Assembly (NCBI GenBank): GCA_965248925.1
Contig: CBDFLE010000005.1
Coordinates: forward strand, 2,272,001 to 2,336,000
DNA from: Candidatus Multivoradales bacterium
GTDB taxonomy: Bacteria > Acidobacteriota > Thermoanaerobaculia > Multivoradales > J023
DNA length: 64,000 nucleotides
Reading direction: 5' to 3'
Part shown: in pieces, positions 1-64,000 of the stretch
Layout: each line of letters starts with the position of its first letter
How positions within the stretch are numbered: the stretch's first letter is position 1
Notes under the pieces: generated by a model
Told to the model about the DNA's origin: nothing
What the model saw: the letters and a program-made list of their open reading frames with translations, nothing else
Databases searched by the model: none
Position numbers and translations under genes: made by a program

Positions 1-3000
1 GGGACCGACTCCGCCGCCGCTCGTGGGGCGGCCACTGGTGCTTTCTCCCGCAGCGCACGATGATCGAGCTTGCCATTGGGCAATCTAGGCAAGGACTGCA
101 GCTGTAAGCAGGCCGCCGGCACCATGTATCGCGGCAGGCGCTCACTGACAAAGCGCCGTAGCTGGTCGGCTTGAATTCCGTCGCCGGTCGCCACCCAGGC
201 CACCAGGCGAGCGGCGACACCCTCTCCACGGACCACCACCACGGCCTCACTCACCCCTGGATGTTGCCCCAGGCAAGCTTCGATATCGCCCAGCTCGACG
301 CGATAGCCGCGCAACTTCACTTGCCGATCACCGCGGCCCAAGAAGTCCAGCTTGCCATCGGTCCGCCAACGGGCCAGATCACCGGTGCGGTAGAGCCTCG
401 CCCCAGGACACCCGGCCAATGGATCGGGGACGAAACGCTCGGCACTCAAGGCCGGCGCAGCGAAGTAGCCTCGGCTCACGCCGTCACCGCCGATGTAGAG
501 CTCCGCGGCGACGCCGATCGGCACTGGCGCCAAGTCCGAGTTGAGCAACCGCAGGGTGGTGTTATCGATAGCTCGCCCGATCGGCAGGCTGCCGGAAACC
601 TCCTCGACCCGCTCGATGCTCGACCAGACGGTGGTCTCGGTGGGGCCGTAGAGGTTCCACAACGCCTTCACCCGCGGCCGCAATCGGCGGGCCAGATCCG
701 GCGGCAGAACCTCACCACCGCACAGCGCCAGCAGCCCCGGTGTTCCTTCCCAACCCGACTCCAGCAGTAGTCGCCAGGTGGCTGGAGTGGCCTGCAGGGC
801 GCTCACCTCACGCTGCCGCAGGAGGGTTTGCAGCCGCTCCCCAGCGGCCACATCCTGACCCCGCGCCAGCTCCAACCGGCCACCGACAATCAACGGCAGG
901 AACAGCTCCAGCACCGCGATGTCGAAAGACAATGTGGTCACCGCCAACAAGGTGTCGCCAGCCCCAAGACCCGGCCGCTGGGCCATCGAGGCAAGGAAAT
1001 TGCTCACCGCTTGATGCGGTACCTGGACTCCTTTGGGGCGACCGGTCGAACCCGAAGTGTAGACCACGTAGGCCAGACTCTGCGCCAGCTTGGGCGGCAC
1101 CGGGCGGCACCCAACGGCCGCCTTCAGCGGTGCCTCGTCGATCACCCAGCGGGCAATGCCGGATGCTGGAAGTCGCTCTGCGCTGGCCCGCTCGGTCACC
1201 AGCAGACAAACGCCAGAATCCTCGACGATCTGCGCCAGCCGATGGGCCGGGAAGCCCGGATCGAGCGGCACGTAGGCCGCCCCGCTGTCGAGAATCGCCC
1301 ACAGGGCGGCGATCATCTCCAGCGACCGCTCGACGCACAATCCCACCCGAGTCCCCGGTCCGACACCGCGCCGTTGGAGTTCGCCAAGCAGCACCCTCGC
1401 TCGCTCCTGGAGCTCGCCGTAGGTCAGCCGCTGACCCGCGCAGCTCACCGCGACCGCCGCCGGAGTGCGCTCCGCCTGCGCCGCCAGCAAGTCGGGTAAG
1501 GAAACGAACTGGGCCGCCGCGCGAGCCCGGTCGTTCCACTCCACGACCACCTGATGGCGCTCCGCCGAACTCAGCAGCAAATCACCATGGGAGCTCTCGG
1601 GAGCCCGCGAAAGCCGCGTCAAAATGCGTCCGTAGAGCCCGCCCATGGCCCGCATTTGCAGCGCTGAGAAGCGTGCCGGGTCGTAGTCGAGCTCGCAGCC
1701 AACCCTGCCATCGAGCAGGCCGACACCGCCCAGCACCTGCAGATCGAGGTCGGTCGGTTCGATGCGCTCGAAACCCAGGACCTCCATCCGGCCCGAGGAC
1801 ATCAGCTGATCGACGGCATGAAAATGTAGGTAGTTGAAGGCCGCCGTGAACATCGGTCCGTCTCCCCAGCGGCGCTGGACCTCGCCGAAGGGAAAGCGCC
1901 GATGCTCGAGCAGCCGCCGCTCACCGGCGAACACCTGGCGCAGCAGATCGAGCCAGCTGCCGTCGGCCAACCGCAAGCGTAGCGGCAGAGTGTTCAAGAA
2001 CAGTCCGCGAAGCAGATCCGCCCCTGCGATCTCCGGTCGGCCGTGCAGCACCACGCCGGTCAGCAAGTCGGTCTGCCCCGACAACACTTGCAGCGCCTTC
2101 ATATGGGCCGTCAGCAGCACCGTCTTGAGCGGCGTGCCAGCGAGACCGGCGGTACGCCGCAAGCCCTCGGAAACCGCCTCGGAAATGGCGATCGACTGGA
2201 TCGAAACGGTCGCCGGCCGAGCACCGGATGGGTTGGGCCAACGGGGCAGCTCGAGCGCCTGCCAGCCGGCCAACATCTCCCCCCAGAAGCTCTCCGCCGC
2301 GGCCGAGCCGATGGCCAGCTGCTCGAGGTGGATGAAATCGCGATAGGTCACCGAGAGCGGCTTGGGTACTACCGGCGACGCGCCATCGAGCAGCTCGAAG
2401 TAGAGCTCGAAGATCTCCGCCAGGGTCGAGTGCAGACTCCAACCGTCGAAGATGGCGTGGTTCTCGGTCAGCGTCAGCTGGAAGGTCTCGGTAGTGCGCA
2501 GGTGGATGTGGAAGCGCAGCTGAGGCGCCTCGGTGAGGTCGAAGTGGCGGTGCTTCTCGACCTCCATCAAGACCATGATCCGGGCCTCCTGCTCGGCCGC
2601 CGGCAAGCCCCGCAGGTCGACCACCGCAACCTCTAGCTGGGCCTCACGATGTACTAGTTGCAGCGCTTCGCTGTAGCCGGTGAGATGGAACGAGGTCCGC
2701 ATCATCGGCTGCCGCGCCACCACCTGTGCCACTGCCCGCTGGAAGACCTCGGCCTCGAACCGAGCCCGCAAATGCCAGCTATCGACATTGTGGTACAGCG
2801 GATCTTCCGGCGTCAGCTGCATGTGGTAGAGCATGCCCGCCTGCAGCACACTCAGCGGATAGGCATCCTCCACCGTCGCTGGCAAGAGCGCACGATCGGC
2901 CGCCGAGATCAGGCTCAGCGGCGCCGTCCGCACGGTCGGCTCGGCCGCCGCCAAGGTGTCCGAGGACTCGGCCAGCGCCGTCGCCAGCGCGCTGATCGTC

Positions 3001-6000
3001 TGATGCTGGAAGAGGTCCGGCAAGGACAGCGAGATCCCTTGCTCGGCGGCTCGCGCCAGCACCCGCAAGCTCAAGATCGAGTCGCCGCCGAGAGCGAAGA
3101 AATTATCTTCCACGCTCACCCGTTCGACTCCCAGAACCTCTTGCCAAACCGCCACTAGAAGGTGCTCCGTCGGACGCTCAGGCGCGACGTAGGAGACGCT
3201 GCTCGGCAACCGTTCGCCGGCCTCCGGTGCCGGCAAGGCCCGCCGGTCGAGCTTGCCGTTGGCGGTCAGCGGCAGGGCCGCCAACTCGACGAACACCGCC
3301 GGCAGCATGTAGGCCGGCAGCCGCGCTTCGAGGTGGGCGCGCAGCTGCTCGGGCCCCAGCTCCCCCGCCACCGTGGCCGCGGCCGGCACCACGTAGGCCA
3401 CCAGGCGCGCTCCCTCCGCGTCGCCGTCGCGCCGCGCCACCACCGCCACCTCGGCCACCGCCCGATGCTCGCCCAGCACCGCTTCGATTTCCCCCAGCTC
3501 GATGCGAAAACCCCGCACCTTGACCTGCTGATCGAGCCGGCCGAGATACTCCACGCCACCATCCGCCAACCAGCGGCCGAGGTCCCCCGAGCGGTACAGC
3601 CGGTCGCCGGAACCGCCGCCGTAGGCATCCGGCACGAAACGCGCCGCGGTCAGGCCGGCACGCCCCAGGTAGCCCCGCGCCACGCCAGCGCCGCCAACCA
3701 CCAGCTCGCCGCCGACCCCGCGCGGCACCGGCTGACCCAGTACGTCCAACACGAACAGCCGCAGATCCGCCAGCGGCCTGCCGATGGCGCTGCCGAAGCC
3801 CGAGCGCACCTCTGCTTCCAGCAGCCGGTGGTAGGTCACATGCACCGTCGTCTCGGTGATGCCGTACATGTTCACCAAGGCCGGCGCAGCGTCACCGTGC
3901 CGATCCACCCAGGCCGACAGGGTCGAGGGATCGAGCGCCTCGCCACCGAACACCACCCAGCGCAAGGCCAGCTCGGTGGGCCGCGCCGACTCCGTCTGGA
4001 TCAGCTGGCGGAAGGCCGACGGGGTCTGATTGAGCACCGTCACCCCCTCGGCCGCCAGCAGCTCCAGGAAGCGCTCCGGCGAGCGGCTGACCCAATACGG
4101 CACCACCACCAACCGGCCACCATAGAGCAGGGCACCCCAGATCTCCCACACCGAAAAATCGAAGGCGTAGGAGTGGAAGAGGGTCCACACATCCGCCGCG
4201 CTGAAGTTGAACTCCGCCTCCGTCGAGCGCAGCAGCCGCAACACCTGGCCGTGGCTCACCACCACCCCCTTCGGCCGACCGGTCGAGCCCGAGGTGTAGA
4301 TCACGTAGGCCGCTTGCGCGGGATCGCCAGCCACCCACGGGGGCAATGGCTCGGCCAGCTCCGCTGGCGGCTCACCGGCCTCGATCTCCACCACCGTCCC
4401 TGCTGCCGCCGGCAGCTGGTCGCGCAGCGCGGCGCAAGTCACCCAAGCCGTCGCACCGCTGTCGGCGGCGATGAAGCGCAGCCGCTCGGCCGGCACCTCG
4501 GGATCCACCGGCACATAGGCCGCGGCGCAGCGCAGGGTCGCCAGGATCGCCACCACCAGCGTCGGATCGCGGGGCAGCAGCAGAGCTACGAAATCTCCCG
4601 GCCGAACCCCGAACGACCCCAGCCGGCCGGCCAACGACTCGGCGGCCGCGTGCAGCTCGGAGTAGGTCTGGGAGTGCCCTTCGCAGCTCAGCGCCAGCGC
4701 CTCGGGTCGGCTCGCGGACGCCGCCACGAAGGCCTCCCACAAGCCGCCGGTGAACTCGAAGTTCGCCCCGGCGCCGCTCCATTCCACCACCAGCTCCTGG
4801 TGCTCAGCGGCGCTCAGCAGGGCCAGCGAGGCGAGTTCGGCGTCCGGCGCTTCGACCACCGCGTGCAGCAGACGCTCGTAGTAGGCGAGGAAACGTTGCG
4901 CCGTGGCGGCGTCGAATAGGTCCGTGGCGTACTCGAGGCGCAACAACGAGTGGTCCTCACCTCGGGCCAGCGAGAAGACCAGGTCGAACTTCGCGGTCTC
5001 GGTCTGAACATCCCACCGTTCGACCCGCAGATCTGGTAGCTCAAAGCTCTCGACCCCGGCGTCTTCGAAGGCGAAGAGCACGTTGAACAGCGGTGTGCGG
5101 TCGACCCGGCGCTCGATCCCGAGGTGCTCGATCAACTGCTCGAACTGAATGTCCTGGTTCTCGAAGGCCTCCAGGGAACGCTCTCTGACTGCGGCAGCGA
5201 GCGACTGAAAGCTAGCTCCAGGGCCAAGCTCGGTGCGCAGCACAATAGTGTTGGCGAAGAAGCCGATCAACGACTCGAGCTGCGGTCGGGTACGGCCGGA
5301 GATCGGACAGCCGACCAGGATGTCCCGCTCGCCGCTCAACCGCGCCAACAAGCCCTTCAGCACCGCCAGGTGAAACATGAAACCGGTCAGGCCGAGGCGC
5401 CCCGCGAGCTGTTGACCGGCGGCGGTCAAGGCACCGCTCAGCCGGCGACCACACACCGCGCCACGCTGCGAGCGGCGGGCGGGTCGCGGCCGATCGAGCG
5501 GCAGCGGCAGGAGCTCCAAGGCACCCGCCAGCCGCCGCCGCCAGTACTCCTGCTGGTCGACCAGCGCACCCTCGCTCAACATCCGCCGTTGCCAGGCGGC
5601 GTAGTCGCCATACTGAATCGGCAGCTTCGGCAACCGTGGCGTCCGTTCTTCGATCCGCGCCGCGTAGGCCTCCGACAGCTCGCGCATCAGCAGATCGATC
5701 GACGAGGCCTCACCGATCAAGTGATGCATGGTCAGCAGCAGGACATGGGCTGCTGAATCGGTCTTTAGCAGCATGAAACGTAGCAGCGGGCCGCGGCTCA
5801 AGTCGAAAGGACGCCGCAGCTGCTCGGCAATCCGCTCGGTCGTCAGCCACTCGCGCGCCGCTACGCTGAGACCGCGCAGGTCGACCAGGGGTAGCTCGAT
5901 TTCGACCGTTTCTTCGACCCGCTGCCAAGGCAGTCCAGCGACCACTTCGACCCGCGAGCGCAGCACCTCATGGCGCGAGACCAGCAGGACAACGGCGGCG

Positions 6001-6263
6001 CGAAGAGCATCGACCCGCAGGCCCCCAGACCAGCGAAAGGCCTGGCTCAGGGTGTAGGCCAACGAGCCATCCTGCCACTGGTCGAGAAACCACACCCGCT
6101 GCTGAGCGAAGGATAGGGGCAGCTCGGCGCGCGACTCCAGTGGCTCGATCTTGGCGGCAGCTCCGGGCACCTCGCCGTCGTCGTCGTCGAGCAGCAAGTC
6201 GAGCAGCTCGAGCTGGTCGTCGAGCCGTTGCTCGTCCGCCGGATTCATCGCCCCGTCGGTCAT
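1..6263 (-). CDS. NRPS 2 (3'-truncated by window edge): C*-A(Thr)-T-C(dehydrating type)-A(Gly)-...
   Basis: Absent from the ORF track; translated by hand from ATG 6263, which overlaps the TGA of the upstream NRPS (ATGA). It reads MTDGAMNPADEQ...PLSFAQQRVWFL (C), MHHLIGEASS (5709-5726), YTSGSTGRPKG, FDFSVWEI/VLNQTPS/VVFGGE/NMYGITETTVHV (code DFWNVGMVHK, Thr-type), FFALGGDSILS (T), EDAYPLSVLQAGMLYH...TENHAIFDGWS (C), then FDIAVLEL/ALQATPA/ALCGGE/NLYGPTETTVWS (code DILQLGLVWK, Gly-type). The motifs at 5726 and 2465 are in frame with 6263. Confidence 0.93.
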   Translation of the reverse strand, partial: MTDGAMNPADEQRLDDQLELLDLLLDDDDGEVPGAAAKIEPLESRAELPLSFAQQRVWFLDQWQDGSLAYTLSQAFRWSGGLRVDALRAAVVLLVSRHEVLRSRVEVVAGLPWQRVEETVEIELPLVDLRGLSVAAREWLTTERIAEQLRRPFDLSRGPLLRFMLLKTDSAAHVLLLTMHHLIGEASSIDLLMRELSEAYAARIEERTPRLPKLPIQYGDYAAWQRRMLSEGALVDQQEYWRRRLAGALELLPLPLDRPRPARRSQRGAVCGRRLSGALTAAGQQLAGRLGLTGFMFHLAVLKGLLARLSGERDILVGCPISGRTRPQLESLIGFFANTIVLRTELGPGASFQSLAAAVRERSLEAFENQDIQFEQLIEHLGIERRVDRTPLFNVLFAFEDAGVESFELPDLRVERWDVQTETAKFDLVFSLARGEDHSLLRLEYATDLFDAATAQRFLAYYERLLHAVVEAPDAELASLALLSAAEHQELVVEWSGAGANFEFTGGLWEAFVAASASRPEALALSCEGHSQTYSELHAAAESLAGRLGSFGVRPGDFVALLLPRDPTLVVAILATLRCAAAYVPVDPEVPAERLRFIAADSGATAWVTCAALRDQLPAAAGTVVEIEAGEPPAELAEPLPPWVAGDPAQAAYVIYTSGSTGRPKGVVVSHGQVLRLLRSTEAEFNFSAADVWTLFHSYAFDFSVWEIWGALLYGGRLVVVPYWVSRSPERFLELLAAEGVTVLNQTPSAFRQLIQTESARPTELALRWVVFGGEALDPSTLSAWVDRHGDAAPALVNMYGITETTVHVTYHRLLEAEVRSGFGSAIGRPLADLRLFVLDVLGQPVPRGVGGELVVGGAGVARGYLGRAGLTAARFVPDAYGGGSGDRLYRSGDLGRWLADGGVEYLGRLDQQVKVRGFRIELGEIEAVLGEHRAVAEVAVVARRDGDAEGARLVAYVVPAAATVAGELGPEQLRAHLEARLPAYMLPAVFVELAALPLTANGKLDRRALPAPEAGERLPSSVSYVAPERPTEHLLVAVWQEVLGVERVSVEDNFFALGGDSILSLRVLARAAEQGISLSLPDLFQHQTISALATALAESSDTLAAAEPTVRTAPLSLISAADRALLPATVEDAYPLSVLQAGMLYHMQLTPEDPLYHNVDSWHLRARFEAEVFQRAVAQVVARQPMMRTSFHLTGYSEALQLVHREAQLEVAVVDLRGLPAAEQEARIMVLMEVEKHRHFDLTEAPQLRFHIHLRTTETFQLTLTENHAIFDGWSLHSTLAEIFELYFELLDGASPVVPKPLSVTYRDFIHLEQLAIGSAAAESFWGEMLAGWQALELPRWPNPSGARPATVSIQSIAISEAVSEGLRRTAGLAGTPLKTVLLTAHMKALQVLSGQTDLLTGVVLHGRPEIAGADLLRGLFLNTLPLRLRLADGSWLDLLRQVFAGERRLLEHRRFPFGEVQRRWGDGPMFTAAFNYLHFHAVDQLMSSGRMEVLGFERIEPTDLDLQVLGGVGLLDGRVGCELDYDPARFSALQMRAMGGLYGRILTRLSRAPESSHGDLLLSSAERHQVVVEWNDRARAAAQFVSLPDLLAAQAERTPAAVAVSCAGQRLTYGELQERARVLLGELQRRGVGPGTRVGLCVERSLEMIAALWAILDSGAAYVPLDPGFPAHRLAQIVEDSGVCLLVTERASAERLPASGIARWVIDEAPLKAAVGCRPVPPKLAQSLAYVVYTSGSTGRPKGVQVPHQAVSNFLASMAQRPGLGAGDTLLAVTTLSFDIAVLELFLPLIVGGRLELARGQDVAAGERLQTLLRQREVSALQATPATWRLLLESGWEGTPGLLALCGGEVLPPDLARRLRPRVKALWNLYGPTETTVWSSIERVEEVSGSLPIGRAIDNTTLRLLNSDLAPVPIGVAAELYIGGDGVSRGYFAAPALSAERFVPDPLAGCPGARLYRTGDLARWRTDGKLDFLGRGDRQVKLRGYRVELGDIEACLGQHPGVSEAVVVVRGEGVAARLVAWVATGDGIQADQLRRFVSERLPRYMVPAACLQLQSLPRLPNGKLDHRALREKAPVAAPRAAAESV

Positions 6264-9200
6264 ACCTTGCCTCGCCGCCGTTGGGCCAACTTGTCGGCCA
6301 ACTCGTCGGGTGACATCTGTTGAATCCGCAGCAGCAGCTCGGCCCGCTTCGCCAGCATGCCGGGGCGCCTCTCGTGATCCTCCAGCGCGCTGGCCAGCTG
6401 GGCGATGGTGGTGGCCTCGAACAGCTGTCGCAGGGGCAAATCGATCTTGAACGCTGAGCGCAGCTGGAAGATCAGCCGAGCGGCCAACAGGGAGTGTCCA
6501 CCAAGCTCGAAGAAATCGTCGTGGATGTCCAAATCGTCACGACCCAACAGCTCGCTCCAGATGCCTACCAGAGCTTCTTCCAACGCCGAGCGCGGTGCCA
6601 CCCGCAGGCGCTCGCCGGTGGTCTCAGCCAGCCGTGGCGCCGGCAATGCAGCACGGTCCAGCTTGCCGTTGGGAGTCCGTGGTAGCTGTTCGAGGTCGAC
6701 GAAGAGAGTCGGCACCATATGCTCCGGAAGCTCGCTCCGCAGATGGTTGCGCAAGTGCCCTGCATCCGCTAGCTGAGCTTCCGCGGCGGCCACCCAATAG
6801 GCGACCAGCTGGAGATCCGCGGTTGCCGATTCATGGGTCACCACCACCGCCTCTGCAACTCCGGGATGGCGATCGAGATGGCTTTCAATCTCACCCAGCT
6901 CGATCCGGTGTCCGCGCACCTTGACCTGCTGATCGACCCGCCCAAGGAACTCCAGCACCCCATCGCGGCGGCGGCGGGCCAGGTCGCCGGTGGCATACAT
7001 TCGCCGCCCTGCCCGCGAGGAGAAGGGATTGGGCACAAAGCAGTCGGCGGTCAGTGCCGGCCTTGCCAGATAACCCCGCACCACCCCCTGGCCGGCGATG
7101 AACAGCAGGCCAGGTATCCCCACCGGCTGCAGCTCGAGGCCGCCGCCGACGACGTGCAGCTCGGTGTTGGCGATCGGCCGGCCGATCGGCACGCTGCCGC
7201 CGCCGCGCTCCAGCCGCCAGGTCGAGGACCAGATGGTGGTCTCGGTCGGCCCGTACATGTTGTGAATCTCACCACCGCCGGCCAAGCTCTCAGCGAGCGA
7301 CGGCGGCAGAGCCTCGCCGCCGAGCAGCAGACAGTCGACCTCGGCCAGCTCCTGACGGACCTCGGGATCCAGGGCCAGCATGGTCGCCATCGACGGGGTG
7401 CATTGGAAGTGGGTGACCCGGTGGCGGCGGATCTGCTCGCCGATGCCGATCTCCGGTTGGCCGCCGAGCAGGGTCGCCCGACGCACTTCGCTCTGCACCT
7501 CGGCGAGTCTTGACAGACCGGCGAGAACCTGGTCCTCCGCAATACCGAAATCGATCAAGCAAGCCACTTCATCGACGCCGATCTGACTCAGCCGGGCGAC
7601 CATGTCGAAACAGCTCTGGCGAGTGCCCATCAAGCCGCTGGTGGCGAAGTAGCGCTCGAAGGAGAATTCCAACATGGCCTCCATGTCGGCTGCGGAAAGC
7701 TCGGTGTCCTGAAGATCCCAACCCAGGCTGACGGCGAGGTTCTTGACCAGCCCGGCCGAGCCGCGGAGATAGCTGTAGAAGGGCTGCCGCACGGTTTCCT
7801 TCGCCACCTCGAGGTCGTCGGCGACGAAGGCGTGCAACATCACCGAGACCTTGCCCGACTGTGGCTCGTGCCCGGCCTCTTGCCGCGCCTGGCGATAGAT
7901 CTGGATGTTGGCCGCCAGCTGGTCGATGTCTTGACCGAGCATGTGGGTCAGCAGATGGGCGCCGAGCTCGCCGCCACGGCGAAAAGTCTCGGGACTACCG
8001 GCGGCGGTCACCCAGATCGGCAGCTCGGGCTGCACTGGCGGCGGCAAGATGGAGATCTCGGCCTCGGCGCCAACTCCGTCCGTCATGGTGACTTTCTCAC
8101 CGCGCCACAGCCGGCGAATCGTCTCCAGGTTGCGGAACATCACGGCGTGACGATCTTGAAAGCTGTCCGGCGCCAGCACGAAGTCGTTGGCCACCCAGCC
8201 GGAGGCGATCGAGATGCCGACCCGGCCGCCGGAGATGTTGTCCACCACCGACCATTCCTCGGCCACTCGGACCGGGTTGTGCAATGGCAGCACCACGCTG
8301 CCAGCGCGGATCTGCACCCGTTCGGTGATGGCGGCGATCGCCGCACCGACCACCGAGGGGTTCGGATACAGACCACCAAAGTGGTGGAAATGACGCTCCG
8401 GGGTCCACACCGCGGCGAAGCCGAGACGATCGGCGATGCGCGCCCCCTCGAGCAACAGGCGGTAACGATCATGCTCCTGCTCCCCCAGGTCGCTGGCGAA
8501 GTAGAACAAGCTGAAGTCGATCTCGCGGCCGATCGTCCGCTCTGTGGATCCAGACCAAGCGGCGCGACTGGGCGCCGCCGGCTGCAACACCACCCGGTAG
8601 CCGCGGGTGAGGGGCCACAACAGCTCGAGCACCGAGATGTCGAACGAGATGCTGGTCACCGCCAACCAAGTTCCAGGCTGGTCGCGACCGACCTGCCGGT
8701 CCATGCCGACGAAGAAGTTGGCGACGCTGGCGTGATCGACCATCACCCCTTTGGGCCGACCGGTCGAGCCCGAGGTGTATATCACGTAGGCCAGTCGCTG
8801 CAGCGATTCATCCAGCGACGGCGGGTCCGAGCGCTGGCCGTCGATCAGCCACTGATCTCGTTCCGGGTCCACCACCACCCGGCGCGGATCCTCTAGGTCA
8901 CCGAGCTCACCGGCATCGGCGATCAGCAGGGTCACCGCTGCATCGTCGAGCAGATAGGCCAAGCGGCGGGGCGGGTAGGAGGGATCCAACGGCAAGTAAG
9001 CAGCACCGGCCTTCAGCACCGCCAGCATGGCCACCACCATCTGCGGCGTGCGTCGCAAGTGGATTCCGACCAGGCTCTCCGGCCCAGCGCCCAGTGAGAT
9101 CAAGTAGTGGGCCAGGCGATTGGCGCGCGCCTCGAGCTCGCCGTAAGTGATCTGTTGGTCGGCGAAGGTTAACGCCACCCGCCAGCGCTGGCGAGCAACC

Positions 9201-12200
9201 CGTGACTCGAACTGGCGGCTCAGCGGCAGCTTGCCAGGCCTCTCGACCGCGGCCATCTCGGCTACCGGCAGCTCGCTGGCGGTGTCGTTCCACTCACCGA
9301 GCAGCTGCCGGCGCTCCGCCGCGCTGAGCAGCGGCAGCTGCGCCAGATCAGCGCCGAGGGCGGCGCCCGACAACCCAGCCAGCAGGGTCTCCAGGTGCCC
9401 CCAGAGACGCGCGATCGTAGTGTTGTCGAAAAGCTCGTCACTGTACTCGAGGAAGCCCTGAAGCCGATCTCCGTCAGGGGCCAGAAAGAGGCTCAGGTCG
9501 TAGCGCGAAACCCGGGTCTCGACATCCTCCAAGCGCACTTCGAGGCGGTCAAATTCGACCCCTTCGGCGGGCACGTTCTGCAGCGCGAGCATCACTTGGA
9601 AGAGGGGTGAGAAGCTCAAAGAGCGTTCCGGCTCAAGTTCCTCAACCAGCTTCTCGAACGGCAGGTCCTGGTGGGCCGAGGTCGCCAGGGTGACCTCGCG
9701 AACCTGCCCGATGAGGCCCAGGAAAGTCTGCTCAGCGAGACCCTGCAAACGAAAAACCAGGGTGTTGACGAAGCAACCGACCAGCGGCTCGGTTTCTAGC
9801 CGGGTGCGCCCGGCCACCGGCACACCGATCGACAGGTCGGCACTGCCGGAGTAGCGCGCCAGCAGAGTGCTCCAAGCCGCAAGCAGCACCATGAACAGGG
9901 TCCCTCGGTGCTGCCGCCCGAGGCTCTCCAGAGCGGCGGTGCGCGAGGCGTCGAGTTGGACTGGTAGGCTGGCGCCAGAATTGCTCTGCACTGCCGGCCG
10001 CGGCCGGTCTGTGGGTAGATTCAGCAGGGCTGGCGCGCCAGCCAACCGCGAGCGCCAAAACTCCAACTCATCGGTCAATGCCTGGCCTTGCAACCAGTCT
10101 TGCTGCCAGGCCGCGTAGTCGACGTATTGCACCGGCAGCTCGGCGAGCTGTGCTGAGCAGCCACGGCGGCGGGCTCCGTAGTGGGTGGCAAGCTCCCGCA
10201 GCAGCAAGCCGGTCGACCAGCCGTCGCCGACGATGTGATGCACATTGAGCAGCAGTGAGTAGTCCCGCTCGGCAAGCCGCAACAGCGCCGTTCGCAGCAG
10301 TGGGCCACGGCGCAGATCGAAACCGCGGGCCGCGTCGGCGGCCGCCAGGCGCGCCGCTTCGGACTCCGCCGAGGCGGCCCGCAGACCCACCAAGTCGATC
10401 ACTGGCAGGGCCACGGGCACCGGCCCATGCAGCCGCAGCCGCGGCGCCCCATCGGCCGGCTCGAAGGTCGAACGCAGCACTTCCTGGCGGGCAACAAGGT
10501 CTGAGAAAGCCTCCCTCAACGCGCCAATGTCGAGCACGCCGCCCATTCGCAGCCGTAACGGCAGGTTGTAGAGCGGGCTCTCAGGATCGAGCTGATCGAT
10601 GAACCAAAGCCGCCGTTGGGCAAAGGAAGCCGGCAACTCAGCCGACCTGGGCAGCCGTTCGATCGGTGCTGGCAGCGAGTCTCCGCCGCGGCCTCGGGCT
10701 ACCTCGACATAGGCGCTCAACGCACCGAGGGTCGGCAGCTCGAACAGCTTCAGCAACGGAATCTCGACCGCCAGTGTGGTTTGCAGCCGGGAGATCGCTC
10801 GGGTGGCGTGTAGCGAGTGGCCACCGAGCGTGAAGAAATCGTCTTCGACATGAATCCGATCGAGCCCGAGGACCTCCATCCAGATCGCGGCGACCATCTC
10901 TTCGGTCAGATTGCGCGGCAAGGTTCGCAGCCCGTCGGTGGTGTTCACTGCCACTTCGCGACTGGCCAGCGCCCGGCGATCCACCTTGCCACTGGTCAGC
11001 CGGGGCAGTTCGCCCAGCACCACGAAAGTGCTGGGCACTAAGCTGGGCGGTAGCTCGTGGGCAAGGTCCTGGCGTAGCTGGCGAGTGTCCAAAGCGGCCT
11101 GCGAACGGCCGACGACATAGGCCACCAGCGCCTTGTCGGCGCCAGCACCGCGAGCGACCACCGCGGCCCCCTCGATGGCGGGATGCTCAGCCAGCCGGGC
11201 CTCGATCTCCCCCGGCTCGATGCGTACCCCCCGCACCTTGACCTGCTGATCGGCGCGGCCCAAGTACTCCAGCCGACCGTCGGCCAGCCGGCGCGTCCGG
11301 TCACCGGTACGGTAGAGCCGGCCACCGGCACGCGGCGACCACGGGTCGGGAACGAAGTGCTCGGCGGTTAAGGCAGCGCGACCCTGGTAGCCCCGCGCCA
11401 AGCTCGGACCGGCGACGTAGAGTTCGCCAGCAGCCGCCGCCGGCAACGGCTCCAAACCGGCGTCCAACACCGACAAGCGCAGATTGCCCAAAGGCCGGCC
11501 GATCGGTACGATCTGCCCCGCCCCGGCCTGGCCCCGGCGACAGCGGTGGTGGCTGGCGTCGATCGCCGTCTCGGTGGGGCCGTAAAGGTTGATCAGCTCG
11601 GCGTCCAGCAGCGACTCGAAGCGCCCGCGCAGCGCCTCCGGCAGCGCTTCTCCACCGCTGAAGACCCACCGCAGACTGCCGCACGAAGCCGCCCCGACCT
11701 CCTCTAGCCAGACTTGCAACTGCGACGGAACCAGCTGCAGCACACTTACCCCGCGCGCCTCGATCAGCTGCCGTAGATAGGCCATGTCGCGATGACCACC
11801 GTCTCGCGCCAGCTCGACCGAGGCCCCCGCCAACAGCGGTGTCAGCAGCTCCCACATCGAGGCGTCAAACGACAACGGGGTCTTCTGCAGAACCCGGTCC
11901 TCAGCTTCCAGCGGATACTCCGACTGCATCCACAGCACCCGGTTGGCGATCGCCCGATGCGAAACCATCACCCCCTTCGGCCGGCCGGTCGAACCCGAGG
12001 TATAGATCAGGTAGGCCAGTTGCTCGGCCGTCACCGACACCGCGGTTGCCGCCCGCTGGCGACGCCCGGCAACCGCCTGGGAAAGCTCTATGACCGGCAG
12101 GTCACCGCTCAGTCCAGCGGTCTGTGGCCGCGTCGTCCAGGCCGAGTCGACCAGCAGCAGCGAGGTACCGCTGTCCTCGATCAGGTAGCTCAGCCGCGCC

Positions 12201-15200
12201 GCCGGATAGTCTGGATCCAGCGGCACGACGGTGCCACCGCCACTCAAGATGGCCAGCAGACCGGCCACCATCTCCGGCGAGCGGACGCTCGACAGGCCCA
12301 CCCGGGTCTCCGCCACCATGCCTCGCGAGCGCAGCGAGCCCGACAGCTGATCGACCCGCGACCAGAGCTCGGCGTAACTCCACGACACGGCGCCCTGCGC
12401 CACCGCCTGCAGACCGCCGCAATCAGCGCGCCGAGCGAGCAGCGGGCCGAGCAGCGAGTCGGCGCCGTAAGACACCGCCGTATCGTTCCAATCCCACAGC
12501 AGCTGATGCCGCTCGGCGCGACTCAGAATCCCCCATTGCGACGGCGCGACGACCTCTCCCGCCACCAGGTTCCGCAGCAAGGTCGTAAGGTGATCGAGCA
12601 GCCGGCCGATGGTGGTCGGGTCGAATCTTGCCGGGTCGTAGGCCGCCGTGAAGGCCAGCTCGGAGGTCCGGGCGGCACTGAGCACCAGCGGATAGTTGGT
12701 GCGCTCGAAGAACAGTAAGCGGCCCACACGGGGCGCCGCCTGGCGCTGCTCCATGAGCCCCACCAAGGGGTAGTTCTCGAACACCAACAAGCTCTCGAAC
12801 AACGGCTGATCCGCCGCCAAACCGCAGAGCTGTTGAATCTCGGCCAGGGGTGTGTGCTGGTGAGATCTCGCCTCGCTCTGGCCGGCCTGAACCCGCCTCA
12901 ACCAGCCGATCAAGGTCGCCGACGACGGTACTTCGAGACGCGCCGGAAGAGTGTTGATGAACACCCCGACCATCCGTTCTGAGTCCTCCACGGAAGCTTG
13001 GCGGCCGGCCGCCACGGTGCCGAAGACAACTTCTTGATGGCCGCTGTAGAGCGACAGCAGACGCGCCCAGGCGCTCTCGAACAGCGTGTTGAGGGTCAAG
13101 CGGTGCCGGCGGACCAAGTCGTCCAAGGCTGCCGCCAGTCGAGCCGGCAGCACCAGCCGCTGCTCGGCCACCCGCGAGCTGGCCTCTGTCAGCGACGCTG
13201 GACGGTCGATGCCGAGGGGAGTCGGTGCATCGAAACCGCTCAATCGCCGACGCCAGTATGCCAATGACGGTGCCGCTTGCCGACCCTGCAACCAACGCAG
13301 ATGGCCGCTTGGCGAGGGCGCCGCCGACAGCCCGGCGGGGCGCCCTTCGATCAAGGCGTCATAGAGCTCGAACAGCTCTCGAATCACCAGCGCCACCGAC
13401 CATCCATCGAGCAGCAGATGGTGAAAGCTCCAGATCAGCCGCTGCCGGCCTGCGCCGAGCTCGATCATCGCCAGGCGCCAGGCCGGACGGCGGGAGAGGT
13501 CGAAACCACGCTGGCGCTCGGCGACCATCAGCGCCGCGACCCGCGAATCCTGCTCCACCGCCGGCAGGGCACTCCAGTCGAGGACCTCGGCGCTGGCCTG
13601 GTGCTCAGGCAGCACCGCCACCAGCGGTCGCTCGAGTCCCTGCCACAGCAGCAGCGCTCGCAACATCGGATGGCGACTGGCGATCTGCCCCCAGGCCTCG
13701 AGCAAGACCTTGGAGTCGAGCTCGCCGAGCAGCTCACAGCTCATCTGCTCGGTGTAGAGATCGGAAGCCGGCGCCGCCAAGGCGTGAAACAGCATGCCCT
13801 CTTGGGTCGGGGTCAGCGGCAGCAGGTCTTCGATCTCTCCAACCGTCGTCCGCAGCTCATCCAGAGCTGGCTGATCGAGGTCGGCGAGGGGGAAGTCCGA
13901 GGGGGTGAAGCCGCGGTTGGCCGGCTTCGAGCAATGGTCGATCCAGGCGCCCAGCCGGCCGATGAAATCGTTCGCCAGGCTGCCGATCGTCTGCCGTCGG
14001 TGGGCACCTCGAGAGAACTCCCAATCCACCAGCAAGCGACCCTCGCGCACCTTGACGCTGATCTCCAACAGATGGCTGCGCTGCTGCCGGCGACTACGCT
14101 CGGCCGGCTGCTCCTCGGCAATCAACTTCAGCATATCGGTTGAGCCAATCACGCCATCGAGTTGACCGAGATAGTTGAACAGCACTTCGGCGCTACCCTT
14201 GTCTACCACATCCTCGCCGTCGCTGAGATAGCGCAGCATGCCCCAGCCCCGACCTTGATCCGGCACCGCTCGCAGCTGCTCCTTCACCTGCTTCAGATGA
14301 GCGCCGCCGGCGCTGACCTCGCCAAGCTCCAGGCGTAGCGGGAAGAGGCTGGTGAACCAGCCCACGGTACGCGCCACATCTAGCTTGGCCAGACCGTCGA
14401 ATTGGCGGCCATGACCCTCCAGATCGATCTTCACCGCGCGGTCGCCGGACCAGGCGGTGAGGGTCTCCGCCAAAGCGGTGAGCAGGATCTCCTGAACGTC
14501 CGTTCGATAGGCCCGTGGTGCCTGCTCAAGCAGCGTTTGAGTGCTCTCGACCGGCAATTGGACGCGCACCACCTCGGCCTCGCCAACCGTTCCTCGGCCG
14601 CCGTCGATATCCACCGGCAGCGGCCGGCTCGGCCGGCTAGCGTGGCGCCAATAGTCGACCTCGGCGACCCTCGCTTCTGCACCGGCGGTCGCCATCAGGT
14701 GCTCCACCCAGGTCTGATAAGAGGTGGTCGGCGGCAGCGGTGAGGGCTGGCTTCCGGCCTCGAGCTGACCGTAGGTCCTTTCCAGGTCCAGCACCAGCAA
14801 ACGCCAGGAAACGCCATCCACCACCAGGTGGTGGGCGATCCACAGCAGCCTCCCTGGCTGCTCGCCGTGGTCCAGCAGCAACCAACGCACCACCGGTCCA
14901 ATGCTCAAATTGAGGCTGGCTTGAGCTCGGCGAACCAGGCGATCGCGAGCCACAGACCGGTGGCCCTGGCGCAAATGGCTCAAGTCGATCCGGGTCCAGG
15001 GCAGCGTCGAATCGGGCGCCGAGCAATGCTGGCGCCAGCGCCCGCCGCGATCCTCAAACCGCAACCGCAAGGCATCGTGCCGACGCAGCATCAACCGCGC
15101 CGCTACCGCCAGGCGAGCGGGGTCGAGAGCTGTTGGCGTGGCCAGCAAGAGAGCCTGATTGAAATGCCAAGGCTCGGCCGGTTGCTGCTCGAAGAACCAC

Positions 15201-18200
15201 TGCTGAATCGGACTCAGCGGGACCTCGCCACGCATCGGCGCGGCTGCTGCCATCTCACCCTCTGTCAGCTCACTTTCGAAGCTGCCCAGGCGAGCGAGCT
15301 CGGCGATGGTCGGCGCCTGAAAAACGTCCTGAGCACCGAGCCGCAACCCCTCGGCGGCCGCCTGAGCGACCACCTGAAGAGAGAGGATCGAGTCGCCACC
15401 GAGGGCGAAGAAATCATCGTGGATGCCGACTCGCTCAACCCCTAGAGCGGCGGCCCACAAGCGGCTCAAGCACTTCTCGGCCGCGGTTCCGGCCGCGACG
15501 TAGGCCGACTCAAACTCGCTGCCGCGGGAGTCCGGCGCGGGCAGAGCCTGGCGATCGAGCTTGCCGCTGGCATTGAGCGGTAGCTGTCCAAGGAAGGTGA
15601 AAGTCGCCGGGATCATGTGGCCGGGAAGGCACTGGCCCAGATGCTCCCGCAACTCGGCGATACCCTCGCGAAGGCCTACCACATAAGCATCGAGCCGGCT
15701 CTCGCCCGCTTTTGTGGCGCCGACCGCGGCCGCGGCGGCGGCCACCCTTGGGTAGTTTTCCAAAGCAGCTTCGATCTCACCCAGCTCGATGCGAAATCCT
15801 CGCAACTTGACCTGATGGTCGAGTCGGCCGAGATACTCGATCGAGCCATCGGCCCGATAGCGCGCCAGATCACCGCTGCGGTAGAGCCGCTGCGCTGGCG
15901 GTTGCTGAGCTAGAGGGTCGGGGACAAAAGTCCTAGCGGTCAGTGCTGGCCGCTGCCGATAGCCACGGGCCAGCGCGACGCCACCAATGCACAGCTCGCC
16001 GGCAACCCCGACCGGCACAGGCCTCGCCCGCCGGTCGAGCAAGCGGATTCGCACGTTGTCGATCGGCCGCCCGATCGGCACCATGCCCTGGTGATCAGCA
16101 GCACCACAGCGCCGAGCGGTGACATCCACCGCCGCTTCGGTGGGACCATAGAGATTGTGCAGCGGAGCCTTGAGGCGGCGGTCTGCCCGGCGCACCAGGT
16201 CCGCGGTCAGCGCCTCCCCGCTGCAGATCACCTGGCGCAGGATGCCCTGGGTCTTCTCGACCCCCGCAGCGAGCAGGAAAACGCGCAGCAGCGAAGGAAC
16301 GAAATGGATCGTGGTGATCCGCTGCTCGATCAAGGCCGACACCAGGTAGGCAGAATCACGGTGACCACCAGGGCGCGCCATCACCACCGTCGCACCGCAG
16401 AGCAGTGGCCAGAAGAGCTCCCAAACCGAGACATCGAAACTGGTCGGAGTCTTCTGCAAGATCCGATCGCCGGGTATCAGGGCGAAGCGCGATTGGGTCC
16501 ACAACAGCCGGTTGACTACTCCCCGATGTTGATTCATCACCCCCTTCGGCCTGCCGGTCGAACCCGAGGTGTAGATCACATAGGCCAGGTTCTCGGGCAG
16601 TGCCCGCCGGTACTGACCACCGGGCTCGGCAGTAGCTGATCTGACGACCGGTTGATCGAGATCCTCGTCCAGCCGCAGCACCGGCACCGCGGCAGAGGGT
16701 AGGGCGCCGGCCAAGTCACTCTGCGCGACGACCAGCGATGCGCCGCTGTCTTCGATCATGAACAGCAAGCGCTCGGCGGGATAGTCCGGATCGAGGGGCA
16801 GATAAGCGGCGCCAGCCCGCAGAATCCCGACCAGGCCGATCAGCAGCTCGAGGGAACGCTCGGCGAGCACGCCGACCACCGACTCGGGACCGACGCCGCG
16901 CTCGCCCAAGTGGTCGGCCAGCCAACCGGCCCGCCGCCAGAGCTCGGCGAAGCTCAGGACGCCAGAATCAGCGACGACGGCGATGATGTCGGGGCCGCGC
17001 GCGGTGTTTCGCTGGATGAGCTCGGTCAACGTCTGATCTGCCGAGGCGTAGGCCACCGCGCTGTCCGCCCACTCGACCAGCAGCTGCTGGCGCTGCGCCC
17101 GGTCGAGGATGGGCAGAGAAGCAACCGGCTGTCGGGGCGCATCCAGGATGCCGACTAGCAGACTCTGCAACTGCTCGAGCCAGCGCAACACCGTCGTCGA
17201 ATCGTAGAGTGCCGTGCTGTACTCGGCCCACAGCAAGTCCCCCCCGGGTTGCCGCCGCAAACCAACGCTGAGGTCGAACTTGCTCTGCGGAGTCACCAGC
17301 TCCTCAACCGCGACCTCGGTCTCACCAAGCCGCAACAAGGCTGGTGGCTCTTCCAACAACAGCATGATTTGAAAGAGGGGGTTGCGACTTCGGTCGCGAC
17401 TCAGATCGAGGCTCTGAACGAGCAGCTCGAAAGGCACATCCTGGTGCGCGTCAGCTTCTAGCACCGATCGCCGGCTGAGCCGCAAGAGATCGAGAAAGCT
17501 CTCACTACCTTCTACCTCAAGGCGCATCACCTGGGTATTGACAAAGACCCCCAGAAGCCTCTCGCTCTCCAGCCGGTTGCGATTGGCGACGGCGGTACCA
17601 AGGCGCTGATCCTGTTCGCCGGTAAGGCGGAAGAGGAGCACCTGAAAAGCTGCCAGCACCGTCATGAACAGCGACCCACCATGGGCCTGGCCAAAATGTT
17701 CAAGAGCCCGGAGATCGATCTTCGTCAAGTGCCTCTCGACCCGGCCGCCAGCGAAGTCAAAAGTCGCCGGTCGAGGCCGATCACCGGCGAGCTCGACACC
17801 GCTGCCACTGCCGGCAAGCTGCTGGCGCCAGTAGCGGATCTGGGATTCGTAGACCCCATCCTCGAACCAGCGCCGCTGCCAGCCGGCGAAATCCTGATAG
17901 TTGATCGCCGGCCGCCCCAGGCTGGGCCGATGGCCGGCGGCGAGGTCACCGTAGGTCGCCGCTAGTTCGCTCAGCAGCAGGTCGATGGACCAGCCGTCGG
18001 CAATGATGTGGTGCAGGCAGACCGCCAACCCCACACCCTCCGCCCCGAGATCTAGCCACAGCGTCCGCAGCAGCGGCCCACGGCGCAAGTCAAACCGCCG
18101 GCTGGCGAAGCTCCGAGCCAGCGCCGCGAGTTCCACTTGCCGATCGGCGGCGCCGAGATGGTCGAGATCGACCCGTGGAGTGCAGTGAGCGGTCAGCCCC

Positions 18201-21200
18201 ATAACCTGCTGCGCGGCTTTGCCGTGATGCTCGACAAAACAAGTGCGGAGCAGGGTTTGGCGGCGCGCGATCTCGGTCAATGCGGCATCCAACAAGCGCC
18301 GCTCCAAGACCCCCGCGGCGAGGCGCAACAGCGATGGCATGTTGTAGGCGGCGCCACAGCCGGGAAGGTGGCTCAAGAACCACAAGCGCTGTTGCGGAAA
18401 CGACAGCGGCCAAGGCCCGGAGCCCTCGATCGGAGTCAAGGGCAACCGGGTCGGTCCGGCGGCGACCTGCGCCTGCTCGATGACTTCAGCTAAGCGGTAG
18501 AGTTCGGGGGCTTCGAACAACGCCCGCAGCGGCAGCTCGACGCCAAACTCCTCGGCGATCCGCGAACTGACTTGGGTGCCGAGCAGGGAATGTCCACCGA
18601 GGGCAAAGAAATCGTCGTTCCTGCCGACCTCGCCTCTGCCCAGAACCTCGCCCCAGATCCGACCCAAGCGCTGCTCAGTAACAGAGGCGAACTCAGCGCT
18701 CCGGCCCACCTGCCAACGGGGCACCGGCAGCGCCGCCCGGTCGATCTTGCCACTGCGGGTTAGCGGTAGCCGCGGCAGCTCCACCCAGGCCGCCGGCAGC
18801 ATGTACTCGGGCAACGTTTTGGCCAGCCTCTGGCGCAGCTCGGCGAAACTCGGCAGCGGTTGCCGGGGCACCAAATAGGCTGCCAAACGCCCCGCTCCAC
18901 GGGGATCCTCCAGCAGCACTACAACCGCCTCACTGACCTCTGGCAAGGCGGCACAGGCGGCTTCGATCTCTCCCAATTCGATGCGGAAGCCGCGGAGCTT
19001 GACCTGCTGGTCGAAGCGACCCAGAAACTCCAGCTGACCGTCGCCGCGATAGCGCGCCAGGTCACCGGTCCGGTAGAGGCGCTCACCCGGATGAACAGAG
19101 AATGGATTGGCGACGAAGCTGCCGGCAGTCAGTCCGGGCCGACCGAGATAGCCTCTGGCCAAGCCAACCCCTGACAGGCAAAGTTCGCCGATCGCTCCAG
19201 GCAGCGCCGCCTGCAATGCACCATCCACCAAAAAGACCCGAGTATTGCTCAGCGGCCGGCCGATCGGCGGCTGCACCCCGGCAGCCAAGTCGCGGCCGAC
19301 CCGACCGGCAGTCGCATTGACAGTGCATTCCGTTGGTCCATAGATGTTGTACGTGGGGATGTTCCATGGCAGAGCCCCCGGCAATCGCAACCGATCACCG
19401 CCGGTGGTGAGGGCCCGCAACATCCCCTCGCTTGGCCACTCGAAGTCGCACAAGCGCTCCATCATCGGCGTCGAGACATCGCTGATTTGAATGCGCTCTT
19501 CGACCAACCAGCGGCGCAACTCGCCAGGTGCCAGACGAATCTCGTCCGCTGGCAGATGCAGGCTGGCGCCAGCGGCCAGATGACACCAGAGCTCGCCCAC
19601 GGCGACATCGAAAGCCGGTCCAGCCAACTGAGCCGCCCGATCTCCCGGCTGGATCTGGAAAGTCCGCTGATACCAATGCACCAGGTGTTGCAGACTGGCG
19701 TGGCTCACCCCGACCGGCTTAGGCCGGCCGCTCGAGCCCGAGGTGTAGATCACGTAGGCCAGTGACTGGCGAGGAATCCGCACGCTGTTGCCAACACCAT
19801 GGGTGCTGGCCGGCATGGGCTCGTCCAGATTCACCACCTGAGCGCCGCATTCCGCCAGCCGCCCGCCAGCCGAACCGTCACTCAGCACCAACTCCACGCC
19901 AAGGTCTTCGACCATCCAAGCCAGCCGCCGCGGGGGCAATTTCGGATCCAGCGGCAAATAAGCGGCGCCAGTCTTTAGAATGGCCAAGGCGCCGACCACC
20001 ATCGCGGCGGAACGATCAGCCAGTAGACCAACGCAAGTTTCGCTGCCGGCGCCCAGCGCGATCAACCGTCGTGCCTGGGCCGCGGACGCTTGCAGCAACT
20101 GGCCGTAAGTCAGCTGGCGCTGGCCGTCGTCGATAGCCAGAGCCTGGGGATCGCGGGACGCCTGGGCGGCGAGCAGTTGCGGCACGAGACCGGTGGCGGC
20201 ATAGCTCACCTGGGTGTCGTTCCACTCCACCAGCAGTTGCTGCCGCTGACTGGCGGTCAGTAGCGACAGCGCGCTCAGCACTGCCCGCGGCTTGGCCAGC
20301 ACTTCCTCCACCACCTGCAGCCAAGCGCCCAGGAAGCGTTGCGCGCTCGAGCGGTCGAACAGATCGGTGCTGAACTCCAGCTCCAGCCTCAGCCGGTCGC
20401 CAACCGGCGCCACTGAGAAGCACAGATCGAATTGCGCGCTACAGCCCTCGAGATCCACCGCCTTAAGTTCGAAGCCGGCGAACTCGATCTGGGAGCCGCT
20501 GGCGGCAAGCGAGAACTCGGCCAGCCCCTGACCAACACCGGGAGCCTCCTGTTGGAAGGCGAACATCGCCTGGAAAATCGGCGAGCGGCTGGCATCGCGC
20601 TGCGGCTGCAGGTCTTGAGCCAACAGCGCAAAAGGAAGAGCGGCGTGCTCGAGAGCCGCCAGCACCGTCGCCCGGGTTCTGCCGAGCAGTTCGGAGAAGT
20701 CCATGCCCGGCCCCAGCTCGGTGCGCAGCACCACGGGGTTGACAAAGTAGCCCACCAAACCCGCCAGCCCTGAGCCCTGCCCAGCCTCCCGGCCGGAGGT
20801 CGGCGAACCGATCAACGGCTCCGACGAACCCGTCAAGCGGCACAGCAAGACCTGAAAGGAGGCCAGCAAGGTCACGTACAAAGTCGCGGAATGGGCCCAT
20901 CCAAGGGCCTCCAAGGCCGCCGCCTGCCGCTCACCAAGCCAGCTCGCGACGGTCTCGCCGCGGAAGGTCTGGGCGCTCGGTCGCGGCCGATCAGCCGGTA
21001 ACCGCAAGTCGAAACCGTGACCGCCAAGTTGCTGACGCCAAAAGCGCCGCAAAACTTTGCCCTGGTCCGTTTGCAACAGCTCCCTCTGTTGCCGGACGCA
21101 GGCGGCGAACCAGCCCGCCGGCAACGGACTGTCTACGGCGGCGCCAGCCACTGTCCTACTACCCACCACGGCGAGGTAGAGCGCTTCGAGCTCGCGCAGC

Positions 21201-23770
21201 AGGATCCCCAGCGACCAGAAATCGCCGATCAGGTGATGGAGTGCCAGAACCAGGACAAAGCGGTCCGGCGATTGCCGCAGCAAGCACAGCCGGATCAGCG
21301 GCCCGCCATCCAGCTCAAAGGGACCCCAGGCCCGCCGCAGGAGTTCGCGCCGCAATCGTGAATCGTCCCAACTGGCAGCGTCGATCTCGAGAAAATCGGC
21401 GGCGGTTCCTTCGACCACTCGCTGGAACGGCTTGCCTCGCTGATCACCGAATACGCAACGCAGCGCCTCGTGCCTGCCGACCAGAGCGCTGAAAGCCTGT
21501 CCCAGAACCGCGCCGTCGATCGCGCCGATCCCTGCCGCGGCATGGGATATCAGGTAAGCGCGGTTTCCGGGCTGCAGCTTCTCCAAGAACCACAACGCCT
21601 CCTGACCGTGGGTCAGGTCGAACGGCACGCCGACGGCAAATTCTTCGCATCCCTCCCGGGCCAGGGCGCTCTCGAGAATCGCAGTCGGCGCCGGTTCGGG
21701 CGCCGTCAAGCCGGCAAGAACCTGCTCACACAGTTGGTCGACGGAACCCTCGCCAAGCAGTAGATGGAGCGGAACCGCGACCCCAAATCGCGCTTCGAGC
21801 TGGTTGCTGAGTTCCACCGCTCGCAACGAGTCCAGGCCCCAGGCGACCAAGGGGCCTGCCGCCGGCAGCTGGCTCGTCGGCACTGCCAGCACTCGGCCGA
21901 CCAGAGCGCGAACCACGTTCGCTAGCCGAGTCAGGCGTTCTCCGGCGTGGAGAGCTAACAGCTCGGCTCGATCCAGCATATCCACCAAGGGTTCTGGATC
22001 CGAGGCGCTCGCCGCAGCCGCGACGAGCAGCGGAAGCTCGCCGGCCAGGTAGGCATCCCGGACGGCGGATCGCCGCAGCTTGCCGCTCGAGGTGCGCGGC
22101 ATCTTGCCGGCGCCGATCAGTACTACTTCCTCGACTGAGACCTCCTGCTGCTCGGCGATCGCTGCCCGAATCGCCGCCGTGACCTCGTCGTGCGCAGCCT
22201 TGCTCCGCCGATCGATCTCACAGACAATCACCGCCCCTTCGCGATCCTGATAGTGCACCGAGAACGCCGCCGAACCATTCGGCCGCACCGCCGGATGGCC
22301 GTTCTCCGCCGCCTGTTCGAGATCCTGCGGATAGAGGTTGCGACCGCGGATAATCAGTAGATCCTTGATCCGACCGCTGACGAAGAGCTCCCCAGCGACC
22401 AGAAAACCGAGGTCGCCGGACTTAAGAAACGGCCCACGATCGGGCTCATCGGTGAGCACCGCGCCGAAGATGGCCAGGGTCGACTCCGGCTGATTCCAAT
22501 AGCCCGAGGCGACACTGGTGCCGCTGATCCAGATCTCGCCGACCCGGCCCGGCGGCTGCTCCCGACAGCTCTCTGGGTCGACGATCAGCACCTCTTGCCC
22601 ATGCACCGCCGATCCACAGCCGACGAGGTGAGAAGCCCCTGCCGCGGCATCGCTGACGGTTCTCGCCCGGCCCTCGTGCTCATAGGTCTGGCGGTCTAGA
22701 GCCTCGACCACCGGAACCCCATCGGTAGAGGCAGTCACCAAGAGGGTGGATTCAGCAAGACCGTAGCAAGGGCAGAAAGCGGAACGCCTGAAGCCCCACG
22801 GCAAAAACATCTCGGCAAAACGCTCCAAGGTCTGTGCACGAACCGGCTCCGCACCGTTGAAAGCGGTCTGCCAGGTCGACAGATCAAGGCCCTGAACCTG
22901 CTCCTCGGTCATCCGCTTGACGCAAAGCTCGTAAGCGAAGCTCGGCCCGCCACTGGTGGTGGCGCCATACTTCGAGATCGCCTGCAGCCAATTCGCCGGC
23001 CGCTGCAAGAACGATATCGGCGACAGCAAGATGCAGTGGGCGCCGACAAACAGAGGCTGCAACATCCCGCCGATCAACCCCATGTCGTGGTAGAGCGGCA
23101 ACCAGCTGACAATCACCGAGTTGTGGTCCTGGCGGAAGACGCGGCGAATCGCCTCTTCGTTGTGCGACAGGTTGGCGTGGGTCACCATCACACCCTTGGG
23201 CAGGGAGGTCGATCCGGAGGTGTATTGCAAGAACGCCAGCGTCTCGGGTAGCGGCTCAAGCGGCGACCAATCGCTAGCCGGCGGCTCGCCCAAGTCGTCG
23301 ATCTCCAACCAGCGGCAGCTGGAGAAGGCCGGAATCACCGCCGCCAACTTGGCCAGACGGCGCCGCAGCTTGCGGGTCGTCAGAATCAACGTGGGATCGG
23401 CATCGGCACAGATCGCTTCGAGAGTCCGTGGTCGCCGGCCAAGGCGCGGAGGGTAGGCGGGCACCGCGACGACACCGGCGCTCAGACAGCCCAAGAAAGC
23501 GTGCAAGAACTCAAGACTCGGGGGGAAGAGCAGCACGGCGCGCTCGCCAGGAGCAGCGAGCTTGGAGATCGCAGCACCTGCCGCCAGCACACCTTGCTCC
23601 AGCTGCCGGTAGGTTTGCTCGGCCGCCACTAACTTGCCGTCGCGCAAGAAGGTGAAGGCGGTCCTGTCACCATGCTCCGCGGCTTGCTGCCGCAGTAGCT
23701 CGATGACGCTCTTTCCAAGGACGTGGGTGTTCATCTCCAAAGCGCTGCCGGTGCGTAGCCCGGAGGCCAC
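6260..23770 (-). CDS. Lipopeptide-initiating NRPS 1 (5836 aa): FAAL-ACP-C-A-T-C-A(Ser)-T-E-C-A(Gln)-T-C-A(Gly)/LLM monooxygenase-T
   Basis: FAAL motifs FLQYTSGST, SWLPLYHDMGLIG, GRIKDLLIIRGRNLYPQDLE; ACP GLDSL; C motifs HHLIGDFW, HHIIADGW, HHLLLDGW, HHIVGDGW; T motifs GGHS (x3) and GGDS; E domain HHLVVDGVSW/DLEGHGR/RTVGWFT/FNYLGQ. Hand-read A codes: DVGDTGIVNK (unassigned), DVWHISLVDK (Ser), DAWQFGLIDK (Gln), DILQLGMIWK (Gly). No TE. Start could also be ATG 23734. Confidence 0.96.
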   Translation of the reverse strand: MASGLRTGSALEMNTHVLGKSVIELLRQQAAEHGDRTAFTFLRDGKLVAAEQTYRQLEQGVLAAGAAISKLAAPGERAVLLFPPSLEFLHAFLGCLSAGVVAVPAYPPRLGRRPRTLEAICADADPTLILTTRKLRRRLAKLAAVIPAFSSCRWLEIDDLGEPPASDWSPLEPLPETLAFLQYTSGSTSLPKGVMVTHANLSHNEEAIRRVFRQDHNSVIVSWLPLYHDMGLIGGMLQPLFVGAHCILLSPISFLQRPANWLQAISKYGATTSGGPSFAYELCVKRMTEEQVQGLDLSTWQTAFNGAEPVRAQTLERFAEMFLPWGFRRSAFCPCYGLAESTLLVTASTDGVPVVEALDRQTYEHEGRARTVSDAAAGASHLVGCGSAVHGQEVLIVDPESCREQPPGRVGEIWISGTSVASGYWNQPESTLAIFGAVLTDEPDRGPFLKSGDLGFLVAGELFVSGRIKDLLIIRGRNLYPQDLEQAAENGHPAVRPNGSAAFSVHYQDREGAVIVCEIDRRSKAAHDEVTAAIRAAIAEQQEVSVEEVVLIGAGKMPRTSSGKLRRSAVRDAYLAGELPLLVAAAASASDPEPLVDMLDRAELLALHAGERLTRLANVVRALVGRVLAVPTSQLPAAGPLVAWGLDSLRAVELSNQLEARFGVAVPLHLLLGEGSVDQLCEQVLAGLTAPEPAPTAILESALAREGCEEFAVGVPFDLTHGQEALWFLEKLQPGNRAYLISHAAAGIGAIDGAVLGQAFSALVGRHEALRCVFGDQRGKPFQRVVEGTAADFLEIDAASWDDSRLRRELLRRAWGPFELDGGPLIRLCLLRQSPDRFVLVLALHHLIGDFWSLGILLRELEALYLAVVGSRTVAGAAVDSPLPAGWFAACVRQQRELLQTDQGKVLRRFWRQQLGGHGFDLRLPADRPRPSAQTFRGETVASWLGERQAAALEALGWAHSATLYVTLLASFQVLLCRLTGSSEPLIGSPTSGREAGQGSGLAGLVGYFVNPVVLRTELGPGMDFSELLGRTRATVLAALEHAALPFALLAQDLQPQRDASRSPIFQAMFAFQQEAPGVGQGLAEFSLAASGSQIEFAGFELKAVDLEGCSAQFDLCFSVAPVGDRLRLELEFSTDLFDRSSAQRFLGAWLQVVEEVLAKPRAVLSALSLLTASQRQQLLVEWNDTQVSYAATGLVPQLLAAQASRDPQALAIDDGQRQLTYGQLLQASAAQARRLIALGAGSETCVGLLADRSAAMVVGALAILKTGAAYLPLDPKLPPRRLAWMVEDLGVELVLSDGSAGGRLAECGAQVVNLDEPMPASTHGVGNSVRIPRQSLAYVIYTSGSSGRPKPVGVSHASLQHLVHWYQRTFQIQPGDRAAQLAGPAFDVAVGELWCHLAAGASLHLPADEIRLAPGELRRWLVEERIQISDVSTPMMERLCDFEWPSEGMLRALTTGGDRLRLPGALPWNIPTYNIYGPTECTVNATAGRVGRDLAAGVQPPIGRPLSNTRVFLVDGALQAALPGAIGELCLSGVGLARGYLGRPGLTAGSFVANPFSVHPGERLYRTGDLARYRGDGQLEFLGRFDQQVKLRGFRIELGEIEAACAALPEVSEAVVVLLEDPRGAGRLAAYLVPRQPLPSFAELRQRLAKTLPEYMLPAAWVELPRLPLTRSGKIDRAALPVPRWQVGRSAEFASVTEQRLGRIWGEVLGRGEVGRNDDFFALGGHSLLGTQVSSRIAEEFGVELPLRALFEAPELYRLAEVIEQAQVAAGPTRLPLTPIEGSGPWPLSFPQQRLWFLSHLPGCGAAYNMPSLLRLAAGVLERRLLDAALTEIARRQTLLRTCFVEHHGKAAQQVMGLTAHCTPRVDLDHLGAADRQVELAALARSFASRRFDLRRGPLLRTLWLDLGAEGVGLAVCLHHIIADGWSIDLLLSELAATYGDLAAGHRPSLGRPAINYQDFAGWQRRWFEDGVYESQIRYWRQQLAGSGSGVELAGDRPRPATFDFAGGRVERHLTKIDLRALEHFGQAHGGSLFMTVLAAFQVLLFRLTGEQDQRLGTAVANRNRLESERLLGVFVNTQVMRLEVEGSESFLDLLRLSRRSVLEADAHQDVPFELLVQSLDLSRDRSRNPLFQIMLLLEEPPALLRLGETEVAVEELVTPQSKFDLSVGLRRQPGGDLLWAEYSTALYDSTTVLRWLEQLQSLLVGILDAPRQPVASLPILDRAQRQQLLVEWADSAVAYASADQTLTELIQRNTARGPDIIAVVADSGVLSFAELWRRAGWLADHLGERGVGPESVVGVLAERSLELLIGLVGILRAGAAYLPLDPDYPAERLLFMIEDSGASLVVAQSDLAGALPSAAVPVLRLDEDLDQPVVRSATAEPGGQYRRALPENLAYVIYTSGSTGRPKGVMNQHRGVVNRLLWTQSRFALIPGDRILQKTPTSFDVSVWELFWPLLCGATVVMARPGGHRDSAYLVSALIEQRITTIHFVPSLLRVFLLAAGVEKTQGILRQVICSGEALTADLVRRADRRLKAPLHNLYGPTEAAVDVTARRCGAADHQGMVPIGRPIDNVRIRLLDRRARPVPVGVAGELCIGGVALARGYRQRPALTARTFVPDPLAQQPPAQRLYRSGDLARYRADGSIEYLGRLDHQVKLRGFRIELGEIEAALENYPRVAAAAAAVGATKAGESRLDAYVVGLREGIAELREHLGQCLPGHMIPATFTFLGQLPLNASGKLDRQALPAPDSRGSEFESAYVAAGTAAEKCLSRLWAAALGVERVGIHDDFFALGGDSILSLQVVAQAAAEGLRLGAQDVFQAPTIAELARLGSFESELTEGEMAAAAPMRGEVPLSPIQQWFFEQQPAEPWHFNQALLLATPTALDPARLAVAARLMLRRHDALRLRFEDRGGRWRQHCSAPDSTLPWTRIDLSHLRQGHRSVARDRLVRRAQASLNLSIGPVVRWLLLDHGEQPGRLLWIAHHLVVDGVSWRLLVLDLERTYGQLEAGSQPSPLPPTTSYQTWVEHLMATAGAEARVAEVDYWRHASRPSRPLPVDIDGGRGTVGEAEVVRVQLPVESTQTLLEQAPRAYRTDVQEILLTALAETLTAWSGDRAVKIDLEGHGRQFDGLAKLDVARTVGWFTSLFPLRLELGEVSAGGAHLKQVKEQLRAVPDQGRGWGMLRYLSDGEDVVDKGSAEVLFNYLGQLDGVIGSTDMLKLIAEEQPAERSRRQQRSHLLEISVKVREGRLLVDWEFSRGAHRRQTIGSLANDFIGRLGAWIDHCSKPANRGFTPSDFPLADLDQPALDELRTTVGEIEDLLPLTPTQEGMLFHALAAPASDLYTEQMSCELLGELDSKVLLEAWGQIASRHPMLRALLLWQGLERPLVAVLPEHQASAEVLDWSALPAVEQDSRVAALMVAERQRGFDLSRRPAWRLAMIELGAGRQRLIWSFHHLLLDGWSVALVIRELFELYDALIEGRPAGLSAAPSPSGHLRWLQGRQAAPSLAYWRRRLSGFDAPTPLGIDRPASLTEASSRVAEQRLVLPARLAAALDDLVRRHRLTLNTLFESAWARLLSLYSGHQEVVFGTVAAGRQASVEDSERMVGVFINTLPARLEVPSSATLIGWLRRVQAGQSEARSHQHTPLAEIQQLCGLAADQPLFESLLVFENYPLVGLMEQRQAAPRVGRLLFFERTNYPLVLSAARTSELAFTAAYDPARFDPTTIGRLLDHLTTLLRNLVAGEVVAPSQWGILSRAERHQLLWDWNDTAVSYGADSLLGPLLARRADCGGLQAVAQGAVSWSYAELWSRVDQLSGSLRSRGMVAETRVGLSSVRSPEMVAGLLAILSGGGTVVPLDPDYPAARLSYLIEDSGTSLLLVDSAWTTRPQTAGLSGDLPVIELSQAVAGRRQRAATAVSVTAEQLAYLIYTSGSTGRPKGVMVSHRAIANRVLWMQSEYPLEAEDRVLQKTPLSFDASMWELLTPLLAGASVELARDGGHRDMAYLRQLIEARGVSVLQLVPSQLQVWLEEVGAASCGSLRWVFSGGEALPEALRGRFESLLDAELINLYGPTETAIDASHHRCRRGQAGAGQIVPIGRPLGNLRLSVLDAGLEPLPAAAAGELYVAGPSLARGYQGRAALTAEHFVPDPWSPRAGGRLYRTGDRTRRLADGRLEYLGRADQQVKVRGVRIEPGEIEARLAEHPAIEGAAVVARGAGADKALVAYVVGRSQAALDTRQLRQDLAHELPPSLVPSTFVVLGELPRLTSGKVDRRALASREVAVNTTDGLRTLPRNLTEEMVAAIWMEVLGLDRIHVEDDFFTLGGHSLHATRAISRLQTTLAVEIPLLKLFELPTLGALSAYVEVARGRGGDSLPAPIERLPRSAELPASFAQRRLWFIDQLDPESPLYNLPLRLRMGGVLDIGALREAFSDLVARQEVLRSTFEPADGAPRLRLHGPVPVALPVIDLVGLRAASAESEAARLAAADAARGFDLRRGPLLRTALLRLAERDYSLLLNVHHIVGDGWSTGLLLRELATHYGARRRGCSAQLAELPVQYVDYAAWQQDWLQGQALTDELEFWRSRLAGAPALLNLPTDRPRPAVQSNSGASLPVQLDASRTAALESLGRQHRGTLFMVLLAAWSTLLARYSGSADLSIGVPVAGRTRLETEPLVGCFVNTLVFRLQGLAEQTFLGLIGQVREVTLATSAHQDLPFEKLVEELEPERSLSFSPLFQVMLALQNVPAEGVEFDRLEVRLEDVETRVSRYDLSLFLAPDGDRLQGFLEYSDELFDNTTIARLWGHLETLLAGLSGAALGADLAQLPLLSAAERRQLLGEWNDTASELPVAEMAAVERPGKLPLSRQFESRVARQRWRVALTFADQQITYGELEARANRLAHYLISLGAGPESLVGIHLRRTPQMVVAMLAVLKAGAAYLPLDPSYPPRRLAYLLDDAAVTLLIADAGELGDLEDPRRVVVDPERDQWLIDGQRSDPPSLDESLQRLAYVIYTSGSTGRPKGVMVDHASVANFFVGMDRQVGRDQPGTWLAVTSISFDISVLELLWPLTRGYRVVLQPAAPSRAAWSGSTERTIGREIDFSLFYFASDLGEQEHDRYRLLLEGARIADRLGFAAVWTPERHFHHFGGLYPNPSVVGAAIAAITERVQIRAGSVVLPLHNPVRVAEEWSVVDNISGGRVGISIASGWVANDFVLAPDSFQDRHAVMFRNLETIRRLWRGEKVTMTDGVGAEAEISILPPPVQPELPIWVTAAGSPETFRRGGELGAHLLTHMLGQDIDQLAANIQIYRQARQEAGHEPQSGKVSVMLHAFVADDLEVAKETVRQPFYSYLRGSAGLVKNLAVSLGWDLQDTELSAADMEAMLEFSFERYFATSGLMGTRQSCFDMVARLSQIGVDEVACLIDFGIAEDQVLAGLSRLAEVQSEVRRATLLGGQPEIGIGEQIRRHRVTHFQCTPSMATMLALDPEVRQELAEVDCLLLGGEALPPSLAESLAGGGEIHNMYGPTETTIWSSTWRLERGGGSVPIGRPIANTELHVVGGGLELQPVGIPGLLFIAGQGVVRGYLARPALTADCFVPNPFSSRAGRRMYATGDLARRRRDGVLEFLGRVDQQVKVRGHRIELGEIESHLDRHPGVAEAVVVTHESATADLQLVAYWVAAAEAQLADAGHLRNHLRSELPEHMVPTLFVDLEQLPRTPNGKLDRAALPAPRLAETTGERLRVAPRSALEEALVGIWSELLGRDDLDIHDDFFELGGHSLLAARLIFQLRSAFKIDLPLRQLFEATTIAQLASALEDHERRPGMLAKRAELLLRIQQMSPDELADKLAQRRRGKV
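7480..8525 (-). other. Luciferase-like (LLM) flavin monooxygenase domain inserted in the Gly A domain of NRPS 1
   Basis: IDFSLFYF...AVWTPERHFHHFGGLYPNPSV...RAGSVVLPLHNPVRVAEEWSVVDNISGGRVG...GVDEVACLIDFG lies between A4 (FDISVLEL) and the remainder of the A domain (THFQCTPS, GGEAL, NMYGPTET). Boundaries are approximate. Confidence 0.92.
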
Positions 23771-24074
23771 GGCATGGTCGAACCGTTTCAGCTAGTGGTA
23801 GGTAGCCGGACCAGGCGCCGGGGGCTCTCCGCGAGGCCAGCGGAGAAATCTCGACGAATATGCCAACTACCCCTCTATAACGCAAAGAACTCTGGCAAAA
23901 AGAACAACTCAACTTAGACTAGTCTGCACACTCTAACGTCAATCAGCAGCGTACCGCCGCAATCAGAAACACCTCTGCAAGAGCGTGATTTCTTTCCATG
24001 ACCATGGACGCCCTTCGAGGTTTGGCGAGCTGCGAACGGTACGGGATAATGGCCGCCGTGAAGGAATCAAAACT
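23771..24074. promoter_or_regulatory. Divergent intergenic/promoter region between NRPS operon and peptidase-transcarbamylase operon
   Basis: Visibly AT-richer non-coding gap between head-to-head genes, with the 10-bp palindrome AGACTAGTCT (23916-23925). No promoter consensus was confidently identified. Confidence 0.45.
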
Positions 24075-26432
24075 GTGAAGGAATCGAAGATTGGCATCGC
24101 CCTGACCATTCTCGCGGTAGTCGGTTGTTTGATAAGCGCCCGTTCGCTAACCCCGCCACCGGTTCGTGCAGTTTCAGAAAGCATTGACCTATTCTCTGCC
24201 CACCGCGCCATGCGGCATCTCGATCGCTTGGCTATCGACCCTCGTGCCACTGGCTCCGAAGGGAACGAGCGGGCACGCCGGTACATCACCGAGCAGATCG
24301 AGTCAATGGGTTTGGCTGTCGAACTCCAGAACGGACTTTCAATTGATCGAAACTCCTGGCTCGACGTCGCCAATGTGACCAACGTCTTGACCAGAATCGA
24401 AGGTAGCGATTCCCAAGCCGGGTGCCTTTTGATCGCCGCACACTACGACACTGTTCCGACCAGCCCAGGAGCCGCCGACAACGGCTCCGCGGTAGCGTCG
24501 GCGCTCGAAGTGGTACGAATTCTCACTCTGGGACCTAAACCTCGTAACGATTTGATATTCCTTTTCAGTGACGGCGAAGAACCTGGCCTGCGTGGCGCGC
24601 ATATTTTCATGTCACAGCACCGCTGGGCCAAGGAAATTGACTTTGCTATCAATTTTGAGGCAAGAGGCACTAACGGTCCGACCTTGATGTTCGAGAGTAG
24701 TCCGAAAAACTCTCGCCTGGCCGCTTTGCTAGCGCAATCCAGCGCCCATCCAATAGCATTCTCATACGCGCCCGAGGTCTACAAGAGACTTGGCAACGAC
24801 ACCGATTTTTCCGTTTTTAGATCATTCGGTATCGAGGGCCTAAATTTCGCCTACATCGGCGGCGCTGACAAGTATCACACCTCCCGCGACGACCCGAGTG
24901 AGCTTGATCCCCGGAGCCTTCAGCATCAAGGTGATCTACTCCTGAGCTTGAGTAGAGATCTGGGCAACCAAGACCTCTCTGACTTACAATCTGCCGCCGA
25001 TGCGACGTTCTTCACACTGCCCCTTCTCGGACTTGTCGTCTATACCAACTCCATCGGCTGGATCATGGCTCTGCTTGCGGTTTCACTGTTGCTGGGCAAG
25101 CTCGCGAGGGGGCTCCTCAGCCACACGATCAAGTTACTGAAAGTGCTTGCCGCGTCCGGTCTCTTGTTGATTTGTGTAGCGCTCTGCGGAGTGGCCGCGG
25201 ACTTTTTGGCTCGCGCCCTAGGCCGCGATTTCAACCTCAGCCATGGTTGGTCGACAACCTCGCTCTATCTGATCGCCTTGACCCTGGCCGTGTTCGCCCT
25301 GGCTGTTCTTTTCTATCGCTTGTGCGAGGGTAAATTCGGCGATGAGCTTCCACTTGGCGGTCTCTTGCTGATAGCAGTCTTGGTGATTCTCATCGGCCGG
25401 TTGGCCCCGGGCGCCAGCTACCTTTTCGCTATTCCTCTCTTGCTGGCCTCGATCACCGAGTTCTTTCGTAGCTCCTCCAGGAGGCAGGGAAATCCCCCGG
25501 TTGGGGAAATTCTACTGCTAGCGGCAACTCTGATCGCCGTGGTGCTGATCTGGACACCGACGTTGGTACTGACGCGAGAAGCGCTGGGGAACAACGCCAC
25601 CCCGATCATCGCTGGCGTGGTCTTTTTACTACTCTCGTGTCTGTTGGCTCCGCACCTGCTCCTGCTGGTTCGGGGTTGGCGCCAAGGGATGCCCACGGTC
25701 ATCGCGACCTTGCCGGTAGTCCTGCTCCTGGTGGGCATCGCCTACGCCGGCTCCGGTATCGACAGCGACGATCCAAAAGCCAACAGCGTCTTCTATGTCC
25801 GCGATGCAGACCTGGATTCGCAGCACTGGATGACTTTTGATCATCAGCTGGACTCATGGACGGAGCAGTTCTTCGAAGTTCGCCCAGAGTCCACCCCAGC
25901 ACCAGCGTTCTTGGGATTCACCAGCCAGATCCTGGCCGGCAGCGCTCCAGCCGTCGATCTGGGCCACGGCGTGGCAGAGATCTTCAGCGTCGAGCCAACC
26001 GCCACCGGCCGCCGGATCGAGCTCCGGCTACGCTGGCCATTTCGCGTTCATCGCGCATTGCTCTACTTCGATCTCGGCGACCGGGGCGTGGTCGAAGCGG
26101 TCGGCGGCCACCCTTTCGATCCAGCCGACGACGACGAGAATCCGCTCTTCGGCCAGAGAATGGCCTTTTACGGCCCGCCTGTGGAAGGCATCGAGCTGGC
26201 CCTTCACCTGAGCGGCGACCAGCCGCTGAAGCTCACCCTAGTCGCCCAACGCTACGCCCTGCCCAACCTCGCCGATTTCTCCTATTCCCCTCGCCCCGCC
26301 GAGACTCGGCCCAGACAGAGCTGGGTCACTGATTCGACATTTATCAAGAACACGATCCTGGTTGAACCCGCGACTGCACCCAACGCAGGTCGAGTCGACC
26401 GAGTACTTCTGGTCGGTCAGCCGCCGTTGTGA
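24075..26432 (+). CDS. Membrane-embedded M28 family metallopeptidase (ERMP1/Pff1-like architecture)
   Basis: AAHYDTVP-SPGAADNG, FSDGEEPGL, NFEARG, DTDF and YHTSRDD zinc-site motifs, followed by several hydrophobic helices and a soluble C-terminal domain. GTG 24075 with AAGGA upstream is preferred over the ORF-track start 23985. Confidence 0.9.
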   Translation: MKESKIGIALTILAVVGCLISARSLTPPPVRAVSESIDLFSAHRAMRHLDRLAIDPRATGSEGNERARRYITEQIESMGLAVELQNGLSIDRNSWLDVANVTNVLTRIEGSDSQAGCLLIAAHYDTVPTSPGAADNGSAVASALEVVRILTLGPKPRNDLIFLFSDGEEPGLRGAHIFMSQHRWAKEIDFAINFEARGTNGPTLMFESSPKNSRLAALLAQSSAHPIAFSYAPEVYKRLGNDTDFSVFRSFGIEGLNFAYIGGADKYHTSRDDPSELDPRSLQHQGDLLLSLSRDLGNQDLSDLQSAADATFFTLPLLGLVVYTNSIGWIMALLAVSLLLGKLARGLLSHTIKLLKVLAASGLLLICVALCGVAADFLARALGRDFNLSHGWSTTSLYLIALTLAVFALAVLFYRLCEGKFGDELPLGGLLLIAVLVILIGRLAPGASYLFAIPLLLASITEFFRSSSRRQGNPPVGEILLLAATLIAVVLIWTPTLVLTREALGNNATPIIAGVVFLLLSCLLAPHLLLLVRGWRQGMPTVIATLPVVLLLVGIAYAGSGIDSDDPKANSVFYVRDADLDSQHWMTFDHQLDSWTEQFFEVRPESTPAPAFLGFTSQILAGSAPAVDLGHGVAEIFSVEPTATGRRIELRLRWPFRVHRALLYFDLGDRGVVEAVGGHPFDPADDDENPLFGQRMAFYGPPVEGIELALHLSGDQPLKLTLVAQRYALPNLADFSYSPRPAETRPRQSWVTDSTFIKNTILVEPATAPNAGRVDRVLLVGQPPL

Positions 26433-26448
26433 AACCGAGAGGAATGCA

Positions 26449-27381
26449 ATGCCTGTGAAGCACCTTCTGAGCCTTGGAGATCTGAGCCCTGACGTAGTCC
26501 TCCACCTAGTGGACCGCGCGGTGGCTTTCTCCGCCTCCAAGCAACCTTCAAAGGTCCTGAAGGACAAGATCGTCGGCATCTACTTCAGCAAATCTTCGAC
26601 CCGCACCAGGACCTCATTCGCCGTCGGAGCGATGAAGCTCGGTGCCGATACGATCATTTACGGTGCTGGCGACTTGCAGCTCTGCACAGGCGAAACCCTC
26701 ACCGACACCTCGCGAGTTTTGTCGGGCTACCTCGATGGACTGGTGGTCAGGACCAACGGTCCGCAGGCCGAAATGGCGGCGCTCTGCCATGACCAGATGG
26801 CGGTCATCAACGCCATGAGCCAAGAGGAACACCCGACTCAAGCGATCGGTGACTTGGGTACTTTGAAAGAGTGCTTTGGCCACCTCGATGGGCTGCGGGT
26901 GCTCTACCTCGGCGACGGCAACAACACCACCACCGCACTGGCCCGGGCCTGCTCGATAGTTCCTGGGATGGAGTTCCACATCGTCACCCCGGAAGGTCAC
27001 GGCATCGACCCCAGCCTGCTGGCGCATTGTCACCACCGCGCCACCGCGAACGGCGGCAAGATCTCGCAGCAACACTCGATCAACGCGCTGCCCTCGGAAG
27101 TCGACGCGGTCTACACCACGCGCTGGCAGACGATGGGCGAAGGTAAGCCCGGCGACGACGGCTGGAAGGAGAAATTCCAACCCTATCGGGTCGACCAGGA
27201 GCTCATGGGGCGGGTTTCCAAAGCAGACGGGTCGACCATTTTCATGCATGACCTACCGGCCGTTCGCGGCGAGGACGTCACCGACGCGGTGCTTGACAGC
27301 AAGGCCAGCTGGGCCTGGCGGCAAGCCAACTTCAAGCTCTACAGCGCGATGGCCGTATTGGAGTGGTGCTTCGCCGGTTGA
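26449..27381 (+). CDS. Aspartate/ornithine carbamoyltransferase-family enzyme, HDLP variant (probable diamino-acid transcarbamylase, VioL/CmnL/ZmaT-like)
   Basis: Carbamoyl-phosphate motifs STRTR and HPTQ, plus GDGNN. It has YTTRWQTMG and FMHDLP where canonical OTC has YTDxWxSMG and FMHCLP. ATG 26449 follows GAGAGGA, 16 bp after the peptidase stop. Confidence 0.88.
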   Translation: MPVKHLLSLGDLSPDVVLHLVDRAVAFSASKQPSKVLKDKIVGIYFSKSSTRTRTSFAVGAMKLGADTIIYGAGDLQLCTGETLTDTSRVLSGYLDGLVVRTNGPQAEMAALCHDQMAVINAMSQEEHPTQAIGDLGTLKECFGHLDGLRVLYLGDGNNTTTALARACSIVPGMEFHIVTPEGHGIDPSLLAHCHHRATANGGKISQQHSINALPSEVDAVYTTRWQTMGEGKPGDDGWKEKFQPYRVDQELMGRVSKADGSTIFMHDLPAVRGEDVTDAVLDSKASWAWRQANFKLYSAMAVLEWCFAG

Positions 27382-27382
27382 T

Positions 27383-27405
27383 CGGGCTGCCGAATTTGCG
27401 GCCCG
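27383..27405 (+). terminator. Possible hairpin terminator after transcarbamylase
   Basis: CGGGCTGC-cgaattt-GCGGCCCG stem (one G-U pair) directly after the stop codon; poor U-tract. Confidence 0.35.
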
Positions 27406-27889
27406 TTGGAAGACTGGGGAGATAATTCTCTAGCTGCGTGGCAAGCGGACCCTAACTAGGCGACAATCCCGTCGAAGGTGTAGGGTTTTACCGGAGAAGG
27501 CAGAAAAAGGGGCACAGGGAGAGAACAACACCTTGCCGCTCACGATCTTCGCCACGAGGTTCTGGCATGGCGATGAAATGGGGCGGCAACTCCGAAAATT
27601 CGGAGTAGGAGAGCATCGGTGGGGAGCGTGAAGATGCCCGTCCGACCTGGACCTTCGGCCGGGTGCAGCCTCGATACTTACAGGCCATTTGGCCAACTTC
27701 TGGCTCGCGATCCGCATTCCGAGGGAACGCGGCTGGTTGTGCTTGCGCTCGAGACAGGCCACCAGGCTCGCGCCCCTGTTCGCTACCTTGCCCTCTTGGG
27801 CGACCACCACCGCCGCAACCTGATCGACCCCGATCAGCTGCCAATGCAAACTTATCAGCCTACCCCAGGCTCCAAGGTTCCAAGGTGAC

Positions 27890-28309
27890 GTGATGAATCC
27901 TCTCGCCTGTCTACTCCCCAGCTTATGCGTCTGCCTCGTCTGGCTCGCCCAGCCGGCCGACGCCGCGACATCAACGGCGGCCGAGACGACCTTTCTTCCC
28001 GAGCTGACCGTGCTAGCCCTCGATCCAGCCGCCCAAGGCGCAGTAGTGAAGGTGGCAGACGGCGACTTGCTGTTGCTGGTCGCTGGCGATCTGCTGCCCG
28101 GTGAGGCGATCAAGGTGCGCCGCGTCCTGGCAGACCGGCTGGTGCTGAGTGAGCGCCTGCCCTCGGGCGTCCAGCGTCTCGCCTGGCTCTACCTGATCGA
28201 CCCCGACAGTGGTCGCTCGCAGCTGCGTTACCTCGACCGACTACCCGCTGACAACTCCCTCCAGCTGAGCCCGGCAACCCCGGATCTGGGCACGGAAGAC
28301 CGCCGATGA
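27890..28309 (+). CDS. Small secreted protein with PilP/GspC-HR-like beta-domain pattern
   Basis: Signal peptide ending ...LAQPADA, then AVVKVADGDLLLLVAGDLLPGEAIKVRRVLADRLVLSERLPSG. Its stop overlaps the start of the giant gene (ATGA 28306-28309). The CDS is well supported; the family call is by eye. Confidence 0.7.
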   Translation: MMNPLACLLPSLCVCLVWLAQPADAATSTAAETTFLPELTVLALDPAAQGAVVKVADGDLLLLVAGDLLPGEAIKVRRVLADRLVLSERLPSGVQRLAWLYLIDPDSGRSQLRYLDRLPADNSLQLSPATPDLGTEDRR

Positions 28310-31300
28310 AGACCTGCCGCAGATCGTCGCTAGCTCTCATTCTCGGGCTACCCCTGCTCTTGGCACTGCTGTGGATCGGGGCATCGCCAGTGGCGGCAGA
28401 CTCGCTCTGGCTGAGCACCGATCCGCTTGCTACCAAGGATCCAGCAGCAGCGCCCAAGGCTGACCACGTCACCTTTCGCCAAGACCATGGTGTGGTGGCG
28501 GTGCTGGAGGTCGAAGGCAATTACGATCTGCGCATCGACGGTGTGCTCAACAGCGAGCTGCGGGCCGCGGTGGGCCAGGAATTCTTGGCTCACCATCCCG
28601 ACATCTACGATTTCCTGGTTGTTTTTACTTCTTTCGAAGTGGATCTGGGCCCGCAAGTGCTGGGCAACCATCTCGGCTTGCGCAATTCGGTCGCCGGCAT
28701 CGGCTTGCCACTGTTCGACAACAGCTCGCTGTTCGGCAGCAACAGCCGGTTACAGGGCTACATCGACATGCGGTCGGTAACCCAAAATCCCACCCAACCG
28801 CTGGCTGCAGAATTCGAATCCACCCTCACCGTGCTCAGCCACGAACTAATGCACCAATGGTGCTGCTATGTCGACTTTGAACTCGCCAATGGCTCGATCA
28901 GCGACTCGCTGCGAGCCGCCAACGGCCATTGGAGTTATCTGTTAGCTAGCGACGCCTCGGTGATGTACGGCGGTGAATGGCAGGACCAGGGTGACGGCAC
29001 CTTCAGCAACTTGCGACGCCAACGCGCCTACGGCCCGCTGGACCGCTATCTGGCCGGATGGCTGAGCACCGAGGAGGTGCCGGCGGCGCTGCTGATCGAC
29101 AATCCAGCGATCGACCCGGCCACTCCGCCGCCAGCACCGGGGACGCTGCTCAGCGGCATCGCCTCGGCGATCGAAATCGCCGCTGTGGTCGCCGCCGAGG
29201 GCCCGCGCCTGCCAGCCACCGACCAGGCGCAGCGGGACTTCCGCATCGCTTTTCTGCTGCTGCTGCGACCGGGCGAGGCCGTCGCCAATCGAGACCTGGC
29301 CGGCCTCGAGCGTGTCGCCGCCGAGATCGCCACCCGCTTCACCGTGCTCAGTGGCGGTCAGGCGCTGGCCGACAGCGGGCCTTTGGCCGACTCCGAGGGC
29401 ACGATTGGTACCCCAGGCGGCACTTTCGGTGGTGATCCACGACCCGCCCAGGACCTGGACCTAGCGGCCGCGCTGACCTGGCTGCGCGGCCGCCAACAGC
29501 CTGCCGGCTATTGGCAAGACACCGCCGGTACGCGGGTGCGCGACACGGTGATCGCCCTGCGCACCTTGAATGCTCTCGATCCCACCTTCACCGGCGCTCC
29601 GCAGGCCCTTGTCTGGCTGGCACAACAAGAGCAGCCCAGCACCGACTCGGTGGCTCGCCTGGCCGCCGCCCTGAGCCTCGCCGGGCAGGACGTCAGCAAC
29701 CTCCGCGAGCAGCTCGCCGGGCGCCAGAACGCCGGCGGCGGCTGGGGCATCGAAGCCAACGCGGCTAGCGATCCCCTCGACACCGCCCTGGCTTTAGTGG
29801 TCCTCGGCGGCGCCCTGGCCGAAGATCCGGCGGTCGGCTTTCTCGAAGCCAGCCAGCGGACTGATGGTGGTTGGGGACACGTTGCCGCAGGACCCAGTCG
29901 CACCACCACCACCACCACGGTACTCCGCGCTTTGCAGGCCGCCGATCGTCAGGGAGCTGCACTCGACGCCGCTTTGAGCTTTCTCGGCGGTCGTCAGAAT
30001 GGCAACGACGGCGGCTTTGGCGATAGCCCGTCGACGGTGCACGACACCGCCCAGGTGATCTCCACTTTGAGCCGCCTGGAAGCCCTCGAGCACATCGACT
30101 CGGCGGCAGCCAAGGACTTTCTCGCCGGCCGTCAAACCGACGATGGCAGCTGGGACGGCAGCGTTTACGCCACCGCCTTGGCGGTCGACTCCCTGCGCCG
30201 CTTCGAAGTCCCGGACTGGAACTTCGCCCAGGGCCTGTCGGCGCAGCCGGCTTCCCCCCGCGATGGCCAGCGGGTACAGCTCGAAGTGAGCGTGCGTAAC
30301 GCTAGCTCGGCGGCGGCGCCCGCCGCCACCTTGCGCTTCTACAACCACCCACCAGAGCAAGGGGGCATAGTGATCGGCGACGAAGTCCCGATCCCCGCCT
30401 TGCTCCTCGGTCAGAGCGCCACCCTGGGCACTACCTGGGACACTTTCGACCAGGCCGGGCCACGGCGACTGGTGGCGGTGATCGACCCTGACAATCTGGT
30501 CGCCGAAGCCGACGAATTGAACAATCGCAGCCAGCTCGATCTCACCGTCGAGCCACCCCCCGCCGGGATCGACCTGGAGATCGACGCCAGCGAAGTGATC
30601 GCCATGCCGGCGCACCCTACCCGTCTGCCTACTGCGGTCGAAATCGCCGCCGTAGTGCGCAACTTCGGCAGCAGCGACGCGGCAAACGTGGTCCTGCGCC
30701 TATTCCTCGGCGAGCCCGAGTTCGGCCAACTGCTCGACCAAATCGTGCTGCCCCAGGTCGCCGCCCGCAACAGCAGCAGCGGTCTCTTGACTTTCCAATT
30801 GAGCGATCCGGGCAGCTTCGAGCTGTGGGTCGAGGCGGCCCCGGAGGGCGATGTCGAGCCCAGCAACAACCGGGCGCTGGTGCGGGTGGAGACCGCCCCA
30901 GCCCTCGACCTGGAAATTCTGGCCAGCGACCTGCAAGTCTCCGCCGACCCTGCTGTGCTCGGTTCCGATGTCACCTTTACGGTGTTGGCGCACAACCGTG
31001 GCACGGTGGACTCGGTGAGTTTCGCCCTGGCTTTGTCGGTGAGCGACGGCACCGAGGTCCGCCAACTGCCGACCCTCAGCACCCAATTGGCCGCCGGCCA
31101 GACGGTCGAGCTGGAGATCCACTGGCGGGTCGATCTCACCGGCGCCTTGACCTTCACTGCCGCTGCCGACCCGGATGGGCTGCTGCCGGAGAACGACCGG
31201 GACAACAACCAGGCGAGCTTGGCTTTCACCGCCAGCGCATTGACCGAGCCCAACCTCAGCGTGGCATCGCTCGACCTGAGCTTCGACCCGGAACCGGCCC

Positions 31301-34300
31301 TCGCCGGCGCACCGCTACAGCTGTCGATTCTGCTGCGCAACACCGGCGGCACCGCCCTGAGCAATGTGGCGGTCGCTTTCTGGGACGGCCATCCGCAGCA
31401 GGGAGGCAGCCGCATCACCGAGACGACGGTCGCCGCCCTGGCCGCTGGCGACCAAGCCCTAGTCAGCGCCAGCTGGATGGTCAGCGGCGACCAAGATCGA
31501 CTGATCTATGCCACCGCCGACCCGGATGATGCGGTGGCCGAAATCGACGAGAGCGACAATCTCGCCTTCCGTCCACTGAGCGTTCTCGGTCTGCCCGACC
31601 TGGTGCTCTCGGACGCCGCCCTGAGCCTCACTCCCCCCTTCCCGACACCGGGGGAGACGGCCTTGCTCAGCGCCCGGATCAGCAACCTCGGCGAGCGCCC
31701 CGCCGGTCCTTTTGCGGTTCGTGCTCTGCGTCTCGACGCGGCCGGCAACGAAGTGCTGATCGGTGAGCAGAGCCTCAGCATTGCCGCCTTCGACGAGGAC
31801 TCGGTGAGCTTCTCCCTGACCCTGCCCGCGGACGATCAACCCGGACTGCTGCGGATCATCGCCGACGTCTTGGACGAGGTGGTCGAAGGCCACGAGGACA
31901 ACAACCAAGCCAGCTTGGCTTTCGCCGTTCAAGGCAGCGATTTCTTCGTCAGCGAGCGCTATTTCTCGCCCGACGGCGACGGTCTGCAAGACAGCACCCG
32001 ACTGTTCTTCCGCCTACCGGCGGCGGCCGATGTCGACCTGGTGGTGCGCAACCTCGAGGGGGCCGCGATCCGCCGCTTCGAACATGTGCTAGCGAACGGC
32101 GCTAGCAGCGGCGAGACGCTGTGGGACGGCCGCGACGATCAAGGGCGCTTGGCGATCGATGGCGACTACCGGCTGACCATCGAGTCGCATCCCGAGGGCG
32201 AGACGCTGGGCGAGGTGCTGGGCACGGCGCTGGTCAGTCTCGACACCAACCACTCCAGCTCTCGCCTGGCTTTGGGTAGCGAGTTCGCTCGCTTCACCCG
32301 CTTCACTTGCGAACTCTACGAAGCGCAGCGTTTTGAGCTCAGCGACGACGAACGTTGGCTCTACTTCCAGGCCCTCGACGACACCTTCCAACCCGGCCTT
32401 TACCGGGCTCGGCCCAGCGGTCCAGGGGTGCCACAAGAGGTCTTGCGCGGTCGCTTAACCGACTTCGCGGTTTCCGCCAACGCCAGCCGGCTGGCCTTCT
32501 CGCCCGATCTGGCATTCGGCGATTTTGAAGATGTCTTCCTGGCCGCTGGCGATGGCAGCTCCGCCAGCTTGGCGCGTCCCGCCAGCCGGGTGCTGGCGTT
32601 CGACTACCTCGACCGCCTGTTGCTGTTGCACCGCGCCGGCAACGACCACTTAGAAGCCCTGCCGCGAGGCGGCGGCTTGCCCATCGAGCTGGCCTCTTGG
32701 CCGGCCACCGAAGACTGGCGCTACGCCCTGTCGAGGGATCGCCAGAGCTTGGCGATCCTGCTCGATGGCAGCGAAATGCGCCTCTTCGACCTGCTCAGTG
32801 GCACTACGGCGACGCTCACTATCCCCGGCGCTAGTGATCCCTTCACCCTGCCTAGAGACGGTGGCGATCACGCTGTCATGCGCTGGTCCCCGGACGGCAG
32901 CCTGCTGGCCATCGCCGATGAGGACGGCGAACAGTTGCACCTGCTGGATCAGGGCGGCACCCTGCTGCACAGCGTGCCGTTAGCCGCGGCTGACTATCCC
33001 GCGGCGTTGCAGGACCTCGACGAATTCAGCCCCCAGGACTATGCCAACGCGAACTTGCGAGCTGTGCGACCGATCGAATGGAACAGCCGCGGTGACCAGC
33101 TTGCGGTGCTGCTGATCTTCAGCGGCAATGGCATTGACTTCTTCGCCGTGATGACGGTCGACGCCAGCACCGGCAGCGCCGCCGCAGCAGCTTGGTCGGC
33201 AGCGGTCGAGACCGCGCCGGTCATGTCGCCGGTGATCCTCGGCAAGGCTCTCGGCGAACCCAGCGAGCTGTTGCCCTTCGAAAGCGGGCAGATTCCCTCG
33301 CGCATCGAATGGTGGCACCCTGACGAGCAGCTGTTGCTCTATGGCCCGCAGGGCATCGAGCTACGGCCGGGGCTACCCTTGGATCGGGTATTCGAGGATT
33401 TCGACGACTTCAGCCCCCTGGCTTTTCTGCCCAGTGGCCGCGGCCTGATCTTCTCTACAGTTGACGGCATCGACGATCCCGGCTGTTTTGGCGACGATGT
33501 GCCAGATCTGTGGTCCTTCTTCTCGCTACTGAATCTGTGGGTCGAACTCACCGTCGAGGCCAGCGAGCAGCTCGGCACTTTCCAGCTCAGTGGCACCGCC
33601 GCCGACCTTCACCTCGCCAATTGGCGCCTGGAATGGCGGCGCACTACCGAGCTCGAAGAGGTTTGGCGACCGATCGCCGCGCCGTCGTCGACCGCGGTGG
33701 TCGATCAGCCCTTGGCGCAGTGGATAGCACCGGGACCGGGACTCTACGAAGTCCGCTTGCTGGTCACCGACCTCGCCGGCAACCAACGCCAGGTGCGCCG
33801 CATGGTGGCCAACGCCGACACTCCGTCGATCGCCAATGTGCGGCTCGAACCGGCGGTGTTCTCCACCACCGGTGGGTCGACCCTGGCCAACCACACTGAA
33901 GTGATCTACGACGTCTTGCTGCCGGTCAACCTGCGTTTCGATATTTTCGACGTTTCAGGCACCTTCGTCACCACTCTCCTGCGAGACCACCCCACCGCTG
34001 GCTCGGGCTTCCGCCAGCTGTGGAACGGCACTGACTCCCTCGGCCGACCGGTGCCGGACGGCGGCTATATCATCCGCGTCGCCGGCCTCGAGTTGGCGGT
34101 AGAAATCGACTCGGCGACACCGCGGATCGAGCATGGCGCCACCCTGCGTACTGAGCGCCGGATCGAGGGCAGCTGCGGAGACTTGCTGCCCATCCAGGAT
34201 CTGCAACCGCTGCGGCTGTTTGACTTCTTCGAACCCAACTTGGATACGACCTCCTTCGAGCACGGTGCCGGCGCCACGCCAGCAATCTGGCAACCGGTCG

Positions 34301-37300
34301 GCAGCGACCTGATCGACTGCTTCGCTAGTCAGACCTCGGATTTGCGGTGTCAGATCAGCGTGCCCTCATTGACCGCAGCGACTAGCTATCGCGCCACCGC
34401 CACCGACCTGGCCGGCAACCGCTCGGTGGTGGTGTCGCCACCGAGGGTGCAAACCGCCCTGCTGATCGAGAGGATCGATCCCCCTGCGGCCGGTCGCGAC
34501 CGTCGGCTCGGCGGTCGCCTACAGCCGTTCTTCCCGCCCTCGCTGCCCGGCGATCTGCTGCTGCATCAAGCTCAACTGCTGCGTCTGTTGGTTGCCGAAT
34601 CGACCGCCGCGGCGCTGAATTCGATCAGCATCCAGTACCGTCCAATCAACGCGGCCGCTCCCTGGTTATCCCAGACGGTCGCCAGCTCAGCGCCCTTGGA
34701 TGGTCGCTTCGAGGTAATTTGGGACGCCACCTTGGCCCTTCGCGGCGTGGAGTTGGAAGTGCGCCTGCGCGGCCTGGCCAGCGATGGCTCGGAACTGCTG
34801 TCGAATTCCTTCCCGCTGCTGCTCGACCCGGTCGAATCCCGCGGCCGACTGCGCCCCGCCGATCTCGAACCGACGGCCCCCCACGGCGAGTTGCTCAGTA
34901 CTTTGCTGACCGAGGCCGCACTCGATCTTGACCATCAAAGCGTGCTCTGGGCGGTGGTTAAGAGTGATGATCCGACCCTCCGGCTGAGTGCCTCGATCTC
35001 CAGTCTCGACGACCCAGCCTTCGCCTCAAGCCAGGCCCTAGCGGTGGCCATCAGCGCTCAGGGGATCTACCTGCTGGTGCCGCGCCAGCCACTCGACGAC
35101 GACTCCACTTATCTGCTGAGCTTCCGCCTCAGCCGCCCCCTGTCCTGCCCCGACGGTGGCCTGCCGTTTTCCTTGGATTCCAGTCTGGGTTCCGCGCTGA
35201 GTGTGGAGATCGACAGTCGCTTCGAGGCCACCGACTGCGACCCTGCAGACGCCAGCTTGGAAATCTCGATGGTGCCTCGGGGCGGGGCGCTGGTCAGCCT
35301 GCGACTCGAACAGCGACTAGGCGACGAACTCAGCACGGTGTTCAGCATTCAGCAGCCGGAGGATGGCGAGACCTACCGTTTCACGCCCTCGTTGAGCCTG
35401 CCGCTGGAGCAAGCAGTGACTTTCATTGCCGCGGTCCAAGACGGCTCCGGCATCCCTGCCTACGCCCAACTCGAGCTACCCGGCCAGCCTGCGCTGCCGC
35501 TTCTCGACCTCACCCAGCCCGGCGCCAGCCAGCGCCTGTGCGGCGGCGCCGAGATCCCGCTGGCGGGCTCGATCGACAGCGAACTGCTTTTCGCCTACCG
35601 CCTGCAGCTGAGTCGCGACGGCGAATCGTTCTCAACCTTTCACGAAGTCACGCAGGCCACCAGCCTTGACAGTCTGCTAGCGATCTACGGCGACGCCGAC
35701 GAAGAACCCTCCTTGGCCGCCGGCCCAGCCAGTTGGCGTTTGCAGGTGGTCGATATTGGTGGCAATGTGGTTTGCGCCGAAGTCGCGACCGAGATCGTCG
35801 AACTTCAAGCGATGCCGCTGATCGCTCTCGACAACCCTTTGATCTCCCCCAACGGCGATGGCCTCCTCGACCAGCTGACGGTGACCTACGACAGCGCTGA
35901 TCCGGCCACCCTGAGCCTGGCGATTCGCGATCCGGCTGGCAATCTAGTGCGCCAGCTGGCCAGCAGCGTGGCCATCCAAGGCAGCGGCGCCTTGAGCTGG
36001 GATGGACATGACGCCTCAAACCAACTGGTGGCGGATGGGGTCTACACCGTGGCCGCCAACTTCGGCGGCCTGTGTGGCGATCTGCAAAGCCTGCTGCTAG
36101 CGGTGGAGGTCGACACCACGGCGCCAGAAGTCGCCATCGCCTTCCCCCGTCCGGGCGATCCCCTCGACACCCTGATCGAGATCTTCGGCAGCGCCATCGA
36201 CCGAAATTTCTCGCAGTTCACTGTCGAGCGCAGCGCCACCGGCAGCGCGGTGTGGAGCCTGATCGACAGCGCTACCACGCCACGGCAAGACGGCCTGTTG
36301 GCAGTGTGGAATAGCTTCGGTCTGCAGGGTGCGCACAGCTTGCGTCTCAGCGCCAGCGACCGGGCCGGCAACCGGGCCAGCACTCAGGTCGACTTGTTCT
36401 TCGATCAGCGCCTGGAGCTGATCAGCGACCTCAGCGCGGTGCCCCGGCTGCTGTCGCCCAACGGCGATGGCCAACTCGACGCCAGCTCGATCGTCTTCGG
36501 CCTCAGCGCCGCGGCGCGGATCGACTTGCAAATCGTCAACAGCGACGGCGCGGTGCAGCTCGACTTGCTGAGCGCGGTCGAGCGCGGCGCCGGCACCCAC
36601 CCCGCCCGCTGGACCGGTGAACTGGCCGGTGGCATCTTGGCCGACGACGGCGACTACCGCCTGCGACTCACCGCCGCCCCTCTCGACCAGCCGTTGGCGC
36701 TGCAAGTCGAAGACCTCGTGCTGAGTGTCGATGCGAGCCCTCCGACCCTGGCTCTCAGCCAGCCCGGCGCGGGCAGCGTGGTGCGCGGCACCGCGGCCAT
36801 CACCGGTTCGGTGACCGATCCTCACCTGCTGGCTTACCGGGTCGAACTGGCGAGCGGCGACGCCGGCCCGTGGAGTGTGCTGGCGACCGGCAGCGTCGAG
36901 CGGCTCGACTACGACTTCGCCCACCTCGCCAACGTGACCGAGGGTGGTTACTTCCTCCGTCTAGCGGCCGAGGACAGTGCCGCCAACGGCAGTTCGTTGC
37001 CAGTCGCCTTCACCGTCGACAACACACCGCCCGAAGTCAGCTGGCAGCTACCTGAGAACGGTGCGGTGTTGAGCGGGGTGAACGGCCCGCAGAACTTGCT
37101 CGGCAGCCTGGTGGAGCTGAACCTGGTGCAATACCGCATCGAATTCGGCGCCGGTTCCAACCCCGCCAGTTGGCTGCCGATTGCCTTCGGCACCGAAGTC
37201 AGCGGCAGCACCGTCAGCACGCCTTGGGACATCGCCGCCGTGGCCGATGGCCCCTACATCCTGCGCTTGCTGGCCGAAGATGGCGCCGGCTGGATCAGCG

Positions 37301-40300
37301 AGGCTCGGCGCTCGATAGAGATCGACAACAGCCCGCCGATGGTCGCCCTGACCGCTCCTGGCGATGGCGACTTCATCACCGAGCCAACGGCGATTCTCGG
37401 CACCGCCACCGACGCCCACCTGCTGGACTATCGCCTGGCGGTCGCCGCCGCCGGCAGCCAGGCATTCACCGAGGTCTTCGTCGGCCAACAAGCGGTGATG
37501 ACTGGCCTGCTAGCCAACTGGGCGGCCCTGCCGCCGGACGGTCCCCACACCCTACGGCTCAGCGCCACCGACCTGGCCGGCCAGCAAGCCAGCGTTGAGA
37601 TCGAGGTCGAGATCGACCTCACCCCACCTCCACCGGTAGTGCTCAGCGGCGAGCTGCAGCAGAGCCGCGACGCCCACTTATCGTGGACCAGTTCGGCCGC
37701 CGCCGACTTGGCGGGCTATGAGATTCAGCGCGACGGCGTCGAGATCAGCGGCAGCCCGACCCAGACCACCCAACTGGTCGACGCCGCTCTCACCACCGGC
37801 AGCTACTTCTACACCGTGCGCGCCATCGACCACGCCGGTTTGCGCAGTCCTGCTTCGAACGAGGTCGAGCTGACCGTCGATATCGATCCGCCGCTGGCGG
37901 TGCTGTTGCGGCCGGCTGACGGGCAGCGGGTGCGCGGTCTGGTCGAGGTCCTCGGCAGCGCCCACAGCGCCCTCGACTTCGCCGAATATCGCCTGTCGAT
38001 CGCCGAGGGTGATCTGAGCACCGGCGAGGGCAGCTGGCAGCTGCTAAGACGCTCACCGGTGCCGGTGCTGGCTGGCGACCTGGGCCAGTGGCAGGCGCCA
38101 ACACTCAGCGACGCGACCTACACCCTGCGTCTCGAAGCCGAGGATCTGGTCGGCAACGTCGCCGACGTGCGCTTGCTGTTGACCGTCGACAACGCGCCGC
38201 CGGCCACCCCGACCGGCCTGGCCGCCAACGCCAACGGTGACGACGTCACCACCAGCTGGGATGCCAACATCGAGCCCGACCTGGCCGGCTATCTGCTCTA
38301 CCGCGATGGCCAGCCGCTCGGCGACGGCAGCGACACCGGCGACTTCGGCAACCTCCTGATCGAGCCCAGCGGCAATCCCCTGGAGCTTTACCTCGATACC
38401 GACGTCGCCGACGCCGAGCACATCTACACGGTCGTGGCAATTGATCTGGCCGGCAATCTCAGTCCGCCCTCCGCCCCAGCGCATGTGGTGGTCGAGACCG
38501 GCCCACCGCGAGCGATCCTGGTCAGCCCCGAAGACGGCAGGGAGTTCGATCAGACTCTATTCCTCGCCGCCATCGCCGAAGATGGCGACATCGCGCAAGT
38601 GCAATTCCAGCAGCGGGCGACCGGCGCAGCCATCTGGACCGATCTGTCGATCGATCTGACGCCGCCCTGGGAGGCCACTTGGGACCCCGGCATCCTGCCT
38701 TTCGGCGGCTACCAGCTGCGCGCCTTGGCGACTGACTTTGGTGCTCGCGGCGATGCCAATCCGCCGTCCTTGTCCGTCACCTACCGTGATCTCACCGCCC
38801 CGGCGGCGGTCGATGGCCTGACTCTGGTGGCGGTCGATGGCGGCCAGGTCGAGCTGAGTTGGAATGCCAACACCAGCGACCCAGACCTCGCTGGCTACCG
38901 GGTCTTCCGCGCCGTGTCGAGCGAGTCACCAACGGCGCTCAACAGCAACCCGATCAGCGCCACCACCTACACCGACAACGGCCTCGCCGACAGCCGCTAT
39001 GACTACACGGTGCGGGCTGTGGACGACCAAGGCAATGTCTCGTTGGCCTCGAATTCGGTCGACGCACTGATCTACACGCCAACCCTCGACCCACTGCTAT
39101 CACCCACGCCGGAGAGTTCGCTCGACGCCACCGGCACCACCCCAGTGGCCGGCGCCAGCATCGAAGCAGTCCTGGTCGGCCCGGCCGGCAGCCAGACCTT
39201 GGCGGCCGTACTGGCCGACGCCGCCGGTGTCTTCGTGCTGCCGGCGGTCAGCCTGCAAGCGGGCGATCAAACCCTAACCGTGCGCAGCCGCAGTGGCGTG
39301 GTGCTGAGCAAGCCGGCCAGTCAAGGGGTGATCTCGGCTCCACCCCCGGCCGCCCCCAGCGGCTTGGCAGCGGTGGTCACCGGCCAGCAAGTAGAGCTGT
39401 CGTGGAACGCCAACAGCGAGCCCGACCTGCTGGGCTATCACTTGCTGCGCGACGATCTGCGGCTGACCGAACCGGCGCTGACCAATCCCGACTACAACGA
39501 GAGCTTGGCCGACGGCACTTACGGCTACCGGGTCCAGGCGGTCAACATCCACGGCTTCGAAAGTCCGCTCTCAGCACTGCTCGAGGTCGAGGTCGGCGAC
39601 GGCCTGGCCCCCGAACCGGTGGTGCTCTCAGGGCAGGCCGAGGGCTCCGACGTGGTGCTCACCTGGAGCGCCAGCGCCAGCGGCGACGTGGCCCGCTACC
39701 GGGTCTTCCGTGACGGACTGGAGATTGGCTCCCACGCTGACCTCGGTGACCTCTCATACCGCGATCAGCAGCTGGCCAACGCCACCTACGTCTACCAAGT
39801 GGCGGCGGTCGATGTCGGCAGCAACGTCAGCGAGCTGTCCAACCAGGTGGCGGTCACGGTAGCGATCGCGCCGCTAGCCGCGCCCGAGATCCTGGCGGTG
39901 AGCCCGCTGGCTGAGGGCGGAGTCTTGGCAGTGACTTGGCAAGCCGCCCCGGCGAGCAATCCTGCCACCTTCGAGCTGCGCCGCGCTACCCTCTCGGGCG
40001 GCCCCTACGCAACCCTGCAGCAGACTCCACTAACCAGCCACCAGGACCTGGATCTGACCAGTGGATTGGAGTATTTCTACATCGTCGTCGCTTTCGACTC
40101 GCTGGGCAACCCCAGCCCCCCTTCGGCCGAGGCCAGCGGCATCCCCGGCGCCCTGGGCCCGTTGGCACCGCCGGTGTTCAGTGAGCCCGGCAGTGCTGCC
40201 CAACCCCATCTCACCGACCAGCTGGTGATCACCGTCGGCGGCCGCACCGAGTCCGGCGCCGTGGTCACCGTGCTGCACGACGGCACCGAGATCGGCCAAG

Positions 40301-43300
40301 CCAGCACTACCGAACAGTCGCAAGCCGTCCCCGGTCCCGGTGCCGAGTTGAGTTTCAACCCGTCAGCCGATGGCCGTTGGGCGATCGTCTACAACCCCTT
40401 CGGTGTGGGGCTCTACGACTTCAACAGCGACAGCGAAACGGCCATCCTGGGCCTCGATCCACCGCTGAGTTTCTTCGCCGACAGCAGCGCGGCGGTGTTT
40501 GCCAATCGCGGCGCGATCAGTCGCTACTCGCTGAGCGACGGCAGTGTCGAATTGCTGGCGACGATCGACAGCGCCAGTTTTGCCGTACCGTCGCCCGATG
40601 GCCAACGCCTAGCAGTGATCGGCACACAGCAAGGTCTGACCGGGCTGTGGATCTACGACTTAGACAGCGCCAACTGGACTCTGCTGATCGAGGGCTTCGG
40701 CTTCGACCTGCCCCAGTGGTCGCCCGACGGCGTGTGGCTCGCCTACCCACGCTTCTCCCAGGTCAACATCATCCAGGTGGCCAGTGCGGCGGCGCAGGTG
40801 GTCGATCCGGGCTTCAGCTCCAGCTTGCCGAGTTGGTCCCCCGATTCCCAGACCCTGGCCTACAGTCTGTCCGGCAACCAGGACGAAGATCTGTGGCTCT
40901 TCCACCTCGCCACCGGCAGTCGCGAACCATTGCTCGAGGGTCCCCGCGATCAAATCGAGCCGCGATTCTCTGCCGACGGCAGCGCCGTGGGCTACATCGA
41001 CACCGACCGTGAGACTGAGATCGACGGCTCCCTCTTTCGTCTCGACCTGGCCAGCGGCAACAGCGAAGAGTTGTTCCACATCGGGCCGGACGCGGATGGT
41101 TACTTCAACTTCTCGATCACCCGCTTCTGGAGCTGGACACCGGCCGACGCCCTTTTTGTCGATGCCGATCTGACCCTCTACCGAATTGCCAGCGGCAGCC
41201 GCTTCACCCTGCTGGGGGTTGAGGTGGAGCCAGGCGACAATCTGTTCACCGCCGTCGCCGCCGATGACCTCGGCCGCATCAGCCAGCCCGCGGAGCCCAT
41301 GCTGGTGACGGTGGTGATCGCCGATCGTCCAGACCTGGAAATCACCGCCTCCGACTTGCACCTAGTGCCGGCGGTGGGCCGCATCGGCGAACCGCTGCGG
41401 CTGTCGGTGACAGTCCACAATCGTGGCGATCAGGCCGCGGCACCGAGCGAGCTGGCCTTGCTGCAACTGGGTGAGGACGGCAGCAGTGACCCCCTCGGCT
41501 CACCACTGACAGTGGCGGCGATAGCGGCTGGCGCCAGCAGCACGGTGCTGGTCGATCTGGGGCCATTCGCCGCCGCTGGTAGCTTCGAGATCCGTGCCGA
41601 GGTCGATCCCCAAGGTCTCCTGCCAGAGATTAGCGAGGCCAATAATCAGGCCAGCACCAACTTCCAAGTGCTGGCCGGTTCGGCGCCGCGGCTCACTGTC
41701 ACTACCGACCGAGCGACCTACGGTGCCGCCACCGAGGTGGCGATCCGCAGCTCGGTGATTCAAGGCGGCGAACCGTGGAGCGGCGAGTTGCTGGTGAGCA
41801 TCGAGGACCGCCAGGGATTCTTGGTCCAGGCTCTGGGCAGCACAGCGATCGAAGAGCTAGAAATCGGCGTCGAGTTACTGCTCGACAACCAGTGGAACTC
41901 CGCCAACACCTTCGCCGGCACCTACCAGGTGCACGGCCAGCTGATCGACAGCAGCGGCCAATTAGTGGCCGAAGATCTGGCCGAATTCGAACTCGACGAA
42001 GATCTCGAGTTGGCGACCGAGGTGATCACAGATCAACCCCACTACACCCTGGGCGAGACCGTTCAACTGACCGGCGGGCTGACCTACCTCAACGGCAACG
42101 CGGCGCTGACCGGCGCCACCGCCACTTTGCTGATCAAGAGTCCCGCAGGGGCCGTACTGCAACAGTGGACCGAACCCCTCGGCGTCTTGCTGCCGGGAGC
42201 GAGCAGCCAGTTAGTCAGGAATTGGCCGAGCAGCGGCAACCCCGGCCTACACACCGCTCGCTTTGAGATTCACCGCGCGGAGACTCTCCTAAGCGCCAGC
42301 GAAACAACCTTCGAGCTGCTCGCCGAAGAGCCCCTCTTCGCCGAGTTGAACGCCACCAAGACCGTCGAATTGACCTTCGACGGCGATGGCGATGGCTTCG
42401 CCGATCCAGGCGACCGCCTGCGCTACCGCATCACCCTCTCCAATAGCGGCACCGGCCCGGCCACCGCGGTGCTGCTGGAAGATCCAATCCCCGCTCACAC
42501 CGAGCTGGTGGCGGGCTCGGTGAGTGGCGCCGGCACCCTGCTGAGCAGCGATCCCTTGCGCGTCGACTTCGGCCAGATCGCCGCTGGCGCCAGCGGCGAG
42601 ATCAACTTCGAAGTCACTGTCGACAATCCGCTGCCGGGCGGCGTTGAAGAGATTGTCAATCAAGGCACGGTCAGCGCCGACGGCTTGGAAAGTCTGCCGA
42701 CTGACGATCCGACCACCCCCGAGCCCCTCGATGCGACCCGCCTGCCGGTGCGCGCCGCCGCTGAGCTGGTGGTCAGCAAGATCGACATTCTGCAGCTAGA
42801 CGCCGATGGCAATGGAGCCGCCAGCGCGGGCGATACTCTGCGCTGGGAGATTCATATCGAGAACCACGGCAACGCCAACGCCGACCAGGTGGTGCTGCGT
42901 GACTTCGCTCCCCAGCACACCTCGATAGTTGTGGGTTCGGCCACCACCACCGGCGGTCAGATCGACAGCGAAGACCCGCTCCGGGTGAGCCTCGGCGCTC
43001 TGCCAGCAGGAGGGTCGGCGACGGTGAGCTTCGCCGCGATGATCGATTCGCAGCTGACCGACGAAGTACGAGAGGTCCTCAACCAAGCCACCGTATCGAG
43101 CACTTCCCTGCCGGTGGTCCTATCCGACGACCCCGACCTTGGCGGCGATGCCGACCCGACCCTCACCCCGCTAGAACACGCCCCACGCCTGGTGGCCGAG
43201 AAAACCGTCTCTCTCGACGCCGCCGATAGCGATGGCCGAGCCGGCCCTGGCGACCTGCTGCACTACACCTTGGTGTTGCGCAATCTCGGCGCTGGCGCCG

Positions 43301-46245
43301 CCACCGGCTTGCTGTTGAGCGATCCGATTCCGGCCCACACCAATGTCGTACCCGGCTCGGTCCTCAGCAGCCTGGGCACAGTGCTCAACGAACAGCCTCT
43401 AGAAGTGGCAATCAACGAGCTAGCCGCCGGAACGGTAGCGACGGTGAGCTTCTCCGTGCGCATCGATCAGCCCTTGGCCAGGGGGGTTGAAGAGATCGTC
43501 AATCAAAGTACCTTGACCGCCGACGACCAGCCCATTCTGCTGAGCGACGACCCGACCCTCGCCGGCAGCGCCGATCCGACAGTCATCGCGGTGCTCACCG
43601 GCACTCCCAGACTGCTGCCCCGCAAGACCGCCCTACTCTTCGACGACCGCGACGGCGATGGCCTGCTGTCGCCCGGCGATGGCTTGCTCTATCTGATCGA
43701 GGTTGGCAATCGGGGCGATGGTCTGGCCACCGGGCTGCGGCTCGAAGACTCCCTGCCTCCAGGTACCAGCCTAGAAGCCGGCTCGGTGCAGACTTCCCAG
43801 GGCACAGTGCTCAGCGAGCAGCCGTTGATCATCGACCTCGGCCAGTTGGGCAGCGGTGCCGAAGCCACCGTGACCTTGGTGCTGCGTATCGCCGAGCCCT
43901 TCCCCGCCGATCAACTGGCGGTGGTCAACCAGGCACGGATCACTAGCGCCGAGCTGCCTCTCTTGCTGACCGACGATCCGACCACCAGCGCGGTCGACGA
44001 TGCCACCGTCCGCGAGGTGTTCATCACTCCGACGGTGTCTCTCAGCGACAGCTCAGTCTCCGAGAACAGTGGCCCGGCCAGCTTCGACCTACTGCTGTCG
44101 ACCCCGCCCAATCGGCCCCTGTCAGTCGCCTGGCAGACCGCCGATGGCACGGCCAGCGCGGGCAACGACTACTTGGCCACCAACGGCAGCAGCGAGCTAG
44201 CCGCTGGCGAGACTGCCGCGGTGGTGGAAATCGAAATCGTCGACGACCAGCTCAACGAGCACGACGAGACCTTCCTACTTCAGTTGACGGCGGCCACCGG
44301 TGCAGTGATCGGCGATGGCGCAGGGCAAGCGACCATCACCGACCAGGATCCACCACCGGCCATCACCCTCGGCGACGCCAGCACCTTGGAGGGTGATGCT
44401 GGAGCCACTCCGGTGGGACTCAAATTGCTGCTGTCGAACGCCAGCGGCCTCGACATCGCGGTCGACTACACCACTGTCGACGGCAGCGCCATCGGCGGCG
44501 AGGACTACCGTAGGAAGAGCAGCAGCCTAGCGATCGCCGCGGGCGAGACCAGCGCCACCCTCGAGGTCGAAGTGCTCGGCGACCTCAAGGATGAGCTCGA
44601 CGAGAGCTTCGCGGTGCTAGTCACCTCGGCTTCGGGAGCCACCGTGGCCGACCCCAGCGGCACCATCGAGGTGATCGACGACGACCAGACCCGCCTATCG
44701 GTCCTCGACCGCACCGTCACAGAAGGTGACGAGGGTAGCCGCGAAGCGGCCTTCGAGGTGCGCCTCAGCCACGAGAGCGACCGTCCGGTGAGCGTCGACT
44801 ACCAAACCCGCGAGGACACCGCGCGAACCGGCGAGGATTTCCTGGCGACCCAAGACACCCTGCTGCTGGAGGCCGGCCGCATGCGAGCCGAGATCGCAGT
44901 GCCCGTGCTGGGCGACGAGATCTTCGAGCCCTTGGAGGAGACCTTCCACCTCGATCTGACCCATCCCATCGGCGCCGAGCTGGCCACCGCCAGCGCGCTA
45001 GGTACGATCCTCGACGACGAGCTCTGCGCCGGCCCCGAGCTGCTGCGCAATCCGGGGGCCGAGCTGCCCCTGCTAGGGAGCGATCTGCCCAACGAACAGG
45101 CACAGCTGGCGGTGTGGGTCCAGGTCGCTGGTGAGCATTGGTACCGGCGTGAGCAAGATCCGCTGGCGGCCGAGGGTGCCGCTTATTTCGCCGCTGGCCA
45201 GGCCGAGACAGCCGAACTGTCCCAGGTGGTCGACCTTAGCGGTTACAGCGAAGTGATCGCCCGCGGCGAGTTGCTGCTGGCCTTCTCCGGCCACCTGCGG
45301 ACCGCCGAGGAACAGCCCTCGGACACCGCGCGGGTGGTAGTAGAGTACTTCGAGGAGGATGGGAATTTGCTGCTCGATAGCTTCGACAGCGGCGAGATCG
45401 TCAGTCCCTCAGAATGGCTGCGGGTAGAGGATCTACGCTTGGTGCCGGTCGGCACCGACCGAGTGCGGGTGCGACTGCTCAGCAACCGCCTGGAGGGCGA
45501 CACCAGCGATGGCTACTTCGACGCCCTTTCCCTGCGGGTCATCCGCCAACCGGTGGTCGAGATCGACGACCTACGGATCGCCGAAGGCCACAGTGCCAGC
45601 GCGGTCGGCGAGCTGTCCGTCCGGCTGAGCTGCGCGATCGATCGTCCGCTGAGCATCACTTGGGAAACCGTCGATGGCACAGCGACGAGCGGCGTCGACT
45701 ACATCGAAGCCCGCGGCGCCCTGGAGCTGGCCAGTGGTACCGTCGGGGGTGTGATCGAGGTAGAGATTCTTGGCGATACGGAGCACGAGCTGCACGAGGA
45801 CTTCTTCGTCGAGCTGCGGGAGATCGAGCCCGCTGGGCTGGCGATAGCGCCCCAGCCGCGGGGCCGGGTGAGCATCCTCAACGATGATTTCTGCGCTCGC
45901 TCGCCAGGCTATTGGCAGCACCACAGCGACCTCTGGCCATTGTCGGAGTTGGCGTTGGGCGACCAGCAGATCGATCAGAGCGGCACTCTGGCGCTGCTGC
46001 AATATGGCGGCTCGGACGCCGCCAGCAAGCTCGCTCGCCAGTTGATTACCACTGAGTTGAATCTGGCCGTGGGCTCCGATCCGCTAGACATCTTGGCAAC
46101 CGTCGAAGCCGCCCATGCCTTCCTTGCAGACTGGCCGCCAGGCAGCCGCCCCAGAGGCCCAGACCGAGCCGAGGCCAACCGGCTAAAAGACATCCTCGAC
46201 GCCTACAACAATCCCGGCTGCACGCCGGTTGCGGTGCTCCCATGA
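28306..46245 (+). CDS. Giant (5979 aa) secreted multidomain surface protein
   Basis: Signal peptide (..ASPVAA); HELMH at 28840-28854; QW-type repeats RQQPAGYW/RQNAGGGWG/SQRTDGGWG/RQTDDGSW (~29450-30200); about 5 CARDB repeats (DPDNxxxExDExNN, ~30200-31930) plus one at ~41330; FlgD-Ig units (SPNGDG...WDG); TolB-like propellers (WSPDG); Fn3 units (LSWNAN.EPDLAGY, ~37620-40150); 4 DUF11-like units (PGDxLxYxI, ~42340-44020); Calx-beta (TxDGTAxxGxDY, ~44030-45890); C-terminal SPGYW..QL..LN..LDAYNN domain. Confidence 0.93.
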   Translation: MKTCRRSSLALILGLPLLLALLWIGASPVAADSLWLSTDPLATKDPAAAPKADHVTFRQDHGVVAVLEVEGNYDLRIDGVLNSELRAAVGQEFLAHHPDIYDFLVVFTSFEVDLGPQVLGNHLGLRNSVAGIGLPLFDNSSLFGSNSRLQGYIDMRSVTQNPTQPLAAEFESTLTVLSHELMHQWCCYVDFELANGSISDSLRAANGHWSYLLASDASVMYGGEWQDQGDGTFSNLRRQRAYGPLDRYLAGWLSTEEVPAALLIDNPAIDPATPPPAPGTLLSGIASAIEIAAVVAAEGPRLPATDQAQRDFRIAFLLLLRPGEAVANRDLAGLERVAAEIATRFTVLSGGQALADSGPLADSEGTIGTPGGTFGGDPRPAQDLDLAAALTWLRGRQQPAGYWQDTAGTRVRDTVIALRTLNALDPTFTGAPQALVWLAQQEQPSTDSVARLAAALSLAGQDVSNLREQLAGRQNAGGGWGIEANAASDPLDTALALVVLGGALAEDPAVGFLEASQRTDGGWGHVAAGPSRTTTTTTVLRALQAADRQGAALDAALSFLGGRQNGNDGGFGDSPSTVHDTAQVISTLSRLEALEHIDSAAAKDFLAGRQTDDGSWDGSVYATALAVDSLRRFEVPDWNFAQGLSAQPASPRDGQRVQLEVSVRNASSAAAPAATLRFYNHPPEQGGIVIGDEVPIPALLLGQSATLGTTWDTFDQAGPRRLVAVIDPDNLVAEADELNNRSQLDLTVEPPPAGIDLEIDASEVIAMPAHPTRLPTAVEIAAVVRNFGSSDAANVVLRLFLGEPEFGQLLDQIVLPQVAARNSSSGLLTFQLSDPGSFELWVEAAPEGDVEPSNNRALVRVETAPALDLEILASDLQVSADPAVLGSDVTFTVLAHNRGTVDSVSFALALSVSDGTEVRQLPTLSTQLAAGQTVELEIHWRVDLTGALTFTAAADPDGLLPENDRDNNQASLAFTASALTEPNLSVASLDLSFDPEPALAGAPLQLSILLRNTGGTALSNVAVAFWDGHPQQGGSRITETTVAALAAGDQALVSASWMVSGDQDRLIYATADPDDAVAEIDESDNLAFRPLSVLGLPDLVLSDAALSLTPPFPTPGETALLSARISNLGERPAGPFAVRALRLDAAGNEVLIGEQSLSIAAFDEDSVSFSLTLPADDQPGLLRIIADVLDEVVEGHEDNNQASLAFAVQGSDFFVSERYFSPDGDGLQDSTRLFFRLPAAADVDLVVRNLEGAAIRRFEHVLANGASSGETLWDGRDDQGRLAIDGDYRLTIESHPEGETLGEVLGTALVSLDTNHSSSRLALGSEFARFTRFTCELYEAQRFELSDDERWLYFQALDDTFQPGLYRARPSGPGVPQEVLRGRLTDFAVSANASRLAFSPDLAFGDFEDVFLAAGDGSSASLARPASRVLAFDYLDRLLLLHRAGNDHLEALPRGGGLPIELASWPATEDWRYALSRDRQSLAILLDGSEMRLFDLLSGTTATLTIPGASDPFTLPRDGGDHAVMRWSPDGSLLAIADEDGEQLHLLDQGGTLLHSVPLAAADYPAALQDLDEFSPQDYANANLRAVRPIEWNSRGDQLAVLLIFSGNGIDFFAVMTVDASTGSAAAAAWSAAVETAPVMSPVILGKALGEPSELLPFESGQIPSRIEWWHPDEQLLLYGPQGIELRPGLPLDRVFEDFDDFSPLAFLPSGRGLIFSTVDGIDDPGCFGDDVPDLWSFFSLLNLWVELTVEASEQLGTFQLSGTAADLHLANWRLEWRRTTELEEVWRPIAAPSSTAVVDQPLAQWIAPGPGLYEVRLLVTDLAGNQRQVRRMVANADTPSIANVRLEPAVFSTTGGSTLANHTEVIYDVLLPVNLRFDIFDVSGTFVTTLLRDHPTAGSGFRQLWNGTDSLGRPVPDGGYIIRVAGLELAVEIDSATPRIEHGATLRTERRIEGSCGDLLPIQDLQPLRLFDFFEPNLDTTSFEHGAGATPAIWQPVGSDLIDCFASQTSDLRCQISVPSLTAATSYRATATDLAGNRSVVVSPPRVQTALLIERIDPPAAGRDRRLGGRLQPFFPPSLPGDLLLHQAQLLRLLVAESTAAALNSISIQYRPINAAAPWLSQTVASSAPLDGRFEVIWDATLALRGVELEVRLRGLASDGSELLSNSFPLLLDPVESRGRLRPADLEPTAPHGELLSTLLTEAALDLDHQSVLWAVVKSDDPTLRLSASISSLDDPAFASSQALAVAISAQGIYLLVPRQPLDDDSTYLLSFRLSRPLSCPDGGLPFSLDSSLGSALSVEIDSRFEATDCDPADASLEISMVPRGGALVSLRLEQRLGDELSTVFSIQQPEDGETYRFTPSLSLPLEQAVTFIAAVQDGSGIPAYAQLELPGQPALPLLDLTQPGASQRLCGGAEIPLAGSIDSELLFAYRLQLSRDGESFSTFHEVTQATSLDSLLAIYGDADEEPSLAAGPASWRLQVVDIGGNVVCAEVATEIVELQAMPLIALDNPLISPNGDGLLDQLTVTYDSADPATLSLAIRDPAGNLVRQLASSVAIQGSGALSWDGHDASNQLVADGVYTVAANFGGLCGDLQSLLLAVEVDTTAPEVAIAFPRPGDPLDTLIEIFGSAIDRNFSQFTVERSATGSAVWSLIDSATTPRQDGLLAVWNSFGLQGAHSLRLSASDRAGNRASTQVDLFFDQRLELISDLSAVPRLLSPNGDGQLDASSIVFGLSAAARIDLQIVNSDGAVQLDLLSAVERGAGTHPARWTGELAGGILADDGDYRLRLTAAPLDQPLALQVEDLVLSVDASPPTLALSQPGAGSVVRGTAAITGSVTDPHLLAYRVELASGDAGPWSVLATGSVERLDYDFAHLANVTEGGYFLRLAAEDSAANGSSLPVAFTVDNTPPEVSWQLPENGAVLSGVNGPQNLLGSLVELNLVQYRIEFGAGSNPASWLPIAFGTEVSGSTVSTPWDIAAVADGPYILRLLAEDGAGWISEARRSIEIDNSPPMVALTAPGDGDFITEPTAILGTATDAHLLDYRLAVAAAGSQAFTEVFVGQQAVMTGLLANWAALPPDGPHTLRLSATDLAGQQASVEIEVEIDLTPPPPVVLSGELQQSRDAHLSWTSSAAADLAGYEIQRDGVEISGSPTQTTQLVDAALTTGSYFYTVRAIDHAGLRSPASNEVELTVDIDPPLAVLLRPADGQRVRGLVEVLGSAHSALDFAEYRLSIAEGDLSTGEGSWQLLRRSPVPVLAGDLGQWQAPTLSDATYTLRLEAEDLVGNVADVRLLLTVDNAPPATPTGLAANANGDDVTTSWDANIEPDLAGYLLYRDGQPLGDGSDTGDFGNLLIEPSGNPLELYLDTDVADAEHIYTVVAIDLAGNLSPPSAPAHVVVETGPPRAILVSPEDGREFDQTLFLAAIAEDGDIAQVQFQQRATGAAIWTDLSIDLTPPWEATWDPGILPFGGYQLRALATDFGARGDANPPSLSVTYRDLTAPAAVDGLTLVAVDGGQVELSWNANTSDPDLAGYRVFRAVSSESPTALNSNPISATTYTDNGLADSRYDYTVRAVDDQGNVSLASNSVDALIYTPTLDPLLSPTPESSLDATGTTPVAGASIEAVLVGPAGSQTLAAVLADAAGVFVLPAVSLQAGDQTLTVRSRSGVVLSKPASQGVISAPPPAAPSGLAAVVTGQQVELSWNANSEPDLLGYHLLRDDLRLTEPALTNPDYNESLADGTYGYRVQAVNIHGFESPLSALLEVEVGDGLAPEPVVLSGQAEGSDVVLTWSASASGDVARYRVFRDGLEIGSHADLGDLSYRDQQLANATYVYQVAAVDVGSNVSELSNQVAVTVAIAPLAAPEILAVSPLAEGGVLAVTWQAAPASNPATFELRRATLSGGPYATLQQTPLTSHQDLDLTSGLEYFYIVVAFDSLGNPSPPSAEASGIPGALGPLAPPVFSEPGSAAQPHLTDQLVITVGGRTESGAVVTVLHDGTEIGQASTTEQSQAVPGPGAELSFNPSADGRWAIVYNPFGVGLYDFNSDSETAILGLDPPLSFFADSSAAVFANRGAISRYSLSDGSVELLATIDSASFAVPSPDGQRLAVIGTQQGLTGLWIYDLDSANWTLLIEGFGFDLPQWSPDGVWLAYPRFSQVNIIQVASAAAQVVDPGFSSSLPSWSPDSQTLAYSLSGNQDEDLWLFHLATGSREPLLEGPRDQIEPRFSADGSAVGYIDTDRETEIDGSLFRLDLASGNSEELFHIGPDADGYFNFSITRFWSWTPADALFVDADLTLYRIASGSRFTLLGVEVEPGDNLFTAVAADDLGRISQPAEPMLVTVVIADRPDLEITASDLHLVPAVGRIGEPLRLSVTVHNRGDQAAAPSELALLQLGEDGSSDPLGSPLTVAAIAAGASSTVLVDLGPFAAAGSFEIRAEVDPQGLLPEISEANNQASTNFQVLAGSAPRLTVTTDRATYGAATEVAIRSSVIQGGEPWSGELLVSIEDRQGFLVQALGSTAIEELEIGVELLLDNQWNSANTFAGTYQVHGQLIDSSGQLVAEDLAEFELDEDLELATEVITDQPHYTLGETVQLTGGLTYLNGNAALTGATATLLIKSPAGAVLQQWTEPLGVLLPGASSQLVRNWPSSGNPGLHTARFEIHRAETLLSASETTFELLAEEPLFAELNATKTVELTFDGDGDGFADPGDRLRYRITLSNSGTGPATAVLLEDPIPAHTELVAGSVSGAGTLLSSDPLRVDFGQIAAGASGEINFEVTVDNPLPGGVEEIVNQGTVSADGLESLPTDDPTTPEPLDATRLPVRAAAELVVSKIDILQLDADGNGAASAGDTLRWEIHIENHGNANADQVVLRDFAPQHTSIVVGSATTTGGQIDSEDPLRVSLGALPAGGSATVSFAAMIDSQLTDEVREVLNQATVSSTSLPVVLSDDPDLGGDADPTLTPLEHAPRLVAEKTVSLDAADSDGRAGPGDLLHYTLVLRNLGAGAATGLLLSDPIPAHTNVVPGSVLSSLGTVLNEQPLEVAINELAAGTVATVSFSVRIDQPLARGVEEIVNQSTLTADDQPILLSDDPTLAGSADPTVIAVLTGTPRLLPRKTALLFDDRDGDGLLSPGDGLLYLIEVGNRGDGLATGLRLEDSLPPGTSLEAGSVQTSQGTVLSEQPLIIDLGQLGSGAEATVTLVLRIAEPFPADQLAVVNQARITSAELPLLLTDDPTTSAVDDATVREVFITPTVSLSDSSVSENSGPASFDLLLSTPPNRPLSVAWQTADGTASAGNDYLATNGSSELAAGETAAVVEIEIVDDQLNEHDETFLLQLTAATGAVIGDGAGQATITDQDPPPAITLGDASTLEGDAGATPVGLKLLLSNASGLDIAVDYTTVDGSAIGGEDYRRKSSSLAIAAGETSATLEVEVLGDLKDELDESFAVLVTSASGATVADPSGTIEVIDDDQTRLSVLDRTVTEGDEGSREAAFEVRLSHESDRPVSVDYQTREDTARTGEDFLATQDTLLLEAGRMRAEIAVPVLGDEIFEPLEETFHLDLTHPIGAELATASALGTILDDELCAGPELLRNPGAELPLLGSDLPNEQAQLAVWVQVAGEHWYRREQDPLAAEGAAYFAAGQAETAELSQVVDLSGYSEVIARGELLLAFSGHLRTAEEQPSDTARVVVEYFEEDGNLLLDSFDSGEIVSPSEWLRVEDLRLVPVGTDRVRVRLLSNRLEGDTSDGYFDALSLRVIRQPVVEIDDLRIAEGHSASAVGELSVRLSCAIDRPLSITWETVDGTATSGVDYIEARGALELASGTVGGVIEVEILGDTEHELHEDFFVELREIEPAGLAIAPQPRGRVSILNDDFCARSPGYWQHHSDLWPLSELALGDQQIDQSGTLALLQYGGSDAASKLARQLITTELNLAVGSDPLDILATVEAAHAFLADWPPGSRPRGPDRAEANRLKDILDAYNNPGCTPVAVLP

Positions 46246-49200
46246 ACTGCCCAACAACGCGGCCTCGCTTTGCTCGCAGCTTTCGGCGCTGGCTGACCAG
46301 CGCTGGAATTCTCCTGCTTGCCAGCGCCGTGCTTGCGACCGAGCCGCCTGCTGAGACTTCGCGCACCGCGCTAGAGACACGAATCCTCGACCAGCTAGCT
46401 CGCGGCCGGTCGATCGAGGGGCCGCTGGCGAGCTGGCGTTCGACCCGTCCAGTCTCGACCGAGGAATCGCCCACAAAGACTGCGCCTACCAGCCTCAACG
46501 AAGCGCTGGTAGAGCTGCGCCAGGCCCTACCCTCGAAGGCTAAGAGCCGCCTTGACACCTCTGCCCTTACTGCCGCCTGGGAGAGCTTCCAAGCCTGGGA
46601 CCTGCTGCAAGGCGACCGCTTCGAACGCACCGCCGCCCGCCTCGATGCGGCCGGCCTCAGCGGCGAGCCCAGAGCCCGCCTAGAGCGGGTCCGCGGCGAT
46701 TGGCAAGAGTTCCACGACCGCCTGAAGACCCTGCTCGCTGAGCCCTTGGCCAGTCTCCGAACGGCACAGAGAACCGAGCAGCCGGCCCTCAACGTAGCCG
46801 CCAAAGCCGCCGCCGAGCTGCTCGACACTTACCCGGCCACCCTTGACCGCCCAATGCTGCGGGCTACCAGCTTGCCCTATCGCCAGCTGCGCCTGCCGGC
46901 CCGTCTGCCAGTCACTGAACCGGCGATCGTGCCGAGCTATCTCGATCTCGCCGATCCCGGCTCCACGCCTACCGACTTGGAGCCCAGCAGCGCCGCGCCG
47001 CTAGCTGATGAGATTCTCTTGCAGGCTGAAGAGCTGGGCTACGACTATGTGGCGATCTACGAGTTCGTTCGCCACCAGATCGCCACCGAGTGGTACGCCG
47101 GCAGCATGAAAGGCGCGCTCGGCACTCTACGCCAGGGAGCCGGCAACGATGTCGACCAGGCGAGTCTGCTGATCGCCCTCTACCGCGCCAGCGGAGCGGC
47201 GGCGCGCTACGTCGGCGGGGTGATTGAATTGCCGCTGCCCTGGCTCAACACCCAGCTGGGCCTTGACGACGGCACTGCGGTGGCCGACTACTTGGCTCGC
47301 GCCGGTATTGCCCACCGGCCAGTGATTCGCGGCGGTCGTATCGCCGCCTTCGATGTCGAGCACACCTGGGTCAGCGCTCACGTGCCCTACAGCAATTACC
47401 GTGGCTCGGTGGTCGACTTCTCAGGCCGTAGCTGGATCCCGCTGACGCCGGCTCTGGAACCGGTCGAGAGACAGCCGTCCACCGAGGTGCTGGCGGCGAT
47501 GGGCTTCACGGCCAACAATTTCGTCACCGAGATGCTGAGCGCGGCCCAGCTCGAGACCCCGCTGAGCTTGCTGCGCCAGCGAGTCGAGCAATACCTGCTG
47601 GACACCGATGGCGGCACCTACGCCGAGCAACTCGGCTCGGTGACCTCTACCGGCCAACCCCTCGGCCTGCTGCCCAACGGCTTCTATCATCCAGTTCTGG
47701 CGGTAACCTTCGAAGACTCCGAGCTACCGGCGAGCGCCCGCCACCGGCTGCGATTGATCACCCGCGGCGAGACCACGGCAGGCTCGCCAGCCATCCTCGA
47801 TCACCAGCTAGACCTACACCAAGCTCTCGGTCGACGTCTGACTCTGTCCTACGCCCCGGCAACCTCCGACGATCACCTGATTATCAACCTCTGGGGCGGC
47901 CTGGCAGAAGTACCACCTTTCCTGGTGCGGCTGCGGCCCCAGCTCTATATCGACGGCCGCCGCATCGCCGTCGGCGAGCCGGTGGACGCCGCCAAGCTGC
48001 ATCGTTTCGAAGCAGTAGTCGAAGGGCCGTTTGGCAGCCAAGAGATCAGCCAGATCGTCCTATCAGGCGCCTATCACGCCATCGCTGTGGGCGGTCAGCA
48101 CTTCCAGGCCACCGAGCTGGCGGACAACGACCCAGGCGACGGCGAGCAGCTCGCCGCCCGCCTGCTGAGCGGCCTCGCCTACAGCTATGGTGCCGATTGG
48201 GACGCCGCTGAGACCGAGATTGGCGGCCTCTTAGCCGTGAGCCCGGCACGGCCGCTGCCGGCGCTGGTCATCGCCAGCAACTCCTTGCGCGCCGAATTAC
48301 TGCTGGGAGTGCCGCAGCGGTTGATCTGGGAAGGCGTCACCCTCGACGCCGCGCTGCGCGTCGCTGAACCCGCAGCTCGTGACGGCTCCACCGAAACCGC
48401 CGCCGACTGGATGCGCCTGGCGGCGCTCGAAGGCTCGGCGCTGGAGCAGGCGATTTTCGAAGGACAATTCCAGGTCGCGGCAATCTCGGCCGACAGGGGC
48501 CTGGCCCTGGCCCGCGACTCGGGCATCGAGGTGCTACGCCTCGACGCTGGCAATCTGACCGCCGAGCTGCCCAGCCTGAACCACCCTCAAACCGTGCGTG
48601 ACGACGTGGTCGCCCTCATCGCCCAAGGGCTGACGGTCGAGATCCCCCGCCAGCCGATCTCCGTCAGTGCCTGGACCGGCTCGACATGGCGAGCCGAAGA
48701 TCCAGAGAGCGGCACGGCCGGCTACTTCCTCTCCGGCGGCCTGGCCGGTGGCGCCACCGTCGAGGCGCCTGAGAACTGGCTGCTGGGCTTCCTCGCCGAT
48801 GCCCTGGCCGCGCCCATGTCAGACTCCCCCAACACCGATCCTCTCGCTGGCGTCGAGCTACTCGTCGCCGAGGGTACTGACAGCCAGCTCGGCACCGTCG
48901 ACAGGGTCTATCGTCACCCTCTGGCGGTGCGCGTGCTCGACGCGGCCGGCCGACCGGTCCAGGGCACCGAAGTCACCTTCTACATCTGGGCTGGCGACGG
49001 CCGGCTGCTCGACACCCAGAACCAAGAATCCACCAGCCTCACCCTACGCAGCGACGCCCGTGGAATGGCCCGCGTCAAGTTACGTTCAGGAAAGCACACC
49101 GCGGCTAACCCCCTCTTCCTTCGTCGCTTCGACAGCGACATCTTCCAAACCCGAGTGCTGGAGAACGTGGTCGAGGCGGTGGCCAGCTCCAGACTCGGCA

Positions 49201-50900
49201 ATCTGGTGCTGCGCCAGCCGATTTCCTCGGTCGCCTTCCCCCAGGATCCGGCGGCTCTGCGCCGCACCAACCGCGACGACAGCCAGGGCACCGACCTCAC
49301 CGTGCTGCACGGCCTGTGGCAAGACACCCTGGCGATCGCCGTCGAGGATCCGCACGGCAACCCGGTGGCCAACCAAGACGTGGCTTTCACCAACACCGTC
49401 TTCGTCGCCCCTGGCATCACCTGCACCAACGCTCCGCCGGACCCCACCCCAGGTGCCTTCTTCGACGCCTCAATCGACTCGATCACCGGTGGCTTCACCG
49501 GCTGCCCGGTCACTACGCCCCGTTTCGGCGATTGCGGCAGCTCCGATTTGACCCTGAGAACGACCTCCTCGGGTCAGGTCTCGGCCGGTTTCATCGCCGG
49601 CCCCAGCGCCATTACCAGCTACCCGGCAACCGTCAGTTCAGCCGCCTTGCCACCGCTGTCTTACGAGTACAGCATTTCCTTCATCAACAACACGGGCCTC
49701 AACCACGACCACTGCGGGCCGCTGGCACAGCGCTTCGTGCGCACTTTCGGGTTCTTCGCCGACGCCGCCGGCCAGCCCAGCTCGGCAGTGCGAGCCGGCC
49801 AGGTCTACGACCCACCGGTCGGAGTCGAGGCCCTCGAATGGGTGCCCGAGTGCCAGGGGATAGGGATCGCCGACCCCAGCCCGGGGGGACCGCTGTTCTT
49901 CCTGGTCTGCAACGAGCTACGAGGCGAGTGGCGACCCGCCTATTTCTACCAGGACGGCAGCCATCCGCTGGCGGTTGAACTGCTGCCCGCCGGCACCACC
50001 ACGCCGCCACAGATCGACAACCTCCTCGGCCGCCTCGAGAGCCGGCTGCAAGCCGGCCTCGACCCAGCCTTGCACACTGCTCGGGTGTCGCTACCAGTGC
50101 TGCCCAAGAGTCCCTACCTCGACGACTTCAATGGCGAAGTCACTGTGCTCGAAACCCCCGAGGACTACCTCGCCGTCGGCCTGCTCGACATTGCCCTCGG
50201 ACTGATCGCCAACATCGACCAAGAAATCGGCAGTCTGTGGGGGGTGCAAGCTCAGATCACCAGCTTCGAGCCGCCTATCGTGCCCCTCGACGACGACGGC
50301 CTCGCAGCTGAGCCGGTAGCGGTGAGCTACCAGATCGCGCCGGCCGAGTATCAGCCCACTAGTGCTTTCGTCGAGCTGCTGCGCGACGGCCAACAGGTCG
50401 ACCTCTTGCGCGGCCAGAGCATCGCTGGAGAAGGTCTCGCCGAGCTGCCCCGCGGCCTTGAGCTGGGCCTCGACGGTCTGTGGCAGGCCGAGCTGGTGCT
50501 CAATCTCGACACTCCGATCGAAGTACGCGGCGACCCCGTGCCGGTGCCCCTAGAGCAGCAGCTCTTCGCCGACTACAGCCGCGCCTTGGCGGTGCGCCAG
50601 GATGTCGACCTGCTCAACCAGCGACGCTGCGCCCAGCCGACCCTCTTCAGCTTTGAGCTCAACCGCCCGGCCGAGGTCACCCTGATCGCCCGCCGGATCG
50701 AGAGCGTCGAGACCGACGGCAGCCTCAACACCGCCGCCGCCATCACCCTGATCGAAGCCGAGATGTTTGCCGACGGCGAGCACGGCGAGCCGATCAGCCC
50801 CACCGACCTGCCCCCCGGCGACTACCTGATCGAGCTGCGCGGCATCGACGCGGTGGATGGCTACGAGGAGGTCCGCGAGGCCCGGCTGAGTTCCGATTGG
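45948..50900 (+). repeat. Direct repeat copy 1 (portion matched within window)
   Basis: GTTGGCGTTGGGCGACCAGCAGATC... at 45948 recurs at 59036. Colinearity continues to the window end (offset 13088, then 13100 after a 12-bp insertion). Confidence 0.97.
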
Positions 50901-53900
50901 GACATCTCCGAAATACTGCCCATCGGCCATACCTTGGTCCACGGTGTCGACCTTTTCGATGGCCACCTCACCATCAGTAGAACCGATCTCGAAATCCCCG
51001 GCCGCGGCATCGGCCTGGCGCTGCGGCGCACCTATTCGAGCCTGGCGGTGTCGAGCGGCGGCCCCTTCGGCCTGGGCTGGAACCATCGCTACCAGTCGCG
51101 AGTCGTGATCACCCCCTGCGGCGAGGCCATCTTGATCGGCGGCGAGGGCTCGGGCCTGCGTTTCGTCGACGATGGCCAGGGCGGACTACGCCCGCTGCGC
51201 GGCTCTCACGGCACCCTGCGGGCCGACCCGGCTGACGGCGGCTTCGACTTCTTCACCACCTCCGGCAACCGCTTCCACTATCTCTTCTCGGAAGACAGCA
51301 CCTGGCATTTGGCCTGGACCGAAGACCCCAACGGCAACCGCACCACCCTCACCTACATCGCCGGCGCCGATGGCCCCCTGCTGCGTCAAGTCACCGACTC
51401 CAGCGGCCGAGCCCTGGTTTTCGACTACCGCCAGGCCAGATTTGCTGCCTGGGATGGACCGGTGATCGAGCACATCACCGGCCCTGGCGGCCTGGCGATG
51501 AGCTTCGATTACGACCGTTTCGGTAACCTGATCACCGCCCAGCGCGACAACCAGAGTCGCATCGAGCGCTACACCTACCAGACCCAGCCCAACGCCGGCC
51601 TGGAGCTGCGGCCGGTGATGACCTCGACGACCAATGGTCTCTCAGGCGCCAGCACCCATTACACCTGGCAGAGCGGCGCCGTGGCCATCGAAGCCGGATT
51701 GTCGATCGATGCCTTGCTAGTAAGCTCGATCACCCACCCTGAAGGAGGAGTCGCCACATTCGCCTTCGATCAGCAGCTGCTCGGCAACGCCGCCACGCTA
51801 GAGCTAGAGACCACCGTCACCGATCGCCGCCAGCGGGCCACCACTTACCGTCTTAACCGCTACGGCAGCCCGGTGGTGATCACCGACCCCATCGGCCACA
51901 CAACCCGCAAGACCTGGACCCCCGGCGACGTGCTGATGCTCAGTCGCACTGACCAGAATGGGGTCGTCACTAGCTTCGAGTACGACCAGCACGGCAACCG
52001 GACCACCGAGCGCGTCCAAGTCACCGACGAGACCGGCACCCTGGTCACCCGCGAGCGCCTGAGCACTTACTTTTCGCCCTCAGCCTTTATCGCAGAAGGC
52101 ATCAAAAACCACCTCAAGAGCCACACCGACGGCCGTGGCCACACCACCCAATTTGAGTACGACGCCCAGGGCAATCTGACCCGCCAACACATCACCGTCA
52201 TCGATGCCGAGGGCGCCGCCTCCACCGTCGAGAGCCGCCACACCTACTACTCAAACGGCGACCGCCGCACCACCACCGATGCTCGCAGCCACGCCAGCAC
52301 CTTCACTTGGGACACTTTCGGCAACCCGGCCACCGTGCGCGACCGCGAAAACGGCCTGACCACCTTCGCCTTCGATTCACGAGGCCGCCAGCTCAGTCAG
52401 ACCGACCCCAACAGCCACACCACCCGGCTGGCCTACGACGACCTAGACCGCCTGATCCTGCGCACCCTCGCCGACGGCAGCGTAGAGCAGATCCAGCACG
52501 ACGACATCGCCCGCACCCGCACCCAGATCGATCCCCGTGGCCACGCCACCCGGACCAGCTTCGATCTAGAAGGCCGGCCCATCGAGATCGTCAACGCCGA
52601 GGGCGGTCAGCAGCAGATGGAGTACGACCCAGAAGGCAACCTAACGCTAGAGAGCACCGTCTTCGACGCCACCACCCTCCGCCACAACACCCTGCTGGTT
52701 TACGACGACGCCGGCCGCCTGATCCGTCGCGAAGAGCCCGAGGGCCGCACCACAGACCGAGAACTAGACCCAGCCGGCAACGTCCTGCGCCAGACCCTCG
52801 CCGACCGCGGCGACCCGAGCTTCACCCCCCGCGTCACCGAGACCGACTACGACCGGCTCAACCGCCCCATCGAGACCCGACGCCTGCTCGACGCCGGCTT
52901 CATCGCCGGCCAGATCGCCTTCGATCTGGAAAACAACCCCGTCCACAGCACCGACCCTCTCGGCCGAGTGACGACGATCACATTCGACGCCCTCGACCGC
53001 GAGATCGAGCGCACCGAGCCCGAGTGGAAAGCCGGCACCCCGAGAGTCAGTCAACGTTTCTGGGACGGCAACGGCAACCTGATCAAGACGGTGCTTTTCA
53101 ACGAGCCCGAAAACCAGATCCGCGAGACCACCTACGATCGCCTCAACCGCCCGATCCGCCAGCTCGACGCCACCGGCGAGCTGCGGACGATGGAATACGA
53201 CCCGGCAGGAAATCTGACTGTCAAGATCGACCGCCGCGGCCACCGCACCGAGCACCAATACGACGAACGCAACCGCCGCATCAAAACCACCGTCAAGCTC
53301 GCCGCTGGCAACGCCATCACCGAATTCACCTTCGATCCCTCTAGCAACCTGATCGAGCAGCTCCAGCCCAACCAGAACCGCATCACCCACACCTACGACC
53401 CGCTCAATCGCCGTCTCACAAGCGACGACCGCGAAGGCCAGCTCAGCCAGACCGGCTACGACGCTCGCGGCGTCCCCATCCGCCAAGAAGACGCCAACGG
53501 CAATGTCACCCTCAGCCAGTTCGACGGCCTCGGCCGCATGATCCGCCAGGATCTGCCCGAAGACCGCACCGTCCTACAAACCTACGATGTAGCCGGCAAC
53601 CGCCTAGCCACCACTAACCCCCGCGGCCACGCCACCACCGCCCGCTTCGACACCCTCAACCGTCAGATCGAAGAACTCTCGCCAGCCCCCTTCAACTACC
53701 TGCGCCAGATGACCTGGGACGACGCCGGCAACCTGCTCTCAGAAACCGACCGCCGAGGCAACACCACCGAATTCACCTACGACGACCTCGACCGCCGGAT
53801 CACCCGGCTAGAACCACCCGTCCTGAGCGACGGCTCCGAGGTCCGCTACCTCACCACTTGGGCCCAGGACACCGCCGGCAACCAGCTCACCGAGGTCGAC

Positions 53901-56900
53901 CCCCGAGGCATCCTCACCGAGAACCGCTGGGACGCCGAGAACCGCCGCACCCACACCCTGCGCGCCAATCTGCTCATCGAGCAGGTTGAGTTTGATGCCG
54001 CCGGCAACCGAACGAAAATCTGGGATGCCAACCGCAACCTAGCCCAATTCGACTATGACGAACGCCAGCTCATCATCACCGAGCGCCGCCCCCTCGGCGC
54101 CACCACCACCTTCACCCGCGACAGTATGGGCGACGTAATCCGCCGCCAAGACCCAGCCGGCAGATTCACCGATTCCACCTTCGACTTCCGCAGGCGCAAG
54201 CTCACCAGCACCCGCTTTGGCGAAGGAAATCGCCCCGAAACCACCACTTCCTCTTACGATTCCCAGGGCAACCGCATCGGCAAGCTGCGCCCCGAGGGCA
54301 ACGCCTGGACTTACAGCTTCGACGGTGCCCACCGCCTCACCGAAGTCGAAGACCCCGACGGCGATCTCACCACCTACGAACTCGACCAAAACGGCAACCT
54401 CATCACCCAGATCGACGCCGCCAGCCAACCCACCACCTACACTTGGGACGAGCTAGACCGCCGCACCTCCATCACCCAGGCCGACGGCGCCACCGAGACC
54501 TTTACGTTCGACGAAAACGGCAACCTCGCCCAACACCGAGACGCCAAAAACCAACTCTTCACCCGCACCCACGACTCGCTGAATAGGGAAATAGCCCTTC
54601 AGTACCCAGAAGACCCCTCCACCGACGACGACCTCGAGCAGATCACCACCACCTGGGACGCCAACGGCAACCACCTCCAAACCGCCGAACACTTCACGCA
54701 AACGGGGGAACTCACCACCACCCAGACCTGGGACGATTTTGATCGCCTAGCCACCCGAACCGACCGCTGGGACAACACCCTCATTCACGGCTACGATCTC
54801 AACGGCAACCGCACCCTGCTCATTGACCCGGCGGGCATCCCAACCACCACCACCTTCGACGCCCTCAACCGAGTCGACACCGTCACCACCCCCGGCGGAG
54901 TCACCGACTATCAGTACCTCGCCAACAGCCTGCTCAGCCAGATCGACTATCCCAACGGCACCACCAGCACCTGGCAATACGATCCCGCCAACCGCATCAG
55001 GGACCTCGACCATCGCCAGAACACCGCCCTGATCTCCAGCTTCCAATACCAGTACGACCGCAACGGCAACCGCACTGAGCAGATCGAGACCCACACCAGC
55101 CAGCCAGCCGAAACCACCATCTACGCTTTCGATCTAGTAGACCGCCTCGCCACCGTCGCCTACCCCGAGAAAACCGTCACCACCACCTACGATGCTGTAG
55201 GCAATCGCATCTCAGAATCGGCCGTCGACAACGGCGCCACGACGATCACCGACCGCCTCTACGCCTACGACAATCGCCACCGATTAGTAACTGTCACCGA
55301 CCAACTCGACGCCGCCCAAGCCGTCACCTACACCCACGATGCCAACGGCAATCAGTCAACCCGAACAAGAGACAGCCAGCTAACCCAGCTGACCTACGAC
55401 ACTCGCGATCAGCTCACCCAGGTCATCGAAGCCAGCGTCATCCAAGGCACCTACGCATTCGACGCCACCGGCCTCAGAGTCCAAAAGCTAACTGCTGAAG
55501 GTGAAGCGAGATACGTCTACGATCAGCAAAGCGTCCTGACTCGAGAAGACAACGATGGAATCACCAAATTCAACTACGCCCCAGATCGCTTGCTCTCCGT
55601 CGATGACCCCGTAGAAGGCCGCGCCTACTACCTCCACGACGCCCTGGGCAGCGTCGTCGGGCTGATGACCCCCGGCGGCAGCCTGCTCGGTCGATATCGC
55701 TGGGACGCCTGGGGCAACAAGCGGGCCTCAGTTGAAACCGACGCCAACCCCTTCGGCTTCACCGGCCATGAGCACGATGAGGAAACCGGGCTGATCTACG
55801 CCAAGGCACGGTTCTATGATCCGGAATTGGGGCTCTTCTTGAACTCTGATCCGGCCGAAGGCGACTTGCAGAATCCACCGAGTCTGCATCGGTATCTGTA
55901 TGCCTTCCAGAACCCGACCGTCTACACCGATCCCGATGGTAGAGCGCCCCTCGGCCTAGACTTTGCGCCTCTGCTCATTCCCGTCCAGGACGCATACCGC
56001 CAATCGCTCGCAGAAGAGTCGCGATTCCTGACCAATGCAGAATTCGACGCGCTACCCGACGCAGAGCGAGAGCGCCGCATCGACGAAGAGTTCGATCGGC
56101 TCATCACTGGTCGTCCCTCCACGCCTACCGGCACCACCAGCGAGCAGGGCAAGACCCAAGAATCCGGTATTCGTGCGGCCCTCGACAACTTCTTCATCGA
56201 CCCGTTCAGAAGGCTTGGCGAATCCGCCCGGCGCACTATTGAGGGCTTCGAGAAGCTAAGCGACAAGATCTCCACCCGCGACAACCGCGACGAATTCCAG
56301 AAAGCCAAAGAACCATCCCTTGGAGGAGCCCACGGCGGTGTAACAATCCTCGTCGAAGCCAATGAGCAAGCGGGTGTCGTGGCATCGAGAGCTGCCCAGA
56401 CAGCCCTCGATGCCGAAGAAGCCATCGGCCGTGTTAGCCTCGGCGGGTTGGGGATTGGGCTAGGGAAGAGGCTAGTAAAGAAGGGCGCGCAGGAGGGTGC
56501 GGAGTTTGGCGCGAAGGCTGCGGCGAGAGGCCCAAGAAGCACGCCAAGCGGGATACCCGGCTTACCTCGATCACTTGGAGCCGCCGGTCAGATAGAAATC
56601 CAAAGCAGCATCGGAAGTAGCAAGTATGCGGTCAGGCTAGCAGAGAGCATGGGAGATGCCGCTCAACGCGATGTCGACGCACTTATCAGTGCGCTTCGCA
56701 GCGGCAATTCAAACCCGGGTATTGGAACGAAAAATATCGGCGGCGGGTTCTTTGAACTCCGCGGCCGCAACGCTGGAAGAGTGATCGTAAGGCGGACTGG
56801 GATCAACTCCTTCGATGTTGTCGGCAAGTTCCAAGGCCATGCCCGTGGAGACGCGGCAAACTCACAGATCATCCGTCGCCTAATCGAGGACGCGCAGTGA
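46242..56900 (+). CDS. RHS/YD-repeat polymorphic toxin (3552 aa) with signal peptide, transglutaminase-like domain, Ig-like domains, DUF6531, RHS core and RelE-like C-terminal toxin
   Basis: N-terminal hydrophobic signal; YAGSMKGA..GNDVDQASLLIALYRASG..ARYV..HTWV (transglutaminase fold); GVDLFDGHL..RTYSS..FGLGW (DUF6531); dozens of YD/xDxxG repeats; core FGFTGHEHDEETGLIYAKARFYDPELG..DP..YAFQNPTVYTDPDG (DPDG 55929-55940), followed by a ~319-aa extension. Confidence 0.95.
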   Translation: MNCPTTRPRFARSFRRWLTSAGILLLASAVLATEPPAETSRTALETRILDQLARGRSIEGPLASWRSTRPVSTEESPTKTAPTSLNEALVELRQALPSKAKSRLDTSALTAAWESFQAWDLLQGDRFERTAARLDAAGLSGEPRARLERVRGDWQEFHDRLKTLLAEPLASLRTAQRTEQPALNVAAKAAAELLDTYPATLDRPMLRATSLPYRQLRLPARLPVTEPAIVPSYLDLADPGSTPTDLEPSSAAPLADEILLQAEELGYDYVAIYEFVRHQIATEWYAGSMKGALGTLRQGAGNDVDQASLLIALYRASGAAARYVGGVIELPLPWLNTQLGLDDGTAVADYLARAGIAHRPVIRGGRIAAFDVEHTWVSAHVPYSNYRGSVVDFSGRSWIPLTPALEPVERQPSTEVLAAMGFTANNFVTEMLSAAQLETPLSLLRQRVEQYLLDTDGGTYAEQLGSVTSTGQPLGLLPNGFYHPVLAVTFEDSELPASARHRLRLITRGETTAGSPAILDHQLDLHQALGRRLTLSYAPATSDDHLIINLWGGLAEVPPFLVRLRPQLYIDGRRIAVGEPVDAAKLHRFEAVVEGPFGSQEISQIVLSGAYHAIAVGGQHFQATELADNDPGDGEQLAARLLSGLAYSYGADWDAAETEIGGLLAVSPARPLPALVIASNSLRAELLLGVPQRLIWEGVTLDAALRVAEPAARDGSTETAADWMRLAALEGSALEQAIFEGQFQVAAISADRGLALARDSGIEVLRLDAGNLTAELPSLNHPQTVRDDVVALIAQGLTVEIPRQPISVSAWTGSTWRAEDPESGTAGYFLSGGLAGGATVEAPENWLLGFLADALAAPMSDSPNTDPLAGVELLVAEGTDSQLGTVDRVYRHPLAVRVLDAAGRPVQGTEVTFYIWAGDGRLLDTQNQESTSLTLRSDARGMARVKLRSGKHTAANPLFLRRFDSDIFQTRVLENVVEAVASSRLGNLVLRQPISSVAFPQDPAALRRTNRDDSQGTDLTVLHGLWQDTLAIAVEDPHGNPVANQDVAFTNTVFVAPGITCTNAPPDPTPGAFFDASIDSITGGFTGCPVTTPRFGDCGSSDLTLRTTSSGQVSAGFIAGPSAITSYPATVSSAALPPLSYEYSISFINNTGLNHDHCGPLAQRFVRTFGFFADAAGQPSSAVRAGQVYDPPVGVEALEWVPECQGIGIADPSPGGPLFFLVCNELRGEWRPAYFYQDGSHPLAVELLPAGTTTPPQIDNLLGRLESRLQAGLDPALHTARVSLPVLPKSPYLDDFNGEVTVLETPEDYLAVGLLDIALGLIANIDQEIGSLWGVQAQITSFEPPIVPLDDDGLAAEPVAVSYQIAPAEYQPTSAFVELLRDGQQVDLLRGQSIAGEGLAELPRGLELGLDGLWQAELVLNLDTPIEVRGDPVPVPLEQQLFADYSRALAVRQDVDLLNQRRCAQPTLFSFELNRPAEVTLIARRIESVETDGSLNTAAAITLIEAEMFADGEHGEPISPTDLPPGDYLIELRGIDAVDGYEEVREARLSSDWDISEILPIGHTLVHGVDLFDGHLTISRTDLEIPGRGIGLALRRTYSSLAVSSGGPFGLGWNHRYQSRVVITPCGEAILIGGEGSGLRFVDDGQGGLRPLRGSHGTLRADPADGGFDFFTTSGNRFHYLFSEDSTWHLAWTEDPNGNRTTLTYIAGADGPLLRQVTDSSGRALVFDYRQARFAAWDGPVIEHITGPGGLAMSFDYDRFGNLITAQRDNQSRIERYTYQTQPNAGLELRPVMTSTTNGLSGASTHYTWQSGAVAIEAGLSIDALLVSSITHPEGGVATFAFDQQLLGNAATLELETTVTDRRQRATTYRLNRYGSPVVITDPIGHTTRKTWTPGDVLMLSRTDQNGVVTSFEYDQHGNRTTERVQVTDETGTLVTRERLSTYFSPSAFIAEGIKNHLKSHTDGRGHTTQFEYDAQGNLTRQHITVIDAEGAASTVESRHTYYSNGDRRTTTDARSHASTFTWDTFGNPATVRDRENGLTTFAFDSRGRQLSQTDPNSHTTRLAYDDLDRLILRTLADGSVEQIQHDDIARTRTQIDPRGHATRTSFDLEGRPIEIVNAEGGQQQMEYDPEGNLTLESTVFDATTLRHNTLLVYDDAGRLIRREEPEGRTTDRELDPAGNVLRQTLADRGDPSFTPRVTETDYDRLNRPIETRRLLDAGFIAGQIAFDLENNPVHSTDPLGRVTTITFDALDREIERTEPEWKAGTPRVSQRFWDGNGNLIKTVLFNEPENQIRETTYDRLNRPIRQLDATGELRTMEYDPAGNLTVKIDRRGHRTEHQYDERNRRIKTTVKLAAGNAITEFTFDPSSNLIEQLQPNQNRITHTYDPLNRRLTSDDREGQLSQTGYDARGVPIRQEDANGNVTLSQFDGLGRMIRQDLPEDRTVLQTYDVAGNRLATTNPRGHATTARFDTLNRQIEELSPAPFNYLRQMTWDDAGNLLSETDRRGNTTEFTYDDLDRRITRLEPPVLSDGSEVRYLTTWAQDTAGNQLTEVDPRGILTENRWDAENRRTHTLRANLLIEQVEFDAAGNRTKIWDANRNLAQFDYDERQLIITERRPLGATTTFTRDSMGDVIRRQDPAGRFTDSTFDFRRRKLTSTRFGEGNRPETTTSSYDSQGNRIGKLRPEGNAWTYSFDGAHRLTEVEDPDGDLTTYELDQNGNLITQIDAASQPTTYTWDELDRRTSITQADGATETFTFDENGNLAQHRDAKNQLFTRTHDSLNREIALQYPEDPSTDDDLEQITTTWDANGNHLQTAEHFTQTGELTTTQTWDDFDRLATRTDRWDNTLIHGYDLNGNRTLLIDPAGIPTTTTFDALNRVDTVTTPGGVTDYQYLANSLLSQIDYPNGTTSTWQYDPANRIRDLDHRQNTALISSFQYQYDRNGNRTEQIETHTSQPAETTIYAFDLVDRLATVAYPEKTVTTTYDAVGNRISESAVDNGATTITDRLYAYDNRHRLVTVTDQLDAAQAVTYTHDANGNQSTRTRDSQLTQLTYDTRDQLTQVIEASVIQGTYAFDATGLRVQKLTAEGEARYVYDQQSVLTREDNDGITKFNYAPDRLLSVDDPVEGRAYYLHDALGSVVGLMTPGGSLLGRYRWDAWGNKRASVETDANPFGFTGHEHDEETGLIYAKARFYDPELGLFLNSDPAEGDLQNPPSLHRYLYAFQNPTVYTDPDGRAPLGLDFAPLLIPVQDAYRQSLAEESRFLTNAEFDALPDAERERRIDEEFDRLITGRPSTPTGTTSEQGKTQESGIRAALDNFFIDPFRRLGESARRTIEGFEKLSDKISTRDNRDEFQKAKEPSLGGAHGGVTILVEANEQAGVVASRAAQTALDAEEAIGRVSLGGLGIGLGKRLVKKGAQEGAEFGAKAAARGPRSTPSGIPGLPRSLGAAGQIEIQSSIGSSKYAVRLAESMGDAAQRDVDALISALRSGNSNPGIGTKNIGGGFFELRGRNAGRVIVRRTGINSFDVVGKFQGHARGDAANSQIIRRLIEDAQ

Positions 56901-57142
56901 GGGGCAAGCAAGAGGTTAGGACCGTGCGCGAGCTGAGCGGCGAGATCTGGGCCGAGGTTCAAAGCAGATTCAGCAACGAAGAAATCGATTGGCGTGTTCA
57001 GGGCCGCCTCGCCGATGTTGTGATGGGTATCTTGGCCCGCCACGCGGGTAAGGTCATCGAAAATGATCGGGACCTTCCAGTCTTGCCACTTCCAAAGTTG
57101 GATTTTGGCGCGACCTGCGAGGATGAGGAGCAGGCTGAATAG
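56897..57142 (+). CDS. Probable cognate immunity protein (81 aa)
   Basis: Small ORF with an acidic tail whose GTG overlaps the toxin stop (GTGA), the usual position for polymorphic-toxin immunity genes. No family recognised. Confidence 0.7.
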   Translation: MRGKQEVRTVRELSGEIWAEVQSRFSNEEIDWRVQGRLADVVMGILARHAGKVIENDRDLPVLPLPKLDFGATCEDEEQAE

Positions 57143-57192
57143 GTGTCAACCGAATCTATTCTCACCTAGAACAAGCAGCTTGCTTTGAACAC

Positions 57193-57212
57193 AGCCCGGC
57201 GATCGCCGGGCT
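57193..57212. terminator. Perfect 20-bp palindrome, likely terminator between convergent immunity and XRE genes
   Basis: AGCCCGGCGATCGCCGGGCT is its own reverse complement and is followed by TTC on the + strand. Confidence 0.6.
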
Positions 57213-57230
57213 TTCGTGATTCAGGAACTA

Positions 57231-57566
57231 CTAGCCAGAGGCCAGCCGCTTGGCCTGATGCTGGAGGATGAGCCCATCGAGGACTGTCTTGGCGACCTTC
57301 CTGGCGTCGGGATCAAACTGGGCCAGGGCCTCGAACTGAAGCAGCAGATCATCGCTGGGTCCTCTTTCCTCGGCATCGAAGAGCAACGCATCTGCACTCA
57401 CGCTGAGAGCGACTGAGAGTTTCCGAATCGCGTCGAGTCCAGGCTGGGAAGAACCTCCCTCGTAGCGGCGCACCTGCACAACGTGGAGCCCGACAGTGTC
57501 AGCAAGCGCCTGCTGGGTAAGGCCCCGTTGCTTTCGTAGTGTGCTCAGCCGTTGTGCGAATTCCAT
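57231..57566 (-). CDS. XRE-family helix-turn-helix transcriptional regulator (111 aa)
   Basis: MEFAQRLSTLRKQRGLTQQALADTVGLHVVQVRRYEGGSSQPGLDAIRKLSVALSVSADALLF is a clear HTH_3 pattern. ATG 57566 is preferred over the ORF-track start 57620. Confidence 0.9.
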   Translation of the reverse strand: MEFAQRLSTLRKQRGLTQQALADTVGLHVVQVRRYEGGSSQPGLDAIRKLSVALSVSADALLFDAEERGPSDDLLLQFEALAQFDPDARKVAKTVLDGLILQHQAKRLASG

Positions 57567-57799
57567 CTCAAGGTGTCCCGTCCGCCGCGTCCACAAGCAT
57601 ATTTGTGGCTGAAGGGTCACTTTATTGGTCGCCTGCCCTTGCTGGTGGCCAGCGCCGTACTGACAATTCTCAACTCACTCAGAGAACCTCCTCGACGGAT
57701 CTCGATTTCCTCTGGTTGCCCAGAATCCTTGTGTCCCGGACGCAGCTCACCATGGACAGCGTGCTGCGGTCTGCCCTTCCTTCGCCGTCCCGAGCCGCT

Positions 57800-58629
57800 C
57801 TACTTGGGCGCGTAGAAGCCAGAGAGCACTCCTTGCCAGGCGGTCAAGAATTGTAGCTGCCCTCGCGGGCGCCAGCGACCGGTCCAGATCTCGCCCGGCG
57901 TACAGCCGTCGAGGCTCTGGTGCGGGCGAAGATCGTTGTACCAATAGCGGAAGACATCCCGCGGCCGTTCTGCCAGGGCGAGGCCACCTGAGTGCGCTGG
58001 TGGCGAATGCCGAGCAGAAGAAGCGAAAGCCTGAAGATCCACGAGGTGAAGACCGGCTCGTTGTCGGTGCGCAGGCACTTTGGCTTACCACCTAGCTCAA
58101 TCGCGTCGAGCAGCTGGCGCACCAGCTCGACCGACGCCTTCGTCTTCAAAGTCTGAAGGCGCAAGCAAAGCCGAGTCCCGTGATCGAGCAAGCCGAAGAT
58201 GGTCTCTTTCTGCCCGGCGGCGTTGTTGGCATAGGTGAGATCGGCGGCCCAGATCAGCCGCTTGTCGACCGTCCCAGGTTTCCTCCTGCGGATCTTCTGA
58301 CGCCAAGCGAGGATCTCCAGCTGGTGCTCTTTGAAGATCTTCGCAACATAGCTCTTGCCGACCGTCATCCGGCGATGGCGGTAGTTGCGATTGAAGGCGG
58401 CTGCGATGGCTCGACAGCCATCGGAGGGCTGCAACGCCTTGAGCCGGATCACTGCTTGCCGAACCCACCTGGGCTTGGGCCGGCAGAAGCCGCGATAGGT
58501 CGTCGGGCCGGGTGGACACTACGCTCGGCGGCGGTGCTTTGCTTTGGGCTGTTGAGCGAGCGAAGTGACCGCAAGAAGGAGAAGCAAGACAGGCGCGCAG
58601 AGCAATGCGCCGGCAAGATCGGAAGTCAT
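57800..58629 (-). pseudogene. Disrupted DDE (rve) integrase/transposase, IS3/IS481-like core
   Basis: WAADLT, LLDHGTR, LRTDNEPVF, SPWQNGR, then in another frame FRYWYNDLRPHQSLDGCTP. The frame breaks at ~57960, where the expected ERxxxTLK helix (catalytic Glu) is missing. There is also an in-frame TAG at 58519-58521 downstream of ATG 58629. Confidence 0.82.
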
Positions 58630-58868
58630 TGCCCGAGGATATCGACCTCGCCCGGCTCAACGCGAAGCGGCGCGCTGGTCCTCTGATGAGCTGCGAGCGG
58701 ATCGCTCCCTCACCGGTCACCGCCAGAAGACCAGGGGCTCGGATCGTACAGAGCTAGCTCGAAATCCATCTCTGCCACCCTCGCCTCGACCCTACGTCTG
58801 GCTTTGGCCCCTACGGTCCTGGCGGCGATCTCGTTGGCCAGCCGCTCGCCTTTGCCGAGTACCGATGG

Positions 58869-59333
58869 TTGACCGCGGCCAGAAAGGTCGCGGTCAGGTC
58901 TTCGATCGGCGCATCGGGGGGGGAGCTTGGTCTCGGAGAGGCTCTCGATGCTAGGGTGCTGCAAGCGTTGGTTTGCGCCAGAGACTTGTGCAACGATCTG
59001 GCGCACCGCCTGTCGGATGGAGTTATGGTCGGAAGGTTGGCGTTGGGCGACCAGCAGATCGATCAGAGCGGCACTCTGGCGCTGCTGCAATATGGCGGCT
59101 CGGACGCCGCCAGCAAGCTCGCTCGCCAGCTGATTACCACTGAGTTGAATCTGGCCGTGGGCTCCGATCCGCTAGACATCTTGGCAACCGTCGAAGCCGC
59201 CCATGCCTTCCTTGCAGACTGGCCGCCAGGCAGCCGCCCCAGAGGCCCAGACCGAGCCGAGGCCAACCGGCTAAAAGACATCCTCGACGCCTACAACAAT
59301 CCCGGCTGCACGCCGGTTGCGGTGCTCCCATGA
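58869..59333 (+). pseudogene. Orphan C-terminal fragment (~98 aa) of the giant protein, fused in frame to unrelated upstream sequence
   Basis: LALGDQQIDQSG...NNPGCTPVAVLP is identical to the end of 28306..46245. Possible starts are TTG 58869 or ATG 59025. The ATGA overlap with RHS copy 2 is retained. Confidence 0.75.
58870..59005. promoter_or_regulatory. Two inverted repeats just upstream of the duplication junction
   Basis: TGACCGCGGCC-agaaa-GGTCGCGGTCA (58870-58896) and TGCGCCAGA-N14-TCTGGCGCA (58974-59005). Function unknown. Confidence 0.45.
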
Positions 59334-62300
59334 ACTGCCCAACAACGCGGCCTCGCTTTGCTCGCAGCTTTCGGCGCTGGCTGACCAGCGCTGGAATTCT
59401 CCTGCTTGCCAGCGCCGTGCTCGCGACCGAGCCGCCTGCTGAGACTTCGCGCACCGCGCTAGAGACACGAATCCTCGACCAGCTAGCTCGCGGCCGGTCG
59501 ATCGGGGGGCCGCTGGCGAGCTGGCGTTCGACCCGTCCAGTCTCGACCGAGGAATCGCCCACAAAGACTGCGCCTACCAGCCTCAACGAAGCGCTAGTAG
59601 AGCTGCGCCAGGCCCTACCCTCGAAGGCTAAGAGCCGACTTGACACCTCTGCCCTTACTGCCGCCTGGGAGAGCTTCCAAGCCTGGGACCTGCTGCAAGG
59701 CGACCGCTTCGAACGCACCGCCGCCCGCCTCGATGCGGCCGGCCTCAGCGGCGAGCCCAGAGCTCGTCTAGAGCAGGTCCGCGGCGATTGGCAAGAGTTC
59801 CACGACCGCCTGAAGACCCTGCTCGCTGAGCCCTTGGCCAGTCTCCGAACGGCACAGAGAACCGAGCAGCCGGCTCTCGCGCCGGCCCTCAATGCGGCCG
59901 CCAAAGCCGCCGCCGAGCTGCTCGACACTTACCCGACCACCCTTGACCGCCCAATGCTGCGGGCTACCAGCTTGCCCTATCGCCAGCTGCGCCTGCCGGC
60001 CCGTCTGCCAGTCACTGAACCGGCGATCGTGCCGAGCTATCTCGATCTCGCCGATCCCGGCTCCACACCTGCCGACTTGGAGCCCAGCGGCGCCGCGCCG
60101 CTAGCTGATGAGATTCTCTTGCAGGCTGAAGAGCTGGGCTACGACTATGTGGCGATCTACGAGTTCGTTCGCCACCAGATCGCCACCGAGTGGTACGCCG
60201 GCAGCATGAAAGGCGCGCTCGGCACTCTACGCCAGGGAGCCGGCAACGATGTCGACCAGGCGAGTCTGCTGATCGCCCTCTACCGCGCCAGCGGAGCGGC
60301 GGCGCGCTACGTCGGCGGGGTGATTGAATTGCCGCTGCCCTGGCTCAACACCCAGCTGGGCCTTGACGACGGCACTGCGGTGGCCGACTACTTGGCTCGC
60401 GCCGGTATTGCCCACCGGCCAGTGATTCGCGGCGGTCGTATCGCCGCCTTCGAAGTCGAGCACACCTGGGTCAGCGCTCACGTTCCTTACAGCAATTACC
60501 GTGGCTCGGTGGTCGACTTCTCAGGCCGTAGCTGGATCCCGCTGACGCCGGCTCTGGAACCGGTCGAGAGACAGCCGTCTACCGAGGTACTGGCCTCGAT
60601 GGGCTTCACGGCCAACGATTTCGTCACCGAGATGCTGAGCGCGGCCCAGCTCGAGACCCCGCTGAGCTTGCTGCGCCAGCGAGTCGAGCAATACCTGCTG
60701 GACACCGATGGCGGCACCTACGCCGAGCAACTCGGCTCGGTGACCTCTACCGGCCAACCCCTCGGCCTGCTGCCCAACGGCTTCTATCATCCAGTTCTGG
60801 CGGTAACCTTCGAAGACTCCGAGCTACCGGCGAGCGCCCGCCACCGGCTGCGATTGATCACCCGCGGCGAGACCACGGCAGGCTCGCCAGCCATCCTCGA
60901 TCACCAGCTAGACCTACACCAAGCTCTCGGTCGACGTCTGACTCTGTCCTACGCCCCGGCAACCTCCGACGATCACCTGATTATCAACCTCTGGGGCGGC
61001 CTGGCAGAAGTGCCACCCTTCTTGGTGCGGCTGCGGCCCCAGCTCTATCTCGATGGCCGCCGCATCGCCGTCGGCGAGCCGGTGGACGCCGCCAAGCTGC
61101 ATCGTTTCGAGGTGGTGGTGGAAGGGCCGTTCGGCAGCCAAGAAATCAGTCAGACAGTCCTATCAGGCGCCTATCACGCCATCGCTGTGGGCGGTCAGCA
61201 CTTCCAAGCCGTCGAGCTGGCGGACAACGACCCAGGCGACGGCGAGCAGCTCGCCGCCCGCCTGCTGAGCGGCCTCGCCTACAGCTATGGTGCCGATTGG
61301 GACGCCGCTGAGACCGAGATTGGCGGCCTCTTAGCCGTGAGCCCGGCACGGCCGCTGCCGGCGCTGGTCATCGCCAGCAACTCCTTGCGCGCCGAATTAC
61401 TGCTGGGAGTGCCGCAGCGGTTGATCTGGGAAGGCGTCACCCTCGACGCCGCGCTGCGCGTCGCTGAACCCGCAGCTCGTGACGGCTCCACCGAAACCGC
61501 CGCCGACTGGATGCGCCTGGCGGCGCTCGAAGGCTCGGCGCTGGAGCAGGCGATTTTCGAAGGACAATTCCAGGTCGCGGCAATCTCGGCCGACAGGGGC
61601 CTGGCCCTGGCCCGCGACTCGGGCATCGAGGTGCTACGCCTCGACGCTGGCAATCTGACCGCCGAGCTGCCCAGCCTGAACCACCCTCAAACCGTGCGTG
61701 ACGACGTGGTCGCCCTCATCGCCCAAGGGCTGACGGTCGAGATCCCCCGCCAGCCGATCTCCGTCAGTGCCTGGACCGGATCGACATGGCGAGCCGAAGA
61801 TCCAGAGAGCGGCACGGCCGGCTACTTCCTCTCCGGCGGCCTGGCCGGTGGCGCCACCGTCGAGGCGCCTGAGAACTGGCTGCTGGGCTTCCTCGCCGAT
61901 GCCCTGGCCGCGCCCATGTCAGACTCCCCCAACACCGATCCTCTCGCTGGCGTCGAGCTACTCGTCGCCGAGGGTACTGACAGCCAGCTCGGCACCGTCG
62001 ACAGGGTCTATCGTCACCCTCTGGCGGTGCGCGTGCTCGACGCGGCCGGCCGACCGGTCCAGGGCACCGAAGTCACCTTCTACATCTGGGCTGGCGACGG
62101 CCGGCTGCTCGACACCCAGAACCAAGAATCCACCAGCCTCACCCTACGCAGCGACGCCCGTGGAATGGCCCGCGTCAAGTTACGTTCAGGAAAGCACACC
62201 GCGGCTAACCCCCTCTTCCTTCGTCGCTTCGACAGCGACATCTTCCAAACCCGAGTGCTGGAGAACGTGGTCGAGGCGGTGGCCAGCTCCAGACTCGGCA

Positions 62301-64000
62301 ATCTGGTGCTGCGCCAGCCGATTTCCTCGGTCGCCTTCCCCCAGGATCCGGCGGCTCTGCGCCGCACCAACCGCGACGACAACCAGGGCACCGACCTCAC
62401 CGTGCTGCACGGCCTGTGGCAAGACACCCTGGCGATCGCCGTCGAGGATCCGCACGGCAACCCAGTGGCCAATCAAGACGTGGCTTTCACCAACACCGTC
62501 TTCGTCGCCCCTGGCATCACCTGCACCAACGCTCCGCCGGACCCCACCCCAGGTGCCTTCTTCGACGCCTCAATCGACTCGATCACCGGTGGCTTCACCG
62601 GCTGCCCGGTCACTACGCCCCGTTTCGGCGATTGCGGCAGCTCCGATTTGACCCTGAGAACGACCTCCTCGGGTCAGGTCTCGGCCGGTTTCATCGCCGG
62701 CCCCAGCGCCATTACCAGCTACCCGGCAACCGTCAGTTCAGCCGCCTTGCCACCGCTGTCTTACGAGTACAGCATTTCCTTCATCAACAACACGGGCCTC
62801 AACCACGACCACTGCGGGCCGCTGGCACAGCGCTTCGTGCGCACTTTCGGGTTCTTCGCCGACGCCGCCGGCCAGCCCAGCTCGGCAGTGCGAGCCGGCC
62901 AGGTCTACGACCCACCGGTCGGAGTCGAGGCCCTCGAATGGGTGCCCGAGTGCCAGGGGATAGGGATCGCCGACCCCAGCCCGGGGGGACCGCTGTTCTT
63001 CCTGGTCTGCAACGAGCTACGAGGCGAGTGGCGACCCGCCTATTTCTACCAAGACAACACTCACCCGCTGGCGGTTGAACTGCTGCCCGCCGGCACCACC
63101 ACGCCGCCACAGATCGACAACCTCCTCGGCCGCCTCGAGAGCCGGCTGCAAGCCGGCCTCGACCCAGCCTTGCACACTGCTCGGGTGTTGCTACCGGTGC
63201 TGCCCAAGAGTCCCTACCTCGACGACTTCAATGGCGAAGTCACTGTGCTCGAAACCCCCGAGGACTACCTCGCCGTCGGCCTGCTCGACATTGCCCTCGG
63301 ACTGATCGCCAACATCGACCAAGAAATCGGCAGTCTGTGGGGGGTGCAAGCTCAGATCACCAGCTTCGAACCGCCTGTCGTGCCCCTCGACGACGACGGC
63401 CTCGCAGCTGAGCCGGTCGCGGTGAGCTACCAGATCGCGCCGGCCGAGTATCAGCCCACTAGTGCTTTCGTCGAGCTGCTGCGCGACGGCCAACAGGTCG
63501 ACCTCTTGCGCGGCCAGAGCATCGCTGGAGAAGGTCTCGCCGAGCTGCCCCGCGGCCTTGAGCTGGGCCTCGACGGTCTGTGGCAGGCCGAGCTGGTGCT
63601 CAATCTCGACACTCCGATCGAAGTACGCGGCGACCCCGTGCCGGTGCCCCTAGAGCAGCAGCTCTTCGCCGACTACAGCCGCGCCTTGGCGGTGCGCCAG
63701 GATGTCGACCTGCTCAACCAGCGACGCTGCGCCCAGCCGACCCTCTTCAGCTTTGAGCTCAACCGCCCGGCCGAGGTCACCCTGATCGCCCGCCGGATCG
63801 AGAGCGTCGAGACCGACGGCAGCCTCAACACCGCCGCCGCCATCACCCTGATCGAAGCCGAGATGTTTGCCGACGGCGAGCACGGCGAGCCGATCAGCCC
63901 CACCGACCTGCCCCCCGGCGACTACCTGATCGAGCTGCGCGGCATCGACGCGGTGGATGGCTACGAGGAGGTCCGCGAGGTCCGGCTGAGTTCCGATTGG
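59036..64000 (+). repeat. Direct repeat copy 2 (3' 298 bp of giant gene + 5' part of RHS gene), runs off window
   Basis: Near-identical to 45948-50900 by direct comparison. Shadow ORFs recur at constant offset (47127/60227, 48667/61767, 50362/63462). Confidence 0.97.
59330..64000 (+). CDS. Second copy of the pseudo-transglutaminase-RHS toxin, intact from its start codon (truncated by window edge)
   Basis: ATG 59330 MNCPTTRPRF...; differences noticed versus copy 1 are substitutions plus one in-frame 12-bp insertion (59870-59881). No stop or frameshift was noticed. Absent from the ORF track because it has no stop in the window. Confidence 0.93.
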   Translation, partial: MNCPTTRPRFARSFRRWLTSAGILLLASAVLATEPPAETSRTALETRILDQLARGRSIGGPLASWRSTRPVSTEESPTKTAPTSLNEALVELRQALPSKAKSRLDTSALTAAWESFQAWDLLQGDRFERTAARLDAAGLSGEPRARLEQVRGDWQEFHDRLKTLLAEPLASLRTAQRTEQPALAPALNAAAKAAAELLDTYPTTLDRPMLRATSLPYRQLRLPARLPVTEPAIVPSYLDLADPGSTPADLEPSGAAPLADEILLQAEELGYDYVAIYEFVRHQIATEWYAGSMKGALGTLRQGAGNDVDQASLLIALYRASGAAARYVGGVIELPLPWLNTQLGLDDGTAVADYLARAGIAHRPVIRGGRIAAFEVEHTWVSAHVPYSNYRGSVVDFSGRSWIPLTPALEPVERQPSTEVLASMGFTANDFVTEMLSAAQLETPLSLLRQRVEQYLLDTDGGTYAEQLGSVTSTGQPLGLLPNGFYHPVLAVTFEDSELPASARHRLRLITRGETTAGSPAILDHQLDLHQALGRRLTLSYAPATSDDHLIINLWGGLAEVPPFLVRLRPQLYLDGRRIAVGEPVDAAKLHRFEVVVEGPFGSQEISQTVLSGAYHAIAVGGQHFQAVELADNDPGDGEQLAARLLSGLAYSYGADWDAAETEIGGLLAVSPARPLPALVIASNSLRAELLLGVPQRLIWEGVTLDAALRVAEPAARDGSTETAADWMRLAALEGSALEQAIFEGQFQVAAISADRGLALARDSGIEVLRLDAGNLTAELPSLNHPQTVRDDVVALIAQGLTVEIPRQPISVSAWTGSTWRAEDPESGTAGYFLSGGLAGGATVEAPENWLLGFLADALAAPMSDSPNTDPLAGVELLVAEGTDSQLGTVDRVYRHPLAVRVLDAAGRPVQGTEVTFYIWAGDGRLLDTQNQESTSLTLRSDARGMARVKLRSGKHTAANPLFLRRFDSDIFQTRVLENVVEAVASSRLGNLVLRQPISSVAFPQDPAALRRTNRDDNQGTDLTVLHGLWQDTLAIAVEDPHGNPVANQDVAFTNTVFVAPGITCTNAPPDPTPGAFFDASIDSITGGFTGCPVTTPRFGDCGSSDLTLRTTSSGQVSAGFIAGPSAITSYPATVSSAALPPLSYEYSISFINNTGLNHDHCGPLAQRFVRTFGFFADAAGQPSSAVRAGQVYDPPVGVEALEWVPECQGIGIADPSPGGPLFFLVCNELRGEWRPAYFYQDNTHPLAVELLPAGTTTPPQIDNLLGRLESRLQAGLDPALHTARVLLPVLPKSPYLDDFNGEVTVLETPEDYLAVGLLDIALGLIANIDQEIGSLWGVQAQITSFEPPVVPLDDDGLAAEPVAVSYQIAPAEYQPTSAFVELLRDGQQVDLLRGQSIAGEGLAELPRGLELGLDGLWQAELVLNLDTPIEVRGDPVPVPLEQQLFADYSRALAVRQDVDLLNQRRCAQPTLFSFELNRPAEVTLIARRIESVETDGSLNTAAAITLIEAEMFADGEHGEPISPTDLPPGDYLIELRGIDAVDGYEEVREVRLSSDW

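Follow-up and report, generated by a model that had tools for sequence, protein, structure and literature searches.

A conserved operon of Candidatus Multivoradales encoding a predicted HR-domain protein, a giant multidomain protein and a Sec-type RHS toxin

Organization of the operon and features of its products

Four genes were located on the plus strand of the 64,000-nt window (the whole stretch of DNA that was analysed), and direct reading of the sequence showed that 4 bp are shared at every junction: ATGA at 28306 between a small gene and a giant gene, ATGA at 46242 between the giant gene and an RHS toxin gene, and GTGA at 56897 between the RHS gene and a putative immunity gene. The small gene (27893-28309, +) encodes 138 aa from the ATG at 27893, which is a more likely start than the opening of its reading frame at 27890 (139 aa). 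It is followed by the giant gene (28306-46245, +; 5979 aa), the RHS toxin gene (46242-56900, +; 3552 aa) and the overlapping putative immunity gene (56897-57142, +), which encodes an acidic product of 81 aa. The coordinates and overlap letters agree with the initial annotation, in which the four genes were described as coupled through 4-bp overlaps. Overlaps of this length are frequent in operons and are weak proof by themselves; the arrangement is beyond chance because it recurs across phyla.

The N-termini of the small, giant and RHS products showed the basic n-region, hydrophobic core and AxA-type site of Sec-like signal peptides, with cleavage assigned by eye at ADA/A, VAA/D and VLA/T in the three N-termini, as had been proposed for the first three products. 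Pfam and NCBIfam scans covered all four products at a reporting threshold of E<=0.01, and no PAAR, VgrG, TpsA/haemagglutinin, SpvB/TcA/TcB, WXG/LXG or autotransporter domain was found in them, which bears out the earlier statement that T6SS, CDI, Tc and T7SS markers are absent from the operon.

The small exported protein comprises a signal peptide, a short linker, an HR beta-domain (approximately residues 32-102) and a Pro-rich tail. Its AF2 model had a mean pLDDT of 71, with core blocks at 85-92, and VIA-align matched it to the HR domain of GspC (3oss_C) with Z 9.1 and an rmsd of 1.7 Å over 64 of 65 residues, and to PilP chains with Z 6.4-7.9. The best nine of the 48,161 chains compared by VIA-align were HR-type proteins of the T2SS or T4P (among them GspC, PilP, PulC, LspC and GspB) and one Dot/Icm T4SS chain. 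Foldseek ranked PilP first, but with an E-value of only 0.057. At the sequence level, TIGR03021 (PilP) gave 19.6 bits (cut-off 34.65) and T2SSC (PF11356) gave 13 bits (cut-off 27), the HR part of the latter profile alone being aligned. The family of the small protein contains 851 representative clusters at E<=0.001, and 9 of the 12 matches listed in a PDB-sequence profile search were to PilP or GspC. Among 60 representatives, 27 matched T2SSC or PilP at E<=0.01, always through the HR part of the profile; 59 remained below the curated PilP and T2SSC cut-offs, one exceeded that of T2SSC, and PF04351 (PilP) reached E<=0.01 in two, neither above its cut-off. The predicted fold and the remote sequence similarity support a GspC/PilP-type HR fold, in keeping with the PilP/GspC-like label first given to this protein. 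Assignment to the PilP family itself was rejected on the sub-cut-off score, the lack of an adjoining secretin and, by eye, of a lipobox; assignment to GspC/T2SSC was rejected on the sub-cut-off score, the lack of a PDZ domain (Pfam) and of a membrane anchor, and the position outside any gsp operon. Proteobacterial small proteins carry lipobox-like sequences (LLAC, LLSC or LFAC, by eye) and have the look of lipoproteins.

The giant protein contains a signal peptide, an HExxH domain, an alpha/alpha-toroid, domain arrays (CARDB, FlgD_ig, Big_13, fn3, PD40, DUF11 and Calx-beta by Pfam/NCBIfam) and a Cys-containing C-terminal domain, and its relatives are named in the sources only 'CARDB domain-containing protein' or 'subtilase family serine protease/FlgD'. 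The HExxH domain (28471-29400, +; approximately residues 56-365, with HELMH at 28840-28854) belongs to no Pfam or NCBIfam family; the H, E, H and one later H are invariant in all nine aligned homologues, which come from three phyla. Its AF2 model (pLDDT 74) had no clear fold match, none being above Z 6, and the domain is also widespread in ordinary proteins of 500-1200 aa and is thus not module-specific. The toroid (29440-30210, +; approximately residues 380-635) has repeats resembling those of prenyltransferases, terpene cyclases and the A2M TED, as indicated by matches to SQHop_cyclase_C (Pfam, E 7.8e-4) and to PDB sequences (E 7e-9), and by Z values of 5-7 between its model and terpene cyclases or the A2M/CD109/C4 TED (VIA-align). 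A motif search found no CxEQ thioester motif in the toroid. The C-terminal domain (45781-46242, +; residues 5826-5979), with the pattern FCxRSPGYW...YNxxxC, is conserved in acidobacterial giants and has no Pfam or NCBIfam family. N0, STN and Secretin_N domains were found in neither the giant nor the RHS protein (Pfam, E<=0.01).

The RHS toxin is composed of a signal peptide (MNCPTTRPRFARSFRRWLTSAGILLLASAVLA/TEP, by eye), a helical region, a probably inactive transglutaminase-like domain, Ig-like domains, a DUF6531 plug, a YD/RHS shell, an Rhs-associated core and a variable C-terminus. About 220 residues without an assigned domain lie between the signal peptide and Transglut_core (47004-47384, +; residues 255-381), which scored 33.5 bits in Pfam against a cut-off of 23. 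GNDVDQAS (47142-47165) occupies the site expected for the catalytic-Cys motif and is invariant in all 17 RHS homologues; compared with what we take to be the family consensus, Cys would be replaced by Asp and Asp by Thr, which agrees with the 'inactive transglutaminase' of PMC3482391. The shell region (50943-55940, +) comprises the DUF6531 plug (residues 1568-1641; 46.7 bits), YD repeats (RHS_repeat, 331 bits; YD_repeat_2x, 238 bits) and Rhs_assc_core (TIGR03696, residues 3155-3233; 68.6 bits), and closes with the DPxG motif YTDPDG (residue 3228; 55923-55940). By sequence, plug, repeats and core with its putative DPxG autoproteolysis motif make up the full set of features of an RHS cocoon.

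Within the variable C-terminal region (55944-56897, +; 318 aa), 69% identity to one paralogue extends over the first ~240 aa, and the last ~110 aa form a putative toxin domain of no named family, for which no match was obtained in Pfam, PDB or NCBIfam. Each of its 17 relatives is a 'hypothetical protein' or unnamed, and none carries a Pfam domain. The 81-aa gene, a single copy in the genome, also belongs to no family, and its position marks its product as a putative immunity protein. A GC-rich hairpin was seen by eye 3' of this gene (approximately 57194-57219); it is absent from the terminator-scan output.

Conservation of the gene order and duplication of RHS cassettes

The order small gene, giant gene, RHS gene recurs in Acidobacteriota, Gammaproteobacteria and Betaproteobacteria. 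A profile of the RHS N-terminus retrieved 80 loci, 58 of which had at least 8 kb of upstream sequence and were assessable. A giant, counted as a same-strand open frame of at least 2300 aa with giant homology ending no more than 1.5 kb before the RHS gene, was directly upstream in 42 of the 58; three further loci had giant matches and no long frame, and 13 had no giant upstream of the RHS gene. In the opposite direction, giants found independently of RHS were followed by an RHS gene in all three assessable cases (G035, G013 and G103); two more, on contigs that stop just past the giant, lie outside this count. The HExxH domain opens a reading frame of 5605-7089 aa in all of 10 further module genomes. 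The giant/RHS pair is retained at 28-50% protein identity over three phyla, with stop/start overlaps or short gaps.

The small gene precedes the giant in 18 of 21 giants examined. It was directly upstream in all five carriers within the family or order of the window and in three of five long contigs, and it was present in 13 of 16 giant-upstream regions (hmmsearch detected 12 at E<=0.0015, and one was seen by eye), leaving three without it. The small gene downstream of the toxin varies in family: that of the window has none, and that of Andreprevotia, the sole other annotated locus, is SUKH. Because the flanking genes are not conserved, the module appears self-contained. These results uphold the synteny on which the initial annotation of a joint system depended, since the three families stay together in the same order across phyla.

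Beyond the operon, an HTH_3 (Cro/C1-type) gene (57231-57620, -) and an integrase-core (rve) fragment (57844-58452, -) form a spacer (57231-58452) between two RHS cassettes. The second cassette (59036-64000, +) consists of a remnant of the giant 3' end, ~295 nt in length and 100% identical to 45948-46242, followed by a full RHS paralogue, which starts at 59330, runs past the end of the window and encodes in the genome 3560 aa, 97% identical with another C-terminus. The genome contains six full RHS paralogues (3543-3564 aa), which are 90-98% identical up to approximately residue 3234-3433 and diverge beyond; five of the six lack an intact giant of their own. Giant 3'-end remnants of about 98, 375 and 1073 aa were found at the duplicated cassettes. 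IS and integrase fragments as well as transposases adjoin the cassettes. The genome holds 38 RHS-like regions.

Comparison with known systems

Tc toxins and WapA would resemble the present system in that large surface or translocation components act together with an RHS shell toxin or form one protein with it. The Gram-positive WapA is Sec-dependent, and its monoderm hosts have no outer membrane to cross; Tc toxins differ from the present operon in the TcA/TcB families, which are absent from its products. The DUF6531 plug, YD shell, Rhs-associated core with DPxG, variable toxin and downstream immunity gene are shared with the Rhs effectors of the T6SS, but here a Sec signal peptide replaces prePAAR/PAAR, and neither VgrG nor an Eag chaperone is encoded in the operon. 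A profile search did not find TssC (PF05943) or Hcp (PF05638) in the 96.9%-complete genome, whose sole PAAR-motif ORFs lie >200 kb from the operon, and a T6SS effector was rejected on the lack of PAAR/VgrG in the operon and of these two genes. CDI or two-partner secretion was likewise rejected, as Pfam detected no TpsA secretion domain, haemagglutinin repeats or TpsB in the products of the operon or its neighbours. The small protein shares with GspC and PilP the predicted HR fold and a weak but consistent similarity to the HR part of T2SSC; it differs from them in being a stand-alone protein (110-220 aa in the family) with no TM anchor or PDZ domain, encoded outside gsp or pilMNOPQ clusters.

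Teneurin-like proteins are Sec-dependent surface YD-shell polymorphic toxins with adhesion-type N-termini and immunity genes, described as rare but spread across many phyla including Acidobacteriota (Raoelijaona et al. 2026, Nat Commun 17:2753; PMC13018210). They are defined there by an FN-plug, an NHL propeller, a YD shell and a TIP domain, whereas the RHS protein of the window has DUF6531, no NHL by Pfam and a transglutaminase-like N-terminus, and the description of the group includes no giant partner or HR protein.

The combination of signal peptide, inactive transglutaminase, Ig domains, RHS and variable toxin was described in silico by Zhang et al. (2012, Biol Direct 7:18; PMC3482391) as the class 'T2SS/Sec-dependent', the dead transglutaminase being proposed as a surface anchor that binds peptides. 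Those toxins have a signal peptide or TM helix, a dead transglutaminase, sometimes bacterial Ig domains, RHS and a variable C-terminus; the present protein likewise has RHS repeats followed by a polymorphic C-terminus and, judged by position, an overlapping immunity gene. The class differs in that its entry for 'signature genes in neighbourhood' is empty, and its description makes no mention of a giant or HR gene. Accordingly, the earlier designation of the system as undescribed was only partly right: the RHS architecture has been known since 2012 (PMC3482391), whereas the conserved set of small and giant genes with RHS appears to be undescribed in the literature searched.

A two-gene version was found in three Bacillaceae loci, in which overlapping genes encode a toroid-VWA protein (1552-1567 aa) and then a transglutaminase toxin (1276-1429 aa). 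The giant toroid is 25% identical to the Bacillaceae partner protein (E 3e-15), and PT-HINT and AHH were present in the one of the three loci that was scanned with Pfam. The small-protein profile matched none of the 94 ORFs in these loci; such an absence from the monoderm version would fit a role of this protein that involves the outer membrane.

Possible routes of export and delivery

In summary, we give about an even chance to the reading that the operon is one member of a four-gene polymorphic-toxin module which is conserved in diderms, has spread horizontally and operates as follows. The small, giant and RHS products would reach the periplasm via Sec, where the HR domain of the small protein may link the cargo to a secretin of the outer membrane whose gene lies elsewhere or, alternatively, hold the giant N-terminus at the envelope. 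The giant, made up of successive Ig-like, beta-propeller and Calx-beta domains, would reach out from the surface and carry or present the RHS shell. Contact between the two may involve the toroid and the presumably inactive transglutaminase-like domain, which likewise occur as a pair in the Gram-positive version. The C-terminal toxin would then be freed from the shell at DPxG and pass to a neighbouring cell, with the 81-aa product shielding sibling cells. The extra RHS copies that follow giant 3'-end remnants could be displaced or reserve cassettes sharing the single giant.

We infer the exit through a secretin and the carrier role of the giant. To our knowledge, secretin-type N0 domains are the only known partners of HR domains. 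The N0 domain of GspD has been reported to bind the HR domain of GspC (PMC3169554). Secretins, as the initial annotation had supposed, were indeed found, three in the genome of the window and others in all five other module genomes; this carries little weight, since secretins are so common that their presence in carrier genomes says little. Several results count against the module as outlined above: 13 of the 58 RHS loci have no giant upstream, five of the six RHS copies here have no intact giant of their own, the small gene is missing at three of 16 giants, and the HExxH domain is common outside the module. The small protein scores below the PilP/T2SSC cut-offs and lacks the membrane anchor and PDZ domain of GspC and, here, a lipobox (by eye). 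No N0/STN/Secretin_N domain was detected in the giant or RHS protein, and the conserved core never includes a secretin. In addition, the RHS shell once folded is rigid and would equal or exceed the channel width usually quoted for secretins.

Some of these points lead to a possible, though on balance unlikely, alternative in which the small HR protein serves the giant N-terminal domain as a chaperone in the periplasm or as its anchor in the membrane, and the outer membrane is crossed in vesicles, by lysis or through some activity of the giant that has yet to be recognised. The small gene lies immediately before the giant gene and overlaps it, proteobacterial versions have lipobox-like sequences by eye, and the core without a secretin and the PilP/GspC scores under the family cut-offs are as this alternative would have it. 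Against it, the T2SS/T4P structural matches among the best nine are secretin-associated proteins (the other being the Dot/Icm T4SS chain), and Pfam found no N0-like domain in the giant; the lack of the small gene in monoderms agrees with a role at the outer membrane but does not help to choose between adaptor and anchor.

The cassette remnants bear on a further alternative, which we consider improbable, namely that the small and giant genes constitute an independent adhesin or matrix system and that the giant 3' end is a landing or recombination site for mobile RHS cassettes, the toxin being independent of the giant. The three 3'-end remnants, the IS/integrase fragments and transposases beside the cassettes, and the RHS genes that have no giant (13 of the 58 loci) or no intact one (five of the six copies in this genome) would all be explained in this way. 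Such hitch-hiking is difficult to reconcile with the persistence of the pair at 28-50% identity in three phyla with overlaps or short gaps, with the overlapping toroid-protein/transglutaminase-toxin pair of Bacillaceae, and with the RHS gene that follows all three assessable giants found without an RHS reference. A Tc-like ABC complex aimed at eukaryotes, with the giant as TcA (pore and receptor binding) and RHS as a fused TcB-TcC, is very improbable: the RHS shell gene does adjoin a large partner gene, whose product contains numerous putative binding domains, but no product contains the VRP1/TcA, SpvB or TcdB mid-domain families (Pfam/NCBIfam), the products have Sec signal peptides, each toxin has a small gene after it, and the toxin ends are polymorphic, as is typical of inter-bacterial systems.

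Returning to the module with its own carrier, a wider reading is more doubtful and is offered tentatively as a whole: the module may represent a pathway, so far unrecognised, by which Sec-dependent RHS toxins of diderms are exported across the outer membrane and delivered on contact. In it, a stand-alone HR adaptor might bring the giant carrier, with the RHS protein as cargo, to a secretin shared with the T2SS or a pilus, or the three proteins might have their own means of crossing the outer membrane. The presumably inactive transglutaminase might dock on the toroid of the carrier, and the module might have spread horizontally over at least three phyla, with a simpler two-gene Firmicutes version as ancestor or derivative.

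The passage of Sec-type RHS toxins across the outer membrane and on to a target, where no T6SS is present, has been classed as "T2SS/Sec-dependent" since 2012, and no accessory genes were known for it. What is new here is the definition of two accessory families that are conserved and travel with the toxin across phyla: HR-domain proteins, and giants headed by an HExxH domain and a toroid. Carriers that are cultured and non-pathogenic include Dokdonella (for example D. fugitiva), Tahibacter (T. aquaticus), Andreprevotia (A. chitinilytica), Undibacterium (U. flavidum) and Paucibacter. The module would help to account for genomes like the present one, which has 38 RHS-like regions yet no T6SS sheath or tube gene found, and it would give a first function to the large unannotated family of ~6000-aa "CARDB domain-containing" proteins.

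Organization of the operon and its surroundings

The ORF listing placed the four genes on the + strand, with the small gene at 27890-28309, the giant gene at 28306-46245, the RHS gene at 46242-56900, and the immunity gene at 56897-57142, in agreement with the positions in the initial annotation. The overlaps claimed for these genes were also borne out, the junction sequences ATGA, ATGA, and GTGA being read directly. The start codon of the small gene is probably the ATG at 27893. The N-termini of the first three products, judged by eye, have the appearance of the Sec-type signal peptides that had been assigned to them. No promoter was found upstream of the small gene by the promoter scan. A GC-rich hairpin was seen by eye 3' of the gene for the 81-aa immunity product and was not reported by the terminator scan after this gene. 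Downstream of the hairpin, the minus strand carries an HTH gene together with a fragment of an integrase. Beyond this fragment lies a second RHS copy, preceded by the terminal ~295 nt of the giant gene.

The genes surrounding the operon are unrelated to the four-gene set. The region directly 5' of it (23985-27381) codes for a peptidase of the M28 family (815 aa) and for an aspartate/ornithine carbamoyltransferase, and the flank comparison showed that they are not conserved beside the module (the small, giant, and RHS genes in that order) elsewhere. Further upstream, on the minus strand (3-23770), are two very large non-ribosomal peptide synthetase genes, one encoding 5836 aa and the other at least 2087 aa and leaving the window; their products contain numerous condensation, adenylation, and carrier domains as well as a single luciferase-like monooxygenase domain. 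They have no relation to the toxin operon.

Domain content of the encoded proteins

The small protein had been described as PilP/GspC-like. Its sequence alone gave a sub-threshold PilP match (TIGR03021, 19.6 bits versus 34.65). The AlphaFold2 model built with six homologues showed a confident beta core with blocks of pLDDT 85-92, and its best structural match among 48,161 representative chains was 3oss_C, the GspC HR domain within the GspC-GspD complex (Z 9.1, rmsd 1.7 Å, 64 of 65 residues), followed in order by PilP, PulC-HR, a Dot/Icm chain, PilP again, LspC, and GspB. Foldseek ranked PilP first, but with an E value of just 0.057. When a 19-member profile of the small protein was compared with PDB sequences, PilP or GspC accounted for 9 of 12 rows among the matches listed (E 0.012-0.82), and nine of the 19 members matched Pfam T2SSC at E<=1. 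T2SSC or PilP was matched at E<=0.01 by 27 of 60 further family representatives, every time through the HR portion of the profile, and only one of the 60 exceeded the curated T2SSC/PilP cut-off. The fold and the remote homology thus stand, but membership of either curated family does not. By sequence comparison, the small protein belongs to a separate family of small stand-alone proteins, which numbers 851 representative clusters at E<=0.001, or 268 at the stricter limit of E<=1e-10.

The giant protein (5979 aa) contains a chain of CARDB, FlgD_ig, Big_13, fn3, PD40, DUF11, and Calx-beta domains. Its N-terminal head consists of a domain with an HExxH motif, which matched no Pfam or NCBIfam family, and a prenyltransferase/terpene-cyclase-like alpha/alpha-toroid from which the CxEQ thioester motif is absent. 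Fold searches with the HExxH domain gave no convincing structural match, and an ESM Atlas look-up of the N-domain returned unnamed clusters with a best score of 0.85. The H-E-x-x-H residues and one downstream His are invariant across the giant homologues aligned. The HExxH head occurred in 62 of the 401 genomes of the phylum sample, mostly in proteins of 500-1200 aa; it is probably an as yet unclassified family of secreted metallopeptidases. At the other end, acidobacterial giants share a conserved C-terminal domain (45781-46242, FCxRSPGYWKxH...PPGS...YNxxxC), in some cases present twice in tandem; no family was found for it, and searches at E<=1e-5 did not recover it from proteobacterial giants. 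When the complex of this domain (154 aa, 11-row alignment) and the RHS N-terminus (388 aa, 17 rows) was predicted in two runs without controls, the score was 0.00, a result that counts neither for nor against a contact.

The RHS protein (3552 aa) contains a Transglut_core domain (Pfam, 33.5 bits versus a cut-off of 23), weak Big_1, DUF6531, RHS/YD repeats, and an Rhs-associated core terminating in YTDPDG. Its last 318 residues and the immunity product matched no family in searches of Pfam, NCBIfam, and PDB sequences. For the final ~110 residues, 17 relatives were found, all of them lacking a functional name and a Pfam domain. A likeness of the last ~80 residues to RelE/ParE toxins was supported by no tool and was dropped.

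Each of the small, immunity, and intact giant genes is present once in the 7.98-Mb assembly of this genome (6 contigs), which also contains six full RHS paralogues of 3543-3564 aa that are 90-98% identical until about residue 3234-3433 and divergent beyond. Three of the paralogues are preceded by remnants of the giant 3' end (~98, 375, and 1073 codons), and we read these copies as displaced or reserve cassettes from recombination within the giant gene. Similarity to the RHS shell was detected in 38 regions on contigs C3-C6, many of which form arrays on C4 and the beginning of C5; two of the RHS arrays abut contig ends. A separate stretch on the minus strand (C5:592042-593952) is 27% identical to RHS residues 243-837, the transglutaminase region, and showed no match to an RHS shell beside it.

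Conservation and distribution of the gene set

Among 40 relatives, four contained a homologue of the small gene, directly followed in all four by a giant homologue. An RHS homologue of 3584 aa (43% identity) comes after the giant of genome G035 (7002 aa), and G013 shows the same order (locus L034); the contigs of G001 and G022 run out just past the giant. Searching species-representative genomes with a profile of the RHS N-terminus gave 104 relatives, and 80 loci were retained. Their hosts were MAGs titled Acidobacteriota, Thermoanaerobaculia, or Holophagales; Lysobacterales (Dokdonella, Tahibacter, a Xanthomonas MAG, and Chiayiivirga); other Gammaproteobacteria; Burkholderiales (Paucibacter, Rhizobacter, and Undibacterium); Andreprevotia; Nitrospirae, Elusimicrobia, and Omnitrophica MAGs; and three Bacillaceae. 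Carriers that are cultured and non-pathogenic include Dokdonella fugitiva A3, Tahibacter aquaticus DSM 21667, Andreprevotia chitinilytica DSM 18519, Undibacterium flavidum LX15W, and Paucibacter sp.

For the 58 loci with at least 8 kb upstream, a same-strand giant-homologous frame of at least 2300 aa, ending no more than 1.5 kb before the RHS start, was found in 42; giant matches lay in broken frames in three, and 13 had no giant. The HExxH-toroid head was located at the start of a 5605-7089-aa frame in all ten module genomes searched, Beta- and Gammaproteobacteria included (E 1e-139 to 1e-177); these giants are true relatives and share more than Ig repeats. In an independent check, a search of the even phylum sample with the head alone led to a giant (G103) that again has the RHS gene after it. 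The ORF adjoining the giant on its 5' side matched the small-protein profile in 12 of 16 cases (46 ORFs searched; E 2e-23 to 1.5e-3) and was clearly similar by eye in one more; no small gene was found upstream of the giant at the other three, of which G044 supplied two loci and G045 the third. No conserved genes were found among eight flanks from five genomes, and the neighbours vary by genome. Independent occurrence of the three families without synteny, the refuting condition set in the initial annotation, was therefore not borne out. The families travel jointly, yet each can also occur singly.

Several loci carried additional genes. An extra gene of ~290-355 aa lies between the giant and RHS genes in three Burkholderiales loci (L058:9019-9894, L060:8271-9338, and L070:8858-9841), and that of L058 matched pAdhesive_15, an ice-binding-like adhesive domain, with 142.6 bits. 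In Andreprevotia (L126; G438:C12:2001-22000), the RHS gene is directly followed by a SUKH-family immunity-type gene, a single case, and a T2SS/MSH-like cluster whose secretin has STN and cohesin domains is located 7-15 kb downstream. With unrelated genes intervening in this one locus, the cluster was treated as a coincidence. The upstream flank in a Holophagales genome (G042) contains a bacterial EndoU nuclease ORF (L101:8027-8599) and a T2SSE-type ATPase a few kb from the module; neither was seen near the module in other genomes.

The three Bacillaceae loci (L089, L090, and L091) consist of two genes with overlapping stop and start, the first encoding a signal-peptide protein of 1552-1567 aa and the second a homologue of the RHS N-terminus with 1276-1429 aa. 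Pfam was run on one locus of the three, L089; there the first protein contains VWA and a toroid of the same kind as that of the giant (25% identity over 260 residues, E 3e-15), and the second, which has no RHS shell, combines a transglutaminase-like domain with PT-HINT and an AHH nuclease. These three related genomes point to an ancient link between the toroid and the dead transglutaminase domain. The small-protein profile had no match among the 94 ORFs of these loci, and this absence fits an outer-membrane-linked role for the HR protein, within the same sample of three related genomes.

Proposed export route and comparison with known systems

The initial annotation had proposed a candidate toxin-delivery system in which the complex would leave the periplasm through a secretin. 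From the domain content, the partner class of HR domains, and the comparative pattern across genomes, we infer that the giant may serve as a carrier for the RHS toxin, that the transglutaminase-like domain would dock, and that export would use a secretin. The only known partner class of HR domains is secretin N0 (PMC3169554). Secretins were present in all five other module genomes, but they are nearly universal in such bacteria. This genome has three secretin genes far from the operon, which we guess from gene sizes and order to be of the pilQ, gspD, and cpaC types.

On the features tested, the module does not qualify as a T6SS, Tc, CDI, or T7SS system. PAAR, VgrG, TpsA, SpvB/TcA/TcB, WXG/LXG, and autotransporter families were not found in any operon product by the Pfam and NCBIfam scans at E<=0.01. 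PF05943 (TssC) and PF05638 (Hcp) had no match in this genome, which is 96.9% complete, and its PAAR motifs lie only more than 200 kb from the operon. Teneurin-like proteins have in common with the RHS protein that they are Sec-dependent, surface-type YD-shell toxins; their defining NHL domain was not detected in the RHS protein by Pfam.

The observation of the gene set was confirmed, and its interpretation is partly supported. The architecture of the RHS toxin matches a class of polymorphic toxins described by Zhang et al. 2012 as having an 'inactive transglutaminase' (PMC3482391), for which that article lists no neighbourhood genes. The toxin class was thus already known. No description of the three-gene set was found in full-text searches of literature mostly outside subscription journals. 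That the module marks a new export or delivery route is a minority reading, which we regard as rather unlikely. As far as searched, what is new is the conserved accessory pair, an HR protein with an HExxH-toroid giant, and its spread.

Follow-up and report, generated by a model that had tools for sequence, protein, structure and literature searches.

Remnants of a one-ended IS481-like transposase family in a tandem array of full-length RHS genes

The window analysed here, a 64,000-nucleotide stretch of a Candidatus Multivoradales genome, contains the beginning of a tandem array of RHS genes (array A) behind a giant carrier gene. Its features are as follows.

28306..46245, plus strand: giant carrier gene (5979 aa; CARDB, FlgD-Ig, fn3, Big, DUF11, Calx-beta)
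45948..46245, plus strand: carrier tip, 298 bp, duplicated before RHS A2 and A4
46242..56900, plus strand: RHS A1 (3552 aa; DUF6531, RHS/YD repeats, Rhs-associated core, DPDG motif, tip)
55929..56900, plus strand: variable C-terminal tip of A1, a putative toxin judging by its position
56897..57142, plus strand: 81-aa ORF overlapping the A1 stop, a candidate immunity gene assigned by position alone
57193..57212, no strand: perfect hairpin behind the 81-aa ORF
57231..57566, minus strand: XRE gene (Pfam HTH_3)
57574..57592, plus strand: single element end TGTCCCGTCCGCCGCGTCC, its joint 8 nt upstream of the XRE start codon
57800..58629, minus strand: IS481-like DDE transposase pseudogene (rve; 87-89% amino-acid identity to the intact copy P0003)
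58710..59035, minus strand: remnant of a small ORF, its start cut off by the joint
59036..59333, plus strand: novel joint (59035/59036) and carrier-tip copy, its reading frame preserved as far as the ATGA overlap with RHS A2
59330-70012, plus strand: RHS A2, ending beyond the window, full length (3560 aa), with a tip unlike that of A1; further on, past the window, lie A3 and A4

Both the carrier protein and RHS A1 begin with a signal peptide (judged by eye), and the carrier stop overlaps the A1 start (ATGA); a big ORF also lies upstream of related RHS genes in G004, G016 and G035. RHS A1 has a transglutaminase-like domain without the catalytic Cys, and its tip matched no Pfam, NCBIfam or Atlas family. 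Positions 57135-57214 are 80% like the region preceding an XRE-primase-XerD module at C4:253164, and the XRE gene shares 77% nucleotide identity with the XRE of such a module behind a related RHS gene in G016; in the window, the element end stands in place of the remaining module. The transposase pseudogene carries an early stop and an 88-bp deletion removing the catalytic Glu. In intact copies of the same genome, the small ORF precedes the transposase.

From 59036 onwards, as far as the window reaches, the sequence beginning at 45948 is repeated at 98.55% identity (blastn, 4976 columns); exact matching breaks off at 45948/59036. The unit described in the first-pass annotation (298 bp of carrier, RHS A1, 81-aa ORF, hairpin, XRE, rve pseudogene) is present, and copy 2 is indeed full length with a different tip. 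Array A consists of four full-length RHS genes (3543-3564 aa) and continues past the window into the next contig: C6, on which A4 lies, shares 669 identical bases with the end of C5. Two further RHS genes, B1 and B2, occupy a second locus of the genome, and all six tips are mutually different. The proposal of several full-length toxins behind a single carrier gene is therefore borne out, with four RHS genes of different tips. The supposed 13.1-kb period is not: RHS starts are spaced 13.1, 14.5 and 16.3 kb apart, and the spacers differ in content. The third copy, expected at about 72.1 kb, starts at 73820, preceded by 3.2 kb of carrier instead of the XRE and integrase anticipated there. Before A4 lie another XRE, an IS21, the same rve remnant as behind A1 and 298 bp of carrier. 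XRE genes follow the tips of A1, A3, A4 and B1; the A2-A3 spacer and the B1/B2 locus are without the integrase element. What is truly repeated is the rve remnant, the 298 bp and a core of about 10 kb, while tip, immunity gene and XRE vary. The earlier observation is thus partly confirmed.

The most informative feature is the integrase remnant, which we consider more important than the repeat itself. It had been described as a decayed integrase; it is a broken member of a widespread one-ended transposase family whose copies stand directly behind toxin-immunity pairs in many bacteria and face the toxin gene. This IS481-like DDE family, with an integrase fold, has nine intact copies in a larger RHS array of the same genome. 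Of 80 loci drawn from many phyla, 63 carry its single conserved end, TGTCCCGTCC, usually at a distance of 200-280 nt behind the transposase gene, and TGTCCCGT lies downstream of the transposase in 40 of the 80. No mirror end was detected at any of the 63 loci (up to 3 mismatches in 16 nt, up to 1500 nt upstream; 58 had at least 500 nt of upstream sequence), nor was there a family-wide upstream motif (best 8-mer in 7 of 73).

The family is not scattered like an IS. In this genome the end motif occurs 26 times forward and never in reverse, 25 times inside RHS arrays, and all 17 transposase matches fall inside arrays, which make up 4% of the genome. RHS/CdiA neighbours are on the strand opposite to the transposase in 35 of 35 cases; the same holds for six of seven additional loci, and at the remaining one an end is preceded by a tip-immunity remnant. 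A complete Nitrincola genome has all four genes and all nine ends within a single 23-kb CdiA array. Among 72,556 plasmids, a single one matches the transposase family, compared with 764 that match the IS21 from its array. Distribution is patchy (7/50 and 2/147 genomes in two genera), several transposase loci have housekeeping neighbours, and 14 of the 43 loci whose available downstream sequence reaches 5 kb or more were without an RHS, CdiA or RTX core.

With immunity genes in array D taken as ORFs picked by position, the element end sits at their 3' end: 11 of 13 end clusters lie no more than 34 nt from the stop of the toxin-following ORF, and five such ORFs have no stop of their own and read into the element. 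A motif search, in which a start at TGT is partly built in, located 16 stacked end fragments (5-496 bp). Five match another unit's end better than their neighbour (0-1 versus 2-8 mismatches) and so did not arise by local slippage, and one represents a variant missing from this genome's full ends and present in other species. Within one genus, three species have a cdiA core in common (90-96%) with different tips behind it, each followed by an end, and the head tip of one of these species is an orphan of another.

The carrier pieces in front of the repeated RHS genes measure 298, 3202, 298 or 1123 bp. Left borders fall at four distinct sites, after 298, 1123 or 3202 bp of carrier and within an RHS gene, and join unrelated sequences, with imperfect 6-7-nt microhomology at two of the four (by eye). 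These borders are novel joints, not a single crossover site; a homologous crossover would leave no joint. The RHS cores are mosaic end to end (13,635 of 23,871 informative site pairs incompatible; pN/pS 0.19-0.27), so exchange is not limited to the carrier tip. We infer that the full-length repeats arose from illegitimate joints plus RecA exchange. Each unit would stem from DNA with core, tip and immunity gene that was anchored through homologous exchange within the 10-kb core and whose far end was joined illegitimately. A joint inside the carrier gene, upstream of the RHS start, would leave the displaced RHS full length, and one inside the core would produce an orphan; RecA exchange could afterwards copy units and homogenise cores.

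We lean modestly towards a putative one-ended strand transfer that would be completed through homologous recombination within the toxin core. The transposase would join its single end to a target by one strand transfer, and the product would survive only if homologous recombination mended the other side, for which a toxin core or other element copy would be needed on the target. With a sister-chromosome target just left of the end, DNA would be deleted as far as the immunity gene; targets just within an element would stack end fragments; and if the target were incoming DNA, at a point past its foreign immunity gene, a new tip-immunity pair would be acquired. The transposase may in this way help bacteria to swap toxin tips. 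Since the dead window copy retains its end, it could be acted on in trans by intact copies at other places in the genome. Counting against this explanation are the patchy distribution, the loci with no toxin core or with housekeeping neighbours, and the pseudogene state of both element copies in array A. Other RHS loci of this genome are also often element-free (core match in 50 of 402 20-kb bins), as are A2-A3 and B1/B2, so the element is dispensable for full-length duplication. A second joint, between element body and core, is not produced by the one-ended model and counts against it.

Alternatively, the family could be an ordinary hitch-hiker, a left-end-less IS481-like element that makes adjacent deletions only and is carried by toxin modules spreading via unequal crossover and enzyme-free homology-facilitated illegitimate recombination. 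The element-free units and dead array A copies fit this reading, adjacent deletion accounts for ends creeping toward the immunity gene, and enzyme-free models have been published (PMC5361080, PMC3150448). We nevertheless think it unlikely: decay would be expected without a left end, yet the DDE triad is invariant across 30 aligned homologs and kept by the nine intact copies (pN/pS 0.22), and the same single end and orientation recur across phyla.

Quite unlikely, too, is a two-ended element whose left end is cryptic and specific to a lineage, inserting with its adjoining module beside a resident copy. In G061, G009 and array D, modules are indeed set apart by copies in direct orientation, and the four elements of G061 have a common left border whose sequence is weakly end-like. 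In Nitrincola, all four elements break off some 90 nt upstream of their gene at similar, weakly end-like sequence, a shared stop that makes a cryptic left end possible there. Family-wide, however, neither mirror end nor common upstream motif was found, the element body is cut at many sites in array D, the flanks show no target duplications (by eye), and the family is nearly absent from plasmids.

The first-pass annotation's interpretation, partly supported as a whole, had a circle of carrier tip, RHS, immunity gene, XRE and integrase integrating by crossover in the carrier 3' tip. The A1-A2 layout matches such an outcome, and an identical element/298-bp joint occurs twice (A2, A4), but the addition of a fixed unit there is very unlikely given four left-border positions, three carrier-piece lengths, unlike spacers, lack of periodicity and mosaic cores. 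It is highly improbable that the array is driven by the XRE-primase-XerD (tyrosine recombinase) module, with the DDE element secondary: XRE genes follow four tips, the module is repeated behind the related RHS gene of G016 and 14 XerD copies (79% or more) occur in this genome, yet arrays A and B are without an XerD gene and the TGT joint severs the module 8 nt from the XRE start.

We give least credence to strain haplotypes mis-assembled into a false array, which a contig break within the array and the single sample might suggest, since every tested joint was found in short-read contigs and spacers vary in gene content and decay. Joints were examined in four runs, all from that sample, in which no single contig spanned the whole stretch or a whole unit. 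A 1.4-kb contig (56277-57676) spans tip, immunity ORF, XRE and element end in three of four runs, and in all four a contig runs 30 letters across 59036, the bridging threshold being 31. Contig depths for unique tip, element remnant and RHS start (15.9, 32.3 and 64.7 in X2; 22.9, 48.4 and 85.8 in X3) stand at about 1:2:4, near the 1:2:5 predicted from the assembly, depth not being equal to copy number.

Among known systems, the two-ended reading would liken the building of these arrays to the translocatable units of IS26 and to the transposition units of ISEcp1.

As the first-pass annotation had reported, the sequence beginning at 45948 recurs at 59036 and continues to the end of the window; blastn gives an identity of 98.55%. 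Followed past 64000 in window coordinates and onto other contigs of the same genome, the repeat belongs to an array (array A) of four full-length RHS genes, with two more at a second locus (locus B):

46242-56900: RHS A1, 3552 aa
59330-70012: RHS A2, 3560 aa
73820-84514: RHS A3, 3564 aa
contig C6, after the end of C5: RHS A4, 3543 aa
C5:1.235-1.258 Mb (locus B): RHS B1 and B2, two further full-length copies

All six variable tips are distinct, and the suggested magazine of full-length toxins holds for array A. The proposed fixed 13.1-kb unit does not: start-to-start spacings from A1 to A4 are 13.1, 14.5 and 16.3 kb, there is no third copy at 72.1 kb (A3 begins at 73820), and the A2-A3 spacer contains neither XRE nor integrase. 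The copied 3' piece of the carrier, the giant gene ahead of A1, is 298 bp before A2 and A4, 3202 bp before A3 and 1123 bp before B2. C6 also contributes a 1.8-kb internal RHS fragment after A4, and the end of C5 is the reverse of the end of C6 over 669 identical bases. The joints before A2, A3, B2 and the last fragment connect unrelated DNA, and two of the four show imperfect microhomology of 6-7 nt by eye.

Several neighbouring features were recorded. In the A3-A4 spacer an IS21 (L003:16400-18841, minus strand) took the place of the transposase-linked end described below, and the far side of the array, after the last RHS fragment, is closed by an IS21 end. A gene for RNA 2'-phosphotransferase (KptA/Tpt1) lies directly behind toxin-immunity pairs twice in array A (L003:2921-3529, minus strand; behind A3), and we take a gene in the unrelated CdiA locus L133 to be of the same kind. 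B1 differs at its N-terminus and has no carrier ahead; a RadC/JAB gene (L004:5849-6520, minus strand) lies immediately upstream of it. The N-terminal region of the carrier (28306-29505, plus strand) encodes an HExxH motif and has no Pfam match, and nor do its last 119 aa. Elsewhere in the window, 6260-23770 (minus strand) encodes a 5836-aa NRPS whose first 4999 aa contain five condensation domains and a luciferase-like monooxygenase domain, flanked upstream by further NRPS modules and downstream by M28 peptidase and ornithine carbamoyltransferase genes.

A1 begins with a signal peptide (judged by eye), followed by a transglutaminase-like domain (PF01841, residues 255-381) in which Asp replaces Cys at what we take to be the position of the catalytic motif. 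RHS/YD repeats, the Rhs-associated core and a DPxG motif then precede the variable tip, so that A1 has both the dead domain after the signal peptide and the repeats-core-DPxG-tip order of the inactive-transglutaminase RHS type. The tips gave no significant family match in Pfam or NCBIfam, in a PDB sequence search of two of the six, or in an Atlas search of one of the six (best score 0.82); their toxicity is therefore predicted from position. Some presumably resemble RelE-, ParB- and papain-like toxins, an impression on our part, and one ORF downstream of a tip matches DUF6966. The cores of A1-A4 and B2 are mosaic (13,635 of 23,871 informative site pairs incompatible), with pN/pS of 0.19-0.27 across all six copies. 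All six RHS frames are open, whereas the integrase between them has decayed; this is consistent with selection on each copy or, equally, with gene conversion from an expressed copy. A2, A3, A4 and B2 share the N-terminus of A1 and are thus not 5'-truncated orphan modules lacking start and export signals, although truncated RHS units do exist after A4 and within a second, larger array (array D).

The decayed integrase of the window is a pseudogene of a 304-aa DDE protein, P0003, with 1389 homologs. D130, D189 and E225 are invariant in 30 aligned homologs, and Foldseek matches are retroviral integrases (E 1.6e-9), indicating an integrase fold. P0003 scores below the cut-off of the IS481 family (NCBIfam NF033577; 108.4 bits against 224) and matches DDE_Tnp_IS240 marginally (27.5 bits against 27). 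Of 109 full-length homologs, 84 have a hydrophobic stretch at the N-terminus, compared with 0 of 109 control stretches. Every one of the 17 transposase matches in the genome lies inside RHS arrays, which span 4% of it. The nine intact copies are all in array D, where each keeps the triad (pN/pS 0.22). Array D runs for ~210 kb from C4:133 kb to C5:65 kb and carries a different type of RHS, of 5050 aa, in about six full-length and several truncated copies:

C4:133000-284747 and C5:1-65000: array D, with its own 4727-aa carrier and RHS of ~5050 aa

One full-length unit of array D is preceded by 4.8 kb of this carrier. An HTH-TPR gene lies ahead of most units.

Across bacteria, tblastn placed an RHS, CdiA-like or RTX core near the element at 38 of 80 loci; among the 43 with at least 5 kb downstream the figure is 29. 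Some of the core queries were derived from these same loci; for selected ORFs, Pfam bore out 11 CdiA-like and 3 RTX loci. Orientation and within-genome confinement served as controls for toxin proximity. The 35 RHS/CdiA neighbours are without exception encoded on the strand opposite the transposase, and all three RTX neighbours on its own strand. Two of these three carry a lipase or peptidase domain at the N-terminus, a weak hint that the variable side may again be the one that the end faces. Beside the element at L032, L038 and L059, RTX proteins (N-terminal lipase or peptidase M23) alternate with small ORFs, and these loci are candidate N-terminal polymorphic toxin arrays. A later set of nine loci included two already seen. 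In six of the seven new ones the core sits on the opposite strand; the seventh shows the remnant of a tip-immunity pair ahead of an end. Within this set, three species share a common cdiA core with different tips and an end after each tip. In a complete Nitrincola genome all four transposase genes and all nine ends fall within a single CdiA array. In Nitrincola too, at L098:8082-11842, transposase-less end fragments separate small minus-strand gene pairs that resemble toxin-antitoxin or AbiE cargo; other cargo may thus also be captured at the end.

The association of this single-ended transposase with polymorphic toxin loci is strong; 14 of the 43 loci with at least 5 kb downstream show no such core, several of them having housekeeping genes. 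The association could simply reflect a broken insertion sequence hitch-hiking in toxin arrays. We nevertheless regard passive carriage as unlikely, given the invariant catalytic residues and the uniform strand of the RHS/CdiA neighbours. Nor does the element show the dispersal and plasmid presence of IS481-type elements: one of 72,556 plasmids matched the transposase, beside a giant gene, against 764 for the IS21 of array A.

The end lies ~230 nt behind the transposase gene and reads, from outside in, TGTCCCGTCC. Genome-wide its motif occurs 26 times in forward orientation and never in reverse, 25 of these within RHS arrays; an end-like match at C5:683735 proved to be a degenerate chance match within an unrelated ORF. 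Across 80 loci from many phyla, 74 of them having 300 nt downstream, the end was present in 63. Up to 1500 nt upstream, no mirror end turned up in any of the 63, so the two terminal inverted repeats of the IS481 family were not found; a search for a conserved left end, including TTGAC-anchored inspection, yielded no family-wide upstream motif. The left flanks of the end vary freely, and in array D the element body is cut at many positions. A cryptic second end would be suggested by Nitrincola, where all four copies in the one genome stop upstream at a similar, weakly end-like place, a weak candidate border. No target-site duplication was seen by eye at element flanks, nor between successive ends. 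We think a hidden two-ended element slightly less likely still than passive carriage.

Of 13 end clusters in array D, 11 are at most 34 nt from the stop codon of the ORF behind the toxin (ORFs picked by position), and five of these ORFs read through into the element; of the remaining two clusters, one interrupts an IS gene and the other sits 127 nt past a toxin stop. Ahead of full ends, 16 end fragments of 5-496 bp are stacked, five of which match the end of another unit better than the neighbouring end, and one of which is a variant otherwise found only in other species. Such stacks also occur in other genomes. Integration of a circular unit through the carrier's 3' tip, the first-pass proposal, would produce direct repeats such as that at 59036, but the variable carrier pieces and spacings make it improbable. 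The element end in the window falls 8 nt before the XRE start, and the homolog of this XRE in another genome with related RHS, G016, continues into a primase-XerD module; movement by such a module is, if anything, more improbable. In G016, two copies of this XRE-primase-XerD module follow the RHS. In the present genome an XerD-type recombinase gene occurs in tandem runs (C5:923000-976000, C6:3501000-3518000 and others), with 14 copies at 79% identity or more, the query copy lying within such a module.

The assembly was compared over 55000-60000 with short-read contigs from four runs of one sample. A single 1.4-kb contig links the tip with the immunity ORF, the XRE and the element end in three of the four runs, and the joint at 59036 is crossed by 30 letters of a contig in all four, one letter short of the length required for bridging. 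The IS21-element joint of the A3-A4 spacer is present as a loose end among the contigs. Depth stands at ~1:2:4 for unique tip, element remnant and RHS start, a ratio that is not a copy number. None of the pieces in these runs covers a whole unit. Mis-assembly is the least credible explanation of all. C4 ends in an overlap with the start of C5, and the starts of C4 and C6 share a repeat, so that C4, C5 and C6 probably form one chromosome; C1 is circular (1223-bp terminal repeat).

From the single end, its orientation and confinement, the position of the joints, the stacks and the conserved catalytic residues, we consider it somewhat probable that the element works by one-ended strand transfer finished by homologous recombination, a mechanism read from sequence. 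The enzyme would transfer its sole end into a target, and the other side would be repaired by homologous recombination via the toxin core or a second element copy. A target left of the end would give a deletion halting at the immunity gene, one within the element stacked ends, and one on foreign DNA a new tip. The need for homologous repair would explain why the element is not dispersed. The second joint, between element body and carrier or core, would not be made by the enzyme and resembles ordinary illegitimate recombination; where it fell upstream of an RHS start, the displaced toxin would remain full length. Because the A2-A3 spacer and locus B lack the element, it is not required for full-length repeats, and we suggest that full-length duplicates and orphans are alternative outcomes of one kind of event.

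More tentatively, the family may be a widespread membrane-anchored one-ended integrase, domesticated for toxin loci, that captures rivals' tip-immunity pairs (RHS, CdiA, RTX) by joining its end behind a foreign immunity gene, with core recombination completing the exchange. If true, this would be an integron-like memory made of half a transposon, and a one-ended transposase dependent on host recombination would be a new way of taming a DDE enzyme. It bears on the open question of how new toxin-immunity pairs are gained without losing old ones, which can be tested directly in cultured strains and in vitro now that there is an enzyme to name, with a 10-bp end and a fixed geometry.

IS481 elements have ends starting with TGT, as does the element described here, and their transposases share with its enzyme a length of ~300 aa, a helical N-terminal domain with an rve core, and the DDE triad. 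The element differs in falling below the family cut-off, in being one-ended, in its N-terminal hydrophobic helix, and in being undispersed and nearly absent from plasmids. IS26 (IS6 family) has two ends and forms arrays of translocatable units with directly oriented copies; the element likewise stands in direct orientation between passenger segments, but lacks two inverted repeats and an IS6-type transposase. Integrons rely on a tyrosine integrase with attI/attC sites, and the enzyme here is a DDE protein. ISEcp1/ISEc9, in the relevant passages of PMC12116815, also has a single true end and a variable second border; ISEc9 recruits a surrogate second end and generates a 5-bp duplication, whereas in the present family no duplication was evident by eye and the conserved end does not enclose the toxin pair. 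Telomeric transposons (Hsieh et al., 10.1101/2024.11.13.623437) are likewise DDE elements with one specific end, but in the passages compared their second border is the telomere and they move with two ends, while the present family resides inside chromosomes at toxin loci, its copies being internal to contigs and to complete chromosomes. On these descriptions, the family fits the definition of neither. Full-text searches of the open literature returned no description of it; ISfinder, subscription journals and the gene-neighbourhood supplement to PMC3482391 fall outside this scope and may contain one.

The RHS toxins themselves match the inactive-transglutaminase architecture described by Zhang et al. 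2012 (PMC3482391) in signal peptide, dead transglutaminase-like domain, RHS repeats, variable tip and small downstream ORF; the passages of that paper on these toxins contain neither this transposase nor tandem full-length arrays, which here reach four copies in array A and, for another RHS type, six in array D. Published work covers both tandem duplication at rhs/cdi loci and recombination in their cores (PMC3150448, Poole 2011; PMC3967940, Koskiniemi 2014; PMC4436062). The orphan arrays in the cited sections of the first two share tandem toxin-immunity modules, core recombination and tandem duplication as a proposed intermediate; those orphans lack start and export signals, both of which A2-A4 and B2 retain. 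Neither transposase nor integrase is mentioned in the main text of PMC3150448. Kirchberger 2017 (PMC5361080) proposed, in the passages concerned, homology-facilitated illegitimate recombination that pushes old modules downstream, and noted no evidence of an assisting integrase. That model shares with ours one side anchored by homology and the other joined illegitimately, and differs in that here a conserved DDE enzyme and its end mark one class of joints. A Stenotrophomonas preprint (10.64898/2026.07.13.738213) mentions, in the part considered, poly-immunity loci with IS sites and Xer systems next to them. Set against these systems, the array belongs to a known toxin-array type, of which it is a full-length variant.
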